A stretch of DNA of 64,000 nt, from assembly GCA_965205335.1 (NCBI GenBank), contig OZ242164.1, forward strand, positions 416,046 through 480,045, in the 5' to 3' direction. The position numbers and the translations under genes were made by a program. The notes beneath the pieces are model-generated. The model saw nothing but the letters and a program-made list of their open reading frames with translations. It made no database searches and was not told the origin of the DNA. Shown piece after piece: positions 1 to 64,000 of the stretch; within the stretch, counting starts at the first letter, position 1, and each line of letters starts with the position of its first letter. This stretch comes from Candidatus Woesearchaeota archaeon (GTDB lineage: Archaea; Nanobdellota; Nanobdellia; Woesearchaeales; UBA583).

Positions 1-318
1 ATTAAATTTTATAAAAAAATTCTCCATTGCAGTAACACACACGAAAAATTTATATACTACCTATTTCATAATTCTTCTATACATGATAGAAATAACCAGC
101 AGCGAAAAACCTAAATCTAACAATTTTAATTTTTTTAGTTGGTTCCATTTCTGTTTTTTCTCATACTAAATTTTCATATAACTTTTATCATGACGGGGGC
201 TGAAAACTCCTTTGCATATGAAGGAAAATTGAAAATCACAAACTCTCAAAAGACACAAAGCATTTAGAAACAAATGAAACATACAATTAAAAACCAAAAA
301 ACAAAAACATAAAGAAAA

Positions 319-1377
319 ATGTTAGAAAATTTAGAAATACAAGAAAAATTACCAAAAGCAGAAGATGTGCTATCAGATTTACCCCTAAATGACAAAGGAA
401 CAAAAATGGTAGAAAGAACCAGACAAGAAACTAAAGATATAATAACTGGGCAAAGCAATAAGAAAATACTCATACTTGGACCATGTAGCGCCTGGCCTGA
501 AGACGCCGTAGTTGATTACTTTAGAAGTATGAAAGAAGTCTTAAAAGAAACAGAAGATAAAATTCTTCCCATTGCAAGAGTCTACACTCAAAAACCCAGA
601 ACAACTATTGGATGGACAGGTCCAATTAACCAACCAATATTAAATGAAGATCCAGACATTGCCAGAGGAATATCATACTGCAGAAAGATGATGCTTGACA
701 TAATAGACTTAGGCTATGGAATAGCGGATGAACACCTAATCACTCACAATGAAGGCTACTTCTCAGATCTCTTATCTTGGGTTGCAATTGGAGCAAGATC
801 AACAGAAGATGCTGAACACAGGCAAATCACATCAGCAATGAATATCCCAGTTGGGCTAAAAAACACTACCGCAGGAGAAATTGAAAAAGGTATTAACTCA
901 GTTAGATCTGCTCAGAGTCCTCATGTGTTTCCATATCAAGGAAACCAAGTAAGAAGTCGTGGAAATTCCTATGCTCATTTGGTATTAAGAGGCGGTAATA
1001 TGAAAGTTAAGGGTAATATTATCACAGGACCAAATAACAGAAAACTAGAAAGAACTCTAAACCTAATAACTCAACAAAATCTAAACCCTGTTCTAATTGT
1101 GGACTATTCACATGACAATTCAATAGACATGAAAACAGATAAAAAAGATTACACAAGACAATATGATGTTATGACTGAAGTTCTCGAACAAATGGACTCT
1201 TCAAGTATAGTAAAATCAGGAGTTAAAGGATTTATGATTGAAAGTTTCATTAAAGATGGAAATCAAAGTGAAAACACTCCCCTCGAAGAATTAGAATATG
1301 GAAAATCTATAACTGACCCCTGTATGGGAATAGAAAGAACAAAAAAATTCATTGAAACACTCTACAATGGATTATAA
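319..1377 (+). CDS. aroG: 3-deoxy-7-phosphoheptulonate (DAHP) synthase, class I-alpha (AroG/F/H type)
   Basis: 352 aa, collinear by recall with E. coli AroG. Motifs: LILGPCS, KPRTTIGW, IGARSTEDAEHRQ, PVGLKNTTAG, LRGG, YGKSITDPCMG. The isozyme cannot be assigned. Confidence 0.9.
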   Translation: MLENLEIQEKLPKAEDVLSDLPLNDKGTKMVERTRQETKDIITGQSNKKILILGPCSAWPEDAVVDYFRSMKEVLKETEDKILPIARVYTQKPRTTIGWTGPINQPILNEDPDIARGISYCRKMMLDIIDLGYGIADEHLITHNEGYFSDLLSWVAIGARSTEDAEHRQITSAMNIPVGLKNTTAGEIEKGINSVRSAQSPHVFPYQGNQVRSRGNSYAHLVLRGGNMKVKGNIITGPNNRKLERTLNLITQQNLNPVLIVDYSHDNSIDMKTDKKDYTRQYDVMTEVLEQMDSSSIVKSGVKGFMIESFIKDGNQSENTPLEELEYGKSITDPCMGIERTKKFIETLYNGL

Positions 1378-1379
1378 TC

Positions 1380-1964
1380 TCATTTATTTCTTCCCCTCTT
1401 TTCAATCTCAAAAAGCCTTTTCACAACCCTCTCCCCACTATGAACAGACTTTGAGTACATGCTAAGCAACTCTTCCTTAAACCTATAAAAATCATTATGC
1501 TCATTTCTAATACAACTAAAAAACAAATTCAAATCAACAGCCCTATCCTCAATTCTAACTGAAAAATCAGACAAACCAAAATCAATCAAAAAAACCCTGC
1601 CAGATTTCACAATCATATTCAAAGTAGTCAAATCATTATGAACAACCCCACAATTATGCATCTTAACTATCCCAGAAAAAGCCTCATTTAACAATTCATA
1701 ATCTAAAACCTCCTTTAACAAATTTCCGCAAACATACTCAAAAGTGAAAAAAAACTCGTCCTCATTAATATCAAAAACCTTAGGACAATTAACCCCTTCC
1801 TCATAAAGCTTGAATAGAACCTTAAACTCTCTTTTATTTCTAAACCTTCTAAGTTTATTATCCAATGCAGAAACTCTATAACCCTTTGAAACCCGTATCT
1901 TCCTTAAAACATCCTTGCTAACTATCCCAATTTGAGCCTCAGCTCCCTCTCCAATAATTTCCAT
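1380..1964 (-). CDS. bud32: Bud32/PRPK-type small protein kinase (KEOPS component)
   Basis: 194 aa minimal kinase. Motifs: GEGAEA glycine loop, VHNDLTTLNMIV catalytic loop, IDFGLS. Confidence 0.85.
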   Translation of the reverse strand: MEIIGEGAEAQIGIVSKDVLRKIRVSKGYRVSALDNKLRRFRNKREFKVLFKLYEEGVNCPKVFDINEDEFFFTFEYVCGNLLKEVLDYELLNEAFSGIVKMHNCGVVHNDLTTLNMIVKSGRVFLIDFGLSDFSVRIEDRAVDLNLFFSCIRNEHNDFYRFKEELLSMYSKSVHSGERVVKRLFEIEKRGRNK

Positions 1965-1989
1965 CCTTAAAAAATATAACTACGTTAAT

Positions 1990-1997
1990 TTTATAAA
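1990..1997 (+). promoter_or_regulatory. TATA box TTTATAAA, 22 nt upstream of ATG 2019
   Basis: Exact TTTATAAA. The same spacing to the ATG recurs at many genes in this window, consistent with leaderless transcripts. Confidence 0.55.
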
Positions 1998-2018
1998 TAT
2001 TGTTTAAGAAAAACACAT

Positions 2019-2279
2019 ATGGCAAAAAAGAAAGAAACTATTTTTGAAAAAGTTGAAGCAGAAGTAATAGATGCAACAAAATCATACGTTGAAAACAAAA
2101 TTAAAAAAAAAGTAATCAAATTTGGAGAATTCTCAGTTATGATTTTTCTGGCAATGATACTAATTAGTATTGGATTGGCAGAGTTACTCGGATTTTATTT
2201 CCCCCAAATCCCAACTGGACTAAACTACATGATAATAGGAATATTATTTTTGGCAATTGGATTTCTAATTAAAATGTAA
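2019..2279 (+). CDS. small membrane protein, unknown function
   Basis: 86 aa with two hydrophobic helices. TATA box lies 22 nt upstream. Confidence 0.5.
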   Translation: MAKKKETIFEKVEAEVIDATKSYVENKIKKKVIKFGEFSVMIFLAMILISIGLAELLGFYFPQIPTGLNYMIIGILFLAIGFLIKM

Positions 2280-2283
2280 ACAA

Positions 2284-3138
2284 ATGGCTAAAAAAGTTAA
2301 AATTAAAGTTGATTTGGAAAACCGAGAAAAACTAAGAAGATTACATACTGCAACACACATAATAAACTTCTGCGCCAGAGAAGTACTTGGAAATCACGTC
2401 TGGCAGAACGGTTCAAGCCTCAAACCTGAACTTGGAACACTTGACATAACACATTACGACAACCTGTCTCAAGATGAAATATTCCAGATAGAAAGATTGG
2501 CAAACAAAACAGTATTTGAAAACAAAAAAGTAACAATTGAAGAACTTGACAGAACACAGGCTGAAAAAAAATACGGATTCAGTCTGTACCAAGGTGGAGC
2601 AATACCTATGAAAAAACTTAGAGTAATTAAAATAACAGACTCTGACATTGAAGCCTGTGGGGGAATTCACATGGAATCCACAGGAGGAATTGGATTAATC
2701 AAAATATTCCAGATGCAAAAAATTCAGGATGGAATAATCAGACTAAAATATGTAGTAAACGAATTCGCCCTGCAAGAAGTAGAGAATATCCAAAACATAC
2801 TAAACCAGACAAGCGAAACACTTAGCGTTACTCCATCTCAAATCCCCAAAACCGCCAGAAAATTCTTTGATGACTGGAAAACAGAAAAAAAAGAAAACGA
2901 AAAACTAAACGAAAAACTAAAATCACTCTACTTAGAAATTATAAAACTATCAAAAGATACAACATTCAAATTTGACTATAACATTGATATGAACTCACTA
3001 ATTGAAATATTTAACAAATCAGGCAAAAAAGAACTAATGATTGACACGCAAAAATTTATAATCGCATCAAACCACATAAAAATAAAAAAATTCAAAAAAG
3101 GACTCCCCAAGGGAAACTTCAAAATATACATAAAATAA
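2284..3138 (+). CDS. alaX: alanyl-tRNA editing domain protein, AlaRS C-terminal-half-like (AlaX-like)
   Basis: HTATH (HxxxH) and CGGIH (CxxxH) zinc motifs of the AlaRS/ThrRS second additional domain. Followed by ARKFFDDWKTEKKENEKL, which resembles the archaeal AlaRS linker after the editing domain. Confidence 0.75.
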   Translation: MAKKVKIKVDLENREKLRRLHTATHIINFCAREVLGNHVWQNGSSLKPELGTLDITHYDNLSQDEIFQIERLANKTVFENKKVTIEELDRTQAEKKYGFSLYQGGAIPMKKLRVIKITDSDIEACGGIHMESTGGIGLIKIFQMQKIQDGIIRLKYVVNEFALQEVENIQNILNQTSETLSVTPSQIPKTARKFFDDWKTEKKENEKLNEKLKSLYLEIIKLSKDTTFKFDYNIDMNSLIEIFNKSGKKELMIDTQKFIIASNHIKIKKFKKGLPKGNFKIYIK

Positions 3139-3139
3139 A

Positions 3140-3313
3140 ATGGTATACAAAAACAACGAAGACAAAAAAGGAGCAATTGAAATGGATGAATTAGCCAAAT
3201 TAATAATTGGAATAATCCTTTTAATAATTCTAATAATAATTGTAACAGTAGTAATCAGAGGAGAACTATGGATTCAGGGAGAAGAAATAAAAGAAATCTT
3301 CAGATTCACTTAA
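3140..3313 (+). CDS. small pilin-like membrane protein (57 aa, below the ORF-track cutoff)
   Basis: My translation: MVYKNNEDKKGAIEMDELAKLIIGIILLIILIIIVTVVIRG... The KKG-A-hydrophobic N-terminus resembles the 193-aa pilin-like protein at 46033-46614. Confidence 0.3.
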   Translation: MVYKNNEDKKGAIEMDELAKLIIGIILLIILIIIVTVVIRGELWIQGEEIKEIFRFT

Positions 3314-4323
3314 TCCCTCTTAGATATTCTTTTGGGCTTTTTAATCTTTGTAACATAGAATCCATTTGTATCATTATCGTGTGGCCATATCCTAATAGTC
3401 TTATCTACAATCTCCTTAGAAATCTTATGCCCATCAAACTCCTTTAACTTATTATTTAATTTCAACCCTTTAAGATTTGCCTTCAAAAGTTTTGCATCAG
3501 GATTCCCTTCCAAAAATCTCTCAATCAAAAACTCATTTTCCTCAGGTTCAAGTGAACACGTTGAATAAACCATAATCCCTCCCTCTTTTAGAAGTTCATA
3601 TGCTCTTTGCAATAACTTTAACTGAAGATTTGAAACTCCCTTTAATTTCTTAGGATTATACATTCTAATTGTCTTAGGAGACTTTCTTATTACACCACTT
3701 CCACTACAAGGAGCATCAAGTAAAATCCTATCAAAAATTCCAAAACCCTCAATTCTCAAACCATCTGAATTATTAATAACTATATTTGTAAAACCCGAGC
3801 GTTCAATATTAATCTTCAAAGGTCCAATTCTCTTATAATCTAACTCATTCGCAATTAAAGTCCCGCAGTTCTTCATTTTATCTGCTATCCGTGTTGTCTT
3901 AGAACCCGGTGCTGCTGCCATATCCAAAACTATAAAATCAGAACCAATTTTCTTTGGAATATCCAACAACTCAGGAGGTGTCATTGAAGTTGCTTCCTGA
4001 ACATAAATCTTGCCTAAAAAATGCTCAAACAAATTCCCCAAATCATACCTTTTTTCTTCATCATACTCCACAAAATATGCATTATCGCACCAGAGAACAG
4101 GAGTTAAATTCAGACCCTTATCTTTCAATTTTCTTGCAAGTTCCTTTGGATTACTCTCCTTCATTAAATTAATCCTAAAAGACTTCCTCTGAGGCTTTAA
4201 AATGCACTCCTCAAACCTCTCATACTCCTCAACCGAACCAAGCATTTGAGTAAATCTCTCTTTGAAAACAGGTTTAATCTGCTCTGATAAAGAAACATTA
4301 TTATAACTCTTCCTTTTCCCCAT
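3310..4323 (-). CDS. NOL1/NOP2/Sun family RNA cytosine-C5 methyltransferase
   Basis: Motifs DMAAAPGSKTT, LDAPCSGSGVIRK, YSTCSLEPEENE. Confidence 0.85.
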   Translation of the reverse strand: MGKRKSYNNVSLSEQIKPVFKERFTQMLGSVEEYERFEECILKPQRKSFRINLMKESNPKELARKLKDKGLNLTPVLWCDNAYFVEYDEEKRYDLGNLFEHFLGKIYVQEATSMTPPELLDIPKKIGSDFIVLDMAAAPGSKTTRIADKMKNCGTLIANELDYKRIGPLKINIERSGFTNIVINNSDGLRIEGFGIFDRILLDAPCSGSGVIRKSPKTIRMYNPKKLKGVSNLQLKLLQRAYELLKEGGIMVYSTCSLEPEENEFLIERFLEGNPDAKLLKANLKGLKLNNKLKEFDGHKISKEIVDKTIRIWPHDNDTNGFYVTKIKKPKRISKRD

Positions 4324-4409
4324 ACTAAAATAAATTAAAAACCATTTAAATAATCTATGATTGCAGAACTATAAAAAGATTTATATATTATACCTTAACA
4401 GTAGTTACT

Positions 4410-4856
4410 ATGAAAAATTTTATCCTGATAACTTTGGCTATATTTCTATCCATTAACTTTGTATTTGGAGCAGTTAATATAATCAAAGTAGATTCTAAAT
4501 TTGTACGCTCAGATGTTGAAATTAATAATAACACTGGATTATATCCTAATAAGCCACTTTATATAAAAAATTATGAAAATACAAAAGAGTCTGAACTTGA
4601 TAAACCCTATGGGATGAGAACTTTTCGTGATTTTAAAAGTAAATGGGCTTGGGATAAATACAACAGATTAACTGAGCCAAATTACTTTGGGGACACATCA
4701 TATGTCTGGGAATACAGATTTGAAACACCAGAAAACAAATTTGACAAATACTTATATAAGAAAAGGAAAATATACAATAAAAAAATGGCAAGACATAACA
4801 GATATTCAATGCACTTTAAAATTAGTATTGATTACAGAGAAAATAGATTTCATTAG
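4410..4856 (+). CDS. secreted hypothetical protein
   Basis: 148 aa with an N-terminal signal-like helix. A TATA-like TTTATATA lies upstream. Confidence 0.45.
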   Translation: MKNFILITLAIFLSINFVFGAVNIIKVDSKFVRSDVEINNNTGLYPNKPLYIKNYENTKESELDKPYGMRTFRDFKSKWAWDKYNRLTEPNYFGDTSYVWEYRFETPENKFDKYLYKKRKIYNKKMARHNRYSMHFKISIDYRENRFH

Positions 4857-4865
4857 GTGTAAAAA

Positions 4866-5276
4866 ATGGATTTATGCGATAAATTAGGTTACTATAAAGT
4901 CAAGGCACTTGGACATAGAATCAGGACTTTATCATATCCAGTACTTGCTTTGGGGGCTTATAGAAGTTTATCTGATACTGACATAACTACATTGGCATAC
5001 TCAGGATTAATTACAATTTTAGGAATTTGTATGTATGCAACAAGTAGACGAAACATTACAGGAAGAGCATATCTTTATACTAAAAAAATTTACCAAAGAA
5101 ACAATGAATTAAGTGAGGAAAATTTTATTGAAAGTATCAGAAAAAGCCCAAACGGAAAACTCCATGGATACTGTGAACAGCAAGGAATATATTTAGCGGC
5201 AAAGGAATTAGGCTATGAGGATTCATTTAGAGAAGCTGCTAAAAGAGCATCAAATGTAATAATTCCCTTCCTTTAA
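4866..5276 (+). CDS. hypothetical protein
   Basis: 136 aa ORF packed tightly after the previous gene. No family recognised. Confidence 0.4.
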   Translation: MDLCDKLGYYKVKALGHRIRTLSYPVLALGAYRSLSDTDITTLAYSGLITILGICMYATSRRNITGRAYLYTKKIYQRNNELSEENFIESIRKSPNGKLHGYCEQQGIYLAAKELGYEDSFREAAKRASNVIIPFL

Positions 5277-5293
5277 ATTCTAAACCACAAGAA

Positions 5294-6985
5294 CTATTTA
5301 TGTCCCTTACTCATACCTTCTCCTTTATTTTCATCCTTTAACTCCCTTCTTAAAATCTTTCCGATATAACTCTTTGGAAGACTCTCTCTGAACTCAACAT
5401 ACTTTGGAACTTTATAATTTGCAAGATTTCTCGTGCAATACTCTATAATTTCCTCCTCAGTTAAAGAATCAGGTTTTTTTGGAACAACAAACACTTTTAC
5501 AGCTTCCCCAGTTTTAGAATCCCGAACTCCTACAACACCTACCTCTAAAACTCCTTCATGCTTTGATATAACCTCTTCAATCTCATTGGGAAAAACATTA
5601 GACGCTGAAACCAAAATCATATCCTTTTTCCTGTCCACAATCTTAACAAAACCATCTCTTTGCAAAATTCCTATATCTCCTGTATAAAACCATCCATCAC
5701 GAAGAACTTTTTTTGTTTCTTTGGGAGTTCTCCAATACCCAGACATAACCTGAGGTCCCTTAACACAGATTTCTCCTATCTCTCCAAGTCCAACAGAATT
5801 CCCCTTCTCATCAACAATCCTTACATCAGTTGAAGAAACGGGCATTCCAACAGTTCCATACTGAGGCTTATCAATAGGATTAATACAAACAACAGGTGAA
5901 GTCTCCGTAAGCCCATACCCCTCAGAAATAGGGCAACCAGTAATCTTCTCCCATTTCTCTGCCACATTAAATGTAAGAGCCATCCCTCCTGCAATAGTTA
6001 TCTTTAATTCACTAAAATCCACTTCCTCAAACTTAGAATTATTAATAAGTGCATTAAACAAAGTATTAATTCCTGCAAATACACTAAACCTATTCTTCTT
6101 TAAAACCTTAACAAAAGCAGGAATATCTCGCGGATTTGTAATCAAAATATTCTTAGCCCCAAAATAAACCATCACAAGACAACTAATTGTTGCAAAAACA
6201 TGGCACAAAGGGAGAGGAGTTACGGCTACTTCTTCTTTCTCATTTAAATAACTCTTCATCCATACAACTATCTGAAAAACATTTGACATAATATTTCTCT
6301 GAGTTAACATAGCCCCCTTTGAAACACCCGTAGTTCCCCCTGTATATTGAATAAATGCTAAATCATCAGGTAGTATGTCTACTCTATCAAAAGATCCATC
6401 GACTCCCATCTTAAGAGTCTCATTAAAAGAATAAGCATCCCTTAAACTATAGCGGGGAACATCTCTTTTAACATATTTAACAATACTATTAATAAGCAAA
6501 GACTTTGGAAAAGATAACATATCCCCAACATCTGTAACAATAATCTCAATAGGACTAATATCAACAACAATCTCTTCAAGAGTATGAGCAAAATTAGAAA
6601 GAATCAAAATAGCCTTAACACCTGCATCTTTAAGCTGATACCCCATTTCTCTTGAAGTATAAAGAGGATTAACATTTACAATAACAACACCTATTCTAAG
6701 AGCACCAAAAACCGCAATCGGATATTGAAGAAGATTTGGCATACAAATAGCAAGCCTGTCTCCTTTTTTTAACCCCAAATGATTTTGCAAAAACGAAGCA
6801 AACTTCCTTGAAAGAATATCAACATCCTCAAAAGAAATATCACAGCCAAAATTACTAAACGCCATACAGTCCTTATAAACAGAAAACTTCTCCTCAACCA
6901 TATCTCTAACACACAAATACTCATCACAATTTATCTCATGCGGAACTCCCTTAGGGTAATTCTCCAACCATATCTTTTTTGACAT
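5294..6985 (-). CDS. fadD: long-chain fatty acid-CoA ligase (AMP-dependent synthetase, FadD-like)
   Basis: 563 aa. AMP-binding motif YTGGTTGVSKGAMLTQRN, plus GYGLTETSP and YTGDIG motifs. Confidence 0.9.
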   Translation of the reverse strand: MSKKIWLENYPKGVPHEINCDEYLCVRDMVEEKFSVYKDCMAFSNFGCDISFEDVDILSRKFASFLQNHLGLKKGDRLAICMPNLLQYPIAVFGALRIGVVIVNVNPLYTSREMGYQLKDAGVKAILILSNFAHTLEEIVVDISPIEIIVTDVGDMLSFPKSLLINSIVKYVKRDVPRYSLRDAYSFNETLKMGVDGSFDRVDILPDDLAFIQYTGGTTGVSKGAMLTQRNIMSNVFQIVVWMKSYLNEKEEVAVTPLPLCHVFATISCLVMVYFGAKNILITNPRDIPAFVKVLKKNRFSVFAGINTLFNALINNSKFEEVDFSELKITIAGGMALTFNVAEKWEKITGCPISEGYGLTETSPVVCINPIDKPQYGTVGMPVSSTDVRIVDEKGNSVGLGEIGEICVKGPQVMSGYWRTPKETKKVLRDGWFYTGDIGILQRDGFVKIVDRKKDMILVSASNVFPNEIEEVISKHEGVLEVGVVGVRDSKTGEAVKVFVVPKKPDSLTEEEIIEYCTRNLANYKVPKYVEFRESLPKSYIGKILRRELKDENKGEGMSKGHK

Positions 6986-7154
6986 CTCTCACACCTCCAT
7001 AACACCTAATAACTTCAGAATTAACACAAAACCAGTGCATTCAAATTATAAATATTAACTCATTGTCTAAGTAGTAACAAAAAGAACATACCTCATTTCT
7101 AAGAATCTCTCTAAAAAGTAATCTTTATAAAGAAAAATATTTAAACAATTTATA

Positions 7155-7655
7155 GTGGAATTCAAAAAAATAAAAAACAAGGTTACAGAGAAATATAGAA
7201 AAATTGGCATAACAAGACATATACGAATTGAGAATTATATTAAATTTCTTGAATCCAACATAAAAATTGCAAAAAAAAAAGACATTGAAACAACTAAAGA
7301 TATTAAAAAAATAATTAAAAAAAAAATTAAAGATATTAAAGTGTTATATGTTCTAATCGCCATTTCTTATCTTGGAATTTACTTTTCATTTATCTCATTT
7401 TTCATTATTGATTTATTCCTCTCACCAGAATTTACTCTTCTTTTCGGACAAAAAATTAGTTTTCTTGGAACTACCTTATTTTTCATACTATTATTCATTT
7501 CAACCAGACTAAGAGATTTATACTATGAAGACTTAAATTTGTTATCATCTCACTTCATTGCAATCTATAATAAATATGCAGATAAAAACAAAGAATCTTT
7601 ATTTAAAGATATAAATAAATACTCTTTATATATTAACTATTTAAAAGAATCCTAA
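7155..7655 (+). CDS. membrane protein, unknown function (GTG start in track)
   Basis: 166 aa with a Lys-rich N-terminus followed by hydrophobic helices. Confidence 0.4.
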   Translation: MEFKKIKNKVTEKYRKIGITRHIRIENYIKFLESNIKIAKKKDIETTKDIKKIIKKKIKDIKVLYVLIAISYLGIYFSFISFFIIDLFLSPEFTLLFGQKISFLGTTLFFILLFISTRLRDLYYEDLNLLSSHFIAIYNKYADKNKESLFKDINKYSLYINYLKES

Positions 7656-7667
7656 ACTTTAAAAAAA

Positions 7668-8129
7668 ATGGAAGTCCACAAAAAAACAATCAAATACTAT
7701 AAAAAAAGCCTAACAGACATTATCCAATACATCCTAAGCGTTATAGTAACTCTTCTCTTTTGCGTTGGATTAATCCCTTCACTATACATTGAACTTAACT
7801 TAGCAAAACCAATTATTATATTACTTATAATCCAATTTATTATCTCCCTAATTAGACTAAGATTTGCCAATATAATCTTAGAAATACTTCTAATCATTTT
7901 TGCATTCATCTCAGTAATTCCATTTTTTGGATACATAACAAGAATATTGGGTTTCATTTTCAGCTTACTTGAAGTTGCGTCATTTAAGAACAGAACACTC
8001 TACAAAAGAATACACATTAAAACATTCATAAGAACACCTTCGCAACACAGAGAAAAAAAACACGAAACAAAACCAAGATTCAACACACCTAAATCAAAAA
8101 TTCACAACGCAAAATTCAAAGAAAAATAA
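7668..8129 (+). CDS. membrane protein, unknown function
   Basis: 153 aa with three hydrophobic helices and a basic tail. Confidence 0.45.
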   Translation: MEVHKKTIKYYKKSLTDIIQYILSVIVTLLFCVGLIPSLYIELNLAKPIIILLIIQFIISLIRLRFANIILEILLIIFAFISVIPFFGYITRILGFIFSLLEVASFKNRTLYKRIHIKTFIRTPSQHREKKHETKPRFNTPKSKIHNAKFKEK

Positions 8130-8141
8130 AACCCATTTTGC

Positions 8142-9587
8142 ATGCAGAAGTTTTATAAACTCAAATTACACCAATCAATTATGAAATTTGTAAACCTTGC
8201 AAACATATTTGAAAAACTTGAAAGAACCTCCAAAAGACTTGAAAAAATTATAATTCTAAGAGATTTCTTCACAGAGAACAAAAAAATTACTCCTTTGATT
8301 TTTGACTTAATTGCAGGAAACTACCAAAGAGAAAACAACAAAAGAAGTATTGGAATTTCTCTTAAAACAATATTTAGCGTGATCTCATTTACCTCATCAA
8401 AAAATGAATCTGAAATTGAAAAACACTTTAACAAAATAGGAGATGTGGGAAAAGTTGCAGAGCACTTTCTAAAAAATCATAACAACCAAAAATCCCTTTC
8501 ATCAAAACCTCTAACCTTTGAAGAGATAATAAAATCCTTTAAGACAATCTCCCAAAACTCAGGGACAAACAAAAATAAAATAAAAAAAGAAATACTAACA
8601 AACCTGTTCCTATCTGCAAAATCTGATTTGGAATACAAATTCCTTGCAAGAATTTTAATTGAGGAACTAAGAATAGGAGTATCAGAAGGAGTTCTGCGTG
8701 AGGCATTTGTCAATGCCCTTTTTCCCAAAATCATAAACATCCAGATAATATGTTCAAACTGCCATTACATGAACCTGAATTCAAAAAAATGTTTAAAATG
8801 CTCACAGGAATTAAATGATAAAAACCAAGATAAATTAGTTTCAAAAAGATACAAAATTAAAGAAACCAAAAAAGATGAAAACTTACTAAAACAACTTAAT
8901 ACCTTCCTAAAATTAAACTCTAAAACAAACATCATTAAAACAGACAACCCAAGAGAATTATACAATTTATTCCTGTCATTATTTGAAAAAAAATATAACA
9001 CAATTAACTCTTTTGTAAGTGTTTACTCAGAACTTGAAGATGATTTGCGAAAAGTAATCAAAACCCAGATTAAAATCGGCAATCCAATAAAATCAATGCT
9101 TGGAGTTCGTTCGAATTCAATATCACAGAGTTTTGAAATATGCAAAAAACCAGCCCTTCTTGACTTTAAATATGACGGACTTCGCATCCAGATTCATAAC
9201 GACTGCAAAAAAGTTAAACTATTTTCAAGAAATTTAGATGAGATAACCAAACAATTCCCTGAAATCATCTCATTTATTAAAAACAACTTCTCAGATACAA
9301 GTTTCATACTTGACTGCGAATGCGTTGGATTTGACTTTAACAAAATGGAATTTCTGCCCTTTCAAATTCTTAGCAGAAGAATCCTCACAAAAAACACAGA
9401 CCAAGTTTCACATATAAAAGTTGTAGTAAAAGCATTTGACATTTTCTACATAAACGGCAAAACAATAATTGATGAACCATACGAAAAAAGAAGAGAACTG
9501 CTTGAAGGACTATTCATTAACAGAACTCTGAAACAGGAAACAAATTTTAATACAAAAACACTTAACAAACTTCTTAATCAACTGTAA
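8142..9587 (+). CDS. lig: ATP-dependent DNA ligase, C-terminally truncated, with an inserted CxxC...CxxC segment (possible pseudogene or split gene)
   Basis: N-terminal DNA-binding domain (FANIFEKLERTS, LARILIEELRIGVSEG), motif I KYDGLRIQIH, motif III LDCECVG, and the FDIFYINGK region. The ORF ends before motifs IV (EGLMxK), V (WLKxK) and the OB domain. The likely true start is M14, near 8181. Confidence 0.8.
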   Translation: MQKFYKLKLHQSIMKFVNLANIFEKLERTSKRLEKIIILRDFFTENKKITPLIFDLIAGNYQRENNKRSIGISLKTIFSVISFTSSKNESEIEKHFNKIGDVGKVAEHFLKNHNNQKSLSSKPLTFEEIIKSFKTISQNSGTNKNKIKKEILTNLFLSAKSDLEYKFLARILIEELRIGVSEGVLREAFVNALFPKIINIQIICSNCHYMNLNSKKCLKCSQELNDKNQDKLVSKRYKIKETKKDENLLKQLNTFLKLNSKTNIIKTDNPRELYNLFLSLFEKKYNTINSFVSVYSELEDDLRKVIKTQIKIGNPIKSMLGVRSNSISQSFEICKKPALLDFKYDGLRIQIHNDCKKVKLFSRNLDEITKQFPEIISFIKNNFSDTSFILDCECVGFDFNKMEFLPFQILSRRILTKNTDQVSHIKVVVKAFDIFYINGKTIIDEPYEKRRELLEGLFINRTLKQETNFNTKTLNKLLNQL

Positions 9588-9873
9588 AGAGAACATTATC
9601 ATAACCAACATCAAAAACTCCTATTCTTGCCCCCGCATCAAGCCAACCATAAGAATAATTTAATGCAGCAAACGAATTAATATAATCACCCTTCTCTCTA
9701 AAATGCTTTGCATCCTTATAATAAGTTTTAGCCATATCAAGATAATCCTTCGCTACTTTATACAAATGACTTCTCTGTGGCACGCAAATCTTTAACTTTT
9801 CAAGAGCTCTTTTTGATACATCAAAATATTTATCTAATTTCTCATCAGTTATTTCATTTCTTATATCTACCAT
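9574..9873 (-). CDS. DUF357-like small archaeal protein
   Basis: 99 aa. The helical repeat with YSYGWLDAGARIG is recalled as typical of DUF357. Overlaps the ligase 3' end convergently by 14 nt. Confidence 0.6.
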   Translation of the reverse strand: MVDIRNEITDEKLDKYFDVSKRALEKLKICVPQRSHLYKVAKDYLDMAKTYYKDAKHFREKGDYINSFAALNYSYGWLDAGARIGVFDVGYDNVLFTVD

Positions 9874-10027
9874 TACAATTTACTTTAACAGTTATTTCTT
9901 TATAAATAGATATCATAGAACTCACACATAAAAACAATACAAAATAATGCATTATTCAAATTAACATAACAAACTTCTAAAAAAGAAGAATTTATATAAA
10001 TAAACAAATTACCTAAATATTAGGATA

Positions 10028-11425
10028 ATGAAATCTCAAATAGATACTTACTTTAAATCAATTGATGAATACATTGAAAAAGCATATGACATAGCATCAA
10101 AGGCAAAAAAACAAGGATATGACCCAAATGATTCTGTTGAGATGACAATCACAAAAGACATCTCTGAGAGAGTAGAAGGACTTGTTGGAGTTATCTCACC
10201 GCAGGTTCTCGGATGCGGAATTGCCCAGAGAATAAAAGAACTTGAAGTAGAATACGGAAAATTAGACTGGAGAATTGGGCTGCAAATAGCATATGAAGTA
10301 GCACAGGAGAAATTCTGCAAATTTGAATCAAAAAAAGAAGCCATGGAAGTAGGAATCCGCATTGGCTTTGCATATTTAACACTTGGTATTGTAAGTGCTC
10401 CTCTTGAAGGATTCATAGGAATCGAATTTAAAAAAAGAAATGACGGTGATGAATATGTAGCAATGACTTTTGCTGGTCCCATTAGAGCAGCAGGAGGAAC
10501 AGCAGGAGCAGTAGTTGTTCTAATTGGAGATTTCGTGAGAGTGAAAATGGGTTATAAAACTTATGATGTTACCCAAGCCGAACTAAAAAGATTCCACACA
10601 GAACTTATGGATTATCACGAAAGATGCGTTAGATTACAATACGTCCCAACAGAAAAAGAAACACATTTTCTAATAAAAAACATAGGAGTTGAAATATCAG
10701 GAGACCCCTCAGAAGATATTGAAGTATCTAACTATAAAGACCTGCCAAGAATTAACACAAACAGAATCAGAGGAGGAATGTGCCTTGTAGTTGGAGAATG
10801 CCTTATCCAAAAAGCCGCCAAACTATACAAAAGAATTGAAGAGTGGGGAAAAGAATTTGGCGTTGGACAATGGTTGTTTCTTAAGAAATTTCTTGACTTG
10901 CAAAAAAAAATCAAAGCAAAAACAGAAGAAACAACAAAAAAGAAAGAAGATGAAAACAAACCAAAAATTCTCCCAAACTACACATTCATACAAGACATTG
11001 TAGCAGGAAGACCAATATTTACATTCCCGATGGAAAAAGGAGGATTTAGATTACGTTATGGAAGAAGTAGAACATCAGGATTTGCATCAAGTTCAGTATC
11101 AGCCCAGACTATGGAAATACTTAATGACTTCATAGGGGTTGGAACTCAATTAAAAATTGAAAGACCTGGAAAAGCAACAGTAATAACTGCATGTGATACA
11201 ATAGAACCTCCAATAGTGAAACTGAAAGATGGGAGCGTAAAAAGACTAAGCACGCAAGAAGAAGCAAAAAAATACTCAAAAGAAATAGAAGAAATAATAC
11301 ACCTTGGAGACTTACTAATCTCATACGGAGAATTCTCAGAGAACAATCATCCCCTTGTTCCAAACGGATACTGTGAAGAAGAATGGGCATTAGAACTCAT
11401 TGACAAACTAAACAAAAAACAATAA
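10028..11425 (+). CDS. polC: DNA polymerase II (PolD) large subunit DP2, N-terminal about 465 aa only
   Basis: Collinear by recall with the Pyrococcus DP2 N-terminus: IDEYIEKAYDIASKAKKQGYDP, GIVSAPLEGF, YAGPIRAAGGTAGA, GGFRLRYGRSRTSGF, IVKLKDGSV. Stops where Pyrococcus DP2 continues for about 750 aa more. Confidence 0.9.
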   Translation: MKSQIDTYFKSIDEYIEKAYDIASKAKKQGYDPNDSVEMTITKDISERVEGLVGVISPQVLGCGIAQRIKELEVEYGKLDWRIGLQIAYEVAQEKFCKFESKKEAMEVGIRIGFAYLTLGIVSAPLEGFIGIEFKKRNDGDEYVAMTFAGPIRAAGGTAGAVVVLIGDFVRVKMGYKTYDVTQAELKRFHTELMDYHERCVRLQYVPTEKETHFLIKNIGVEISGDPSEDIEVSNYKDLPRINTNRIRGGMCLVVGECLIQKAAKLYKRIEEWGKEFGVGQWLFLKKFLDLQKKIKAKTEETTKKKEDENKPKILPNYTFIQDIVAGRPIFTFPMEKGGFRLRYGRSRTSGFASSSVSAQTMEILNDFIGVGTQLKIERPGKATVITACDTIEPPIVKLKDGSVKRLSTQEEAKKYSKEIEEIIHLGDLLISYGEFSENNHPLVPNGYCEEEWALELIDKLNKKQ

Positions 11426-11459
11426 ACTATAACAAAAAAACAATAAATTTATACTACTC

Positions 11460-14400
11460 CTAAACCTTCTCCATACTAACCACTAACTTTTTACCCTTAA
11501 TCTCAAACTCAAACTTCTTTCCTAAACTATGACTAAGAATATCCTCTGCTCCAACCCTTCCTTTAATCAAAGATGAACAATTAAACGCAAGTTCCATATA
11601 ATAATCATCCGAACCCTCAAAACTAATATTAACCAAATCAGACTTATTCAAACCCAAATCCTTCCTGATAGACTGAACCCTCCTTATCAATTCCCTTAAA
11701 TACCCCTGCTCAAGCAAAATCTCATCCTGATGAGTATGTAAAATAACATTTCCGCAACTAAAATCAGACGAAACAAGCTCATCAGATAAACTCATCTCTT
11801 TAATAATATGACGTTCAAAATCAATCTCCAGACCGTCATAAACCCCATTAGAGTTGCCATCCTTTAAATCCTTTGCAATACTATCCTTATTCTTATTAAT
11901 TGCACTAATAACCGAACTTGGATTATCAAAATCCCTCTTTAACTCCGAAAAATTAGGCTTAACAATATAACTAAAATCAATCTCCCCTAAATCATAACTA
12001 ACCTTTGAAACATTTGTTAATTTTTTAATCAGACCCTCAAACACTAAAAGTTTAGAACTCAAATCAACACCTGAACCAATATCAATCTGAGACAAAGGCC
12101 AGCGAACACCAATATTTGTCCTCTCTCTTGCATTTAAAACTGCTCCTATAACCTCACGCGCCAACTCAAAATTTGAATCAACCTCAAGCTCGCAAACCTT
12201 CTTAACAAGCAAAGAATCAACAGACGGAAAACTCTCAAGAAAAACAGATTCCCTCTTATTAAAAATAAAACTATCTTGATACAAAGCTTCAGCCTTAAAA
12301 GGAATAGCACACGAAAGCATAACCAAAGACTTTCTCAAAACCTCATTTAAAACAAAAATCAAATCCTCATCCCTACTCTCACAAATATCCTTAACCAACT
12401 TCAAATAAACCTTTGAAAAATCATTTACAATAAAACTCTCAACCTCCTTAAAAGCCACATTCAATCTAAAATGTTCCATATCTAACTCAAAACTCTCAAC
12501 AACACTATTCAACCTATACAAAATCCACATATGAACAGAATCAAGACTTGTCAAAGAAACACTTGGAGTTCTATTTACACTATACTCACCCAGATAAGAA
12601 TTACAGAACTTAAACACATTCTCCAAAGTATTAAAAAAACCATAAACTATTGAAAACTCATCAGGATCAAAATTTATCACATCCTCAGTAGCCCTTTTTG
12701 TCAAAAGATAATACCTTGTAGCATCACTTCCCCACCTATTAATTGCTTCTACGCCATCAATCCCATTACCCAAAGACTTAGACATCTTAACCCCGTTCTT
12801 ATCCATAACATACCTGTAAAATAAAACCTGATTATAAGGTGCTTTCTCACAAACCACATACCCTACATTAAACAAAGAAGAAAACCAACCTCTTATCTGG
12901 TCCTCCCCTTCCGTAATCCACGAGATAGGATAGTACTTCTTAATTATCTCATCAAAAGAAAGCCCCTCGCCATAATGAGATGCAAAAGAGGCGCAACCCG
13001 AATCAAACCACACATCCGCAATAAACGGAACTCTTCTCATTACCTTTCCGCTCTTCTCATTTGCAAACTCAACTCCCTCTAAATCATCAATATGCAAATC
13101 ATCAAAAGACTTGCCACATCTTTTCTCCAATTCCTCCTTTGAACCAATCACTTCGTAATTCCCATCCTCATCTTCCCAAATAGGAAGCGGAATACCCCAA
13201 TACCTCTGCCTTGAAATTGCCCAGTCCCCAGCACTCTCCATTAAATTATTAAAACTTGCCTTTGCCGATTGAGGAAACCACTTAACATTACTATTCTCCT
13301 TTATAATATCACCTGTAATCTCTGACCTCTTAATCCACCATTGATCTGCTGCTCTATAAACAATTGGAGTCTTGCACCTCCAACAGCAAGGATACCTATG
13401 CGACTTTATCTCATTATGAAGCAAAAACCCCTTCTCTTTAAGATACGAAATAGCAACTGAATCAACATCTTTAAAATACATCCCCTCATACTTACCCTCT
13501 GAAAAATTTCCTTTCCCATCAACAGGACAGAAAATTGGAATATTATATTTCTTTCCAATCTCATAATCATCAAACCCATGTCCTGGGGCTATATGAACAA
13601 GTCCTGTCCCATCAGACTTAGAACCTCCCCCTGATAACTCCTTTGAATTATCCTCATTTACACCTTCTCCAACTTCCTCATCATTTTCCCTCTCATCTTC
13701 CTTCTTATCCGAATGCTTATAACCTCTCTTATCCAACTTATCAAAAATATCCTCCTGCTCATTAAGAGTTACAAAATCCGCCATAATAACACTATGAATA
13801 TGCTTATGCTCAGATCTTACAAAACTCTTCTGTGAAGGCGTCTCATCCATATAAATATGAACATACCTAACACCCTCAAACTCAATTCCTAACTTAACCT
13901 CTAAAATTGAAACTAACTTAATATCATTTGACTTGGAAATCTTCTCAATAACATTCTCAACAAGGCTCTGGGCAATAATCAAAACCTCTTTTTTACCATT
14001 TAACTCAACCAAAACCTTAGCGTAACTAAACTTAGGATGCATTGCAATTGCCATATCCGACTGAAGAGTCCAAGGAGTTGTTGTCCATATAACCAATGAT
14101 TCCTCATACTGCGTTGTTCTCTCATTTTCACAAAGTGGAAACTTAACATAAATACTTGGATCATCTAAAACCTTATAAGTATCCTTAATCTCATAATCAG
14201 ACAAAGTAGTCTCATCATTTGGACACCACGCAACAGTCTTATAATCCTTATACAGCAAACCCTTCTCCTGAGCCTTCTTAAAATACATCCAAGAACTTGA
14301 AATATAATCTGGGTGTGATGTCTGATACTGATTTGGATCAAGCCACAAACCATACCTGCTCCGAACTCCTTTCATATCATTTATTATCTCTGATATATAC

Positions 14401-14759
14401 TTTTTACATTCTCTTAGAAAATTCTCAACACCAAATTCCTTCAAATCATCAACTGTTTTAAGATTCAATTTATTCTGAACCTTATTCTCAACAGGAAGCC
14501 CATGAACATCATATCCATCTCTGGCGTAAACATCCTCCCCACAAAACCTCCTAAACCTTAAAACACAATCCTTAATTGCCCAGTTTCTTAAATGTCCTAA
14601 ATGAGCATCCCCTGTTGGATAAGGAGGACCTTCTACAAAATTAAACTTCTTTAAGCCCTTATTTTTAGAATTAACTTTTTGAAAAATATTATTATTCTCC
14701 CAGAATTCTAATATCTCAACCTCTCTTGCAAACTTATCCTTATTCATAACTAAATTCAA
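11460..14759 (-). CDS. ileS: isoleucyl-tRNA synthetase
   Basis: 1099 aa. HIGH-type motif PTGDAHLGHLRN, KMSKS motif KMSKSLGN, and WCPNDETTL editing-region motifs. Confidence 0.95.
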   Translation of the reverse strand: MNLVMNKDKFAREVEILEFWENNNIFQKVNSKNKGLKKFNFVEGPPYPTGDAHLGHLRNWAIKDCVLRFRRFCGEDVYARDGYDVHGLPVENKVQNKLNLKTVDDLKEFGVENFLRECKKYISEIINDMKGVRSRYGLWLDPNQYQTSHPDYISSSWMYFKKAQEKGLLYKDYKTVAWCPNDETTLSDYEIKDTYKVLDDPSIYVKFPLCENERTTQYEESLVIWTTTPWTLQSDMAIAMHPKFSYAKVLVELNGKKEVLIIAQSLVENVIEKISKSNDIKLVSILEVKLGIEFEGVRYVHIYMDETPSQKSFVRSEHKHIHSVIMADFVTLNEQEDIFDKLDKRGYKHSDKKEDERENDEEVGEGVNEDNSKELSGGGSKSDGTGLVHIAPGHGFDDYEIGKKYNIPIFCPVDGKGNFSEGKYEGMYFKDVDSVAISYLKEKGFLLHNEIKSHRYPCCWRCKTPIVYRAADQWWIKRSEITGDIIKENSNVKWFPQSAKASFNNLMESAGDWAISRQRYWGIPLPIWEDEDGNYEVIGSKEELEKRCGKSFDDLHIDDLEGVEFANEKSGKVMRRVPFIADVWFDSGCASFASHYGEGLSFDEIIKKYYPISWITEGEDQIRGWFSSLFNVGYVVCEKAPYNQVLFYRYVMDKNGVKMSKSLGNGIDGVEAINRWGSDATRYYLLTKRATEDVINFDPDEFSIVYGFFNTLENVFKFCNSYLGEYSVNRTPSVSLTSLDSVHMWILYRLNSVVESFELDMEHFRLNVAFKEVESFIVNDFSKVYLKLVKDICESRDEDLIFVLNEVLRKSLVMLSCAIPFKAEALYQDSFIFNKRESVFLESFPSVDSLLVKKVCELEVDSNFELAREVIGAVLNARERTNIGVRWPLSQIDIGSGVDLSSKLLVFEGLIKKLTNVSKVSYDLGEIDFSYIVKPNFSELKRDFDNPSSVISAINKNKDSIAKDLKDGNSNGVYDGLEIDFERHIIKEMSLSDELVSSDFSCGNVILHTHQDEILLEQGYLRELIRRVQSIRKDLGLNKSDLVNISFEGSDDYYMELAFNCSSLIKGRVGAEDILSHSLGKKFEFEIKGKKLVVSMEKV

Positions 14760-14965
14760 AAGTAACCATTTATAAAATTAACTTATAAAATCTGTTAACA
14801 TCACCACACTACATCAAAACAAGAAATCAATATAAATCACATTTAGAATAAAAACATTGTCATTTTGAAGCAGGGTTTACTTCAACCCCACTTAACAAAT
14901 ATTGTCTATCAATCAAACTTGACAACTTGGCTTAAATTAAAATAAAATAAATTCCATTAAAGAAT

Positions 14966-17365
14966 TTATCCTACATTAACTTGTGAACCTTCTAAGTTGC
15001 CAGAACTTAATCTGCTAGCAGCTGCTGATGTATCAGCACCTGACCAACCATAGACTAAAACGGAGTTCACACTCTCAAACATTCTAATCTGACCCTGTCC
15101 AGGAGATAAACCTGAAACAGCACCCATTGATGGGTATGGAAGGCTAAGTAGTTGAGCCGCAACCCTGTTAACAGCAGGACCTCCAACAACAATCATATTA
15201 CTTGTTCCAGTAACCTGACTATCTAACAAAGGACCTGAGATTGCAAAAGTAACTGCTCCCTCTCTCATATCATTAACCTCTACATTTTTGTACATGCTTT
15301 CTCCTTTAAGTTCATCAGCTCTCTCTTCAGCCTCTTCCATTGTCATAAATGATTCAGACATAAACTCAGTTCTGTCGCCTCCACCAAATACAACTGATAC
15401 TTCTGCTCTAACCTGCTCATCAGGAGTCATAATAATTACTTCTTCTTTATCATCAGAATCATACTCTACCATTACACCGTAACTATTAACGAAAGTCTTG
15501 AAATCATTACTATCTTCTTCGTTATCTTCCTCTCCATCATTTACCCAAACAACTTCTCCATCTGCAATAGTACTTAGTGTAGTTCTATCTGCATCATTTC
15601 TAAGCATTGGCTCGGCAATTTTAAACTCTTCATCCTCATCATCCCAAGTTATATCTATTCTAACGTAATTAACTTCATCTCCATCGTCATCATAGCTTAC
15701 ATCTCCTTCATCAACCACGAAATTAAGAGACGATTTATCATTAGCGCCTTCAGAATCTGCTATTAATTCCAGATACAATTCATTTTCGAATGGGATAGCA
15801 TTTCCAAGAACAGCATAATCTACTGTCATTTCATCGACTCCATTTGCATCTTTTTCAAATGCACCTCCTAATTCATCAACCCATTCTACAACTTTAACAT
15901 CATCTAAGTCATCTCCTCTTAATAGTTCATCAAAGTCAGTTTCATAGTTGTTATCATTAACGTTAGTAACTTCATACAAGAAAGCATCATCTTCATTACC
16001 TACTAAAAACGCTGTACCCTCAAGACTACTATTCACAACAAAACTTGGGATTTTAACGCTTGAATCTTTGAAATGTAATCTATTCTCATCTCTATCACCT
16101 CTAACCCAGATGGTATCACTATCAGAGTGAAGTAAAGCTCGGTTAAGAGTTTCACCTTCATCTGTTTCACCTGAAATTGTAATTTCATCACCGTCAGCAG
16201 TTAGTCTAACTTCACTATAATCAGGGTCATTAGTTCCTTCATACACTAATTCAAATGCATCAAACAGAACATCTTTAAGAGAATCTCCTTCCTGCAATAG
16301 AACATCATCATCTACCCTATAAGTAATTATAATCTTATCTAAACCTTCTCCTTGAAACATTACATTAATATCGTATTCATCTTCATACATGTCATCAAAA
16401 TCTTCATCGTTAACTTTAACTCTTCCTTCTTCAAGTGTAAGTTTAGAACCACCAACAACTAAAACAGCATTACCTTTGGTATGCTGTGAACCTGAAACTA
16501 AATCTGTAATAGCAATTGTAAGTCCGCTTACATCTTCTGAGTCATATTCATCAATTGACTGTGCATCACCATCAACTTCAAGTAAAACCTCATCATCATC
16601 TATATTCAGAACCTTAATATCATAAGTTCTTCCTCCAAATGGAACAGAGATGGATGCACCCTCACTTAAAGCATACGTCTGAGAACCACCAGTTAAAACT
16701 AACTTGTTAATATCGCCACTATCATCAGTTCTAACGTCAGCGACAACAAACTCATTGCCCATTATCTCTAATTCATGACCTATTAATTTATCTTTGTAAT
16801 CCTCCTCTTTTAAAAGAGGAATATCACCATTTATATCTAAAGTGTATTCTGCAAACTCTTCACCACTTTCATAGAAAATACCGTCAGTGATTTCTTCCAC
16901 GCCATCAACTTCATCTTTTAAAGCATAGTTGAACTTTCCATTAAGTAAAAGTAAAGTCTGCTCATAATCTTCATCAGAAATGTCATTATCAAACCTCTTA
17001 TCCTCTAATACATCAGTATCAGAGTCATCAAATCCTCCTGATTCTGCAACATTTTCAAGATCTTCACCAAAGTTTAATTCAGCATTAGATCTTACTGCAT
17101 CTATCGTATCACCGCCTCCACCACTTGTGGATTTGATATAAGTAACCTCATATTTCATAGTCTCTGTCTTAAGAGAATCAATAATCATGTTAGCCGCAGT
17201 TGAATCAGAAGCCTGAGCCGCTGCACCTACTACAACATTAACTCCTGTATTATTAAAATTATCAGGATAATTGCTTAATCCAGCACCAAAAACCGCTGAA
17301 CTTGCCATCACAGCAGATGTTGCCACTGCTGTAATTTTTCTCGTCGCTTTTGTAAAAGCTCCCAT
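14966..17365 (-). CDS. highly acidic secreted surface protein, putative S-layer protein
   Basis: 799 aa with an N-terminal signal peptide and very high Asp/Glu content. C-terminal MIVVGGPAVNRVAAQLL resembles archaeal S-layer modules. Preceded by a long upstream non-coding region. Confidence 0.45.
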   Translation of the reverse strand: MGAFTKATRKITAVATSAVMASSAVFGAGLSNYPDNFNNTGVNVVVGAAAQASDSTAANMIIDSLKTETMKYEVTYIKSTSGGGGDTIDAVRSNAELNFGEDLENVAESGGFDDSDTDVLEDKRFDNDISDEDYEQTLLLLNGKFNYALKDEVDGVEEITDGIFYESGEEFAEYTLDINGDIPLLKEEDYKDKLIGHELEIMGNEFVVADVRTDDSGDINKLVLTGGSQTYALSEGASISVPFGGRTYDIKVLNIDDDEVLLEVDGDAQSIDEYDSEDVSGLTIAITDLVSGSQHTKGNAVLVVGGSKLTLEEGRVKVNDEDFDDMYEDEYDINVMFQGEGLDKIIITYRVDDDVLLQEGDSLKDVLFDAFELVYEGTNDPDYSEVRLTADGDEITISGETDEGETLNRALLHSDSDTIWVRGDRDENRLHFKDSSVKIPSFVVNSSLEGTAFLVGNEDDAFLYEVTNVNDNNYETDFDELLRGDDLDDVKVVEWVDELGGAFEKDANGVDEMTVDYAVLGNAIPFENELYLELIADSEGANDKSSLNFVVDEGDVSYDDDGDEVNYVRIDITWDDEDEEFKIAEPMLRNDADRTTLSTIADGEVVWVNDGEEDNEEDSNDFKTFVNSYGVMVEYDSDDKEEVIIMTPDEQVRAEVSVVFGGGDRTEFMSESFMTMEEAEERADELKGESMYKNVEVNDMREGAVTFAISGPLLDSQVTGTSNMIVVGGPAVNRVAAQLLSLPYPSMGAVSGLSPGQGQIRMFESVNSVLVYGWSGADTSAAASRLSSGNLEGSQVNVG

Positions 17366-17706
17366 TTTTCTTTTTTTATTAATATTTTAAACCTCTCTAT
17401 TTCTTACAACATAATTTATATTTCACAAAATATTAAAAAATGTAGTAATCCCTCTTTAATGATAAAACCCCAATAGTGACTAACAGATATAAAAATATAA
17501 GGACAAACAATCTTCTTCTCCATTCATACAGTTTCAAAATTTAACCACTCAAAATCACTCAAGTTTATGTTATTTATAAAATTCTCTCCTCTTTTTCTTT
17601 GGTTATCAGTCAATTTGTTAGTTCTTCTTTTGAGAACCACCTATATAATACTTTGCCGACTTTTTTTTCTAATCAAACAAAAAATTTAGTTTGATGTTCA
17701 TTAGGT

Positions 17707-17714
17707 TTTATAAA
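17707..17714 (+). promoter_or_regulatory. TATA box TTTATAAA, 22 nt upstream of ATG 17737
   Basis: Exact motif at the canonical leaderless spacing. Supports the small ORF downstream as real. Confidence 0.5.
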
Positions 17715-17736
17715 TAAACAAACTTCCTAATATATT

Positions 17737-17871
17737 ATGACAGACAAAGAATTAAAAAAGATATTTTCAAAAAGAGGCAAGAAATATATTCCTCTTGATT
17801 TTGGTGGTAGAATGCCAAGTTTTAGAGAGTTTGAGAAAAAATTTAATGAGGCTGCTGAAAATATAAGTTAG
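17737..17871 (+). CDS. small ORF (44 aa), putative antitoxin partner of the downstream RelE/ParE-like gene
   Basis: My translation: MTDKELKKIFSKRGKKYIPLDFGGRMPSFREFEKKFNEAAENIS. Ends 17 nt before the toxin-like gene and has its own TATA box at the canonical spacing. Confidence 0.35.
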   Translation: MTDKELKKIFSKRGKKYIPLDFGGRMPSFREFEKKFNEAAENIS

Positions 17872-17888
17872 TTGTTCTTTTATTTAAA

Positions 17889-18218
17889 ATGGAGAAGGAA
17901 ATTAGATTATATTATATAGAGATAGATGAAAAAGTAATGAAGGAAATTAATAAGTTGGATAAACAATTAAAAAAAAGATGTCTTAGAAAGATCAGACAAC
18001 TTACTGAAAATCCTGCACCTACAAATAAAAAAGATATATTGAAGATAGTTGGTAGATATATGTTATGCAAACTTTCGGTAGATAAAATCAGAATTTATTA
18101 TGAAGTTGGGCGTGGTCATGTGATTATTAAGAGTATAGGATATGATGGAAGAGTAAATGTTAATTACTTATATAATCAGGTAATAAGAATTACCCAAATC
18201 AACAGAGAGATTTTATGA
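17889..18218 (+). CDS. RelE/ParE-family toxin-like protein
   Basis: 109 aa. Shows the LTENP...KLSVDKIRIYYEV...VIIKSIGYDGR pattern typical of RelE/ParE plasmid-stabilisation toxins. Confidence 0.5.
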   Translation: MEKEIRLYYIEIDEKVMKEINKLDKQLKKRCLRKIRQLTENPAPTNKKDILKIVGRYMLCKLSVDKIRIYYEVGRGHVIIKSIGYDGRVNVNYLYNQVIRITQINREIL

Positions 18219-18312
18219 AAAAGTTTTAATATTTTTTGTAAGTAATTTAGCTAAATCAGTATTATTCATAAGTTATATATAAAGAGTTTTGCCGATAATT
18301 CCTTCAAAGTTA

Positions 18313-19299
18313 TTACCTGTCCACATGCTCTATTGTAATACTTGTTCCAATTCTATCCCAATAATCATACTTAAGAGTAATAATTGCAGGCTTCTCATAC
18401 TCTCTCTCCCCTGTTGTATCCTGAACGCAAGTTACAGTATACCTACTTCCCGTTAAAATAATGGTATTATTTCCAGTTCCAGTACCATCACAATCAACAC
18501 CATCAAGCCCAGAATTAAAAGAATAAGCAATCCTATTCTTCTTTCCTAAAGACTCAACACTTGTTGGACTATGCCCATTAATATTACAATCCAAATCAAT
18601 TGAACCTCTCTCATACAAACCAGCATTAGCACTTGTCGGGGTATGGACAATATCAAACTGGACAAAAATACTTGAAGCCCCATACGGAGACTGCTTAACT
18701 TTCTCAATATGAACAGGTGCTCCCGAATTTGAAAAAGCCCTCTCAGAACTCAACTCACAAATCTCAGCACTCTTATCAAGATTAGTTGTCGTATCCCCAT
18801 TAATGCACAGCAAAGTAAACGCTCTCGTCTCATAAGGATAACATACATTAGCATAAATAGTTCTGGAAACCGCACCTGAAATAACCGATTCCGTATACTT
18901 CAAATTACTAAAAATAACCTGCTGGGTTCTTCCCTCAATAACATTACTTCCTTGTTTCTTAAACCCATTCATAGGAGGAATGATTTTAGATATTCCCTCA
19001 TTTGTCAAACCCAAATCCTCAGGCTTAAACCCTGCTAAAACAACATATGCCTCATTCTCACCAATATCAAACTCCCCCTGATTCTTAAGCCGAACTATCA
19101 CCTGAAAAGGTTGCAACTCCTGATCCCGAACAATCCCAGGAGGTGCATTCTCCAAAAACTCAAAAAAAAGACCACTACTCCCTCCATTAAAACTCTCAAT
19201 CTCATAACTGCCCTGTCTGACCTCACCATCTGATGTGCAGGATGCAAACAAAACCATAACAGACATAACCAAAATCAAAAAAATATTTCTCCTCATCAT
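18313..19299 (-). CDS. lipobox-bearing secreted protein, paralogue of 29300-30181
   Basis: Signal peptide ending in LFASC. Shares FSNSGAPVHIEKV with FSNGPLGVKIESV and a similar C-terminal ITLKYDY / ITVRMDY block in the 300-aa protein. Confidence 0.55.
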   Translation of the reverse strand: MMRRNIFLILVMSVMVLFASCTSDGEVRQGSYEIESFNGGSSGLFFEFLENAPPGIVRDQELQPFQVIVRLKNQGEFDIGENEAYVVLAGFKPEDLGLTNEGISKIIPPMNGFKKQGSNVIEGRTQQVIFSNLKYTESVISGAVSRTIYANVCYPYETRAFTLLCINGDTTTNLDKSAEICELSSERAFSNSGAPVHIEKVKQSPYGASSIFVQFDIVHTPTSANAGLYERGSIDLDCNINGHSPTSVESLGKKNRIAYSFNSGLDGVDCDGTGTGNNTIILTGSRYTVTCVQDTTGEREYEKPAIITLKYDYWDRIGTSITIEHVDR

Positions 19300-19976
19300 C
19301 CTTCTCTAAGACCTCCTTCTTTACGGGCTTCCTCTCCCTGCTTCATTTTCCCCAGAGTTTTCCTTGCACTATGTTCTTCTTCCTCATCCCCGCTAATATA
19401 CCAGAAGAACAATCCGAAAATAATAAGAATATACAGCAAAGGATCAGAAAAAAACTCATGCATACCCGAACCGTCAAATCCATCCCATCCAAATCCTCTC
19501 GCATAATAATAAATCACAACCAAAACACCTAAAAATCCAAGCACATACCTAAGCCAATTATTTCCTTCCTCCTTACTTCCGAAGAACTTAGTCAAATCAA
19601 CACCAAGCATTGCGGCGATAATATAAAGAGCTAAAATCCCAAGCGAAAAAGCTGTAACACCTGGAAACAAAGAAATCATCAAATCCCCTACAGTACACTG
19701 CCCCCCGAAAATACTATATGAACTACTATGATACCCGCACGAAGTCTCATCCGTTATGGGAAATGAAACCGCAACAAGAGAAAAAACCAATGCTATAATA
19801 ACCTTAACAGGTTTTTTATCCGCAAAAATCTCAACCTTACTCAATATCGTGAAGACTATTGCATAAATAAGCAAAAAAGGAAAAACAAAATGAAACCAAC
19901 CATAAGCCTCAAGATCATACAGAAAACTTGCAAAATCTACTTCCCTTAACCAATCACTAATTGATGATGAAGCCAT
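19296..19976 (-). CDS. polytopic membrane protein, paralogue of 20042-20926
   Basis: 226 aa. N-terminus SSISDWLREVDF...FPFLLIYAIVFTIL aligns with SSVSEVLRQLDF...FPFLLIFAVMYTVL. GDLMISLFPGVTAFSLGILALYI aligns with GDLLIMMFPNISALTIGILTLYI. Confidence 0.55.
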   Translation of the reverse strand: MASSSISDWLREVDFASFLYDLEAYGWFHFVFPFLLIYAIVFTILSKVEIFADKKPVKVIIALVFSLVAVSFPITDETSCGYHSSSYSIFGGQCTVGDLMISLFPGVTAFSLGILALYIIAAMLGVDLTKFFGSKEEGNNWLRYVLGFLGVLVVIYYYARGFGWDGFDGSGMHEFFSDPLLYILIIFGLFFWYISGDEEEEHSARKTLGKMKQGEEARKEGGLREG

Positions 19977-20041
19977 AATTATCTCTTAAAACCAAGACTT
20001 TATAAAATTTTGTTACTGATCTAAAATACAAACACTAAAAA

Positions 20042-20926
20042 CTACCAATCCTCATCCCCGTAAAGTTCCTTCCATTTCTTCTTTTTATCCTGATACTTTT
20101 GATCTAAAACATCATACACCCTTGACTCATAAAGCTTGGGAACATTCCCCCCACGCAATTTCTTATACTCTTCAATAGCCTTCTCTGCATTAATCAAATC
20201 AGTTCTTAAATCTCCACGATGAGCATCCTTTCCAGAAGTTAGCCATGATATAAGAAGCACAATCAAAACCAAAATAAAAATAATAGGATCAAAAATAAAA
20301 TCTAACACTGACTGTTCCCCATAATTCCACACATAAACTCCAACAATAAATATAAGAAGAGAACCCCATCCCCACAAACCAACCATCATAAAAAAAGCCC
20401 CAAAAACAAAAAGTACAACCGCTATAACGACATTCCAATAAGACCTTGTATCAAGAGGGTCAAAGTCCCACATACCAAAAACTATTCCTAAATAAAACAC
20501 AATAGCACCAAGTCCTATTACTCCAACCACAAAATAAACATGAGTAGAAACATCCTTCTTAAACATTCCTCTAAAAAAATCCTGCCCAAACAAAGAACCA
20601 ACAATATACAAAGTTAAAATACCTATTGTCAAAGCTGAAATATTTGGGAACATCATAATAAGCAAATCCCCTGCCCTATACCCTGAACTTATCTCAAACC
20701 AAACACTAATAGAAGACACAACCAACGCAACAATAAAAACAACAGGCTTTATGGGTTCTCCTGTCTCCTTCTTCTGGAAAATCTGAACATAAGTCAAAAC
20801 CGTATACATAACCGCAAAAATTAACAAAAAGGGAAACAATAAAGTATAATACTCATAATCCAAAAAAATCCTATGAATTTGGGAAAAATCAAGTTGTCTC
20901 AATACCTCTGACACACTACTTACCAT
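20042..20926 (-). CDS. polytopic membrane protein, paralogue of 19296-19976
   Basis: 294 aa. See the paralogue alignment in the entry for 19296-19976. Confidence 0.55.
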   Translation of the reverse strand: MVSSVSEVLRQLDFSQIHRIFLDYEYYTLLFPFLLIFAVMYTVLTYVQIFQKKETGEPIKPVVFIVALVVSSISVWFEISSGYRAGDLLIMMFPNISALTIGILTLYIVGSLFGQDFFRGMFKKDVSTHVYFVVGVIGLGAIVFYLGIVFGMWDFDPLDTRSYWNVVIAVVLFVFGAFFMMVGLWGWGSLLIFIVGVYVWNYGEQSVLDFIFDPIIFILVLIVLLISWLTSGKDAHRGDLRTDLINAEKAIEEYKKLRGGNVPKLYESRVYDVLDQKYQDKKKKWKELYGDEDW

Positions 20927-21007
20927 ACAAATCTACAATAAAAGCAATATATAAATCTTTTTACTCACTAACTCACCATATTAAATACTTAAACTAAAAA
21001 CAAAAAC

Positions 21008-21238
21008 CTATCTCTTTTTAGAGTATCTCCTCTTCCCATGTCCCTCAATATCTTCAAGAATTCTCTCCTCGTCAATCAAAGTCCTCTCAACCATCTTCTC
21101 AATATTTCTGTCAATATTTTGAATATATCTTTGAGTTGTAATAACATGTTTCAATGAATAAATTAAAACCATCATCATTGCCAAAATCGTCCAAAACATA
21201 ACATAAAACATAAAGTTTTCTTCTACTGTCATACTCAA
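21008..21238 (-). CDS. small single-pass membrane protein
   Basis: 76 aa with one hydrophobic helix. First gene of the same-strand cluster 18313-21238. Confidence 0.4.
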   Translation of the reverse strand: MSMTVEENFMFYVMFWTILAMMMVLIYSLKHVITTQRYIQNIDRNIEKMVERTLIDEERILEDIEGHGKRRYSKKR

Positions 21239-21357
21239 AAAGCACCTCCTATAACTTGAACCCTACATAACTCCTTCTCTAAAAATGTTTTTATCATTTT
21301 AAAAATACATTATGAAAAAAGTATAAATCCATTTGCCTTAACTTAAAAGTAAAAAAA

Positions 21358-21432
21358 CGACTCCGCCGAGATTCGAACTCGGGACCTATAGCTTAGGAGG
21401 CTATCGCTCTATCCAAACTGAGCTACGGAGCC
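21358..21432 (-). tRNA. tRNA-Arg (anticodon CCT)
   Basis: Reverse complement folds as GGCTCCG TA GCTC AGTTTGGATA GAGC G ATAGC CTCCTAA GCTAT AGGTC CCGAG TTCGAAT CTCGG CGGAGTC G. 75 nt, no encoded CCA, followed by a T-run. Confidence 0.9.
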
Positions 21433-21521
21433 ACAAAAAAAAACAAAACCAAACCAATTAAAAACCTTTTCATATCCTGCCCAATCCCATCCCATCCAAA
21501 CCAACTCAATATAACTAATCT

Positions 21522-22820
21522 CTAAGACTTCCACCTGTAAATCTCAAGCAACCTATTATACTTGGCAACTCTCTCCCCTCGCGCTGGTGCTCCTAACTTA
21601 ATCGGACATCCCATTGCAACAGCCAAATCAGAAATAAACGCATCTGTTGTCTCACCTGACCTGTGCGAAACTATAACCTGCCACTTCTTAGACATAGCTA
21701 ACCTAAATGCCTCTATGCTCTCACTCAAAGATCCAATCTGATTTATCTTAAGCAAAAGAGAATTACACAACTTCATCCTCAAAGCCTCCTTAATCCTATC
21801 AGTATTTGTTACAAGCAAATCATCTCCAACAACCATCAACTCTGCCTTATTATTAATAGGATTAACAAAACCCAACTTCTTTTTCCTCATAACTTTCATA
21901 AAATAAGAAAAAGCATTCTTATCCTCCTCATCAAAAGGATCTTCAATTGAAATAATTGGATACTTATCAATTAAATTCTCATAATACTTTGAAAGTTCCT
22001 TATAACTTAAAAACAATCCACTCTCAATCTCATACTTCCTTTTTGCAATATCATACAAATCAGATGCCGCAACATCAAGAGCTATAAAAACATAATCCCC
22101 ATAATTTGACTTATCTATAGCCTCAACCAACAAACCAAGTGCTTCATCAGGCTTAGAAATATCTGGAGCAAACCCTCCCTCATCACCAACAGAACTCTGA
22201 CTTCTGCCGTATCTCTCCTCTATCAGCCCCTTTAAAGTATGATAAATCTCACAAACCGCTTTTACATTACTCTCAAAAGAATCAAAATTAGGAACTATCA
22301 TAAACTCCTGAATATTTAAACTATTACCACTGTGCAAACCCCCATTAATAACATTTGAAAAAAGAGCAGTATTTGATAACCTCATCTCTGATTTGCCCTT
22401 AAAACTCTTCCCATTTACTAACCTATAAAGATACTCACTTAAACTTAAGTTATAAAATTTAGCGGATGCCTTTGCAAAAGCAATACTAATTCCCAAAACA
22501 TTATTTGCACCTAAAACAGACTTATTCTCTGTCCCATCAATCATAAGAAGTTTTCTATCCAGCCCTTCCTGCGTAAAATTCTTCCCAATCAATTCATACT
22601 TAATCTCCTCAATAATATTAATTGCCCTTAGAACTCCCATCCCGAAAAAAGCATTCATATTGCCATCTCGAAGTTCAAGAGCCTCTGACCTTCCCTTTGA
22701 CGCTCCGCTTGGAACTTGAAAACTTCCCGCTGAGCCATCCTCAAGCATAACATCCACCTGCAAAGTTGGATTTCCCCTTGAATCTAAAACCTGTAAACCT
22801 TTCAAATCTATTATCTTCAT
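21522..22820 (-). CDS. eno: enolase
   Basis: 432 aa. Motifs VLDSRGNPTLQVDV, SHRSGETTD, KLNQIGSLSE-like. Confidence 0.95.
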   Translation of the reverse strand: MKIIDLKGLQVLDSRGNPTLQVDVMLEDGSAGSFQVPSGASKGRSEALELRDGNMNAFFGMGVLRAINIIEEIKYELIGKNFTQEGLDRKLLMIDGTENKSVLGANNVLGISIAFAKASAKFYNLSLSEYLYRLVNGKSFKGKSEMRLSNTALFSNVINGGLHSGNSLNIQEFMIVPNFDSFESNVKAVCEIYHTLKGLIEERYGRSQSSVGDEGGFAPDISKPDEALGLLVEAIDKSNYGDYVFIALDVAASDLYDIAKRKYEIESGLFLSYKELSKYYENLIDKYPIISIEDPFDEEDKNAFSYFMKVMRKKKLGFVNPINNKAELMVVGDDLLVTNTDRIKEALRMKLCNSLLLKINQIGSLSESIEAFRLAMSKKWQVIVSHRSGETTDAFISDLAVAMGCPIKLGAPARGERVAKYNRLLEIYRWKS

Positions 22821-22876
22821 AAAAAAAAAACCAAACTAAAATTTATGTAGTTTTATAACTACTGCAAATAAAAGAA

Positions 22877-23101
22877 TTAATCCCGTGCAACCTTACTAAT
22901 AGCCTCAACTATACTATCTGTCTTATCCCTTGTAAACAAAATATTTGTCTTATACCTCTTCTGTCCATCATCTGTTGTCCAGCCTTTGGAAATGCCAACA
23001 AACAAATTATCTCTTTCAGGGTGTCTTTTCAAAGTAATCTCAATGAAATTATTACCCCCTGCCTCAACCTCTTCTCTCTTTAATGTTTCCCATTCAGACA
23101 T
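22877..23101 (-). CDS. small hypothetical protein
   Basis: 74 aa compact ORF. No family confidently recognised. Confidence 0.4.
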   Translation of the reverse strand: MSEWETLKREEVEAGGNNFIEITLKRHPERDNLFVGISKGWTTDDGQKRYKTNILFTRDKTDSIVEAISKVARD

Positions 23102-23317
23102 TTTCTATTCATCTCTTCTAGCACTATAAGGAGAATATCACTTATTTAAAAACTTATCGGGAACTAGGTTCTGTTAAATTTGATGGAAATTCAAAACAAA
23201 TTTGAAGTTCCCACAACTCAGAATAAGAAAAACTAATTTATGGACAAAGCCCTTAACATAGGGTTCTGTTTGTTTTTAGGGGGATGGTTGCTTTTTGAAT
23301 TAATTTTTTTATAAGAA

Positions 23318-23635
23318 TTAAACTTCTATCTTTCTTAGAACATTATTATTTATATAATTTACAGTTTCTTTCATTGGTTCAGGTTGATTTTTAACTAATT
23401 CCCATTTTTCATTGTAGCTCATTTTTTGTATTTCATATTCTCTTTTTATCGCTTCTTTTCTATTCTTTACTTCTTCTTGATATATCATTTGTACAAATCC
23501 GCATGCTCTAATATACATTGATGAACTTCTTCCTTCTTTATAATGTTGTATTATTCTTCTAAATGAATTGTTTGTTTGTCCAACATATAGAGCACCATTT
23601 TTACACAATATTATATAAACATAATAAGGTTTCAT
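23318..23635 (-). CDS. GIY-YIG domain nuclease-like protein (UPF0213 type)
   Basis: N-terminus YYVYIILCKNGALYVGQTNNSFRRIIQH matches the GIY-(10)-YIG...R pattern. Confidence 0.8.
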   Translation of the reverse strand: MKPYYVYIILCKNGALYVGQTNNSFRRIIQHYKEGRSSSMYIRACGFVQMIYQEEVKNRKEAIKREYEIQKMSYNEKWELVKNQPEPMKETVNYINNNVLRKIEV

Positions 23636-23811
23636 AACTTATCAGTAATAACTTTATATTTATAAAATTACCGAACATTGAAGAAAAAGAATAATTAGGA
23701 ATGGCGATGAGAGAGTTTTAATCCTTGAAATTTAATTACCTTATAGAAGTAATAAAAAACTTTATAAGTTTGAGAATCTTATCTATAATAGAATAGTTAG
23801 AAATTTAATAA

Positions 23812-24039
23812 ATGTTGGTGGTTAAGATGACAAATATAAATACAGAAAAAGAGGGAGAACGAATCGTAAGTGTAATTAAACATATGAAAGGTTCAGATAT
23901 AAAGAATATAAAACTTAAAAAAGAAAAAGGTATTAAAGACACAGACAATGTTAAATTAGTTGTAAAAGAAAACTCGCCAAGAAGATTAGATTATGTTAAA
24001 TCGCAAGGAAGAATGTCTGATTTAATTAATTCTTTATAA
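23812..24039 (+). CDS. hypothetical protein
   Basis: 75 aa, Lys-rich, no family recognised. Confidence 0.35.
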   Translation: MLVVKMTNINTEKEGERIVSVIKHMKGSDIKNIKLKKEKGIKDTDNVKLVVKENSPRRLDYVKSQGRMSDLINSL

Positions 24040-24046
24040 TTTTAAG

Positions 24047-24592
24047 ATGTTAGATGAATATGATTTAAGTAGTGTTTCTATAATTAATGATGGTTCATTA
24101 TATACTATATCTGAGAATATAAAAAGTAAGATCTATTCCTTATATGATAATAATTTAGCCGACATATTAAGTAAATTATCAAAAGAAGAACTTTATATTC
24201 TTGTTTTCTTTGATGAATTTTGGGAAGGAGATAATAAAATTATTTTAGCATCATGGAAATATGATGAAATAATGAGAAGTTTAAGAATAAAAAGAAAACA
24301 TCAAGATAAGAAAGAAAGTAGAGAATCTAATTTTGAAGATTTATTTTTAAGGTCAAGTGTCATTGATATACAAACAAATATCAAAGAAGATTTAATATTT
24401 ATTAAAAAAATCAATGAATTAATAAATAGAGATGAAAAGAATGGTAAATTTTTAATATTAACAAATAATGAGAAAATAGTTGATAATAAAAAAGTATTTT
24501 CAATATCTAAATTTTGTGAAGAATTAAAGAAAGTACCTGATTTTATGAAAATAATTAAAGATAAATATACCATTGAACCTAACAATCCATAA
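24047..24592 (+). CDS. hypothetical protein
   Basis: 181 aa, no family recognised. Immediately follows the 75-aa ORF. Confidence 0.4.
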   Translation: MLDEYDLSSVSIINDGSLYTISENIKSKIYSLYDNNLADILSKLSKEELYILVFFDEFWEGDNKIILASWKYDEIMRSLRIKRKHQDKKESRESNFEDLFLRSSVIDIQTNIKEDLIFIKKINELINRDEKNGKFLILTNNEKIVDNKKVFSISKFCEELKKVPDFMKIIKDKYTIEPNNP

Positions 24593-24672
24593 TCACACTT
24601 CTTTCTAATCTTTCATAGTAACTAATACTTTTCCTTATCAGTTAATTTACTTTCTGAATATCCCAATATGGT

Positions 24673-24834
24673 CTACTTCAACTTAATTCTCAACACATCT
24701 CTTTCTATCTTTGCTTCTAATTCATTCCCTGTTTTCCAATTTAACTCTTTAACTATCTCATTAGGTATAACTACCCAATGTTTTCTATATTCTTTATCTT
24801 TGTGAACTCTGCTTATTTGACTCTGTAATTTCAT
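24673..24834 (-). CDS. AbrB/SpoVT (MazE-like) swapped-hairpin DNA-binding protein, 53 aa (below the ORF-track cutoff)
   Basis: My translation: MKLQSQISRVHKDKEYRKHWVVIPNEIVKELNWKTGNELEAKIERDVLRIKLK. The VVIPNEIVKELNWKTGNEL block is the classic AbrB/SpoVT motif. TATA box 24860-24867 lies 25 nt upstream. Confidence 0.6.
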   Translation of the reverse strand: MKLQSQISRVHKDKEYRKHWVVIPNEIVKELNWKTGNELEAKIERDVLRIKLK

Positions 24835-24845
24835 AATACTTAATA

Positions 24846-24914
24846 TTAGATACCTATTCTTTATAAACCTTTCGGTATCTAAAACGATAATTTTATAAAT
24901 ATGGTTAGATACCT
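24846..24914. promoter_or_regulatory. divergent promoter region with three copies of TTAGATACC(T) interleaved with two TTTATAAA boxes
   Basis: TTAGATACCT at 24846-24855 (+) and 24905-24914 (+). Its complement (9 of 10) at 24873-24882. TATA boxes at 24860-24867 and 24892-24899. Confidence 0.5.
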
Positions 24915-24968
24915 AACATTATGACACAAACAACACCAATGCAGGAGCGTGAACACTGAAGCGATATT

Positions 24969-26720
24969 ATGTATAGCAGTGGGATAACTCCCGTTCCTAT
25001 CTTTGATGAGAACTATTGGGTTAAGTCTCAGTTCACAGATAAGGAATATCAGACGTCTTTAAGTTCTTGCACTTGCCCAGATAATAAGACAGGATACGTT
25101 TGCAAACACATTTTATTACTTAAAGGACATTTGAATGATAATAACAAGAAGTGTTTAAAATGTGGGTCTGAGAACGTTGTTAAGAATGGACTAAAGAAAG
25201 GCAAGTATGGAGTTAAACAAACGTATAAGTGTAAGAGTTGTAATAGTAAGTTTGTAGATAATGATATTTCAGAATACAAGGCGAATATGAAAGTAATTAT
25301 TAAGTGTATGGACTTGTATTTTAAAGGTGAATCATACCGAAGTATAGTTAATACTTTAAAGCAGTTTCACAATATTAAAGTAAATCCTGATACAATTATG
25401 AAATGGGTTAAGAAGTACACCATAGTAATTGATACTTATTTAAGTAACTTTAAACCTGTTGTATCTGATACTTGGCATACTGACGAACAGTTTATTAAAG
25501 TTAAAGGTAATCAGAAGTATATATGGAACTGTATGGACAACAAGACTAAGTTTTTACTTGCTTCTAATGTAACTAATCAACGTTCAACAAAAGACGCTCT
25601 AAAACTATTTAAGATGGCTAAGAGTACAGCAGGGAAGAAGGCTCAAACAGTAATCACAGACGGAAGTTTTAGTTATTCAAAGAGTGTTAAAAAGGAGTTT
25701 GCAACTTATAAGAATAAGAAACCACACTATCGTTATGTTAGTTTGAAACAAAAGAATAGTAACAATAACATCATAGAACGTTATCACGGAACACATAAAG
25801 ACCGTACTAAATCAATGCGTGGAATGAAATCTCTTAAAGGAGTTCAAACTTACAATATAGGATTTAAGAATTACTATAACTTTGTCAAATCTCATATGGG
25901 TTTAAATGGATTAACTCCTGCACAAGCAAGCGGTTTAAATGTTCCTGCAAATTGGGAAAATATTTTGAAGAAATATAATCTATCTGAACCCTCTTTGCAA
26001 CAAAAAACAAAATTTCCAATTCCTAACGCTCCTTGGAGTGACGATGATATAAACATATTAATTGAATTATATAACGAAAATGATAGGAATATATTGAAAG
26101 TGAAAGCAATGATAAGAGAGAATTCAGAAATATCACAACAACTCTTTGGAAGAAGCAAGGATGCAGTTTTAGCGAAGTTAAATAGTTTAATAAATGAAAA
26201 ATCGGATTCTTTGCCAAGAGGTTATGAAATTGATTCTAGAGGAGTATCTTCTTACCCAGAAAAAGTTGAAAGATGGTTTTCTGAAATCTACAATTATTCT
26301 CTTGTGCATAATGAACCTAGAATCTTAGATATATTTCCAGTGATTAGTTATTATTATCCATATAAACATCCTGTAACAGAAGATAGTTGTTATATTTTAC
26401 TCGTACCGCTTATGTTTAGAGGATATGATTTAGATAAGTATAAGTCCTTTGAACAGTTTATAATTTCAAGATTGTTTTCCAAATTAATAGATCGTAATTC
26501 AAATGAGTTAATTCCTCCTGATGGGATTTTAGAAATGAAAAAACCTAAAGAATTCCATTTCTTTCCTTCAATTTCAAAAGGTTCATCTTTAGTTGGATTA
26601 TATGTTAGAAAAAAATTTAGTTTAAATGAAAATATGGACACATTTGAATTTCCAGAGGAAATTGAATTTGAAGACGGGAAGAAGAAAATTTTTAATTATT
26701 GGATATTTCATGAGGACTAA
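24969..26720 (+). CDS. SWIM zinc finger + zinc ribbon + IS6-family-like DDE transposase core + Myb/SANT-like segment + about 200 aa unknown C-terminal domain
   Basis: CTCPDNKTGYVCKH (SWIM CxCxnCxH). CLKCGS...CKSCNS ribbon. WHTDEQFIKVKGNQKYIWNCMD, VITDGSFSY and NNIIERYHGTHKDRTKSMRG match the IS6/IS240-type D-D-E spacing. WSDDDINILIELY is Myb-like. Confidence 0.7.
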   Translation: MYSSGITPVPIFDENYWVKSQFTDKEYQTSLSSCTCPDNKTGYVCKHILLLKGHLNDNNKKCLKCGSENVVKNGLKKGKYGVKQTYKCKSCNSKFVDNDISEYKANMKVIIKCMDLYFKGESYRSIVNTLKQFHNIKVNPDTIMKWVKKYTIVIDTYLSNFKPVVSDTWHTDEQFIKVKGNQKYIWNCMDNKTKFLLASNVTNQRSTKDALKLFKMAKSTAGKKAQTVITDGSFSYSKSVKKEFATYKNKKPHYRYVSLKQKNSNNNIIERYHGTHKDRTKSMRGMKSLKGVQTYNIGFKNYYNFVKSHMGLNGLTPAQASGLNVPANWENILKKYNLSEPSLQQKTKFPIPNAPWSDDDINILIELYNENDRNILKVKAMIRENSEISQQLFGRSKDAVLAKLNSLINEKSDSLPRGYEIDSRGVSSYPEKVERWFSEIYNYSLVHNEPRILDIFPVISYYYPYKHPVTEDSCYILLVPLMFRGYDLDKYKSFEQFIISRLFSKLIDRNSNELIPPDGILEMKKPKEFHFFPSISKGSSLVGLYVRKKFSLNENMDTFEFPEEIEFEDGKKKIFNYWIFHED

Positions 26721-26751
26721 AATGCTCATATACTGAAAATAGATGTGAGAC

Positions 26752-28578
26752 TTAACTCTTCTTATCCTTTTTTTTCACATCCAACTTAATCCCTAAATCC
26801 TTTAACTGATTTTCATTATGAACACTAGAAGGGGACTTTGTCAGAGGATCAAACCCATGCTTATTTCTAGGAAAAGCAATCACATCCCTAATAGATGACT
26901 TACCCTCCAAAATTGATATAATCCTATCAAGCCCAAGAGCACAGCCTCTATGTGAAGGAGCCCCATAATTATACGCCCGAACAAACCATCCGAAATTCTC
27001 CTCTATCTTCTCCTTCGAAAACCCAACCAACTCAAACATTTTGCTTTGAAGATCAGGAAGATGAATCCTCTTAGCCCCACTTCCTATCTCAACCCCATTA
27101 TAAACAAGATCATAACAATCCGACTTCAATGATAAAAGTCTCTCCTTCTCTCTCTCAATATCAGAAACCTTAACACCTAATAAATAATCAACATCCTCAT
27201 CCTTACACATTGTAAAAGGATTATGCTCAAAATCCAAACTATCTGTCTCCTCATTCCAATGAAAAGGAGGAAAATCAACAATCCAAGTTAAAATATGCTT
27301 ATCTTTCTTAATAAAATCAAACCTCTCAGCTAAATGCCTTCTTAACAAATCAAGAATCTTATTTGCATTTGCCTTTGAATCCGAAATAAAAAACAATAAA
27401 TCGCCTGCTTTCGCATTAAACCTCTCTCTGATTTTACTTAGTTCCTCCTCCTTAAAAAATTTGCAAATAGAACCATCAAGACCTAATTTCTCAACTTTCA
27501 TCCATGCAAGCCCCTTTGCACCAAGCTCCTTTTGAGAAAACTCAATTAACTTATCAATCTTCTTTCTTCCAAGAAGACTCTGCCCCCCATTCAACCTTAA
27601 ACCCTTAACTATTCCGCCATTTCTAACATTATTAGAAAAAACTCCAAACCCACAATCCAAACAAATATCAGAAATATCAACCAAAGAATCCAGAGTTATC
27701 CTAAAATCAGGCTTATCACAGCCATACTTGCTCATTACCTCATCATACGTCATTACCCCTACTTCTTCCTTAATCTCAACGCCATAAACACTCTTAAAAG
27801 ACTTTATAAGAACCTTGTTTATAAACTCAAACAACTCCTCTCGTGAAATAAAAGATGCTTCCATATCAAGTTGTTTAAACTCATACTGCCTATCCTTTCT
27901 TAAATCCTCATCCCTAAAACATGTTGGAAGTTGATAATACTTCTCAACCCCTCCTATCATTAAAATCTGCTTAAACATCTGAGGGGCTTGAGGCAATGCA
28001 AAAAACTTTCCGTGATGCTTTCTTGACGGAACTATAAAATCTCTTGCCCCCTCAGGTGATGATGCGCTAAGAATTGGAGTATCAATCTCAAGATACCCTT
28101 CCTCATCAAAATTATCCCTTATTGCCTTATATAACTTTGACCTGTTCTTTAAAATATTATACATGCTTGGTCTTCTCAAATCAAGATACCTGTACTCAAG
28201 CCTTATATCCTCATTCACATCCTTAAACGTCTCATCATCCAACTCAAAAGGCAGAACATCACACTTATTAACCAAACTAAAAGACTTAACCAAAACCTCA
28301 ATCTCACCCGTATTTAACTTTTCATTTTTCGTACCATCAGGTCTTGGACGAACAACCCCACTGACTTCAATTAAATATTCCCTTCTAAACGAATCCACTT
28401 CTTTGAAATTCTCTGTCACATCTGGATCAAACACAATCTGGGTCAAACCTTCTCTATCCTTCAAATCTATAAACTTCTTTCCACCATGGTTGCGAACCCT
28501 CTGAGCCCAGCCAATAAGTTCCACATCTGCCTTATCATCTTTAATCATTAATTCATTACATGTATGAGTACGCATCAT
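26752..28578 (-). CDS. aspS: aspartyl-tRNA synthetase, bacterial type with GAD insertion domain
   Basis: 608 aa. N-terminus MRTHTCNEL...FIDLKDREGLTQIVFDP parallels E. coli AspS. The length indicates the bacterial-type insertion domain. Confidence 0.9.
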   Translation of the reverse strand: MMRTHTCNELMIKDDKADVELIGWAQRVRNHGGKKFIDLKDREGLTQIVFDPDVTENFKEVDSFRREYLIEVSGVVRPRPDGTKNEKLNTGEIEVLVKSFSLVNKCDVLPFELDDETFKDVNEDIRLEYRYLDLRRPSMYNILKNRSKLYKAIRDNFDEEGYLEIDTPILSASSPEGARDFIVPSRKHHGKFFALPQAPQMFKQILMIGGVEKYYQLPTCFRDEDLRKDRQYEFKQLDMEASFISREELFEFINKVLIKSFKSVYGVEIKEEVGVMTYDEVMSKYGCDKPDFRITLDSLVDISDICLDCGFGVFSNNVRNGGIVKGLRLNGGQSLLGRKKIDKLIEFSQKELGAKGLAWMKVEKLGLDGSICKFFKEEELSKIRERFNAKAGDLLFFISDSKANANKILDLLRRHLAERFDFIKKDKHILTWIVDFPPFHWNEETDSLDFEHNPFTMCKDEDVDYLLGVKVSDIEREKERLLSLKSDCYDLVYNGVEIGSGAKRIHLPDLQSKMFELVGFSKEKIEENFGWFVRAYNYGAPSHRGCALGLDRIISILEGKSSIRDVIAFPRNKHGFDPLTKSPSSVHNENQLKDLGIKLDVKKKDKKS

Positions 28579-28608
28579 TCTCTTATAACAACCGATAAAC
28601 TATATCCT

Positions 28609-28616
28609 TTTATAAA
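28609..28616 (-). promoter_or_regulatory. TATA box TTTATAAA upstream of aspS
   Basis: Palindromic TTTATAAA 30 nt from the aspS ATG at 28578. Separated by 6 nt from the MITE target duplication. Confidence 0.5.
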
Positions 28617-28630
28617 TATTTGTGGTAATT

Positions 28631-28758
28631 GGCTCTGTCCGAAAATTCAAGAGAACTTAAAATGTTATATAAATAAAGCAATTTTTGACAAATATTTTTT
28701 TTCTTTGATTGAATATAGTTAGCATAAATTTTGGAAAAAACAATTTTCGGACAGAGCC
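28631..28758 (+). mobile_element. MITE copy 1 (128 bp), 17-bp TIR GGCTCTGTCCGAAAATT, 8-bp TSD TGGTAATT
   Basis: Identical to the copy at 50411-50538. Perfect terminal inverted repeats. TGGTAATT is present on both flanks (28623-28630 and 28759-28766). Confidence 0.9.
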
Positions 28759-28827
28759 TGGTAATTAGTTCTATAACAGAACCACAGAATAGAAATCTTT
28801 TTAAATAGAAAAATTTGGAAGTAACGT

Positions 28828-29307
28828 ATGGCAAATTTTAGCGAAACACCACTTATGGAGATTATACTTCGCAGATACGAAAATCCTAAGGGATTATCCG
28901 AGCGCAACTCCATAAAAAAAATATGTTTATCACTTGGTCTGCTACAACCAGGAGACTCCCGTGACGTTATTGTTGATATTCTAATGGTTTTAGAAAGAGC
29001 CAAAAAAGATAAAAAAGAACTTAGCATCATCGAAATAAAAGATGAACTGCTTGAAATCAGAAGAAACGGCGGGCTTTCCTTAAACGGAACTGCGGACTCT
29101 AATATAAGAAGACAAATCAAAAGACTAAGAGGCGTTTTCCTTGTTGAAAAAATCAAAAATAAATACAGAATACTTGAATTTATGAGTTTATCAGACATTT
29201 TTGAGCAAAAAATTAAAAAAATTATTCTCGATGCAATATTAAAAAGAAGTGAAGAGTATTTAAAATACTACAAAAAATTTGAGTCAAGAGGAAGAAAAAA
29301 TGGATAA
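28828..29307 (+). CDS. winged-helix-like DNA-binding protein (putative regulator)
   Basis: 159 aa. The pattern SRDVIVDILMVL...LSIIEIKDEL...IRRQIKRL...LVEKI..KYRI is suggestive of a wHTH fold. Confidence 0.4.
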   Translation: MANFSETPLMEIILRRYENPKGLSERNSIKKICLSLGLLQPGDSRDVIVDILMVLERAKKDKKELSIIEIKDELLEIRRNGGLSLNGTADSNIRRQIKRLRGVFLVEKIKNKYRILEFMSLSDIFEQKIKKIILDAILKRSEEYLKYYKKFESRGRKNG

Positions 29308-30181
29308 AAGCAAAATATTTATTGGTGTTTTATTATTAATAGGGCTGGTTTTCGCAGGATGTTCACACAATCAAGAAGTAAGAACCAGTGGAATTCCAAG
29401 TATAGGAAGAGCCTCATCTAGCAGTAATAGTGGAGTAGTTTTAGAATTTGGAGAAGCTATGAACAATATACAGCCTCAGAAAGGACAACCATTTAGCATG
29501 ATACTAAACATGAAAAACTACCAGAGACACGAAATTGACAATCTGGAAATTAGGGTCTTTGGATTTGACACTGGCTATTTAAATTCTCAATTAGATAGAG
29601 ATGAGAGTTTAGGACCTGCAACAGATAGCGGTCATGTAATCAAAGCCTTGATTTATGAGAATGTTGTTTTAGATGGATTTGAAGGGGATTATAGTTGGAA
29701 TCCTGTATTCAAGTACTGTTATGAGGCAAAAACTCAGTTCAGAGAACAATTATGTATCCCAAACAAATTAGGACAAAAATGTGAAAATGAAGTGGGTTCA
29801 AACATTTTTTCAAACGGACCTTTGGGAGTGAAAATAGAATCAGTATTCCCAATTGGTGAAAGTGAGATAGGAATCGAGATTATGGTCTCAGACATCCTGT
29901 CAGGAAACGTTGTAAACGAATGCTTTGAAGACACAAACATAAATCCTTTTGGAAGCCTAAGCAATCCTCCTGCTGTAAGTTTAGGTTCTCAAGATGGTGA
30001 CTGCATCCCAACTTCATCCGACGACTACGTTATCACAAACGACATTTTAAAATACAGATGCACCTTTTCAAGAAATTCAGATGAGCCATATACCTCACAA
30101 ATCACAGTTAGAATGGATTACACCTACCAACAGGAAATAAGAAAGAAAATTGTAATACGTGACTTAGAATATGGCAGATAA
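29300..30181 (+). CDS. lipobox-bearing secreted protein, paralogue of 18313-19299
   Basis: Start chosen at MDKSKIFIGVLLLIGLVFAGC (lipobox LVFAGC). The track ORF begins at 29279. Confidence 0.55.
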   Translation: MDKSKIFIGVLLLIGLVFAGCSHNQEVRTSGIPSIGRASSSSNSGVVLEFGEAMNNIQPQKGQPFSMILNMKNYQRHEIDNLEIRVFGFDTGYLNSQLDRDESLGPATDSGHVIKALIYENVVLDGFEGDYSWNPVFKYCYEAKTQFREQLCIPNKLGQKCENEVGSNIFSNGPLGVKIESVFPIGESEIGIEIMVSDILSGNVVNECFEDTNINPFGSLSNPPAVSLGSQDGDCIPTSSDDYVITNDILKYRCTFSRNSDEPYTSQITVRMDYTYQQEIRKKIVIRDLEYGR

Positions 30182-30520
30182 ATGAGAATCAATAAAAATA
30201 GAATAATAGGACTTGTGGAAACTATTGTTTTGGAAAACAATAAAGAATTCAAAGCAAAAATAGATACAGGAGCTGACTCAAGTTCTATTGACTCAAACCT
30301 TTTAAAAAACCTAAGTGAAAAAAAAGTAGAATCATACAAAACAGTAAAATCTGCATTAGGCAAGTCACAAAGACCAACAATCAGACTAGAATTTAACTTT
30401 CATGGCGTCTCTTTCTCTGAAAGATTCACAATATCAGACAGAAGCAACCTAAGATATAAAATATTAATCGGAAAGGATATTCTAAGAAAGGGCAACTTTC
30501 TAATAAACCCAAACAAATAA
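30182..30520 (+). CDS. retropepsin-like aspartic protease domain protein (DUF785 / RimB-like family)
   Basis: 112 aa. AKIDTGADSSSID (DTGA active-site motif) and RYKILIGKDILRKGNFLINP tail. Confidence 0.7.
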   Translation: MRINKNRIIGLVETIVLENNKEFKAKIDTGADSSSIDSNLLKNLSEKKVESYKTVKSALGKSQRPTIRLEFNFHGVSFSERFTISDRSNLRYKILIGKDILRKGNFLINPNK

Positions 30521-30760
30521 ATTTCTAAACATTACTAATCTGCTCTCTTCTCCTCATTGAATTTTACTTCTAATGCAAACTTATAGTACATCTAAGACTT
30601 AATCCCAAATAACTTCTAAGTCATCATTTTAGAAACTCTCAAGTTATTTGGCAAATTAAAGAGATTGCTAAGTATTTTGAAAGTTTGTAGACAACATTAT
30701 TTTAACGAAAAAGAGTACATCTCTTTCTTTATTGAAGGAGTTTTAGAGTAAACAATGGTT

Positions 30761-31399
30761 TTATTTCTCTGCAACACATTCAACAAAATAAGATTTAATA
30801 AGCCCTTCTTCCATCGTTAAATGTTTTGATGAAGTATTTCTTAGTTTAATTATACTAAATTTATTCATTAGATTCTGTAAATACTCCCTAGAGAATAAAT
30901 GATATTCCTTTCCTTCGTAAACATAAAAATCATTTTCAACTTTATCTCCTTTTTGACATAGCAGGTCCTTTGTGGATTTACACTTTATAAAAATATATCC
31001 TCCTTTTTTTAGTAATTTGTGTAAATTATCAAAGATCATTATTGTTTCTTTATTTTTAAAATAGTGTAAGCTTAAATTTGCATAAATAATATCAAAACTG
31101 TTATCTTCAAAATCGATTTGTTTGATATCTTTGACTATTGGTGTTATGTTTTTCAGATTTATTTTTTTAAAGCGTTCATGAAGCATAGTTATAGCACTTT
31201 CTGAGAAATCAATGGCCGTCACATGAAAACCTCTTTTGGCAAAGTAAATTGAATCTTTCCCATCACCACATCCCAAATCTAATACTGTTTTAAATTCTTT
31301 TTCTTTGATTATTTTAAAGCTTTTTTTAGCAAAATTGGTTGTAGAAGTTTTATTTTGAATTTCACTCCATTTTTTATTCCAAAAATTTTTTTTCTCCAT
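30761..31399 (-). CDS. class I SAM-dependent methyltransferase
   Basis: VLDLGCGDGKDSIYFAKRG motif I, plus a DIIYANLSLHY post-I region. Confidence 0.8.
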   Translation of the reverse strand: MEKKNFWNKKWSEIQNKTSTTNFAKKSFKIIKEKEFKTVLDLGCGDGKDSIYFAKRGFHVTAIDFSESAITMLHERFKKINLKNITPIVKDIKQIDFEDNSFDIIYANLSLHYFKNKETIMIFDNLHKLLKKGGYIFIKCKSTKDLLCQKGDKVENDFYVYEGKEYHLFSREYLQNLMNKFSIIKLRNTSSKHLTMEEGLIKSYFVECVAEK

Positions 31400-31536
31400 A
31401 AATTACTTTGATAGATAAAATATTTATAAATTTTCTTAGTTTTTTATAAAAGTTATAATAAAAGTCCTAAAACTGCTGTTAACTTACCAGCCCAAATTTC
31501 CAATAAATTTAAAAACTATAATTCAGAGAATATCTT

Positions 31537-32598
31537 ATGATTAACTTAAGAACATATGGATTAAACCACATCTACTATGATGAGAACATAGACAACTTTT
31601 CAAACGTAGCCGTAGGACTTACCATAAGAGCCCTAGGACATGGACTAAAAATTGCATACATTGACTGTTCAAACACTGCAAGCAAATTCACAAACTTCTT
31701 GGAAAACCTATCACTCTCAAGATCATTTATAAAAAAATTTGACAGATTTCTAATTGATATATACAGATTCAAATCAGACCAAATAATGTCAAAAGCAATT
31801 CTTCCATTAGTAGAATTTACAAACATCCCCCACCGTATGTTCTGGAAAGAAATTAACTCATATGACTTAGTAGTATTTGACAAATGTAATTTTAGCTGCA
31901 TCCCTAAACTCAAAATAATTAACCTTCTCAATAACAAACCCAAAAATACAGAAATAGTTTTCGTTCTGGAGAACAAAAAAGAATTTGATGAAATTAATCC
32001 TCAATTTGACTTAATAACACGCTACAAATACACAAAGAAAAATACAATTATCTCAAAATCCAATATCTTAAATATAACAGGCAATGGCAAAGGAAAATCC
32101 ACATATTGCTTTGGAATGATCATAAGAGCTTACTTGAATAAAGAAGATGTAAGACTTATTTACTTTGATAAAGGGGGAGATTTCTACGGAGAAAGATACT
32201 TCTTTGATCCCTTAAAAAAATGGGCAAAAGAAAATACTCTTTACGGTAGATTTGACTATGTGGCAACAGGATGCAAAAGATTTGATGGTATATCTTTTAG
32301 ATTTGAAAACCACAAAGAAGATAAAAAAGAAGCAAAAGAAGGCTTAATGCTACTTAGAACTGCCCTAAAAAAACAAACACCAGTCATAGCCGAAGAATTG
32401 AACACAACAATAAAAACCAATCTGCTTGAAAAAAAAGAAGTATTAGATGTCTTAAAAAGTGTTGTCAATAAACTAATTATCACAGGAAGATACTCTCCAA
32501 AGGAATTTTTAGAACTCTCAAACCAGATTATTGAGGTAGAAGAAATAAAACATTATAGTAAACTTGGACACAGCGTCCGCAAGGGAATTGACTTTTAA
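31537..32598 (+). CDS. tandem CobA/CobO/BtuR-like P-loop protein; N-terminal half lacks the P-loop
   Basis: Second half has NITGNGKGKSTYCFGMIIRA...IITGRYSPKEF...VEEIKHYSKLGHSVRKGIDF. First half keeps VAVGLTIRALGHGLKIAYID and DLVVFDK but has no GKGK(S/T). Confidence 0.65.
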   Translation: MINLRTYGLNHIYYDENIDNFSNVAVGLTIRALGHGLKIAYIDCSNTASKFTNFLENLSLSRSFIKKFDRFLIDIYRFKSDQIMSKAILPLVEFTNIPHRMFWKEINSYDLVVFDKCNFSCIPKLKIINLLNNKPKNTEIVFVLENKKEFDEINPQFDLITRYKYTKKNTIISKSNILNITGNGKGKSTYCFGMIIRAYLNKEDVRLIYFDKGGDFYGERYFFDPLKKWAKENTLYGRFDYVATGCKRFDGISFRFENHKEDKKEAKEGLMLLRTALKKQTPVIAEELNTTIKTNLLEKKEVLDVLKSVVNKLIITGRYSPKEFLELSNQIIEVEEIKHYSKLGHSVRKGIDF

Positions 32599-32656
32599 GT
32601 TCTTCACTTTTTAGGAAATATAAACAATTATATAGATTTCAAAAATAATATAAGGT

Positions 32657-33328
32657 ATGGGTTTATTTAGCAAACATAAAAGTCAAGAAAGTACGCCACC
32701 TAAGGAACCTGAAGCACCTAAAGAAGATGTTCAAACAAAGGAATCTCAAATGTCCTCTAACATGCCAGAAGTCCCACAAGGTGCTAATTTATCTCCTCCT
32801 CCACTTCCAGGGAGTTCTTCTTTAGATGGAATCAAATCAGAAGTCGCCCCGATGTCTCCTGATTCACAGGTGCCTCAAAATAATTCGAATGATGGGCAAG
32901 TTCAAAATCCTCTGGAAAATCAGATGGACTCAGGTTCTTCTGATGATGAACTATTTAGCATGTTTGATATTGACACTCCACTCGATAGTAATTCATCAGA
33001 AACATCTCAGGACAATAAGGATTTATTGGAAGATATAGACAATAAAACGTCTGAAATGGAACAACCATCAGAATTATCCTTTGTCAAATCTCATAGAGAA
33101 ACAAACCCTCTAAGCATTAACTCTAAATTTCTGACAACTTCCCAATTCAAAGCAATGCTCGAGTTAGTTGAAGGAGTAAAATCAAAAGTTAGGGACTCAA
33201 CTGAAACTTACACAAGATTAATGGATATCAGATCTGAGGAAGACATAGAGTATGAAAACCTAAAAAAGAGTTTTCAGTTCATTGAGGATAAATTGTATGA
33301 ATTAGATAACATCTTATTTGAGAAATAA
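32657..33328 (+). CDS. acidic low-complexity protein with C-terminal coiled coil
   Basis: 223 aa. The N-terminal Pro/Ser/Glu-rich region looks disordered. The C-terminal 90 aa have heptad character. Confidence 0.45.
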   Translation: MGLFSKHKSQESTPPKEPEAPKEDVQTKESQMSSNMPEVPQGANLSPPPLPGSSSLDGIKSEVAPMSPDSQVPQNNSNDGQVQNPLENQMDSGSSDDELFSMFDIDTPLDSNSSETSQDNKDLLEDIDNKTSEMEQPSELSFVKSHRETNPLSINSKFLTTSQFKAMLELVEGVKSKVRDSTETYTRLMDIRSEEDIEYENLKKSFQFIEDKLYELDNILFEK

Positions 33329-33339
33329 AGAGGATTAAA

Positions 33340-33546
33340 ATGAAAAACAGAAGAGATATATTTGTAAAACTTAACAATACCTCTGAAATAGTTAAAGTTA
33401 TGAAAGAAATCAGAGCAGAAGAGAAATCCTTAAAAGAATTATTTGCCAAATACGATAAATTAAATGAACTAGAAAACAAAGCTTGTGAAAACTGGAGAGA
33501 TCGTATGGAAGAAACATTTAGAAGGATGGAGAACATTTCTTTATAA
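33340..33546 (+). CDS. small coiled-coil protein
   Basis: 68 aa. The IFVKLNN...coiled segment resembles the start of the C-terminal module in the two flanking genes. Confidence 0.4.
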   Translation: MKNRRDIFVKLNNTSEIVKVMKEIRAEEKSLKELFAKYDKLNELENKACENWRDRMEETFRRMENISL

Positions 33547-33549
33547 ACT

Positions 33550-34065
33550 ATGGTAGTCAAAACGCAAAACAATAATGAGAACTTGTATGTATCAATGGAC
33601 AGTTTCAAAGAAAAAAGAAGAAATTTGCTCTTCTCTCTCAAAGATTCCTTGATTTTACAAGAAGAATACGAAAAAGTCACAGAAATTCGAGAGCAGAAAG
33701 AAGAAGTTATCACACAAATCAAAAAGAAAATGAACGATATAAATTCATCTTATCAGAAACTAAAGAAATTATTTCCAAATGTTAAAGGTGTTATAACAAA
33801 CGCTGAGAAAGAACTATCTACACTTGACAGGCATTTTACAACACTTACACCTCAAGATAAGAAAGAACATGAAAAAGTTCAAAAGAATACTACGAAGAGC
33901 ACTAATACCCCAAGAAAACAAAAGCATACAACCAACAAAAATGAAATAAAGGCTACAGGTTATGTTTCTGAAAAAGCATCAGAGAAGATTAAAGAAGATA
34001 TTAGTAAACTTGATAGAATTAGAAATAACCTAAGGGTAATTGAATCCAAACTAAAAAAAGCATAA
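33550..34065 (+). CDS. coiled-coil protein with basic central region
   Basis: 171 aa. LYVSMDSFKEKRRNLLFSLKD followed by heptad-rich sequence. Confidence 0.45.
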   Translation: MVVKTQNNNENLYVSMDSFKEKRRNLLFSLKDSLILQEEYEKVTEIREQKEEVITQIKKKMNDINSSYQKLKKLFPNVKGVITNAEKELSTLDRHFTTLTPQDKKEHEKVQKNTTKSTNTPRKQKHTTNKNEIKATGYVSEKASEKIKEDISKLDRIRNNLRVIESKLKKA

Positions 34066-34075
34066 ATCTATTATA

Positions 34076-34693
34076 CTACTTCTTTTTCTGGTTTTTCTCA
34101 TTGCCTAGTTCCTCTAAAATCTCCTTAGAATTAATATACTTATAAAATACCATAATCACAATTATGAAAACTGCAAACATAATCACTCCATAATATCCAA
34201 ATTTTTCCCATGATTTTCCAAAATAATATCCAATACAAGAAAATATACTTGCCCAGATTCCAGATGCAATTAGAACTATTACAAAAAATTTTATCCTATT
34301 CATTTTAGAAATTCCTGCTGGAATTGGGATGAAAATCTTAATTGGATTAACTAATTTGCCAACAAACAAAAAAAAAGAGCCCCTTTTCCTAAAAGCTATT
34401 TGAATCTTCTTAATCTCCTGTCTTGGATTTAGAACATCTAAAAACTTAAATAACTTCAATGAATAATCCAATCCCTTTCTTCGTGATATCTCATACAATA
34501 TAAGATTTCCAAGAGATTGTGCAACAGCCCCCACTCCAATAACAAGAAACAAATTTAAATCCCCTGTTGATGCAAAATAACCTGCAAATATATAAACTAA
34601 TTGGCTTGACGGAAAACTAATCACTCCATTTAAAGTAATTAGAATAAAAATTCCAAAATAAGTAAGTGAAACGATTATTTCTTCTAAAGACAT
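34076..34693 (-). CDS. dedA: DedA / SNARE-associated (VTT domain) membrane protein
   Basis: 205 aa. FPSSQLVYIFAGYFA...GNLILYEISRRKG pattern of the DedA family. Confidence 0.75.
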   Translation of the reverse strand: MSLEEIIVSLTYFGIFILITLNGVISFPSSQLVYIFAGYFASTGDLNLFLVIGVGAVAQSLGNLILYEISRRKGLDYSLKLFKFLDVLNPRQEIKKIQIAFRKRGSFFLFVGKLVNPIKIFIPIPAGISKMNRIKFFVIVLIASGIWASIFSCIGYYFGKSWEKFGYYGVIMFAVFIIVIMVFYKYINSKEILEELGNEKNQKKK

Positions 34694-34696
34694 CTT

Positions 34697-34987
34697 TTAT
34701 GCATGATTTTGCAATCTCTTTGACTCCTTTATAATCAAATTAAAAACCTCTTCTGTGAACTTTCTATCAAGTTTATAAATATTAATAAGTACTGAACGCA
34801 TCCTCTTCATCTCATTCTCTCTTATTTTATCTATTGTCTTCTCAAACCCCATTTGGTCCTTAATATTACCTATCTGCTTTGCTACCTTCAATCTCTTACC
34901 AAGCAGATATAATATCTTAGAATCCAATTTATCTATCTTCTTTCTCAATTTTCTAAGTTTTGCTTCCATATTATTTGGATAAAACAA
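34697..34987 (-). CDS. chorismate mutase, AroQ class
   Basis: LRKLRKKIDKLDSKILYLLGKRLKVAKQIGNIK...IRENEM matches the AroQ helical motif. The true start may be M7. Confidence 0.75.
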   Translation of the reverse strand: MFYPNNMEAKLRKLRKKIDKLDSKILYLLGKRLKVAKQIGNIKDQMGFEKTIDKIRENEMKRMRSVLINIYKLDRKFTEEVFNLIIKESKRLQNHA

Positions 34988-35022
34988 AAGTATTTAAATC
35001 TTATGAATGCCTATTCTATTAA

Positions 35023-35982
35023 ATGTTAGAAACAAGCCAAATTTGGGTAGATAAATACAGACCTCAAACATTTAACGAAATCATTGGACAAGATTACTTT
35101 GTAAAAAGAGTTAAGGCATTCATTAACTCAAAATCCCTACCTCACCTATTATTTACAGGAGCTCCTGGGACTGGAAAGACCACAACCGCCTTAGTTGTCG
35201 CAAGAGAATTATATGGAAAAAATGGAACAACAGGAAATTTCTTAGAACTTAACGCCTCAGACGATCGTGGTATTGATGTCATTCGTAATCAAATCAAAGA
35301 ATTTGCTAAATTAAAGTCCCTTGCTGATGTTCCATATAAAATTATTTGCTTGGACGAGGCAGATTCTCTAACAAAAGATGCCCAGCAGGCCCTTAGGAGG
35401 ACAATGGAGAAATACTCATCATCATGCAGATTCATTCTATCATGTAACGAACTTGCAAAGATTTTAGACCCTATCCAAAGCAGATGCGTTATTTTTAGAT
35501 TTAAGAGTCTTGATGAAAAATCCTTACATACTCTACTCTCTAAAATTGAAAAAAAAGAGAAATTAAATATCGATAAAAACGCAAAAAATCTCTTAGTTGA
35601 GATTTCGCGTGGTGATGTAAGACGCTTATTAAACACCTTACAGGCAGCGGCCTCTATTAATACAAAAGTTAGTTTGAAACTAATTAATGAAATAATTGAC
35701 TTTGTAAACCCAAAAGAAATAGAAGATATGATTAACTATGCAGTTTCAGGTGACTTCTTTAAAGCACGTGACATAATGATTAAACTCAGAACTTTAAAGG
35801 GCTTATCCTCTCTTGAAATACTAAAAGAGATATACAGAAGAATCCTTGACATGGAAATTGAAGCTAAACTAAAAATTAAATTTGTTGATAGAATAGCAAC
35901 AGTTGAATTTAGATTAGTTGAGGGCTCTGATGAAGAACTACAATTAGAATCATTGCTTGCAATGATGTCTCTTCTAAAATAA
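35023..35982 (+). CDS. rfcS: replication factor C small subunit
   Basis: WVDKYRPQTFNEIIGQ, GAPGTGKTT, DEADSLT, SRC motifs. 319 aa. Confidence 0.95.
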   Translation: MLETSQIWVDKYRPQTFNEIIGQDYFVKRVKAFINSKSLPHLLFTGAPGTGKTTTALVVARELYGKNGTTGNFLELNASDDRGIDVIRNQIKEFAKLKSLADVPYKIICLDEADSLTKDAQQALRRTMEKYSSSCRFILSCNELAKILDPIQSRCVIFRFKSLDEKSLHTLLSKIEKKEKLNIDKNAKNLLVEISRGDVRRLLNTLQAAASINTKVSLKLINEIIDFVNPKEIEDMINYAVSGDFFKARDIMIKLRTLKGLSSLEILKEIYRRILDMEIEAKLKIKFVDRIATVEFRLVEGSDEELQLESLLAMMSLLK

Positions 35983-36175
35983 TCCAACTATACAATTAAT
36001 TACTATATTAACGTCATATTCATAAAAATCCATCCAAATTACCCATATTCCTAGTAAATTGGCGTAATGGAAACTAGAAAATTTTCTTTCTTAGACACCT
36101 GTACTATAAAAATATGAGACTTTAATTGCTAAAAAAGATATATTAGTTACTCATTAGTAATTAATTTCCGAAACC

Positions 36176-36183
36176 TTTATAAA
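36176..36183 (+). promoter_or_regulatory. TATA box TTTATAAA upstream of the 514-aa surface protein gene, implying a leader of about 50 nt
   Basis: Exact motif 72 nt upstream of ATG 36256. This is unlike the 22-nt spacing at most genes here. Confidence 0.45.
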
Positions 36184-36203
36184 TAACTATGTACTTATCA
36201 TAA

Positions 36204-36248
36204 TTACAAATGTGCTAATCGTCACTCAATGATGGTTAGCATTTGTAA
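36204..36248 (+). promoter_or_regulatory. 5' leader hairpin (14-bp stem with one bulge, 17-nt loop)
   Basis: TTACAAATG(T)GCTAA ... TTAGCATTTGTAA. Begins about where transcription from the TATA box at 36176 would start and ends 7 nt before the ATG. Confidence 0.45.
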
Positions 36249-36255
36249 CTAAAAA

Positions 36256-37800
36256 ATGAAAGTAACAAAACTAATAGCATTGATGGTTATGTCATTTATT
36301 GCACTTTTAGGAACAGCTTTTGCTCTTCCAGTTAGTGTATCTGACTTAACTATTCAAGGAGATAATGGGGACTACATTGCCTTAGTTTCTCTGGAAAATG
36401 CTAATGTGAGCACAGGCAGTCTTGACACATTAACATTTACTGTTGAGGAATTAGGTACAAGCGTAGAAGAAATTGTAAATGTTAATACAGAAACAACAAT
36501 GGTTAAAGCATTTAACCTAAGAGATGTTGTTGAATCATTTAGTTCCCTAAAGAAAGGGGAGACTTATGAATTAACTGTTGAGACATCATCTGGTAGTTCA
36601 GTATCCAAAGCATTCTTATTTGGAAGTGAAAAAGATACAGAAGGCCTAGAGATTGTTCTGGAAAAAGTTGAAGTTAACGGAGAACAAGTAAAAGATGTTG
36701 ACACCCTTCAAGTATTAAATGGAGAAACATTAGAAGTTAGCATGAGATTCTCAGCTCTTGAGAACGTTGAGGACGCAAGACTTAATATATTCATTGAAGG
36801 ATATGAACATGCATCAATCCTTGAATCAACTAAAATTTTCAACTTAGTTGAAGGTAAAACATATGTCAAGACTCTAAGTATCAATTTGCCAACTGATATG
36901 GACAACCAGCAAGATTACAAATTAAGAATCGTTGGTGCTAATGATTTATCAGGTATTACATACAAAGAGTACGTATTATACATAGACACTCAAAGACACA
37001 GAGTTGATGTATTAGACCTAACTATGACTCCTTCATCAGGTGTTGAACCTGGACAAAACATTATTGCTAATGTTAGAATGAAGAACAGAGGTCAAATGGA
37101 ACAAGACTCAGTTAGAGTAAACGTTGCTGTACCAGCTCTTGGTGTAAGTGAATCAAGCTATGTTAGTAACTTAAACTCCAACGAAGTAGCTACATCAGAT
37201 GATATGTTGTTATTCATACCAGAAGATGCAGAACCTAAGACTTACAATGTAGTAGTTACTCTATCATATGATGACGGATACACTGCAACTACTGAAGAAT
37301 TTGTATTAAATGTAGTAGCTCCAAGTATTCCAGAAGAAGGAAGTTTACTTGTAAGTTTCAAGAATAACGTAAACCTAGTTGCAGGAGAAGAAAACACACT
37401 AAAGATCGTTGTTGCAAACCCTACTAGTGAAAGCAAACCAATATCCTTAGCTCATGTTGACAATGTATGGTCAGATGTTGAAGTATCACCTACTCTAGCC
37501 ATGATTCAGGGAGGAAGTCATGCAGAATTTACAGTGACTGTTGTTCCTAAGAAATCAGTTAATGGTGAGAAAGAGATGAACTTTGTTGTTAAGGAAGGAG
37601 CTGAAACTGTTAAAGAATTTGCAGTTAACACATACGTTGAAGGTGAAGATAGGTCGTCTATTAGCTGGCTGACTATCACTTTAATCGTACTATTAGCTTT
37701 AGCTCTTGTTATACTACTGGCTCTGGTAGTTACTATTGCAAGAAGAAAATCAGATGAAGAGGAAGACGAAGAACCTTCATCAGAAGAGGAATACTACTAA
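36256..37800 (+). CDS. cell-surface protein with CARDB-like domain(s), C-terminal TM anchor and acidic tail
   Basis: Signal peptide. EPGQNIIANVRMKNRGQMEQDSVRVNVAV is CARDB-like. C-terminal helix LTITLIVLLALALVILLALVV is followed by RRKSDEEEDEE. Confidence 0.55.
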   Translation: MKVTKLIALMVMSFIALLGTAFALPVSVSDLTIQGDNGDYIALVSLENANVSTGSLDTLTFTVEELGTSVEEIVNVNTETTMVKAFNLRDVVESFSSLKKGETYELTVETSSGSSVSKAFLFGSEKDTEGLEIVLEKVEVNGEQVKDVDTLQVLNGETLEVSMRFSALENVEDARLNIFIEGYEHASILESTKIFNLVEGKTYVKTLSINLPTDMDNQQDYKLRIVGANDLSGITYKEYVLYIDTQRHRVDVLDLTMTPSSGVEPGQNIIANVRMKNRGQMEQDSVRVNVAVPALGVSESSYVSNLNSNEVATSDDMLLFIPEDAEPKTYNVVVTLSYDDGYTATTEEFVLNVVAPSIPEEGSLLVSFKNNVNLVAGEENTLKIVVANPTSESKPISLAHVDNVWSDVEVSPTLAMIQGGSHAEFTVTVVPKKSVNGEKEMNFVVKEGAETVKEFAVNTYVEGEDRSSISWLTITLIVLLALALVILLALVVTIARRKSDEEEDEEPSSEEEYY

Positions 37801-38050
37801 ATATTCCTTTTCAGATTTTCTCTAAAATCTTTACAAAGCAAACATAAGTTTCTAAATTACAGATAATACTTTATGAAACTTGCTATAACTATTGTTCTAC
37901 TACCTTAATCCATGCAATCTTGCTAAATATTGCAATTGCTGATTCAATTTAACTAAAATCAATTCTAACAATAACCTAAAATATATTTAAAACTAATGCA
38001 GTTAAATATTATAATTGGACAATCCTTAAGAATAATTAGGTAACATCAGA

Positions 38051-38637
38051 ATGAAACTAAATTGGGATAAAACAAAAAAAATCTATTTACATCGCTACTA
38101 TTTATAACACTATATATTCCCTTTTCCTTTGCGATATACTCAAGTTCTTGGTATGAATTTAACTATGAAATATACAGAACATATGAACTTATAGGGAAAG
38201 AAAACACAATTAATGCAACAGAGAACTTAATCTCTTACTTTACACACAAAAACGAGTTAAATCATATGTGGAATAACAAAGAAAAAGCCCATATGAGTGA
38301 AGTCAGAACAATCTTTGACATACTACTCATAACCTTTATCCTCTCTCTTGTAAGCCTTCTCTTTCTAATTAACAAAAATAAAAACACAATAAGAAAATTT
38401 TCAAAAACAAACATTAAAATAATCCTATCACTTCTAATAATTCTACCTTTCTTTACAATATTCTGGCATGCCTTCCATGAAATCCATTTTATAAACAACC
38501 TATAGATAATAAAGTATGATGACATATCTTACTACTTATTTCCTCAGAAATTCCTTAGAAACACAATTCTACTAATAATACTAATAGGAGCATCAATAAA
38601 TCTAACAATAAATTACACTATAAAATTATCTAAATGA
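38051..38637 (+). pseudogene. DUF1461 / TIGR01906-like integral membrane protein gene, disrupted by a frameshift at an A8 tract and an in-frame TAG
   Basis: ATG 38051 reads MKLNWDKTKK, then the frame is lost at A8 (38074-38081). The adjacent frame continues NLFTSLLFITLYIPF...EKAHMSEVRTIFD...FHEIHFINNL, TAG (38503-38505), IIKYDDISYYLFPQKF... to TGA 38635-38637. Family assignment is from recall. Confidence 0.5.
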
Positions 38638-40647
38638 AATACCATACTCATTATGATTCTGAACTTGAGATTTTATTAACTCATATCTCTCAATGAAATT
38701 CTCCTCTGTTAAAGGTACAGCAGATGCAGGAATAACTATATTAATCTTATTTCCGCTATTAATATCTGGCAGCCAATTCTCAATATCAAACATTGATTTC
38801 AAATCTCCATTTGAATCAAAATATGCAACAGTTAAATTATAGTATATTTCATCAAAATCATCATCCAAAAAAGATAATTTACTAAATATCTCTCCGTCAT
38901 TTGGCCATATAGCAAAAGATTCAAATCCCTTTTCCTTATTTTCAATTGTTATATAAACACTGCCATCATCTTGAGAATACAATTTCCTTCCATTCTGATT
39001 CCCTTCATATATAATGACATTCCTCAGTGATATTGTAAATTCTTTTAGAGGTGTTAATTTAATAACCGCAGAAGACGTAATAAATCCATCATCTCTTGGT
39101 GTATCAATTCTAGCAACTCCTCTATGAAAACCCTCCTTCTCTCCTATGACAGTACCTCCCTGACACCAAGGAAATGTAGTACTTAAAACAGGAGATTTAT
39201 ACTCACGAGTAAAACCCTTATGAACAGGTTTTGCTGTAACTCCCATATCACACGATAAATGAATACACTGATATGTAATATTAACACCGCTTAATGGAAT
39301 ATCTAAATTCTTATTTTCTGCATGAATTACTGTATAATACATATAACTCTCATTTGTACAATAATTTTCATTATTAACCGTTAAAGGCTGATTAGCAGGA
39401 TCAAACGCAATAGGTCTTCTTTGCTTAGGAGCATTATCCTCTATCTTAATTCTTAGCGGGAACTGGAAGATATAACCATTTCCTTCAGAATTTCTATCCT
39501 GTATTGACATTATCATATCATAATCTAATGTATACAAATGGTGATATATCTGAACACAAGGAATTGGGATTTTTCCATCAAACACTTTCATTGTAATAGG
39601 TTTTACAACTTGGCCTGAACTTGGCTTAACGCTAAAACTATCCTTCCAGAAAAAAGGGTCTTTTGTAATCTTATCACCTCCTTCATACGAATCCGAATAA
39701 GGTAAAAATGCATTAACCTCATAATTTAAATAAGAATCAGGCAAATCACTAATATCAAAAACATAATGATTTTCAAAATAAGGCCTTAAATCCTTAGTTC
39801 CTAAATCAACATTTAAATTAGCATCATATATATAATCCTTTGGAAAAGTCCCATTAAACTGCAAATACTTAAAATTATGTTTATTCAAATTAATCAAATT
39901 CTCCTTTAACTGTTCATACGTCCAAACTTGCCCCGAACACGAATAAGAAATCCCCTCAGAAGGCATAGAATCCCTATTGCTGTAATCTGATGCTGAATAA
40001 ATCTGATCTAAAACTAACTCCTCCATAAAATTTGTATCCTGTTCATACCCATAAATCTGCGCCGCAAGTTCATACATGTCCCCTAACCTAACATTCTCTA
40101 ACTTAACTGCATAATCTGAAACTGAAATCTCCCTATCTGAATTCTTCTCTGAAAAACTAATCAACAACCTTCCTTCAACAGTGACATCTTCCTTATTAAT
40201 ACTCACATCAACTAAATACGAATCATCAATTTCAATATCAAAAGTTTCTTCAAGAACCCTTAAATCTGATTCAATACATAAAATACTCTCAGATTCAATA
40301 AAACTCCCCAACTCTCTCTCCATAGAAAAAATGGTTGGAATATCATCATCTAAAGAATCCCATGAGGGAATAATCAATCCTCCAATTTCCGTATGCTTTC
40401 TTGGGTCATTTCGTATTGACTCATCAATCTCAATCTGTCCTCCCTGAAAACCCAACAAAAACGTTCCTCTATGAGCAGAATCTAAAATACAATCATCAAC
40501 AATCTGCTTAACCTGATTCTTAGCTCTGAAATCAAAACCCTTAAAAATTGAAAAATCAGAAGTTGCAACCAGAAAAGCAATTACTATAATTAATATTATT
40601 CCTATTATGACAAACATTGTCACCTGAGCATTATTTTTCCTCAACAT
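38626..40647 (-). CDS. large secreted protein with class III (pilin-like) signal peptide
   Basis: 673 aa. N-terminus MLRKNNAQVTMFVIIGIILIIVIAFLV. Last gene of the four-gene operon. Confidence 0.6.
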   Translation of the reverse strand: MLRKNNAQVTMFVIIGIILIIVIAFLVATSDFSIFKGFDFRAKNQVKQIVDDCILDSAHRGTFLLGFQGGQIEIDESIRNDPRKHTEIGGLIIPSWDSLDDDIPTIFSMERELGSFIESESILCIESDLRVLEETFDIEIDDSYLVDVSINKEDVTVEGRLLISFSEKNSDREISVSDYAVKLENVRLGDMYELAAQIYGYEQDTNFMEELVLDQIYSASDYSNRDSMPSEGISYSCSGQVWTYEQLKENLINLNKHNFKYLQFNGTFPKDYIYDANLNVDLGTKDLRPYFENHYVFDISDLPDSYLNYEVNAFLPYSDSYEGGDKITKDPFFWKDSFSVKPSSGQVVKPITMKVFDGKIPIPCVQIYHHLYTLDYDMIMSIQDRNSEGNGYIFQFPLRIKIEDNAPKQRRPIAFDPANQPLTVNNENYCTNESYMYYTVIHAENKNLDIPLSGVNITYQCIHLSCDMGVTAKPVHKGFTREYKSPVLSTTFPWCQGGTVIGEKEGFHRGVARIDTPRDDGFITSSAVIKLTPLKEFTISLRNVIIYEGNQNGRKLYSQDDGSVYITIENKEKGFESFAIWPNDGEIFSKLSFLDDDFDEIYYNLTVAYFDSNGDLKSMFDIENWLPDINSGNKINIVIPASAVPLTEENFIERYELIKSQVQNHNEYGISFR

Positions 40648-41039
40648 TTTTCAAGCGAATTAATCTTATATTTTTCCTCTCTAGAACCACATGCCAAACT
40701 TCCATCAAAAGTCAATATAACAGGGTTTAAATGAACAGAAGATGAACTCGTTTTAATAGACACCCTCCCAAGTGATCTGGAGAACACCTTCTGAACATTT
40801 TCTTTATCCTCACTAAACACAAAATCAATATCAGAATCACCATTATTTTTAATATGAACTTCCATTCCTTCAGGGGTTTTGCAATATTTAGTGATTTCAT
40901 AGTTCAAAAGATTACATCTCTCTAGCTCAGGAACGTATAATCTACCAAGAATTGCATGCAATATCAAAGCAATAATAAACGATGCAATCGCAAGTACAAG
41001 AATATACATTGAAACTCCCTTTTTACATTCAAGTTGCAT
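40641..41039 (-). CDS. small pilin-like protein
   Basis: 132 aa. N-terminus MQLECKKGVSMYILVLAIASFIIALIL. Overlaps the next gene by 7 nt. Confidence 0.55.
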   Translation of the reverse strand: MQLECKKGVSMYILVLAIASFIIALILHAILGRLYVPELERCNLLNYEITKYCKTPEGMEVHIKNNGDSDIDFVFSEDKENVQKVFSRSLGRVSIKTSSSSVHLNPVILTFDGSLACGSREEKYKINSLEKC

Positions 41040-41181
41040 AATGAGGTTCTACAAAAGAATAATATAAAGATTTGTCCTATTCCCAAAGTAAACACAATAA
41101 AAAACTAAAGATTCATTTATGCATCCAATAAACACATTGCATCCATATTATTCCCCAGAGGATTAAAATCCAACACATTAA

Positions 41182-43938
41182 CTATGGGCAATCAGATTCT
41201 GTACAAGATATTTCATTTCCATCGAATGAACAATTTCTAATTTTAATCCTCACACTTGAATCAGTACAAGAATAGCTTCTATCTTCTCCATATTGTATAT
41301 CAACAGACAAATTACCTCTAACATCACAAGCTCCATCTAATCTGCAGAATTTCTCACCCATATAAACTTTCTGTCCTTCCGTAAACTCCTTTCCTCGAAC
41401 ACCAGATGACCATGCACCTAATGTGGGAACTCCATCTGTAAAACAACTTCCACCTACATCTGCACATCCAAACGTCTTATTAATAGGAGTGAAACAACGA
41501 ACTTGCGTCTTATTAAACTCAACCCAATTATCTGAGTCAGAATCTGGATCATAATACTTCCCTGATAAATCCCCAAAAGTTCCAAGTTTTAGGAGACTAG
41601 AATCATTATTATGACGCTCAAGACCTGTCGTTAAAATAAGAGAATCAGGCTTAGGACTGCCACTATAACTACTCCCATTTAATTTAATAACAAAATTAGA
41701 TCTACGAGGAATATGACAAAATTGACACAGACCTGCACTCTGCTCAATATCAAAACCAGCGAATATACCCGGATTAACAAGTCCTGGTATTATCTCTCTA
41801 TCGTATCCAAACCCAATAACATGCTGAGTGGGAAATGGTGATGATTCACTTCCTTGAATACTCGTTAAATTCCCAATAGCAGAAGTGCCATCACAGTCTA
41901 TTCGCACTCTTGCTTTAAGAAGACTTGTGATTTCGCTTCCACGAAGATACTCAAAAATATTTTGAGTGTGGAAATTCCTATCATAACCTAGATCTCTTGG
42001 ACGTTTCTGACTATTAACATAAGGTTCATAACAAAAATAAACCTCTTCATCTAAAGCAAAATCATTATTTCCACTTCCATTCTTAAAATATAGGTTGGGT
42101 TCATTATAGATACTTCTATTTAAAATTTCAGTATTACAACAAGTCATAAACCAAGGATTTTCACTACCATCATTAATAGCATGTGGACCAAGACACCTAA
42201 AAGGATAAACAGTTAAAGTATAATTCTCTTCATTAATAGGAGTTCCATCTGCTCTATTAATCTGAATCTTGATTTCTTGGAGTGAACCATTAGTACTAAT
42301 ATTAAAAATTTTATTGCCAGGAACAACAATAGGTGGATCAACATCATTTACCCAATACTCCACATAATTAAAATCAAGATCCTTTCCAAAACATGAATTA
42401 AGAACTTTTATACCATACTTTCCTGGATACAAAGCATAAGCATAGGCTTCGGTTCTACCACTACTAAAATTTGTAAATATTCTAACTTCATCATTTCTCC
42501 ATTTAAATGAAGCTTCAATAGGAAAACCTGGTTTCTTATAATTATAAAATTTAATACAATCAATAACATCATTATTATTAAAATTCGCTGGAGTTCCTAC
42601 AATAAAATAAACTCTCTGAATAGTATAAGCTTCCCCATCAGTAAGTTGTATATTAAAATCATACTTACCTTCCTTCTCTGCCTTAAAAGTATAATTGCCC
42701 TGTGTTGACAAATTAAAAATATCAGAAGGTTTCAAATCAACATATCTAACATTACCACAATCACCACTATCACCAGAACCATAATAATGAGGAGGACGAC
42801 AATCCATTACCTCAGGATCCATACGGGCAGATATATTAATTGTAGAATTCCACCAAGACCCATTATCTGCAACATAAGCCAAAATGCACTCATCATCAGT
42901 AATATTTGCACACAACACACTCAAATTAAAAGAAGGGGCATGATTTCGATACCCGAACCTATAAACATAAGGATTCCCTAAAATCTTACTCCCATCATCA
43001 AAGAAATAATAAACATACTCCTTATATTCAGGAGAATCATTAATCTTATGAATTTTAAATGTTAGTTCGCTAAGATTATCAATAAAAGCTCTTACTTTAC
43101 TAATATTTCTTAAAATATTATTCAACTGAGTTGAATTACTAAGATTAATACTTCTATTATCCATCTTTTTATTCATTAAATCCTGAGACAAGAACCTTAA
43201 TGCTCCAAATCTTACAGGAACAGATACAACAGATTCTACAAACTCCACTGAATCCCCTCTTGAACCATTTAACACAATAGGATACAAAAACTTCACCTCT
43301 GTTTCATCCTTATTAAAAGAAACATTAACTGTAGCAGTTGAATTCAAATTATATACTGAAACATCATCTAATAAAGTATTGGAAGATGCAATTACCTGCC
43401 CTGGATCTAACTCAACACCAAATTCCCTAACATCAAGAGTTTCATTAATAATCTTATGCTGACAATTCTTTCCAAACTCCTCATAAAAATATCTCTCAAA
43501 ATGTGATTTAACAGTTTCATTATAAATAGACCTGTTCACATTTTCAACTAAATAAGGAACAGTAATTCCAATCCGCAACTCCCTTGCATGAACTAAATTC
43601 CATTTCAAAGAATCCCAGTCCAAACCTATGTTCCCAATAAAATGATAAGGATATGGGACAGGGTATATAAAACTCTTTCTATATATTCCATTAGGAACAC
43701 CATAAATAAACCCTCCTTTAAGTCCTGAAACAATTAATGCTTTCTCTAACTGCTTCTCCATACAAGAATCAACATACCCCTTAATAAACAAAACCCTCTC
43801 TTGAGTATCAACATCAGTCCCTCTGGAAATCTCTTCCTTTTTTGAGTCATTAGACATAAAAACCAAAAAAACCATGGCAGAAATAATAATTACAGAAATT
43901 ATAATAAACATGCTAATCTGTCCCTTAGATGATTTCAT
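41182..43938 (-). CDS. very large secreted protein with class III (pilin-like) signal peptide; sequon-rich with a Cys-rich C-terminus
   Basis: 918 aa. N-terminus MKSSKGQISMFIIISVIIISAMVFLV. Many NxS/T sequons. Confidence 0.6.
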   Translation of the reverse strand: MKSSKGQISMFIIISVIIISAMVFLVFMSNDSKKEEISRGTDVDTQERVLFIKGYVDSCMEKQLEKALIVSGLKGGFIYGVPNGIYRKSFIYPVPYPYHFIGNIGLDWDSLKWNLVHARELRIGITVPYLVENVNRSIYNETVKSHFERYFYEEFGKNCQHKIINETLDVREFGVELDPGQVIASSNTLLDDVSVYNLNSTATVNVSFNKDETEVKFLYPIVLNGSRGDSVEFVESVVSVPVRFGALRFLSQDLMNKKMDNRSINLSNSTQLNNILRNISKVRAFIDNLSELTFKIHKINDSPEYKEYVYYFFDDGSKILGNPYVYRFGYRNHAPSFNLSVLCANITDDECILAYVADNGSWWNSTINISARMDPEVMDCRPPHYYGSGDSGDCGNVRYVDLKPSDIFNLSTQGNYTFKAEKEGKYDFNIQLTDGEAYTIQRVYFIVGTPANFNNNDVIDCIKFYNYKKPGFPIEASFKWRNDEVRIFTNFSSGRTEAYAYALYPGKYGIKVLNSCFGKDLDFNYVEYWVNDVDPPIVVPGNKIFNISTNGSLQEIKIQINRADGTPINEENYTLTVYPFRCLGPHAINDGSENPWFMTCCNTEILNRSIYNEPNLYFKNGSGNNDFALDEEVYFCYEPYVNSQKRPRDLGYDRNFHTQNIFEYLRGSEITSLLKARVRIDCDGTSAIGNLTSIQGSESSPFPTQHVIGFGYDREIIPGLVNPGIFAGFDIEQSAGLCQFCHIPRRSNFVIKLNGSSYSGSPKPDSLILTTGLERHNNDSSLLKLGTFGDLSGKYYDPDSDSDNWVEFNKTQVRCFTPINKTFGCADVGGSCFTDGVPTLGAWSSGVRGKEFTEGQKVYMGEKFCRLDGACDVRGNLSVDIQYGEDRSYSCTDSSVRIKIRNCSFDGNEISCTESDCP

Positions 43939-44486
43939 TTTTTCTCTTTCTTTGATCTTATGAAAAGAGGTTTAAATACCATAATTACAATAACCAAAAT
44001 CATCAGATAAAACAAATAAGTAACATAATTAAACTTCTTACTCTTAGTTATCTCAACCTTGAAATTCTCAATTTCATCCTTTGAAATGGATTTCTTTATT
44101 GTATAATTTATTATGTGTGGGGGCCTTTCAACATGCCATGCAATAAGAGGATCTGATTCCAAAATTGCATAATCTTTCTCGCTCTCTATGAATTCCTCTC
44201 TATTCTCATATGTCAATTCCTCAATAACACTCTTTGGAATTCTATGTGAAACATCAACAGGGTCTTCTGAATAAGGTACATGAATTGAAACTTCAGTTCT
44301 ATCTTCAAAAAACTCAAAATTCGGATCCAAAGAATCATCAGTAAACTCACCTGAAACATCATCCACTGTCCTAGAACTATTACTCACCTTAGTTACAAAA
44401 AACACAGAAACAGAAACCAGAACTATAAGACATAATATCATAATAACTACGACATTCAAAGACGAAGACTGAGAATTTCTTTCCAT
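43935..44486 (-). CDS. membrane protein with pilin-like N-terminus and C-terminal TM helix
   Basis: 183 aa. MERNSQSSSLNVVVIMILCLIVLV (compare RNSQ in the 911-aa protein). C-terminal YLFYLMILVIVIMVF. 4-nt overlap with the next gene. Confidence 0.55.
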   Translation of the reverse strand: MERNSQSSSLNVVVIMILCLIVLVSVSVFFVTKVSNSSRTVDDVSGEFTDDSLDPNFEFFEDRTEVSIHVPYSEDPVDVSHRIPKSVIEELTYENREEFIESEKDYAILESDPLIAWHVERPPHIINYTIKKSISKDEIENFKVEITKSKKFNYVTYLFYLMILVIVIMVFKPLFIRSKKEKK

Positions 44487-44509
44487 TTATTAAACAGACA
44501 CAAAAATCT

Positions 44510-44517
44510 TTTATAAA
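44510..44517 (-). promoter_or_regulatory. TATA box TTTATAAA for the pilin-like operon
   Basis: 23 nt from ATG 44486. 6 nt from the MITE target duplication at 44524-44531. Confidence 0.55.
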
Positions 44518-44531
44518 ATTTTGTCTTCACA

Positions 44532-44658
44532 GGCTCTGTCCGAAAATTCAAGAGAACTTAAAATGTTATATAAATAAAGCAATTTTTGACAAATATTTTT
44601 TTCTTTGATTGAATATAGTTAGCATAAATTTTGGAAAAAACAATTTTCGGACAGAGCC
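44532..44658 (+). mobile_element. MITE copy 2 (127 bp; one T fewer in the internal T-run)
   Basis: Same 17-bp TIRs. TCTTCACA lies on the left flank (44524-44531) and on the right flank at 44661-44668, after two extra C residues. Confidence 0.9.
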
Positions 44659-44672
44659 CCTCTTCACAAACT

Positions 44673-44680
44673 TTTATAAA
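44673..44680 (+). promoter_or_regulatory. TATA box TTTATAAA upstream of the Nudix gene
   Basis: Exact motif 34 nt before ATG 44715 and 28 nt before TTG 44709. Confidence 0.45.
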
Positions 44681-44714
44681 TTAAATCCTACTACATAAAA
44701 ATAAGGCTTTGAAG

Positions 44715-45197
44715 ATGACGCAATTTAGCTACAGAGAAAATGTAGCCGCCATCATCATTAATAAAGATAAAAAAGTTCTTATGTGTGAACACGCATGGAT
44801 TGACGATGCTTGGCAGTTACCTCAAGGAGGAATAGAAGAAAACGAGACAGAAGAAGAAACTCTTCTAAGAGAACTATGGGAAGAACTTGGAACCAAAAAA
44901 TTCAAGATTCTTAAAAGAATGGATGCTAAAATTAAATATCTGCTTCCTTTTTACCTAAGAGAAAAATACGGATTATCAGGACAAGAACAGAAATATTTTC
45001 TTGTATATTTTTACGGAAAAGATGAAGAAATCCGTTTTAACAATCAGGAAAAACCTGAATTCAAAGCATTTAAATGGGTTGAATACAACAAACCTCCAAT
45101 CAAAGTAATTTACTTTAAAAAATTAGCATATATGAAAGCATTGGATTACTTCAAAGAATACGTTGAAAAACTAGACATTAAATCAATCAAAACTTGA
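44715..45197 (+). CDS. Nudix hydrolase (RppH/NudH-like)
   Basis: Nudix box GGIEENETEEETLLRELWEELGT. ATG 44715 is preferred over the TTG at 44709 used by the ORF track. Confidence 0.85.
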   Translation: MTQFSYRENVAAIIINKDKKVLMCEHAWIDDAWQLPQGGIEENETEEETLLRELWEELGTKKFKILKRMDAKIKYLLPFYLREKYGLSGQEQKYFLVYFYGKDEEIRFNNQEKPEFKAFKWVEYNKPPIKVIYFKKLAYMKALDYFKEYVEKLDIKSIKT

Positions 45198-45245
45198 AAT
45201 CTCCATCAAAACCAAACATTTAGTTCCTTTATCTCCACTGACTTT

Positions 45246-46031
45246 CTAACTTTCATCATCAGGGAAGTGATTTGCATTAATAATTGTCCAAGAACCCAAA
45301 CCTGCTACAAGTGTTTCAAGTTTATCTTCTGATACTTGAAGTTCACCTTGTGAATTAAACCTATCTATTTTATATGAAATTGTAAGTTCTGCTTTCAGAG
45401 ATTCTTTTATCTCTGGCTTTGTTGTATCCGCTATCTCAAACTCCTTCTTTCTAAAAGTATATCCCTGTCCCTGAGTAACCTCTTGATTATAAATAATCTC
45501 TGCAAACTCAATTGAATTGGAATTTATTATTATAAGACTCTTAACTGTCAAATCCTTTATTTCTGCCCTTTTAGCTATCTGTTTAAAATATTCCAGTTCA
45601 ACACCAATCTTATTATCATCTTCTGAGTTAATTATAAAAGGAACATTAATAATGAAATCTCCTTTAAAGTGTACATCCGAATTCTTAAAATCAATGGATT
45701 TTTTCTGAGGCACAACCTTATCGTTCTGTTTTAGAACACATTCATCATTATCAGAACACATCTTCTCTAAATAATCTCCCTTAGTTCCCTCACATCCAAG
45801 AACAGGATGACTCTCTGGCACATCATTTGGACAAGAACAATAATTTTCCCCATCCTCAGGAATACCATTTCCGCATACATTCCTCTCAATTTTCTTTGCA
45901 ACACACTCTCCATCCACTTCCGAATACTTCTCATACGTTGTATCAAGAGTAGAACAATCAACATCTGAACAACCCGCAAGAACAAGAACACCACAAAACA
46001 AAAAAACAAAAAAGATATTCTTATTAATCAT
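45246..46031 (-). CDS. lipobox-bearing secreted Cys-rich protein
   Basis: Start taken at MINKNIFFVFLFCGVLVLAGC (lipobox VLAGC). The track start 46043 is a TTG codon. Confidence 0.5.
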   Translation of the reverse strand: MINKNIFFVFLFCGVLVLAGCSDVDCSTLDTTYEKYSEVDGECVAKKIERNVCGNGIPEDGENYCSCPNDVPESHPVLGCEGTKGDYLEKMCSDNDECVLKQNDKVVPQKKSIDFKNSDVHFKGDFIINVPFIINSEDDNKIGVELEYFKQIAKRAEIKDLTVKSLIIINSNSIEFAEIIYNQEVTQGQGYTFRKKEFEIADTTKPEIKESLKAELTISYKIDRFNSQGELQVSEDKLETLVAGLGSWTIINANHFPDDES

Positions 46032-46032
46032 C

Positions 46033-46614
46033 TTAAATCTCAACTTTAACAGTTACAACCTCTGAGTATTTAATTTCGCCAATTACAACAGTGAGAGTAA
46101 CAAAACAATTTCCTGGACTGGTATCAGATCCTTCTACAGCTCTCACAATAAGAGGATAACTATCTACCTCTCCAGATTCCATATTAGGAAACCCCCCCAA
46201 AACACTAATCACTGCAGGTATACATGTAGCAGGAGTAGCACCCCCATCCGAAACAGAATAGGTAAAATGACCCCCACCACCACTACTTTTAATTTGAGCA
46301 GCAACAAGTTCATTTGCTCCTGAATTCAAAATTTTAAAGAAAAACTTTTCTCCATCAGGATTTCCTATTTTTAGAGTTACCTCTGATGGTACTACTACAA
46401 AGTTTCCAGATTCCTGTTTAACTTTTTTCAACTGCACTTCTTCTTGTTCTGTCAACCGTTTATCAAGATCACCTTTTGCATCTTCTAAAAAACCCGTAAC
46501 AAAGGCAATCACTAGTCCCATAATCACTAAACCAATTATCAACATAATAATCAAATTCAAACTTAACTCCACTGCTCCCTTTTTACTTTTTCTTCCTATC
46601 TGTTCCCTTATCAT
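46033..46614 (-). CDS. pilin-like protein (class III signal peptide)
   Basis: 193 aa. SKKGAVELSLNLIIMLIIGLVIMGLVIAFV N-terminus followed by a beta-rich domain. Confidence 0.6.
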   Translation of the reverse strand: MIREQIGRKSKKGAVELSLNLIIMLIIGLVIMGLVIAFVTGFLEDAKGDLDKRLTEQEEVQLKKVKQESGNFVVVPSEVTLKIGNPDGEKFFFKILNSGANELVAAQIKSSGGGGHFTYSVSDGGATPATCIPAVISVLGGFPNMESGEVDSYPLIVRAVEGSDTSPGNCFVTLTVVIGEIKYSEVVTVKVEI

Positions 46615-46787
46615 ACTCTTCCTTTTATTCTCTTTACTTAAAAAGGTTTTTTATTTTCGAATAATAGTAACAAGTCAAACTATGAAGGTTATTCAACTAT
46701 CTTCCAAATACAAACTAAAAAATATAATATCCTCCACACATATAAATTCAATCTGAACTCTCAAACAGAACTAATAACTAACAAAAC

Positions 46788-47723
46788 TGTGCAGTAAAGT
46801 AGCATATGCTACCATATAAAATTAGAATTTTTCTAATTTTTATGAAAAAAGAACATTTACGCCGTGAATTCATAAAGTTAAAATGTAAGTATTCGTACTC
46901 TAAATGTCAAATACTTTTAGAGAAAAAGTTCAGTAGAACTTTTCATATTTCAACATTAAAGCGTTGGTATAAACGATTTAATGATGGAATTTGGAATTTT
47001 CAAGACAAATCTAAAATCCCTAATAAAGTTTATTACAAAGTAACTCAAGAAGCTGAAAAAGAGATAATTGAGTTACGTAATAAAACTGGTTGGGGAGCAC
47101 TAAAGCTAAAGCAAAAGATTAAATCTGTTCAATTATCTCATACTACAATCAATAAAGTTCTAAAACGTAATGGTTTAACTCGTAAAGAACATAATCGTGG
47201 GCAAAGAGCTAAATACGTTCGTTTCGAACGTAAACACTCAAATTCACTTTGGCATATTGATGACAGTGAATTTGGGGAAAAAGGTAAAATAATTGCAGTC
47301 ATTGATGATGCCACTCGTTATTGTTTAGGTATTTTACACGTTCCAACTGTTACAACACCAATTGTAACACAGTTTCTTGATAATTTAATCAAGAAATTTG
47401 GAAATCCTAATCAAATAATCAGTGACAATGGAGCACCATATGGACTCACAAGTAAGAAGTCTAAGTTTGATAAATGGTGTCAAAGAAGAGGGATTAAGCA
47501 CATTAGAACTAGAGTTAACCGTCCTCAAACAAATGGAAAAGTGGAACGTTTGTTTGGAACAATTGACAGAGAAATTAGGTATTGCAACAATGATTTAGAG
47601 TTATTTAGATATAGATACAATGCTTTTAGGCCTCATGAGAGCTTATTTGGTCAGACTCCTTCTTATGAGTTTGACAACTTTCAGAGAAAGTTGAGGTGGT
47701 GACATATGTCACTGCACTACACA
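46788..47723 (+). mobile_element. IS481-family-like insertion sequence, copy A (chimeric; degenerate right end)
   Basis: Left end TGTGCAGTAAAGTAGCATATGCTACCA. Right end GGTGACATATGTCACTGCACTACACA. A 15-bp duplication AATAACTAACAAAAC flanks it at 46773-46787 and at 47724-47737 plus C 47874, the right copy being split by a MITE. Confidence 0.8.
46806..47702 (+). CDS. IS481-like DDE (rve) transposase
   Basis: 298 aa. LWHIDDSEF...VIDDATRYC, IISDNGAPYG, RPQTNGKVERLFGTI. Confidence 0.85.
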   Translation: MLPYKIRIFLIFMKKEHLRREFIKLKCKYSYSKCQILLEKKFSRTFHISTLKRWYKRFNDGIWNFQDKSKIPNKVYYKVTQEAEKEIIELRNKTGWGALKLKQKIKSVQLSHTTINKVLKRNGLTRKEHNRGQRAKYVRFERKHSNSLWHIDDSEFGEKGKIIAVIDDATRYCLGILHVPTVTTPIVTQFLDNLIKKFGNPNQIISDNGAPYGLTSKKSKFDKWCQRRGIKHIRTRVNRPQTNGKVERLFGTIDREIRYCNNDLELFRYRYNAFRPHESLFGQTPSYEFDNFQRKLRW

Positions 47724-47737
47724 AATAACTAACAAAA

Positions 47738-47865
47738 GGCTCTGTCCGAAAATTGTTTTTTCCAAAATTTATGCTAACTATATTCAATCAAAGAAAAAAA
47801 ATATTTGTCAAAAATTGCTTTATTTATATAACATTTTAAGTTCTCTTGAATTTTCGGACAGAGCC
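47738..47865 (-). mobile_element. MITE copy 3 (128 bp, inverted orientation), TSD TAACAAAA
   Basis: Reverse complement is identical to copy 1. TAACAAAA at 47730-47737 and 47866-47873. Confidence 0.9.
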
Positions 47866-47879
47866 TAACAAAACTTAAA

Positions 47880-47887
47880 TTTATAAA
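47880..47887 (+). promoter_or_regulatory. TATA box TTTATAAA, 22 nt upstream of ATG 47910
   Basis: Exact motif, 6 nt after the MITE TSD. Confidence 0.55.
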
Positions 47888-47909
47888 CAAATAAACACCC
47901 TGAAAATAT

Positions 47910-50387
47910 ATGAAAAAGTTAATACTAACTATCCTGCTAACTCTTTGCCTAACCTCAATTGGATTTGCCTTTGAAGTACTTGATGAAAACAACAAAGCAA
48001 GAACTTACTTCTCAAACAATGAACCCCAAATCTACATAAAAACACCCAAAAACATCTCACATATAACACTTGAATATACTAAAAACGAAACAACATACGA
48101 AAAAAACTATTCCCTAAACTCCTGCGATAACTCATACTGCGTTAGTTTCTCACTAATAAACTTTCTAACAAGCAAATCCCTCCCTATCAAAAGTGGAGAA
48201 TTCGCAATATCATCAGATTCCCAATCAAAAACAATTTACTTAGATGCAGACCCTCCTAAATTTAACATAACAAATCACACAATAAACAACAAAACAAAAG
48301 AACTAAAAATACAATTCAACTACTCAGACAACTACAAAATCTCAAAAATTGAACTATATGATGTCTCAGGTTCTAAAGAAACACCCATAAAAAACCTGAC
48401 ATCACAAAAATCATACTCCCAGAAAGTATCACAAATAGGGCTTATCAAACTAAGATTCAAAACATACGATACATCAGGAAACATTAACACATACGATGAA
48501 ATATTCTCAATAAACGACATATTTGAGCCAGAAATTGAAAAAACCCTTCTAATCCTAAAAGATGACTCATACTCTTTATACTTCAAAATATCAGACGATG
48601 ACTTACAATCATACAGAATCATCCAAAAAGACTTGCAAATAGAAGGAGAAATTAGAGGTGAAACATATGAAAACACAATCTCACTGCCATACAACGAAGG
48701 AACAGCAAAACTTGCAGTTTACGATGAACATTCAAACACTAAAACCAAATCAATATCTCTAAAATCATCAATCTCAAACTCATACGAAGAAAAATACTCA
48801 AACAAAGACATATTCACAGTTAAATCAAACGCAGACAAATGCATCCTGACAAAAATAGACTCAAGACAAAAAAATACAGAACTCTCAAAATCAGGAAGAA
48901 ACTTTGAAATTGATTTATCCCTAAGCAGGACCCAACCATATGATTTAGAATTCTACTGTGAAGATGACAAAATAAGAGAATACTTCACAAGAGAATTTTA
49001 CTATGACACAGAAGAACCGGAGAATACTGTTCTTGAAATAGAACAAACAAACACAGGAAACCTAAAACTTTATTGGGACAGCGCATCAGACAGACAAGGA
49101 GATGTCAAATACATCCTCTACAAAGAAGACAAAGACGGTGATGGCGATGACATTTACGATGGAACTAAAACCTCATACACTGACAAAAACGTAAATTACC
49201 CCCAAGAATACACCTATTACCTAAGAGTTTTAGACGAGGCAGGAAACAGTGTTAGAACAAACAAAATATCACAAACCCCTCTGAAAGTAAACATAAATCT
49301 AAAAACAAGCCTTGAAAAAGATATAACCACAAAAGAAAACACATATACCTTTAACATTGAAACAGAAAACGAAACAACAACACACATAACCGTTAAAAAT
49401 TCCGGAAAAACACTATTTGAAAACACAACTCAAAAATCAAAGAGTTCACATAAAATACCTCTTGAAAAGGGAATCAACGAAATCATAATCAAAATAAAAG
49501 ATAGTTTTAACAACACAAAAGAAGAATCATACTTTATAACATACGAAGAACCATTAATTAAACTAAAATCCACAATTAACAACAATTACATCAATAATAC
49601 GAATAACAACTCTCAATTAGAAGATAAAAAAGTAGAAGACAACCAAAAAAAACACCTATGGTATGTAATAATTTTCTCATTAATTGCTCTGGGAATATTC
49701 ATATGGTATTTCATATTTAACGAAAGCAGAATAAGAAAAAGAAGTATGAAACCTATGCAAAATTATGTGGGAAAAAAAGATGTAAATCGCAGACATGATA
49801 AAGTACTATCAAGACATATTGAACAGATTAGAAGAAACCGAAAAGAAAAAGAAGATGAGATAATAAAGCAAAAGAAAAAAGAAGAAATAAAAGAACACAG
49901 AAAGATTTTAGACTTAGAAAAAGAAAAAATGTCAGACTTGCAATCACACAGAACAGACATAGACTTTGAAACAGGAAATCTCAAAAGAGAACCAAAAAAA
50001 GAGATTCCCGATAATAAAACCAAAAAATCGTTTTGGACAGCATTTTCAAGAAAACCCAAGGAAAAAATTAGAAATGATCCATTTTCAAGATATTTACAAG
50101 AACAACACTCAGCAAAAAGTTGGGATTCTCCTAACCATTACAGAAAGGCTTACTTTGACAAACTAAAAGCACAAGAAGAACAAAAGAAAAAAGAACAGGA
50201 AGAAGAAAAAAAATTAAAACAACTTGACATTGAAGAAGAAAAAATAAAACATGCCAAGCCAAAGGAAATAAAAGAACATAGAAAAAACACATTATCACTT
50301 GACGAATATCTAAACAAAAGAACTAAGAAAAGAAAATTCTTCTTTGCTGACAGAGAAGTGGACAGAGACATCAGAAGAAGAAAGTAA
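47910..50387 (+). CDS. large surface protein: signal peptide, Ig/FN3-like ectodomains, one TM helix, Lys/Glu-rich cytoplasmic tail
   Basis: 825 aa. LKLYWDSASDRQGDVKYILYKE...YTYYLRVLDEAGN is FN3-like. TM helix is LWYVIIFSLIALGIFIWYFIF. Confidence 0.55.
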   Translation: MKKLILTILLTLCLTSIGFAFEVLDENNKARTYFSNNEPQIYIKTPKNISHITLEYTKNETTYEKNYSLNSCDNSYCVSFSLINFLTSKSLPIKSGEFAISSDSQSKTIYLDADPPKFNITNHTINNKTKELKIQFNYSDNYKISKIELYDVSGSKETPIKNLTSQKSYSQKVSQIGLIKLRFKTYDTSGNINTYDEIFSINDIFEPEIEKTLLILKDDSYSLYFKISDDDLQSYRIIQKDLQIEGEIRGETYENTISLPYNEGTAKLAVYDEHSNTKTKSISLKSSISNSYEEKYSNKDIFTVKSNADKCILTKIDSRQKNTELSKSGRNFEIDLSLSRTQPYDLEFYCEDDKIREYFTREFYYDTEEPENTVLEIEQTNTGNLKLYWDSASDRQGDVKYILYKEDKDGDGDDIYDGTKTSYTDKNVNYPQEYTYYLRVLDEAGNSVRTNKISQTPLKVNINLKTSLEKDITTKENTYTFNIETENETTTHITVKNSGKTLFENTTQKSKSSHKIPLEKGINEIIIKIKDSFNNTKEESYFITYEEPLIKLKSTINNNYINNTNNNSQLEDKKVEDNQKKHLWYVIIFSLIALGIFIWYFIFNESRIRKRSMKPMQNYVGKKDVNRRHDKVLSRHIEQIRRNRKEKEDEIIKQKKKEEIKEHRKILDLEKEKMSDLQSHRTDIDFETGNLKREPKKEIPDNKTKKSFWTAFSRKPKEKIRNDPFSRYLQEQHSAKSWDSPNHYRKAYFDKLKAQEEQKKKEQEEEKKLKQLDIEEEKIKHAKPKEIKEHRKNTLSLDEYLNKRTKKRKFFFADREVDRDIRRRK

Positions 50388-50410
50388 ATCTTCATCTCTG
50401 CTAAACAAAG

Positions 50411-50538
50411 GGCTCTGTCCGAAAATTCAAGAGAACTTAAAATGTTATATAAATAAAGCAATTTTTGACAAATATTTTTTTTCTTTGATTGAATATAGTT
50501 AGCATAAATTTTGGAAAAAACAATTTTCGGACAGAGCC
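50411..50538 (+). mobile_element. MITE copy 4 (128 bp), TSD AAACAAAG
   Basis: Identical to copy 1. AAACAAAG at 50403-50410 and 50539-50546. Confidence 0.9.
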
Positions 50539-50552
50539 AAACAAAGATAAAT

Positions 50553-50560
50553 TTTATAAA
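50553..50560 (+). promoter_or_regulatory. TATA box TTTATAAA, 22 nt upstream of ATG 50583 (atpH)
   Basis: Exact motif, 6 nt after the MITE TSD. Confidence 0.55.
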
Positions 50561-50582
50561 GGGTAATTATTTTATTCCAGTT

Positions 50583-50882
50583 ATGAATGATTTCAGGCAA
50601 ATATTAGAAATTGAAAAAAAATATGAGAACATAATTTCTAATGCCCAAAAAAAAGCAGAAAAATCACTTGAAAAATACAAAGAAGAACTATCCCTAAAAC
50701 TCAAAAAAGAAAAAAACCAACTTAGAGAAAAACTAGAGTCCCAATACAAAGAGAAAATTGAAAATCTTAACAAAGAAGGTGAAGAAATCCTAAAAGATTC
50801 AATTGAGAAATCAAAGCAGATTGACACAAGAACAGACATTCGCAAAGGCATTGATTTCCTGATTGAAAAAATTAAATCATAA
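50583..50882 (+). CDS. atpH: A-type ATP synthase subunit H (coiled-coil peripheral stalk protein)
   Basis: About 99 aa coiled-coil protein immediately upstream of atpI, as in the archaeal atpHIKECFABD order. Start moved to M25 because the track start 50511 lies inside the MITE. Confidence 0.55.
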   Translation: MNDFRQILEIEKKYENIISNAQKKAEKSLEKYKEELSLKLKKEKNQLREKLESQYKEKIENLNKEGEEILKDSIEKSKQIDTRTDIRKGIDFLIEKIKS

Positions 50883-50885
50883 AAA

Positions 50886-52622
50886 ATGTTCAAACCAGAT
50901 AAAATGTATAAAGTGACTCTTTTCTTTCAGAAAGAAAGATTAGAGGAAGTCATGAATGAATTATACAGACACAAACTAATAGAATTCTTTGAAATTGAAG
51001 AAGAAGGCTTTGAAAGATTTGATCATGAGGATTTAAATGAACTGTCCCATTCCCTTCTAAGAATGCGTTCAACAATTAATATATTAAATCTCTTCCATAA
51101 AAAAGATTTAAATGACTATGAGGAAGATTCCATTGAAAAAACCCTTGAATTAAAAAGAAAATTAGACACAGAAGAAAAAGAACTAATTTACCTTTGTGAT
51201 GAACTAAAAAGAGTCACAATTTTAAAAGAATTAGAAGTATCTCAAAAAGAATTAAACAACTCAAATAAAGTCATTGGCTTCATACCATTAGTAAAAAAAC
51301 CAATCCTTAACATTCTGATAGGAAAAGGAATTGAATACAGAACTTTCACATTAGAAACAAGAACATATTTCATAGCAAAAAGCAAGAAACTGCCATTTAC
51401 ATTCAAAGAATTTTATTTGCCAAAGTATGACATTGATACAGATTTAAACACTAAAATTATGAAAAAAGAAAAAAGAATTGAAAATATAAAATCAAGTTTA
51501 AAAGAGATAGCAGACAATTCACTTGAAACTCTTAAATTAAAAGAAAATGGATTATCAAAAAAAATATCTATTATGGAAGCAAAACCTAAATTTCTGGAAA
51601 CAAAAAATTTTGTAATTATAAATGGATATGTGGCAAAAAACTCATATGACAAACTTGAGAGGGTTGTAAAAGAAATACTTGAAGACAAAGTTGAAATTTC
51701 ATATACTGTTGCAAAAGAAGATGCACCTATTCAGTTATCAAATTATCCGATAATTAGGAAATTTGAAGAACTGCTTCAAATGTATTCTCTTCCAAAATAC
51801 AGAGAATTTGATCCCACAATTTTGATTTTCCTAATGTTTCCGTTATTTTTCGGATTCATCTTAGGTGATGTCTTCTACGGATTAATAGCTCTTATATTCT
51901 TTACAATTCTAAGAATTAAAAAACCCAATTTAAAAGACCTTCTTACAATTCTTCAATGGTCAGCAGTTTCATCTATTTTCTTTGGAATTATTTACGGGGA
52001 ATTTATGGGATTTGAGTTTCATGGGTCATTTTACGGATTCTTTGAGAGATCTTCAAATCCAGAAACATTATTAATTACAGCAGTTATATTTGGGTTAATT
52101 CATATCAATTTAGGATTATTAATAGGTTTCATCAATGCTCTTCCAAACTGGAAAAAAGCAATATATAACAAAGCATCATACATTCTTCTTCAGATAAGCG
52201 CATTATTTCTTGCTCTTGGATACATAGGCAACACATTGAATTTTATAATTTCAGGCTGGGGACTTATGGCTTTATCTCTCGTACTGATTTATTTAGGACA
52301 CAGCTTTATAGGAATTATGGAAGTTCCTTCATTTTTCACAAACATTCTATCATATGCAAGACTTATGGCAGTTGGTTTATCATCAATTGCAATTGCAATA
52401 TTAATCAATAATTATACATTAACATTGTTCTCACAAGGAGTAATAGGAATAATATTTGGGATTATCTTATTCTCTGTCGGGCACATCTTCAACATCGCTC
52501 TTGGATGCTTTGAAGGATTCCTTCACACTCTAAGACTTCATTACGTAGAATTCTTCACTAAATTTTACAGTGGGGGAGGAAGAGAATTCAAACCCTTCGG
52601 ACAAATAAAAGAACTCAATTAA
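50886..52622 (+). CDS. atpI: A-type ATP synthase subunit I (membrane a-subunit)
   Basis: 578 aa with a soluble N-terminal half and a polytopic C-terminal half. Motifs SYARLMAVGLSS and LHTLRLHYVEFFTKF. Confidence 0.85.
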   Translation: MFKPDKMYKVTLFFQKERLEEVMNELYRHKLIEFFEIEEEGFERFDHEDLNELSHSLLRMRSTINILNLFHKKDLNDYEEDSIEKTLELKRKLDTEEKELIYLCDELKRVTILKELEVSQKELNNSNKVIGFIPLVKKPILNILIGKGIEYRTFTLETRTYFIAKSKKLPFTFKEFYLPKYDIDTDLNTKIMKKEKRIENIKSSLKEIADNSLETLKLKENGLSKKISIMEAKPKFLETKNFVIINGYVAKNSYDKLERVVKEILEDKVEISYTVAKEDAPIQLSNYPIIRKFEELLQMYSLPKYREFDPTILIFLMFPLFFGFILGDVFYGLIALIFFTILRIKKPNLKDLLTILQWSAVSSIFFGIIYGEFMGFEFHGSFYGFFERSSNPETLLITAVIFGLIHINLGLLIGFINALPNWKKAIYNKASYILLQISALFLALGYIGNTLNFIISGWGLMALSLVLIYLGHSFIGIMEVPSFFTNILSYARLMAVGLSSIAIAILINNYTLTLFSQGVIGIIFGIILFSVGHIFNIALGCFEGFLHTLRLHYVEFFTKFYSGGGREFKPFGQIKELN

Positions 52623-52740
52623 GTTTCCAACAAATTTTAACTAAGTGTTCACCTCATTTCACTAAATGAAATAATCATAACAACTCATCAAAAAAATATA
52701 AAAATTAGAACATAAATTACATAGCTAACTAAAATATTTC

Positions 52741-55476
52741 TTAATTACATAATGAGAATAGAAAAGTTGGTTTAGGAAGTGTCCATGAAGGAGTATCATA
52801 ACTAAATGAAATACAATCTAAAAAGCTATTAATGGCATTAACATTCCATCCACTTAAATCACTATTAAATGAATGTGCACCTGAGAACATACTAGTCATA
52901 TCTGTAACACTGCTTACATCCCACCCACTTAAATCACCATTAAATGAATCCGCACTAATGAATATACCACTCATATCTGTAACACTGCTTACATCCCAAG
53001 AGCTTAAATCACCATTAAATGAATCTGCATCCCAGAACATATATGACATATCTGTAACACTGCTTACATTCCAATTACTTAAATTACTATTAAATGAATC
53101 TGCATAATAGAACATACTAGAAATATCTGTAACACTGCTTACATCCCAAGAGCTTAAATCACTATCAAATGAATCTGCACCACTGAACATACTTGACATA
53201 TCTGTAACACTACTTACATTCCAATTACTTAAATCACTATCAAATGAATCTGCATTAAAGAACATCTGTCTCATATCTGTAACACTGCTTACATCCCAAG
53301 AGCTTAAATCACTATCAAATGAATCTGTATCACTGAACATATATACCATATCTGTAACACTGCTTACATCCCAAGAGCTTAAATCACTATTAAATGAATC
53401 TGTATCACTGAACATCTGTCTCATATCTGTAACACTGCTTACATCCCAAGAGCTTAAATCACCATTAAATGAATCTGCATTAAAGAACATACCTTCCAAG
53501 TTTGTGGTACCTGTCAAATTCAACACATCCGCTGCAGATACATCTAAATTAGAACAACTCGAGAAATAATATCCAGTATTACCAACTCTTAAAGTACCCC
53601 AGTTTCTAATATCAATAATCTTTTCCCTATCTGAACCATAAGGACCAAGAGTAAAACCTACTATCTCTCCTGTAATCCTTACCTCATATTCTCCCGGCGT
53701 TGCATATGTATGAGTTACTTCTGGTTGATACCAACTTGTAATTGTATCATTAGTTCCATCACCCCAATCCACAACAAAATTATAAGTTCCAGAATAACGT
53801 AAAGGTAATTTAATCTGATTACTATTTGAACTCCCAGAACTTAATTCAGTTGTTCTCCAGACTGAAATAAATGCATCTTCTACAATCCTCTCACTACACA
53901 CAGCATTAATGCCACCATATAACCCATTACAATTCCATACAATATGAGTAGAATTATCTGATGTATTTAAGAAAGTACCCACATCACATGTATCAACATC
54001 TGAGTCACAAACACCATTTACTGGCTTTCGAATACTACAATAAGACATATTACCTCCAAATAATCCAAGACAATTCCACAAATAATAATTAGAATTATCT
54101 AAAACATCTTGGAATGTCCCATTTATGCACATATCAACACCCATCAAATCACAAATTCCATTTACAGGTTTTGGAATATTACATGATGAATTACTTCCCC
54201 CATATAACCCAAGACAATCCCATAAATAATGAGTGGAATTATCCGATACATTCAAGAAAGTTCCATTTATACACATATTAATACTAATCAAATCACAAAT
54301 TCCATTTACAGGTTTTGGAATATTACATGAAGAATTACTTCCGCCATTCAATCCAACACAATCCCATAAATAATGAGTGGAATTATCCGATACATTTAAG
54401 AAAGTTCCATTTGTACACACTTCAGCTCTTACCAAATCACAAACACCATTTATTGGAGTAGGCGGTAATAGTTTACTGCATGATGAATTACTTCCACCAT
54501 GTAAGCCAAGACAATCCCACAAATAATGAGTAGAATTATCTGAAATATCATAAGATGTACCATTTATACACATATTAATACTAATCAAATCACAAATTCC
54601 ATTTACTGGTTTGACTTTGCTACATGAAGAACTACTTCCGCCATTCAATCCAACACAATCCCATAAATAATGAGTGGAATTGTCAGATACATTCAAGAAA
54701 GTTCCATTTGTACACATATCAACTCTTATCAAATCACAAACACCATTTACCGGAGTAAATATTATTGGACTATTACACATAGCATTACTACCACCATGTA
54801 ATCCAAGGCAATCCCATAAATAATGAGTGGAATTATCAGATACATTTAAGAAAGTTCCATTTACACACATATAAGTCCTAATCAAATCACAAACCCCACT
54901 CACAGGAGGCTCTGAAAGATTTATATGATCTACTCTAAGCCTTATAGCCCCTTTACTCTGTATTCCAATTTCTGTTTGAGATTCTCTTAACTCAATCGTA
55001 ATCCTGCCTGAAATAATATCTCCTTCAAACAACTCCCAAACATACTCAGAAGAACCATTCACATTACAATCAAAAATAATTCTTCCAATATCATACTTAT
55101 CAAACGTAACAAAACTACTATTATGCGAATCAGTATCATAATTATCTGCCCAAACACCAATACACTTCTTCCCAGTATCATCTACTATCACAGATTCATT
55201 TGGCACTAACTCAACACTGTATCTATCATAATATGTAAAATAAATATGAACCTTATCCTGAAAAGAAGAAGGTTCTGAAGTTCCTGAATAAGCATTTGAA
55301 GCCTCATAATTTCCTCTAACAATATTTTTGAAATCTAATTTCTCCGGAAGTATAAAATTAAAATCCACATAACTAAAAATCATAACTGATACAATTAAAA
55401 CTATAATAAACATCCAACCATATGTTGTTAAATACTCAATTGAAATCTGAGAATTTCTACCTCTTTCCTTCATCAT
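52741..55476 (-). CDS. 911-aa surface protein: class III signal peptide, eight 4-Cys repeats, PKD-like WGDG module, about eleven 26-residue DUF285-type repeats
   Basis: N-terminus RGRNSQISIEYLTTYGWMFIIVLIV. Repeats PVNG(V/I)CDL...C.NGTFLNVSDNSTHYLWDC.GL.GGSNSSC. Also VVDWGDGTND. Repeats FxxADSFN(G/S)DLSSWDVSSVTDMxxMF. Confidence 0.7.
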   Translation of the reverse strand: MMKERGRNSQISIEYLTTYGWMFIIVLIVSVMIFSYVDFNFILPEKLDFKNIVRGNYEASNAYSGTSEPSSFQDKVHIYFTYYDRYSVELVPNESVIVDDTGKKCIGVWADNYDTDSHNSSFVTFDKYDIGRIIFDCNVNGSSEYVWELFEGDIISGRITIELRESQTEIGIQSKGAIRLRVDHINLSEPPVSGVCDLIRTYMCVNGTFLNVSDNSTHYLWDCLGLHGGSNAMCNSPIIFTPVNGVCDLIRVDMCTNGTFLNVSDNSTHYLWDCVGLNGGSSSSCSKVKPVNGICDLISINMCINGTSYDISDNSTHYLWDCLGLHGGSNSSCSKLLPPTPINGVCDLVRAEVCTNGTFLNVSDNSTHYLWDCVGLNGGSNSSCNIPKPVNGICDLISINMCINGTFLNVSDNSTHYLWDCLGLYGGSNSSCNIPKPVNGICDLMGVDMCINGTFQDVLDNSNYYLWNCLGLFGGNMSYCSIRKPVNGVCDSDVDTCDVGTFLNTSDNSTHIVWNCNGLYGGINAVCSERIVEDAFISVWRTTELSSGSSNSNQIKLPLRYSGTYNFVVDWGDGTNDTITSWYQPEVTHTYATPGEYEVRITGEIVGFTLGPYGSDREKIIDIRNWGTLRVGNTGYYFSSCSNLDVSAADVLNLTGTTNLEGMFFNADSFNGDLSSWDVSSVTDMRQMFSDTDSFNSDLSSWDVSSVTDMVYMFSDTDSFDSDLSSWDVSSVTDMRQMFFNADSFDSDLSNWNVSSVTDMSSMFSGADSFDSDLSSWDVSSVTDISSMFYYADSFNSNLSNWNVSSVTDMSYMFWDADSFNGDLSSWDVSSVTDMSGIFISADSFNGDLSGWDVSSVTDMTSMFSGAHSFNSDLSGWNVNAINSFLDCISFSYDTPSWTLPKPTFLFSLCN
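52830..53505 (-). repeat. tandem 78-bp (26-codon) coding repeats, about 11 units
   Basis: Recurring catatctgtaacactgcttacatcccaagagcttaaatcac... at 78-nt spacing on the plus strand. Confidence 0.85.
53893..54910 (-). repeat. tandem coding repeats of about 135-141 bp, 8 units (4-Cys module)
   Basis: Recurring ...acaatcccataaataatgagtggaattatc... blocks. The protein repeat was read from the translation. Confidence 0.8.
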
Positions 55477-55571
55477 TACAGATAATTTTAACCAAACAGA
55501 TTTATAAAAACTTGTAACCCTATCTCAACAGTATCCCCCAAAACTAAAACCAAATTATACAAATACAAAAA

Positions 55572-55775
55572 TCATTCCTTAGCAATCAACAAATCACCAG
55601 AATTAATTGTCTTTCTGCCAGAATGAGATGCAATCTTTGAAGCCTTTATTGATAAATCATACAAATAAGTCTCAAGAATTTTCCTTAATTCCTCTTTAGC
55701 ATCATCTGACACTCTATGTGCCCCTTTCTCTTTCATTAATCTCTCAATTGCAAGTATTGGAAGTCCCATCATCAT
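55572..55775 (-). CDS. archaeal histone (HMf-like histone fold)
   Basis: GLPILAIERLMKEKGAHRVSDDAKEEL...HSGRKTINSGDL. Three consecutive ATG codons at the start. Confidence 0.85.
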   Translation of the reverse strand: MMMGLPILAIERLMKEKGAHRVSDDAKEELRKILETYLYDLSIKASKIASHSGRKTINSGDLLIAKE

Positions 55776-56014
55776 AAATCACCCTTTATCTGATTAAATG
55801 CTAAAATAACATCCTTTGACTTTATTGTTTTTCTTCCTGAATGCTCTGCAAGTAATCCTGCCTTCTTTACAATTTTCTCACTCACTTCCTCAAGAATCTG
55901 CGAAGCTGTAACCTTTGCCTCCTTAGAAACTCTCTTTCCGCTTGCCTCTCCAATTAAATCCCCAAGAGGAGAATAAGGAAGAATATTTTCTCTTTTTGCC
56001 ATAAAACTACCCAA
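55772..56014 (-). CDS. archaeal histone with short N-terminal extension
   Basis: LPYSPLGDLIGEASGKRVSKEAKV...HSGRKTIKSKDV. Its stop overlaps the start of the next histone gene. Confidence 0.8.
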   Translation of the reverse strand: MGSFMAKRENILPYSPLGDLIGEASGKRVSKEAKVTASQILEEVSEKIVKKAGLLAEHSGRKTIKSKDVILAFNQIKGDL

Positions 56015-56072
56015 ATCCTCTTCTTTAAAAATTTTTTGTTGTCATTAACGGGAGAATCCTGCCTCAGAGAAG

Positions 56073-64000: not shown

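Follow-up and report, generated by a model that had tools for sequence, protein, structure and literature searches.

What places four short repeats in this stretch of archaeal DNA (the window, 64,000 nt of a 1.2-Mb genome) immediately upstream of promoters? The original prediction was that all four share one register, in which an 8-bp target duplication (TSD) is followed by 6 nt (N6) and then by the TATA box, and that it is the insertion site, not an element end, that is positioned. Every coordinate behind this prediction proved correct when the sequence was read directly and checked by script (Table 1). The octamer in question, TTTATAAA, occurs 28 times in the window, where 9.9 occurrences would be expected, and since at least 13 of the 28 sit 21–30 nt 5′ of a start codon, its behaviour is that of the TATA box in leaderless-type promoters.

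Table 1. Promoters and inserted elements in the window (TSD, target duplication)
Feature	Position	Strand	Details
aspS promoter, TATA TTTATAAA (28609-28616) and 6-nt BRE position (28617-28622)	28609..28622	-	start codon 30 nt past TATA
MITE copy 1, 128 bp	28631..28758	+	TSD TGGTAATT, 28623-28630 and 28759-28766
TATA (44510-44517) and N6 (44518-44523), serving 183-aa gene (start 44486)	44510..44523	-
MITE copy 2, 127 bp (44532-44658), and extra CC (44659-44660)	44532..44660	+	TSD TCTTCACA, 44524-44531 and 44661-44668
Second TATA box TTTATAAA, divergent NUDIX gene	44673..44680	+
ISa, IS481-like, 298-aa rve/HTH_32 transposase (46806-47702)	46788..47723	+	15-bp TSD AATAACTAACAAAAC, 46773-46787 and 47724-47737 plus 47874
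MITE copy 3, 128 bp, orientation opposite to that of the other three	47738..47865	-	TSD TAACAAAA, 47730-47737 and 47866-47873
N6 (47874-47879) and TATA (47880-47887), 825-aa gene	47874..47887	+	ATG 22 nt downstream
MITE copy 4, 128 bp	50411..50538	+	TSD AAACAAAG, 50403-50410 and 50539-50546
N6 (50547-50552) and TATA (50553-50560), small ORF ('atpH') before V/A-ATPase subunit I gene	50547..50560	+	ATG 22 nt downstream (script count)
ISb, IS481-like, 294-aa transposase (56091-56975)	56073..56996	+	27-bp perfect ends TGTGCAGTAAAGTAGCATATGCTACCA; TSD CCTCAGAGAAG, 56062-56072 and 56999-57009; extra CC 56997-56998
N5 (57010-57014) and TATA (57015-57022), upstream of tRNA-Trp (57056-57129)	57010..57022	+

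Four MITEs in one register

The repeats are 127–128 bp long, contain neither a meaningful nor a transposase ORF, and end in 17-bp perfect terminal inverted repeats (GGCTCTGTCCGAAAATT). Three are identical and copy 2 is one T shorter, and the four are flanked by four different TSDs. Several short copies with inverted repeats and differing TSDs, together with empty sites elsewhere (see below), identify them as recently active non-autonomous DNA transposons (MITEs). In all four cases exactly 6 nt separate the 8-bp TSD from TTTATAAA. The gene labels originally given for aspS and for the V/A-ATPase subunit I adjoining the small 'atpH' ORF were confirmed; the 183-aa protein beside copy 2, originally labelled pilin-like, had no Pfam match.

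We compared this arrangement with two null models. Among the 6912 intergenic positions available to random 8-bp targets, 40 lie N6 from an exact TTTATAAA, which gives p = 0.0058 per insertion and p = 1.1e-9 for four in-register insertions. With placement uniform within 30 nt of a TATA box, p was 0.042 for one insertion and 3e-6 for all four. Chance placement of the four window MITEs is excluded.

Related strains retain uninserted versions of these promoters. In strain L041, sites 2 and 4 are empty: the exact target occurs there once, with N6 and the TATA box next to it, and the empty site 2 has one TCTTCACA and no CC. The MITE is also missing at site 3 in L041, and copy 1 is absent from the strain contigs L232 and L233. 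These empty sites confirm that the window MITEs are real, recent insertions into pre-existing promoters.

Site 2 has a further peculiarity, which the original prediction did not mention. Two extra bases, CC, separate copy 2 from its right TSD, and a second TTTATAAA lies 4 nt beyond that TSD. Because of the CC, this second TATA box is 14 nt from the element end, so that both ends of copy 2 have a TATA box at that distance.

MITE relatives in other archaeal genomes

A search with the 11-bp MITE tips only, in which the TATA box was left out of the pattern, recovered 18 more archaeal copies, for a pooled set of 22 copies in 15 genomes with 44 flanks. A TATA box with at most one mismatch lies 13–15 nt from one element end in 15 of the 22, and 21 of the 22 have one in the N6 register when up to two mismatches are allowed, with a shift of no more than 2 nt in a few; the remaining copy (L219) has no TATA-like sequence in register. 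Octamers within one mismatch of TTTATAAA occur eight times at 14 nt and seven times at 15 nt from an element end, compared with about 0.4 expected, and every other position from 0 to 44 nt has at most one. In a host of 63–65% GC, the targets match the TATA flavour of that host (e.g. TTTTTATA, TATAAAAA and TTTTTAAA). At the ten MITE sites tested, a gene starts 22–30 nt past the TATA box in eight and 48 nt past it in a ninth.

The relatives also reveal which point is fixed. Window copies have TSDs of 8 bp, and most archaeal relatives duplicate 9 bp (10 bp in one case). N6 remains constant, with the element end 14 nt from the TATA box where the TSD is 8 bp long and 15 nt where it is 9 bp long. 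The fixed point for the MITE family is thus the TSD edge relative to the TATA box. It had originally been argued that variable element orientation excludes a positioned element end, which is unsound given that the 17-bp ends do not differ from each other. The conclusion itself nevertheless stands, on the strength of the relatives with 9-bp TSDs. Positioning of the insertion site relative to the TATA box is supported by p ~1e-9 in the window and by replication in 14 other genomes.

A second element family with its own offset

The window also carries two copies of a different element, ISa and ISb, each with a single rve-type ORF, inverted ends starting with TGT (TGT...ACA) and long flanking TSDs. 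Their best NCBIfam match was NF033577 (IS481), at 198–199 bits, which is below the curated cutoff of 224, followed by IS3 at 72–82 bits. The transposase is minimal (~285–298 aa, HTH_32 + rve + rve_3). Classical IS481 elements target a short palindrome, whereas ISa and ISb target a position relative to a promoter.

Across about 35 contigs, the IS481-like elements show a register of an 11- to 16-bp duplication, then 5 nt (N5), then the TATA box. Seven confirmed TSD pairs (15, 15, 15, 15, 16, 15 and 11 bp) share this 5-nt distance to the TATA box; the ISa pair, for instance, has its edge at that distance from the TATA box at 47880. In 60 unique IS flanks, TATA-like octamers occur 11 times at 20 nt and seven times at 21 nt from the IS end, with about 0.7 expected, and the distance from element end to TATA box spans 16–21 nt in this family and 14–21 nt over both families. 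In about 16 of 22 in-register flanks a gene starts no more than about 55 nt past the TATA box. Several IS copies (L033, L054, L055, L056 and L060) have no TATA-like sequence in register.

Individual promoters have been struck repeatedly. MITE copy 3 sits inside the right-hand TSD copy of ISa and splits it, and the promoter of the 825-aa gene has received ISa (N5), MITE copy 3 (N6) and, in L041, two other IS copies (N5). In L041 two tandem IS copies are bordered by three copies of the same 15-nt target, and tandem insertions also occur in L052 and L179.

Family origin of the MITE

No transposase gene bounded by the MITE ends was found in the window or in a wider search. Two families were compared with the element. 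IS6 family ends have GG tips and the motifs cTGTt and caaa (PMC7986276); by these criteria GGCTCTGTCCGAAAATT has the GG and CTGT, but gaaa in place of caaa. The window MITE resembles the IS6 (IS26) family in its GG tips, its CTGT motif and its 8-bp duplication, although the same tips recur on bacterial elements that duplicate TA. Two observations speak against an IS6/IS26 origin: that family is expected to make an invariant 8-bp duplication and the archaeal relatives mostly have 9 bp, and the DDE_Tnp_IS240 gene with the same ends that such a source needs was not found in the window, the IS240-type gene of the related strain L232 lacking the MITE ends.

The 11–15 nt tips of the MITE are common to TA-duplicating MITEs of Planctomycetota, Bacteroidetes, Polyangiaceae and Paceibacterota, and the bacterial elements with these tips duplicate TA and have no TATA-box association. 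Some groups of the IS5 superfamily likewise duplicate TA. IS5 subgroups typically duplicate either 2–3 bp (TA or TNA) or 8–9 bp. Neither IS6 nor IS5 elements are known to insert in register with a TATA box.

What sets the insertion site

In the target logo, information is confined to the TATA box, A-A at −4/−3 and C/A at −7, which is a BRE-like pattern also seen at uninserted promoters in the window. The elements always lie on the BRE side and leave the promoter intact. We propose as the best explanation, with about half of our confidence, that MITE and IS insertion is targeted to the TATA box by a promoter occupied by TBP and TFB. The predicted DDE-type transposase of the MITE would choose non-random targets and make a staggered cut of 8 or 9 bp, with the TATA-proximal cut 6 bp upstream of the TATA box, on the upstream border of the BRE, the element that TFB recognises. 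The unrelated IS481-like element of the same genomes would act in the same mode with an 11- to 16-bp stagger and a 5-bp offset. What both read may be the promoter in the state in which host TBP and TFB occupy and bend it, and strand transfer would then prefer the nearest DNA left accessible on the upstream side of this complex. In a compact genome, the BRE side could offer a safe landing place where genes and promoters are undisturbed. A host complex or structural cue is favoured because the boundaries of two unrelated transposases differ by no more than 1 bp. The distal cut at site 2 lies within the BRE position of the neighbouring divergent promoter, so a strict rule that an occupied complex blocks insertion cannot hold for both promoters there.

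Alternatively, each transposase or target-capture complex might recognise the sequence or deformability of BRE and TATA without TBP/TFB and cut at a fixed distance. This direct readout, appreciably less probable in our judgement yet a serious contender, predicts the same sequence pattern as recruitment by TBP/TFB. Conservation at the targets is limited to the TATA box and the A-rich N5/N6, features that a DNA-binding surface could recognise, and the tolerated TATA variants are near consensus. Sequence- or structure-specific target choice is also common among prokaryotic transposons, as in IS608, IS30 and the REP-targeting IS elements. However, direct readout demands that two unrelated elements with different ends and staggers each evolved the same specificity, with a boundary that agrees within 1 bp, and the minimal IS481-like transposase has no obvious extra targeting domain. 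The targets that follow the TATA flavour of the 63–65% GC host and the bacterial elements with the same tips and a TA duplication also weigh against it.

Purifying selection alone, one of the possibilities raised at the outset, would have random insertions survive only just upstream of an intact BRE/TATA in a compact genome. Coding density is indeed high (~88%), selection surely purges insertions that separate TATA box and start site, and some sites are very tight, with 1 nt free at L153, an overlap with the upstream stop codon at L165 and 15 nt at window copy 4. Free upstream space nevertheless ranges from about 0 to 433 nt across sites with the offset unchanged, and sites with 74, 246 or 433 nt free keep an offset of exactly 6 nt. 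Insertion is targeted, and selection alone is disfavoured, because the TSD edge is fixed while the length of DNA kept between element end and TATA box, on which the integrity of the promoter depends, differs between elements (14–21 nt), and because independent elements have re-used identical targets; for the window alone, even the uniform null confined to 30 nt around the TATA box gives 3e-6. We consider it highly improbable. Selection may still contribute to the one-sidedness of the insertions, since any element landing between TATA box and start site would inactivate the gene.

It is similarly improbable that a regulatory site in the terminal repeats is beneficial only at one set spacing to the TATA box, copies with that spacing having been positively selected: identical MITE ends would make orientation irrelevant, and copy 2 with its CC has such an end on both sides, but the end-to-TATA distance is 14 or 15 nt for the MITE and 16–21 nt for the IS elements, whose ends are unrelated, the genes served are unrelated as well (aspS, NUDIX, ATPase operon, tRNA and others), and the near-identity of the window copies indicates very recent insertion with little time for repeated positive selection.

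Parallels and implications

Promoter-targeted insertion is already known from yeast and amoeba retroelements, and we found no description of such insertion at a fixed TATA offset for archaea. By analogy, the closest parallels would be Ty3 at TFIIIB-bound Pol III promoters of budding yeast and TRE5-A upstream of Dictyostelium tRNA genes. Ty3 integrates at a nucleotide-fixed position at promoters bound by TBP and a TFIIB-family factor, which gives it a safe haven in a compact genome, and the rve domain of the IS481-like transposase has the retroviral integrase catalytic fold. As with Ty3, we found a fixed offset from a factor-binding element at many genes (N6 for the MITE, N5 for the IS). Ty3, however, is a retrotransposon that inserts at the Pol III transcription start, whereas the archaeal elements are DNA transposons on the BRE side of the TATA box at protein-coding and tRNA genes, and their contact with TBP/TFB is hypothetical.

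TRE5-A and DGLT-A of Dictyostelium and Ty1 of yeast insert upstream of tRNA genes at characteristic distances in gene-dense genomes, and there too several unrelated elements converge on one kind of site. Their distances are tens of bp, with spread or nucleosomal periodicity, whereas the archaeal offset to the TATA box is 5–6 bp and hardly varies; the enzymes are also different, as is the domain of life to which the hosts belong. Among elements with DDE or related transposases, Tn7/TnsD at attTn7, the REP-targeting IS1397 and ISPpu9, and IS30 at its hot spots show position-precise, gene-sparing targeting, but to one site or repeat family, and not to the generic archaeal BRE/TATA of a large share of transcription units.

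The sequence patterns described here suggest a broader reading, which we offer tentatively and with slightly less confidence than we give to the targeting model itself: archaeal transposases would be recruited by, or positioned against, the TBP–TFB-bound promoter, convergently in at least two unrelated element families and in DPANN as well as other archaea. If true, this would be the first host-transcription-factor-guided transposition in Archaea, mirroring Ty3/TFIIIB in eukaryotes.

MITE copies in the window

Direct reading of the four loci, together with a script check, found the MITEs, their 8-bp target-site duplications (TSDs), the 6-nt spacers and the TTTATAAA boxes exactly where the original prediction had placed them. 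The 17-mer GGCTCTGTCCGAAAATT that marks the element ends occurs eight times in the window (0.14 expected), forming four inverted pairs, and no further MITE ends were found in the 64-kb window beyond these pairs; an end-like sequence with three mismatches, inside a strain-specific 3.6-kb segment, is not a MITE. Three of the copies are identical across 128 bp, and copy 2 is shorter by one T. Copy 2 also has two extra bases, CC, separating its right end from the TSD, and a second TTTATAAA lies 4 nt past its right TSD. One or two extra bases were likewise seen between element end and TSD in ISb and in two loci from other genomes, L152 and L212. An extra GG is reported at an IS26 tip in Tn4352B (PMC7986276) and may or may not be related to these bases. 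All MITE copies carry an internal TATA-like sequence, TTATATAAAT, at equivalent positions, which may be a relic of the transposase promoter of a parent element or may drive transcription outwards or inwards.

The window has a G+C content of 32% and encodes V/A-ATPase subunit I and a bacterial-type AspRS with a GAD domain, whose nearest relatives are proteins from Woesearchaeota, Nanoarchaeia and other DPANN MAGs (identity at most 77%). The contig that carries this AspRS is 1,199,749 bp long. The window contains 28 copies of TTTATAAA where 9.9 are expected, and at least 13 of them precede a start codon by 21-30 nt. This over-representation and spacing mark TTTATAAA as the TATA box of leaderless-type promoters, the adjoining 6 nt being the BRE position. 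One single palindromic box near the left end of the window apparently serves two divergent genes.

We evaluated the register of the four copies against random intergenic placement by reconstructing the window without insertions and counting intergenic 8-bp positions. Only 40 of 6912 such positions have an exact TTTATAAA at a distance of 6 nt, giving p = 0.0058 per event and p = 1.1e-9 for four in-register copies, and the fixed spacing claimed for them is upheld; with the null limited to positions within 30 nt of a TATA box, p = 3e-6.

Coordinates of elements and other features in the window and in contigs from other genomes
Feature	Contig	Coordinates	Remarks
MITE copy 1	window	28631-28758	upstream of aspS
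MITE copy 2	window	44532-44658	upstream of 183-aa gene
MITE copy 3	window	47738-47865	inverted; upstream of 825-aa gene
MITE copy 4	window	50411-50538	upstream of small ORF before V/A-ATPase subunit I
Extra CC, copy 2	window	44659-44660	
Internal TTATATAAAT	window	28664-28673	in MITE copy 1
End-like sequence	window	23235-23251	rejected
ISa	window	46788-47723	IS481-like
ISb	window	56073-56996	IS481-like
Extra CC, ISb	window	56997-56998	
Divergent TTTATAAA	window	1990-1997	21 nt from plus-strand start, 25 nt from minus-strand start
Strain-specific segment	window	23167-26765	GIY-YIG protein; ORFs of 75, 181 and 583 aa
911-aa gene	window	52741-55476 (-)	tandem coding repeats
Repeats, 8 x 75 nt	window	52766-53565	in 911-aa gene
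Repeats, 144/153-nt units	window	53895-54906	in 911-aa gene
Perfect 18-nt tandem repeat ATTAAAAACTGAAGAAGT	window	57370-57439	within 211-aa ORF 57260-57895
IS481-like tandem	L041	7544-9477	reverse complement
IS240-type gene	L232	17117-17989	
Extra GA	L152	6949-6950	
Extra T	L212	5985	

Empty sites in related strains

A homologue of the window IS transposase led us to L041, a 15-kb ENA contig of a related strain that is collinear with window positions 40.6-53.6 kb at 87-99.6% identity and whose alignment breaks precisely at the MITE borders. The original prediction had proposed looking for empty sites in related strains, and L041 has exact ones for sites 2 and 4. Site 4 reads ...CTCTGCT AAACAAAG ATAAAT TTTATAAA and site 2 reads TTTATAAA ATTTTG TCTTCACA AACT TTTATAAA, each with the target in single copy. 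Because CC is missing from the empty site 2, that of copy 2 was gained at or after insertion. L041 also lacks the MITE at site 3, and the MITE at site 1 is absent from L232 and L233, two contigs found via AspRS cluster members in which the site 1 spacer has diverged. The samples containing such strains are ENA ERZ25069191 and ERZ25067264. The four MITEs are therefore real insertions, which landed beside pre-existing promoters. That the elements carried the TATA box and 6-nt spacer along is ruled out, as both are already present in the empty sites.

Other parts of the window also differ among strains. The segment between aspS and a 74-aa gene is variable: 3.6 kb in the window, 92 nt in L232 and a different 1.1-kb insert in L233, whose 294-aa gene is not of the IS481-like family of ISa and ISb. 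The repeat region of the 911-aa gene, which likely encodes a repetitive surface protein judging from its repeats, differs in L041.

MITE relatives in other genomes

Reference genomes were searched with the 11-bp tips alone (GGCTCTGTCCG...CGGACAGAGCC) for two size classes, using a pattern that did not include TATA. This search recovered 18 further archaeal copies in 14 MAGs (Woesearchaeota, Pacearchaeota, Nanoarchaeota, archaeon GW2011_AR19 and several labelled Methanosarcinales, one of these at 63-65% G+C). In the resulting pool of 22 copies and 44 flanks, distances were taken from the element end and are thus independent of TSD calls. 8-mers within one mismatch of TTTATAAA occurred eight times at 14 nt, seven times at 15 nt (about 0.4 expected at positions 14-15) and once at 13 nt, with at most one at any other position from 0 to 44. 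A TATA box lies in register in 15 of the 22 copies at up to one mismatch and in 21 at up to two, L219 being the sole copy with no TATA-like box in register. The box is 14 nt from the element where the TSD is 8 bp and 15 nt where it is 9 bp; the constant is the 6 nt from TSD edge to TATA box. Across these 22 copies, TSD-to-TATA distances peak at 6 nt rather than being broadly distributed, and the register first seen in the window extends to other archaeal genomes. Start codons follow 22-30 nt past the box at eight of ten tested sites and 48 nt past it at a ninth.

The high-G+C MAG, CAYUKJ01, has five copies of the family (L179, L183, L186, L212 and L221), each beside an AT-rich TATA-like box. 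Its Methanosarcinales label, and that of other MAGs with DPANN-type elements (L036, L039, L165, L190 and L230), looks doubtful.

Tip GGCTCTGTCCG is also common to multi-copy bacterial MITE families of 120-170 bp in Planctomycetota, a Bacteroidetes MAG, Polyangiaceae and a Paceibacterota MAG (loci drawn from L122-L168 and L175-L231). These bacterial elements duplicate TA (context cTA|...|TAg), and no TATA association was found in any of the four groups. The shared ends point to a widespread cross-domain family. Tip matches in Verrucomicrobia, Chloroflexota and Terriglobia belong to longer palindromic repeats with different true ends. The exact 17-mer gave only single chance matches in reference genomes, none of them archaeal, and five matches in viral contigs that are all one conserved viral coding sequence and again due to chance; the full MITE pattern had no match in JGI metagenomes.

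IS481-like elements

Two IS elements in the window encode rve/HTH_32 transposases whose best family match is IS481, under the curated cutoff. ISa and ISb are identical over their first ~445 nt and ~75% identical thereafter, with different right ends, a pattern that suggests recombination or gene conversion between two IS species. The TSD of ISa is 15 bp long and its edge is separated by 5 nt from the 825-aa gene's TATA box, and MITE copy 3 was inserted afterwards into the TATA-side copy of this TSD. ISb lies upstream of tRNA-Trp in the order IS end, CC, CCTCAGAGAAG, TTAGA, TTTATAAA.

Relatives were taken from reference genomes and metagenomes and their ends located by regular expression, giving 60 unique flanks; more distant loci (L068-L121, 30-38% identity), whose termini the simple end finder did not recover, were left unscored. 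TATA-like 8-mers occurred 11 times at 20 nt and seven times at 21 nt from the IS end, where ~0.7 are expected, and 0-2 times at each other position. All confirmed TSD pairs (15, 15, 15, 15, 16, 15 and 11 bp) have an edge 5 nt from the TATA box. The box may face either IS end, and a gene starts within ~55 nt beyond it in ~16 of 22 in-register flanks.

At the 825-aa gene, L041 carries two different IS481-like copies in tandem, in the orientation opposite to ISa. Three copies of one 15-nt target flank and separate the two, the last being 5 nt from the TATA box. Given ISa, this tandem and MITE copy 3, the promoter has taken at least three IS hits and one MITE hit, which suggests that a promoter goes on attracting insertions after the first. 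Comparable tandems were seen in L052 (IS elements) and L179 (MITEs).

Basis of the fixed register

Because the target duplicates on insertion, promoter integrity hangs on the DNA kept between element end and TATA box. That distance varies (14 or 15 nt for MITEs, 16-21 nt for IS elements), while the TATA-proximal TSD edge is constant at 6 nt for MITEs and 5 nt for IS elements. The offset is also unchanged as free upstream space ranges from ~0 nt (L153, L165) to 246 (L152) and 433 nt (L143), identical targets are used again, and the genes served are unrelated. Together these patterns show that insertion is targeted.

When 21 MITE targets are aligned on the TATA box, the only informative positions are those of the box itself, A-A at -4/-3 and C/A at -7, and no transposase-specific motif was found beyond the box and BRE-like positions. 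Uninserted promoters of the window have the same pattern, which agrees with the archaeal BRE consensus, and targets in the high-G+C host follow that host's own TATA variants. In established archaeal TBP-TFB-DNA structures, the DNA bends sharply and TFB contacts ~6-7 bp upstream of the TATA box; from this contact span, the cuts would fall at the upstream border of the complex. We favour, at roughly even confidence, guidance of the transposase by this factor-bound, bent promoter, because two unrelated enzymes share the boundary to 1 bp, the IS transposase is minimal and host TATA variants are followed. Direct readout of BRE/TATA DNA by the transposase is possible rather than probable: it would require two unrelated enzymes, one of them minimal, to have the same boundary to within 1 bp. 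From sequence data these two readings cannot be told apart. That insertions lie exclusively on the BRE side could stem from a directional cue or from the loss of insertions between TATA box and start site. Among the three options first offered, promoter-linked targeting stands and selection alone falls, as the offset is the same at ~0-433 nt of free space; nor can selection for element-end function yield the pattern.

Ancestry of the MITE family

The GG tips, CTGT and 8-bp TSDs of the MITE match the description of IS6 (PMC7986276). IS6 ancestry fits only in part, however: relatives have 9-bp TSDs, the tips are common to TA-duplicating bacterial elements, and no transposase gene bounded by MITE ends was found in the window, the fetched archaeal loci or L232. 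Descent from the IS5 superfamily is no less likely. End pairs 0.5-2.6 kb apart in the fetched archaeal loci were chance matches within coding genes (e.g. the radical-SAM gene of L219). Apparent second elements proved to be a 19-nt remnant beside a tRNA-guanine transglycosylase gene (L174) and a degenerate tandem MITE adjoining a cysteine-synthase-like gene (L179). L232 has a DDE_Tnp_IS240 (IS6-family) transposase gene with several GGTACTTAA-like repeats ahead of it; it was rejected as a partner, being without MITE ends or clear inverted repeats.

Relation to known targeting systems

Full-text literature searches returned no description of TATA- or promoter-registered insertion in archaea, in line with the original prediction, which knew of no described archaeal element with such a register. 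A 2026 survey of archaeal insertion sequences mentions neither TATA, promoter nor target site, and a 2024 census of prokaryotic MITEs does not mention TATA. Nor did we find a report of position-specific integration beside initiation complexes for archaeal or bacterial DNA transposons. The nearest analogues are eukaryotic, namely Ty3 at TFIIIB-bound promoters and TRE5-A, DGLT-A and Ty1 upstream of tRNA genes. Eukaryotic retroelements of compact genomes are the textbook case of integration at a set position next to transcription initiation complexes, and the eukaryotic factors exploited by Ty3 have their archaeal homologues in TBP and TFB. The phenomenon belongs with target-selective, safe-haven transposition and is sharp, widespread and directly testable.

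If confirmed, it would mean that safe-haven targeting of basal promoters arose independently in Archaea, and would offer a simple system in which a 128-bp element gives a single-base-precise readout of a DDE transposase on a TBP/TFB-DNA complex or BRE/TATA. The elements would also mark functional promoters in vivo, at no cost, in uncultivated DPANN archaea, and would suggest a path to tools for archaeal genetics that insert near promoters and spare genes. Such targeting would account for active transposons being tolerated in very small genomes.

Follow-up and report, generated by a model that had tools for sequence, protein, structure and literature searches.

Within the 64,000-nt stretch of DNA from a small-genome woesearchaeal archaeon analysed here (the window), four adjacent genes appear to specify a pilin-like surface module, composed of two translationally coupled gene pairs, in Woesearchaeota/Nanoarchaeota-type (DPANN) archaea; we give this reading a probability of about 0.5. 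The locus is probably responsible for a structure used in attachment or belonging to the envelope. It comprises four minus-strand open reading frames encoding proteins of 183 (gene 1; positions 43935–44486), 918 (41182–43938), 132 (40641–41039) and 673 (38626–40647) amino acids, and a first-pass annotation of this DNA had their coordinates, N-termini and overlaps of 4 and 7 nt all correct. That annotation also assigned class III signals to all four products. Judged by sequence, the 918-, 132- and 673-aa proteins do have the arrangement that defines class III (prepilin-type) signals in archaea, but gene 1 does not, its homologues carrying a Sec-type signal instead. Pfam and NCBIfam scans returned no match for any of the four proteins, none of which, on that evidence, falls in a described family.

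Putative prepilin-type N-termini

The junction between leader and helix in the 918 and 673 families carries an invariant motif, (K/R)-(G/A/S)↓Q-(I/V)-(S/T)-x-F (the arrow marks the putative cut site), followed by ~22 hydrophobic residues. In the 673 family, Gln occupies +1 in 49/49 sequences, Ser or Thr +3 in 47/49 and Phe +5 in 50/50; position −1 is Gly in 25, Ala in 14 and Ser in 8 (one of the three in 47/49), position −2 is Lys or Arg in 36/49, and the register of the motif stays fixed behind leaders of 4–28 aa (median, 7 aa). Gln +1 and Phe +5 are likewise present in all 13 sequences of the 918 family (13/13 each). The 132 family, for which six usable homologues were retrieved, lacks Gln +1, has Ile, Leu or Val there, and displays a FlaFind-type motif of its own, KK(A/G)↓(I/L/V)-x-(S/T)-(Y/H). 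The −2/−1 residues in the window are K-G in the 918- and 132-aa proteins and N-A in the 673-aa protein, with Asn standing where its family mostly has Lys or Arg. Overall, the marks of a class III leader are found: a basic residue at −2, a small one at −1 and a hydrophobic segment directly abutting them. This segment spans 22–24 residues in the 918-, 673- and 132-aa proteins (mean Kyte-Doolittle hydropathy, 2.6–3.0) without a Sec-type c-region, in keeping with the uninterrupted hydrophobic helix of ~20 residues expected of such signals, and the AF2 model of the 673-aa protein has an N-terminal helix from residue 6 to 29/33.

Among 118 window ORFs of ≥60 aa, a FlaFind-like or QxSxF pattern occurs in the three adjacent cluster genes only. 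The FlaFind-like regular expression alone, the kind of check suggested in the first-pass annotation, matches the 918- and 132-aa proteins, and the 673-aa protein fits the QxSxF-type motif. On these alignments, the motif at the putative cut site is conserved far beyond what a plain membrane anchor would need. Existing signal models do not capture it: PF04021 (Class_IIIsignal) and NCBIfam pilin models gave no score for the four full-length proteins, searches of PF04021, Pilin_N and TIGR pilin models against the N-terminal peptides alone yielded no match for any of the four at E ≤ 10, and a distant family member reached 8.3 bits against PF04021, with a cut-off of 23.7.

A close parallel lies in the substrates of EppA, a prepilin peptidase of Methanococcus; these have leaders of 5–13 aa ending in Gly, followed by Gln at +1 (PMC3875500). 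Like the EppA-processed (DUF361/PF04021) proteins of Methanococcus maripaludis (EpdA–C, MMP1685 and MMP0600/0601/0709), the proteins described here combine a short basic leader and a small −1 residue with Gln +1, Ser/Thr +3 and an ensuing hydrophobic helix, include both large and small members, and are encoded by genes scattered away from an ATPase/platform locus (PMC3875500). Unlike those proteins, ours have Phe rather than the subclass-defining Glu at +5 (QxSxExxxL), receive no PF04021 score and possess unrelated globular parts, and their cleavage is putative.

Two gene pairs and their products

A single, tightly packed four-gene operon had been proposed for the locus. The packing holds within each pair, where the gene 1 stop codon overlaps the 918-aa start by 4 nt and that of the 132-aa gene overlaps the 673-aa start by 7 nt, but a 142-nt gap (41040–41181, minus strand) separates the 918- and 132-aa genes. 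This interval likely contains a terminator and an internal promoter: a T-run at 41099–41104 (minus strand) could serve as the former, and a TATA-like element, CTTTATATTA, at 41060–41069 (minus strand), ~26 nt before the ATG of the 132-aa gene, as the latter. The same junction is a 58–204-nt gap or is occupied by an inserted gene in all related loci, while the remaining two junctions overlap. Because this discontinuity recurs in every related locus, and given the TATA-like box in the 142-nt gap, the cluster probably consists of two transcription units, 183+918 and 132+673, rather than one operon. One related locus (L013) carries a gene for a 913-aa protein between the two pairs; its N-terminus looked pilin-like by eye (KKKG↓IGPVIASS...), Pfam gives DUF7483/SPRY alone, and we did not count it.

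The four-gene order is conserved in at least nine Woesearchaeota/Nanoarchaeota genomes, which answers the question of synteny in relatives raised in the first-pass annotation; with an identical order across nine genomes, the arrangement is not due to chance. A 132-type gene lies directly upstream of the 673-type gene in 15 of 15 related loci that have a readable upstream region and a close 673 homologue. By these comparisons, the 132+673 pair is the core retained in all relatives examined, and the pair formed by gene 1 and the 918-aa gene is an accessory found in one clade. In distant loci, the neighbours of the cluster gave no Pfam or NCBIfam match above threshold.

The 673-aa protein (38626–40647, minus strand; leader MLRKNNA↓QVTMFVIIGII...) is predicted to consist of a transmembrane helix, an alpha/beta N-domain (residues ~38–420 of the AF2 model) and several C-terminal beta-sandwich domains (~430–650). 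Its family of 51 homologues (34–82% identity; median, 43%) is constant in length and retains 45 invariant columns; eight Cys and the pattern D375-Y-D377...D384 are invariant, as are the further polar N-domain residues E231, Q215, S218 and R399, and H369/H370 are near-invariant. When the modelled N-domain (pLDDT 76, pTM 0.72) was compared with PDB and BFVD by Foldseek, nothing credible emerged: the best PDB match had E 0.014 and a TM of ~0.1, no match exceeded 0.66 probability or 0.15 TM over the domain, and pilin, pseudopilin, GspK and PilY1 folds were absent from the matches. The full-length 673-aa model matched generic CnaB/Ig-like sandwiches only. Adhesins and Gram-positive pilins contain beta-sandwiches of this kind. 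When profiles of the two large families, 918 and 673, were searched against PDB sequences, no match appeared at E ≤ 10; Pfam found neither DUF2341 nor PilY1 in the 918-aa protein, the 673-aa protein or the 13 members of the 918 family, and the AF2 model contains no propeller. Structure prediction, recommended in the first-pass annotation and run on the 673-aa protein, thus agrees with its failure to recognise a catalytic domain, there being no enzyme homology by sequence or fold, and does not recover a pilin fold in the N-domain.

The 918-aa protein (41182–43938, minus strand; putative class III signal MKSSKG↓QISMFIIISVII...) joins an N-module in common with the 673-aa protein to a variable ectodomain. 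Alignment of the two family profiles (hhalign probability 98.7, E 3.5e-16) identifies the proteins as paralogues with a common N-terminal module. Both large products had been called rich in sequons and Cys. This is true of the 918-aa protein, with 33 sequons (N-x-S/T) against 9.5 expected from its composition and 24 Cys, but not of the 673-aa protein, whose 4 sequons and 8 Cys are at background level. Its identity to the sister genome is 63%, compared with 81–93% for its neighbours, which marks the 918-aa protein as the fastest-evolving member of the cluster, as judged between the closest genome pair. The 13 members of its family have no Pfam match and no match among PDB sequences.

A profile search with the N-module recruited 5,981 cluster representatives, with carriers ranging from 160 to 1,000 aa, and the 10 distant members scanned had no Pfam or NCBIfam match above threshold. 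The sister genome carries a chimeric gene in which this N-terminus is fused to the C-terminal domain of gene 1, showing that the N-terminus acts as a portable module.

The 132-aa protein (40641–41039, minus strand; leader MQLECKKG↓VSMYILVLAIASF...) is a small pilin-like protein in which ~24 hydrophobic residues precede a ~90-aa beta domain with four conserved Cys. Gene 1 (43935–44486, minus strand) instead encodes a bitopic membrane protein. Its N-terminal hydrophobic segment, MERNSQSSSLNVVVIMIL..., is preceded by N-S at −2/−1, and it has a conserved C-terminal domain (IPKSVIEELT...DPLIAW...INYTI) and a C-terminal transmembrane helix with a basic tail. Homologues from other genomes (n = 8; 254–276 aa) begin with a Sec-type signal and a Cys-containing beta domain and end in a membrane anchor, and only these homologues show the layout of a Sec (class I) signal (MKK...hydrophobic...A/FA). 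In the window's copy of gene 1, a divergent N-terminal anchor takes the place of this signal, and the RNSQSSS... N-terminus is a variant confined to the window's lineage; the sister genome L016 encodes the same short 183-aa form (82% identity). Across the family at large, gene 1 bears no recognizable pilin signal. Its sole match, to NF052591 (ArlG), is insignificant (E 0.065).

Possible assembly and alternative readings

We propose that the N-termini of the 918-, 673- and 132-aa proteins would act as class III signals, of the type with Gln at +1 on which EppA-type peptidases act, and would be cleaved by a peptidase whose gene lies elsewhere in the genome. Through their N-terminal helices, the mature proteins may remain in the membrane, or may assemble with one another and with a small pilin, much as minor or 'modular' pilins do, into a pseudopilus or a short fibre of type-IV-like build. 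The 673-aa protein could then serve as a conserved scaffold with the 132-aa protein as small partner, and the 918-aa paralogue, glycosylated and variable, could face outward as an adhesin; gene 1 would be a membrane-bound accessory held by Sec/N-terminal and C-terminal anchors, rather than a pilin.

Family scans of 49 proteins of the window, which covers 64 kb of a 1.2-Mb contig, detected no T2SSE/FlaI, T2SSF/FlaJ or peptidase A24 members, as expected from the first-pass annotation, which had seen no ATPase, platform or peptidase in the window. Nor do pilus ATPase, platform or peptidase genes occur within 10 kb of the cluster in 20 related loci, and a search for the Walker-A pattern in every ORF of the related loci returned only unrelated P-loop proteins. 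Such separation is normal, as archaeal pilin genes are commonly distant from their machinery (PMC3875500, PMC4858521), and the lack of linkage is compatible with TFF membership. Homologues of flaI, flaJ and flaK have been reported from Woesearchaeota genomes (PMC5994134), and TFF systems 1 and 4A from DPANN archaea (bioRxiv 10.64898/2026.04.22.720090).

Several characterized systems share parts of this arrangement. In Streptococcus sanguinis PilB (PMC8179133), as here, a pilin-type N-terminus is joined to a large ectodomain, thought in PilB to be adhesive, and the presence of the N-module on proteins of many lengths (160–1,000 aa) likewise recalls modular pilins; unlike PilB, our proteins come from an archaeal lineage, lack a detectable pilin fold after the helix and have no linked pilus operon. 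Small operons mixing small and very large pilin-signal proteins are also seen in the bacterial complexes FimU-PilVWX-PilY1 and GspHIJK (of the T2SS) and in the archaeal DUF2341/PilY-like adhesins of system 1/4A loci (PMC4858521), and minor-pilin/tip complexes share with our cluster an operon without major pilin or machinery and a large subunit proposed as tip adhesin. The cluster differs from these in that neither its sequences nor its folds show homology to DUF2341, PilY1 or GspK, in that its large proteins themselves bear the prepilin-type signal, and in that its core pair lies near no TFF locus (20 loci). That the cluster is a filament's module of minor pilins and tip adhesin, or an apparatus for attachment to a host, is a hypothesis, given that the predicted N-domain shows no pilin fold and that the pair has no linkage to machinery and a housekeeping context. 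The neighbours of the 132+673 pair are housekeeping genes (helicases, CDC48, ribosomal proteins, ABCE1 and RNA polymerase), and because the pair sits among these and conservation of the 673-aa protein is fairly high, its behaviour better fits a vertically inherited core envelope component than a typical fast-evolving tip adhesin.

These observations lend weight to a serious rival, which we consider possible: a filament-independent envelope complex whose N-terminal helices are simply anchors, whether left uncut or kept in place after cleavage, with 132+673 (plus gene 1 and the 918-aa protein in one clade) forming a fixed surface or pseudo-periplasmic housekeeping complex. Its roles might include envelope maintenance or the organizing and anchoring of an S-layer, by analogy with ArlF/ArlG (FlaF/FlaG), the archaellum stator proteins, which have a small beta-sandwich and a hydrophobic helix at the N-terminus, sit between membrane and S-layer and link the archaellum to the S-layer. 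A predicted S-layer-type gene (514 aa; NF033506, E 1.3e-18) is indeed a frequent neighbour of the cluster, lying 1–4 kb away in the window and in five related loci, although the only match to ArlG is the insignificant one of gene 1 and no archaellum genes are nearby. Such a complex would accord with the embedding of the pair among housekeeping genes, the consistent absence of adjoining pilus machinery across 20 loci, the fair conservation of the 673-aa protein (45 invariant columns and constant length), an N-domain without a pilin fold, and the two-anchor structure of gene 1. However, a plain anchor leaves unexplained the invariant Gln +1 and Phe +5 with small −1 and basic −2 residues in a fixed register, the equivalent layout that the 132 family shows independently, and the close resemblance of the motif to experimentally cleaved EppA substrates (PMC3875500).

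The other readings we hold to be improbable. Sugar-binding proteins of Sulfolobus carry class III signals and bind substrates at the cell surface. A comparable bindosome-like role in nutrient capture, with signal-bearing proteins that bind substrates and are not filament subunits, would suit the scavenging dependence of DPANN cells and the large non-pilin ectodomains encoded away from machinery behind a class III-type N-terminus; large non-pilin proteins with class III signals are well documented, and thousands are predicted in archaea (bioRxiv 10.64898/2026.04.22.720090). Yet the proteins resemble no substrate-binding family or fold, and neither the window nor the core synteny places an ABC transporter next to them. 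Marginally less probable is a novel membrane-tethered hydrolase or other catalyst in the 673/918 N-domain: the conserved polar residues (H369/H370, D375, D377, D384, E231, Q215, S218 and R399) might make up an active site or one that holds a metal, but the D-x-D...D pattern would suit a structural Ca2+ site equally well, and PDB sequences, Pfam, NCBIfam and fold comparison provide no credible match. Very improbable, finally, is a misreading in the first-pass annotation of ordinary Sec (class I) signals on secreted or S-layer-like proteins. Gene-1 homologues do have such signals, but the stretches in the 918-, 673- and 132-aa proteins, 22–24 residues long, directly follow a basic leader, have no A-x-A-type c-region, and carry their conserved motif at the front rather than the rear.

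Returning to the pilin-like module, its recurrence across the lineage as a coupled small and large pair, together with a fast-evolving paralogue rich in predicted glycosylation sites, offers a target with a bearing on how DPANN cells attach to and exchange with hosts, most DPANN surface proteins being unannotated; the N-module alone recruits ~6,000 sequence clusters without a Pfam family. Should a peptidase cleave at (G/A/S)↓Q, thousands of 'hypothetical proteins' would be re-annotated and could provide markers for imaging the DPANN-host interface; if uncleaved, the proteins would represent a conserved envelope complex, still worth characterizing. A far-reaching extension, which we regard as doubtful, is a DPANN-wide surface apparatus undescribed so far, with the 132+673 pair and its paralogue-bearing extension as subunits, in which a variant signal (G/A/S↓QxSxF) and an N-domain of no known fold would mark giant 'modular pilins' that type-IV-filament machinery displays to contact hosts, with the N-module as a common carrier of diverse adhesins.

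The upstream flank

Two genes upstream of the cluster lies a gene for a pilin-sized protein of 193 aa (46033–46614, minus strand; leader ...RKSKKG↓AVELSLNLIIMLIIG...), which has no match in Pfam, NCBIfam or the pilin models. Apart from the window, the sister genome L016 alone has it beside the cluster (42% identity); it is possibly cluster-associated and, if so, a candidate filament subunit.

The promoter-proximal region of gene 1 (44487–44531, minus strand) contains a TATA-like sequence, TTTTATAAAA (44509–44518), which at ~27 nt before the gene-1 ATG is a putative archaeal promoter element. Adjoining this region is a MITE (44532–44658) of 127–128 nt with 17-nt terminal inverted repeats (GGCTCTGTCCGAAAATT), situated between the gene-1 promoter region and a divergent NUDIX gene, 45 nt upstream of the first ATG. 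The element noted earlier upstream of the cluster's promoter is real, and two further copies lie in the window, the three near-identical copies starting at 28631, 44532 and 50411. Truncation of gene 1 by the MITE was considered and ruled out, as the MITE-free sister genome has an identical 183-aa form; there, only a 90-nt spacer stands where the window has the MITE. In one run (X2), a contig skips from 44523 to 44661, corresponding to an empty MITE site, and read depth over the element is 88–144x compared with 3.5–13x in its flanks. The MITE insertion is polymorphic within the population.

Putative prepilin-type N-termini and a probably mobile N-terminal sequence

The window (GC ~32%), part of a 1.2-Mb contig, is archaeal in character: its genes include those for PolD DP2, RFC, an archaeal-type DNA ligase, PheRS alpha and beta, V/A-ATPase subunit I and enolase. 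Among named sequences, the target proteins are closest to those of MAGs labelled Woesearchaeota, Nanoarchaeota or Nanoarchaeales, so that the organism may fairly be called DPANN-type. All four minus-strand ORFs described in the first-pass annotation are present with exactly the N-termini quoted there, encoding proteins of 183 aa (gene 1; 43935-44486), 918 aa (41182-43938), 132 aa (40641-41039) and 673 aa (38626-40647), and both claimed overlaps, of 4 and 7 nt, are found.

A class III signal is defined by its layout: a leader with basic residues, then a small residue, then a long hydrophobic helix whose start is conserved. Numbering from the putative cut site (↓; −1, last leader residue; +1, first residue after it), the 673-aa family combines a leader of 4-28 aa (median 7) with K/R at −2 (36/49), G (25), A (14) or S (8) at −1, Q at +1 (49/49), V/I/L at +2, S/T at +3 (47/49), I/M/L/V at +4 and F at +5 (50/50). 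The 918-aa family carries the same motif (Q 13/13, F 13/13), and in both families ~22 hydrophobic residues follow. The junction of the 132-aa family follows another motif just as regularly, KK(A/G)↓(I/L/V)-x-(S/T)-(Y/H). Among 118 window ORFs, only the adjacent 918-, 132- and 673-aa genes matched a FlaFind-like or QxSxF pattern. The class III layout proposed for all four products is thus present in these three, with gene 1 as the exception.

In the experimentally studied substrates of Methanococcus maripaludis EppA, a Gly-terminated leader of 5-13 aa precedes Gln at +1, with Glu at +5 (PMC3875500); the 673- and 918-aa families share Gln at +1 and Ser at +3 with them but differ at +5, which is Phe throughout. 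The PF04021 model gave no score for the cluster proteins, whether full length or as isolated N-terminal peptides. Given this and the Phe at +5, the likeness to EppA substrates is one of working principle, outside formal membership of that family. We read the new families as class III-signal surface proteins, a known kind, with a distinct signal variant.

Gene 1 differs at its N-terminus. Eight homologues (254-276 aa) begin with a typical Sec signal followed by a Cys-containing beta domain, and have only the C-terminal domain and C-terminal anchor in common with window gene 1, whose RNSQSSS... N-terminus occurs in the window and the sister genome L016 only (82% identity). L016 also encodes an extra 176-aa chimera (5916-6446, plus strand) between gene 1 and the 918-aa homologue, in which the first 38 residues of a 918-type protein (MRSSKGQISIFIIIS...) are fused to a 141-residue C-terminal part of the gene-1 family. 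The pilin-like N-terminus thus appears to move between genes in this lineage, and we take the chimera's sequence as evidence of probable swapping by recombination; more speculatively, window gene 1 may retain a decayed version of it (S↓QSSSL).

Paired gene layout, synteny and neighbours

Between the 918- and 132-aa genes lies a 142-nt spacer (41040-41181) containing a T-run and a TATA-like CTTTATATTA ~26 nt before the 132-aa ATG; gene 1 has a comparable box ~27 nt ahead of its start. Because this middle junction is a 58-204-nt gap in all related loci, whereas the other two overlap, we infer that the cluster probably comprises two translationally coupled pairs, 183+918 and 132+673, rather than the single tight operon first described, of which the two overlapping junctions survive. 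In one related locus, L013, the middle junction is filled by a gene for a 913-aa protein (6807-9548, plus strand) whose N-terminus looks pilin-like (KKKG↓IGPVIASSLLIVVAVV) and which matches DUF7483 (E 5e-90), inserted exactly where the two pairs join.

BLAST comparison of the window proteins with the ORFs of 15 fetched loci, to which L016 was later added, recovered the order ~260/~900/~132/~673 aa in nine (L003, L005, L006, L008, L009, L010, L011, L013 and L016), most with a divergent NUDIX gene upstream. L001/L004 (a complete Woesearchaeota chromosome), L007, L017 and L018 contain the 132+673 pair only, flanked by helicases, CDC48, ribosomal proteins and ABCE1. The more distant members L019 and L020 lie within larger clusters of big unannotated proteins, which in L020 include a two-anchor protein resembling gene 1 as well as a 918-like paralogue.

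Conservation is uneven across the cluster. For the 673-aa protein, 51 homologues of 630-740 aa were retrieved (34-82% identity), their alignment containing 45 invariant columns, 8 of them Cys; those of the 918-aa protein are few and divergent. Median pairwise identities across nine genomes were 66% for NUDIX, 43% for 673, 29% for gene 1, 27% for 918 and 25% for 132, the housekeeping neighbour evolving more slowly than all four cluster genes. Against sister L016 the corresponding values were 93%, 81%, 82%, 63% and 85%, making short-distance divergence greatest for the 918-aa protein. In X2, a sequencing run of the source metagenome, strain-level variants inside the 918-aa gene (41942-42069, 42100, 42768 and 43819-43843) comprise at least dense SNP clusters, a 32-nt alternative segment and a 3-nt insertion.

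A predicted S-layer-type protein of 514 aa (36256-37800, plus strand; NF033506, E 1.3e-18; NPCBM_assoc; C-terminal TM helix and acidic tail) is encoded 0.8 kb downstream of the cluster and recurs within 1-4 kb in L003, L010, L011, L013 and L016 (53-89% identity); it is a possible functional partner. Convergent with and downstream of the 673-aa gene is a Lit-family (PF07314) membrane-protein gene (~38051-38631, plus strand). It is a pseudogene, disrupted by a frameshift following codon ~10 and by an in-frame stop, and shares 81% identity with the 196-aa copy that is intact in L016. On the cluster's strand just beyond the NUDIX gene, the gene for a pilin-sized 193-aa protein (46033-46614; KKG↓AVELSLNLIIMLIIG) overlaps by 11 nt the one after it (45246-46043, minus strand), whose 265-aa Cys-rich product has a lipobox-like LAGC. 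This pair is kept beside the cluster in L016 only; the 193-aa protein is a possible candidate for the major pilin.

Folds and competing interpretations

The 673- and 918-aa families are homologous over their first 220-336 residues (hhalign probability 98.7, E 3.5e-16). A 134-position profile of this shared N-module retrieved 5,981 cluster representatives among 1.84 billion (E<=1e-3), of which 1,246 reach E<=1e-10, with lengths peaking at ~620-700 and ~930-1,000 aa and many shorter forms. Ten sampled members, with N-termini such as KKRGQVTIFIIIG..., are named only "hypothetical protein, Woesearchaeota", and 0/10 have a Pfam domain; the N-module proteins thus form a very large uncharacterised superfamily.

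An AF2 model of the 673-aa protein, built on the 51-sequence alignment, was confident (pLDDT 83.5) and comprises a TM helix (6-29), an alpha/beta N-domain to ~420 and several beta-sandwich domains. Foldseek against PDB matched the sandwiches only, to CnaB/Ig-like domains of Gram-positive sortase pilins (TM 0.13-0.30). The N-domain predicted separately (pLDDT 76, pTM 0.72) had no convincing counterpart in PDB (best E 0.014, TM ~0.1) or BFVD, and profile searches of the large families against PDB sequences and Pfam/NCBIfam were empty. As modelled, the N-domain is without a detectable structural relative, and together with the signal variant this sets these families apart. The kinship of the large proteins to known enzymes that was to count against the first-pass reading was found neither by sequence nor by fold searches, and an enzymatic role is a minor reading. 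Both large proteins had been called sequon- and Cys-rich; this fits the 918-aa protein (33 sequons against 9.5 expected by composition, background 0.77 per 100 aa; 24 Cys) but not the 673-aa protein, whose content of both is ordinary.

Searches for FlaI/PilB, FlaJ/TadC/PilC and A24 peptidase bore out the claim that the window holds no assembly machinery, and found none within 10 kb in 20 related loci. Pilin genes unlinked to machinery are the rule in archaea (PMC3875500, PMC4858521), flaI/flaJ/flaK homologues are reported from Woesearchaeota genomes (PMC5994134), and TFF systems 1 and 4A from DPANN (bioRxiv 10.64898/2026.04.22.720090). The absence is therefore neutral for a pilin reading.

We favour, at a probability of roughly 0.5, a pilin-like surface module, in which the 918-, 673- and 132-aa proteins, once cleaved, would make contact through their N-terminal helices. 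The 673-aa protein would act as a conserved scaffold obligately paired with the small 132-aa protein, while the fast-evolving, glycosylated 918-aa paralogue would be an exposed and probably adhesive component, and gene 1 an accessory anchored in the membrane. The proteins may sit on a type-IV-like fibre or form a fixed envelope complex; the latter is a serious if less probable rival to the favoured reading, fitting the housekeeping-like distribution of the 132+673 core pair, the frequent S-layer-type neighbour and the predicted structures, in which no pilin, GspK or PilY1 fold was found; bindosome-like and plain Sec readings are minor. The first-pass observation was largely right, with corrections to gene 1, sequon and Cys content and operon structure; its interpretation, a minor-pilin and tip-adhesin module of a surface filament, is plausible, though supported only in part.

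Mobile elements and other window features

Two plus-strand ORFs (8142-9587 and 10028-11425) encode an ATP-dependent DNA ligase that ends within its adenylation domain (Pfam positions 2-167 of 204) and lacks an OB domain, and a PolD DP2 with only the N-terminal part and the first 155/372 central-domain positions; both look truncated or split. A 911-aa protein (52741-55476, minus strand) has a textbook DUF361-type N-terminus, RNS↓QISIEYL, DUF285/PARCEL repeats (E 1e-91), a PKD-like segment, 30 sequons and 33 Cys, and is a candidate second class III surface adhesin; its gene contains 75-nt and 144-nt tandem repeats and lies downstream of an IS copy.

The window carries one IS type, bearing an rve/HTH_32 transposase, in two plus-strand copies (46778-47702 and 56063-56975; first 300 nt 99% identical), one directly upstream of the 193-aa pilin-like gene, and at 24969-26720 there is an IS240-type DDE transposase that has a SWIM finger. 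Three near-identical copies of a 128-nt MITE family, bounded by 17-nt terminal inverted repeats (GGCTCTGTCCGAAAATT), occur within the 64 kb (28631-28758, 44532-44658 and 50411-50538), the second being the one correctly reported upstream of the cluster. Its depth of 88-144x against 3.5-13x in the flanks implies many copies, and an empty site in X2 (joint 44523->44661) indicates that the insertion upstream of the cluster is recent and polymorphic in the source population.
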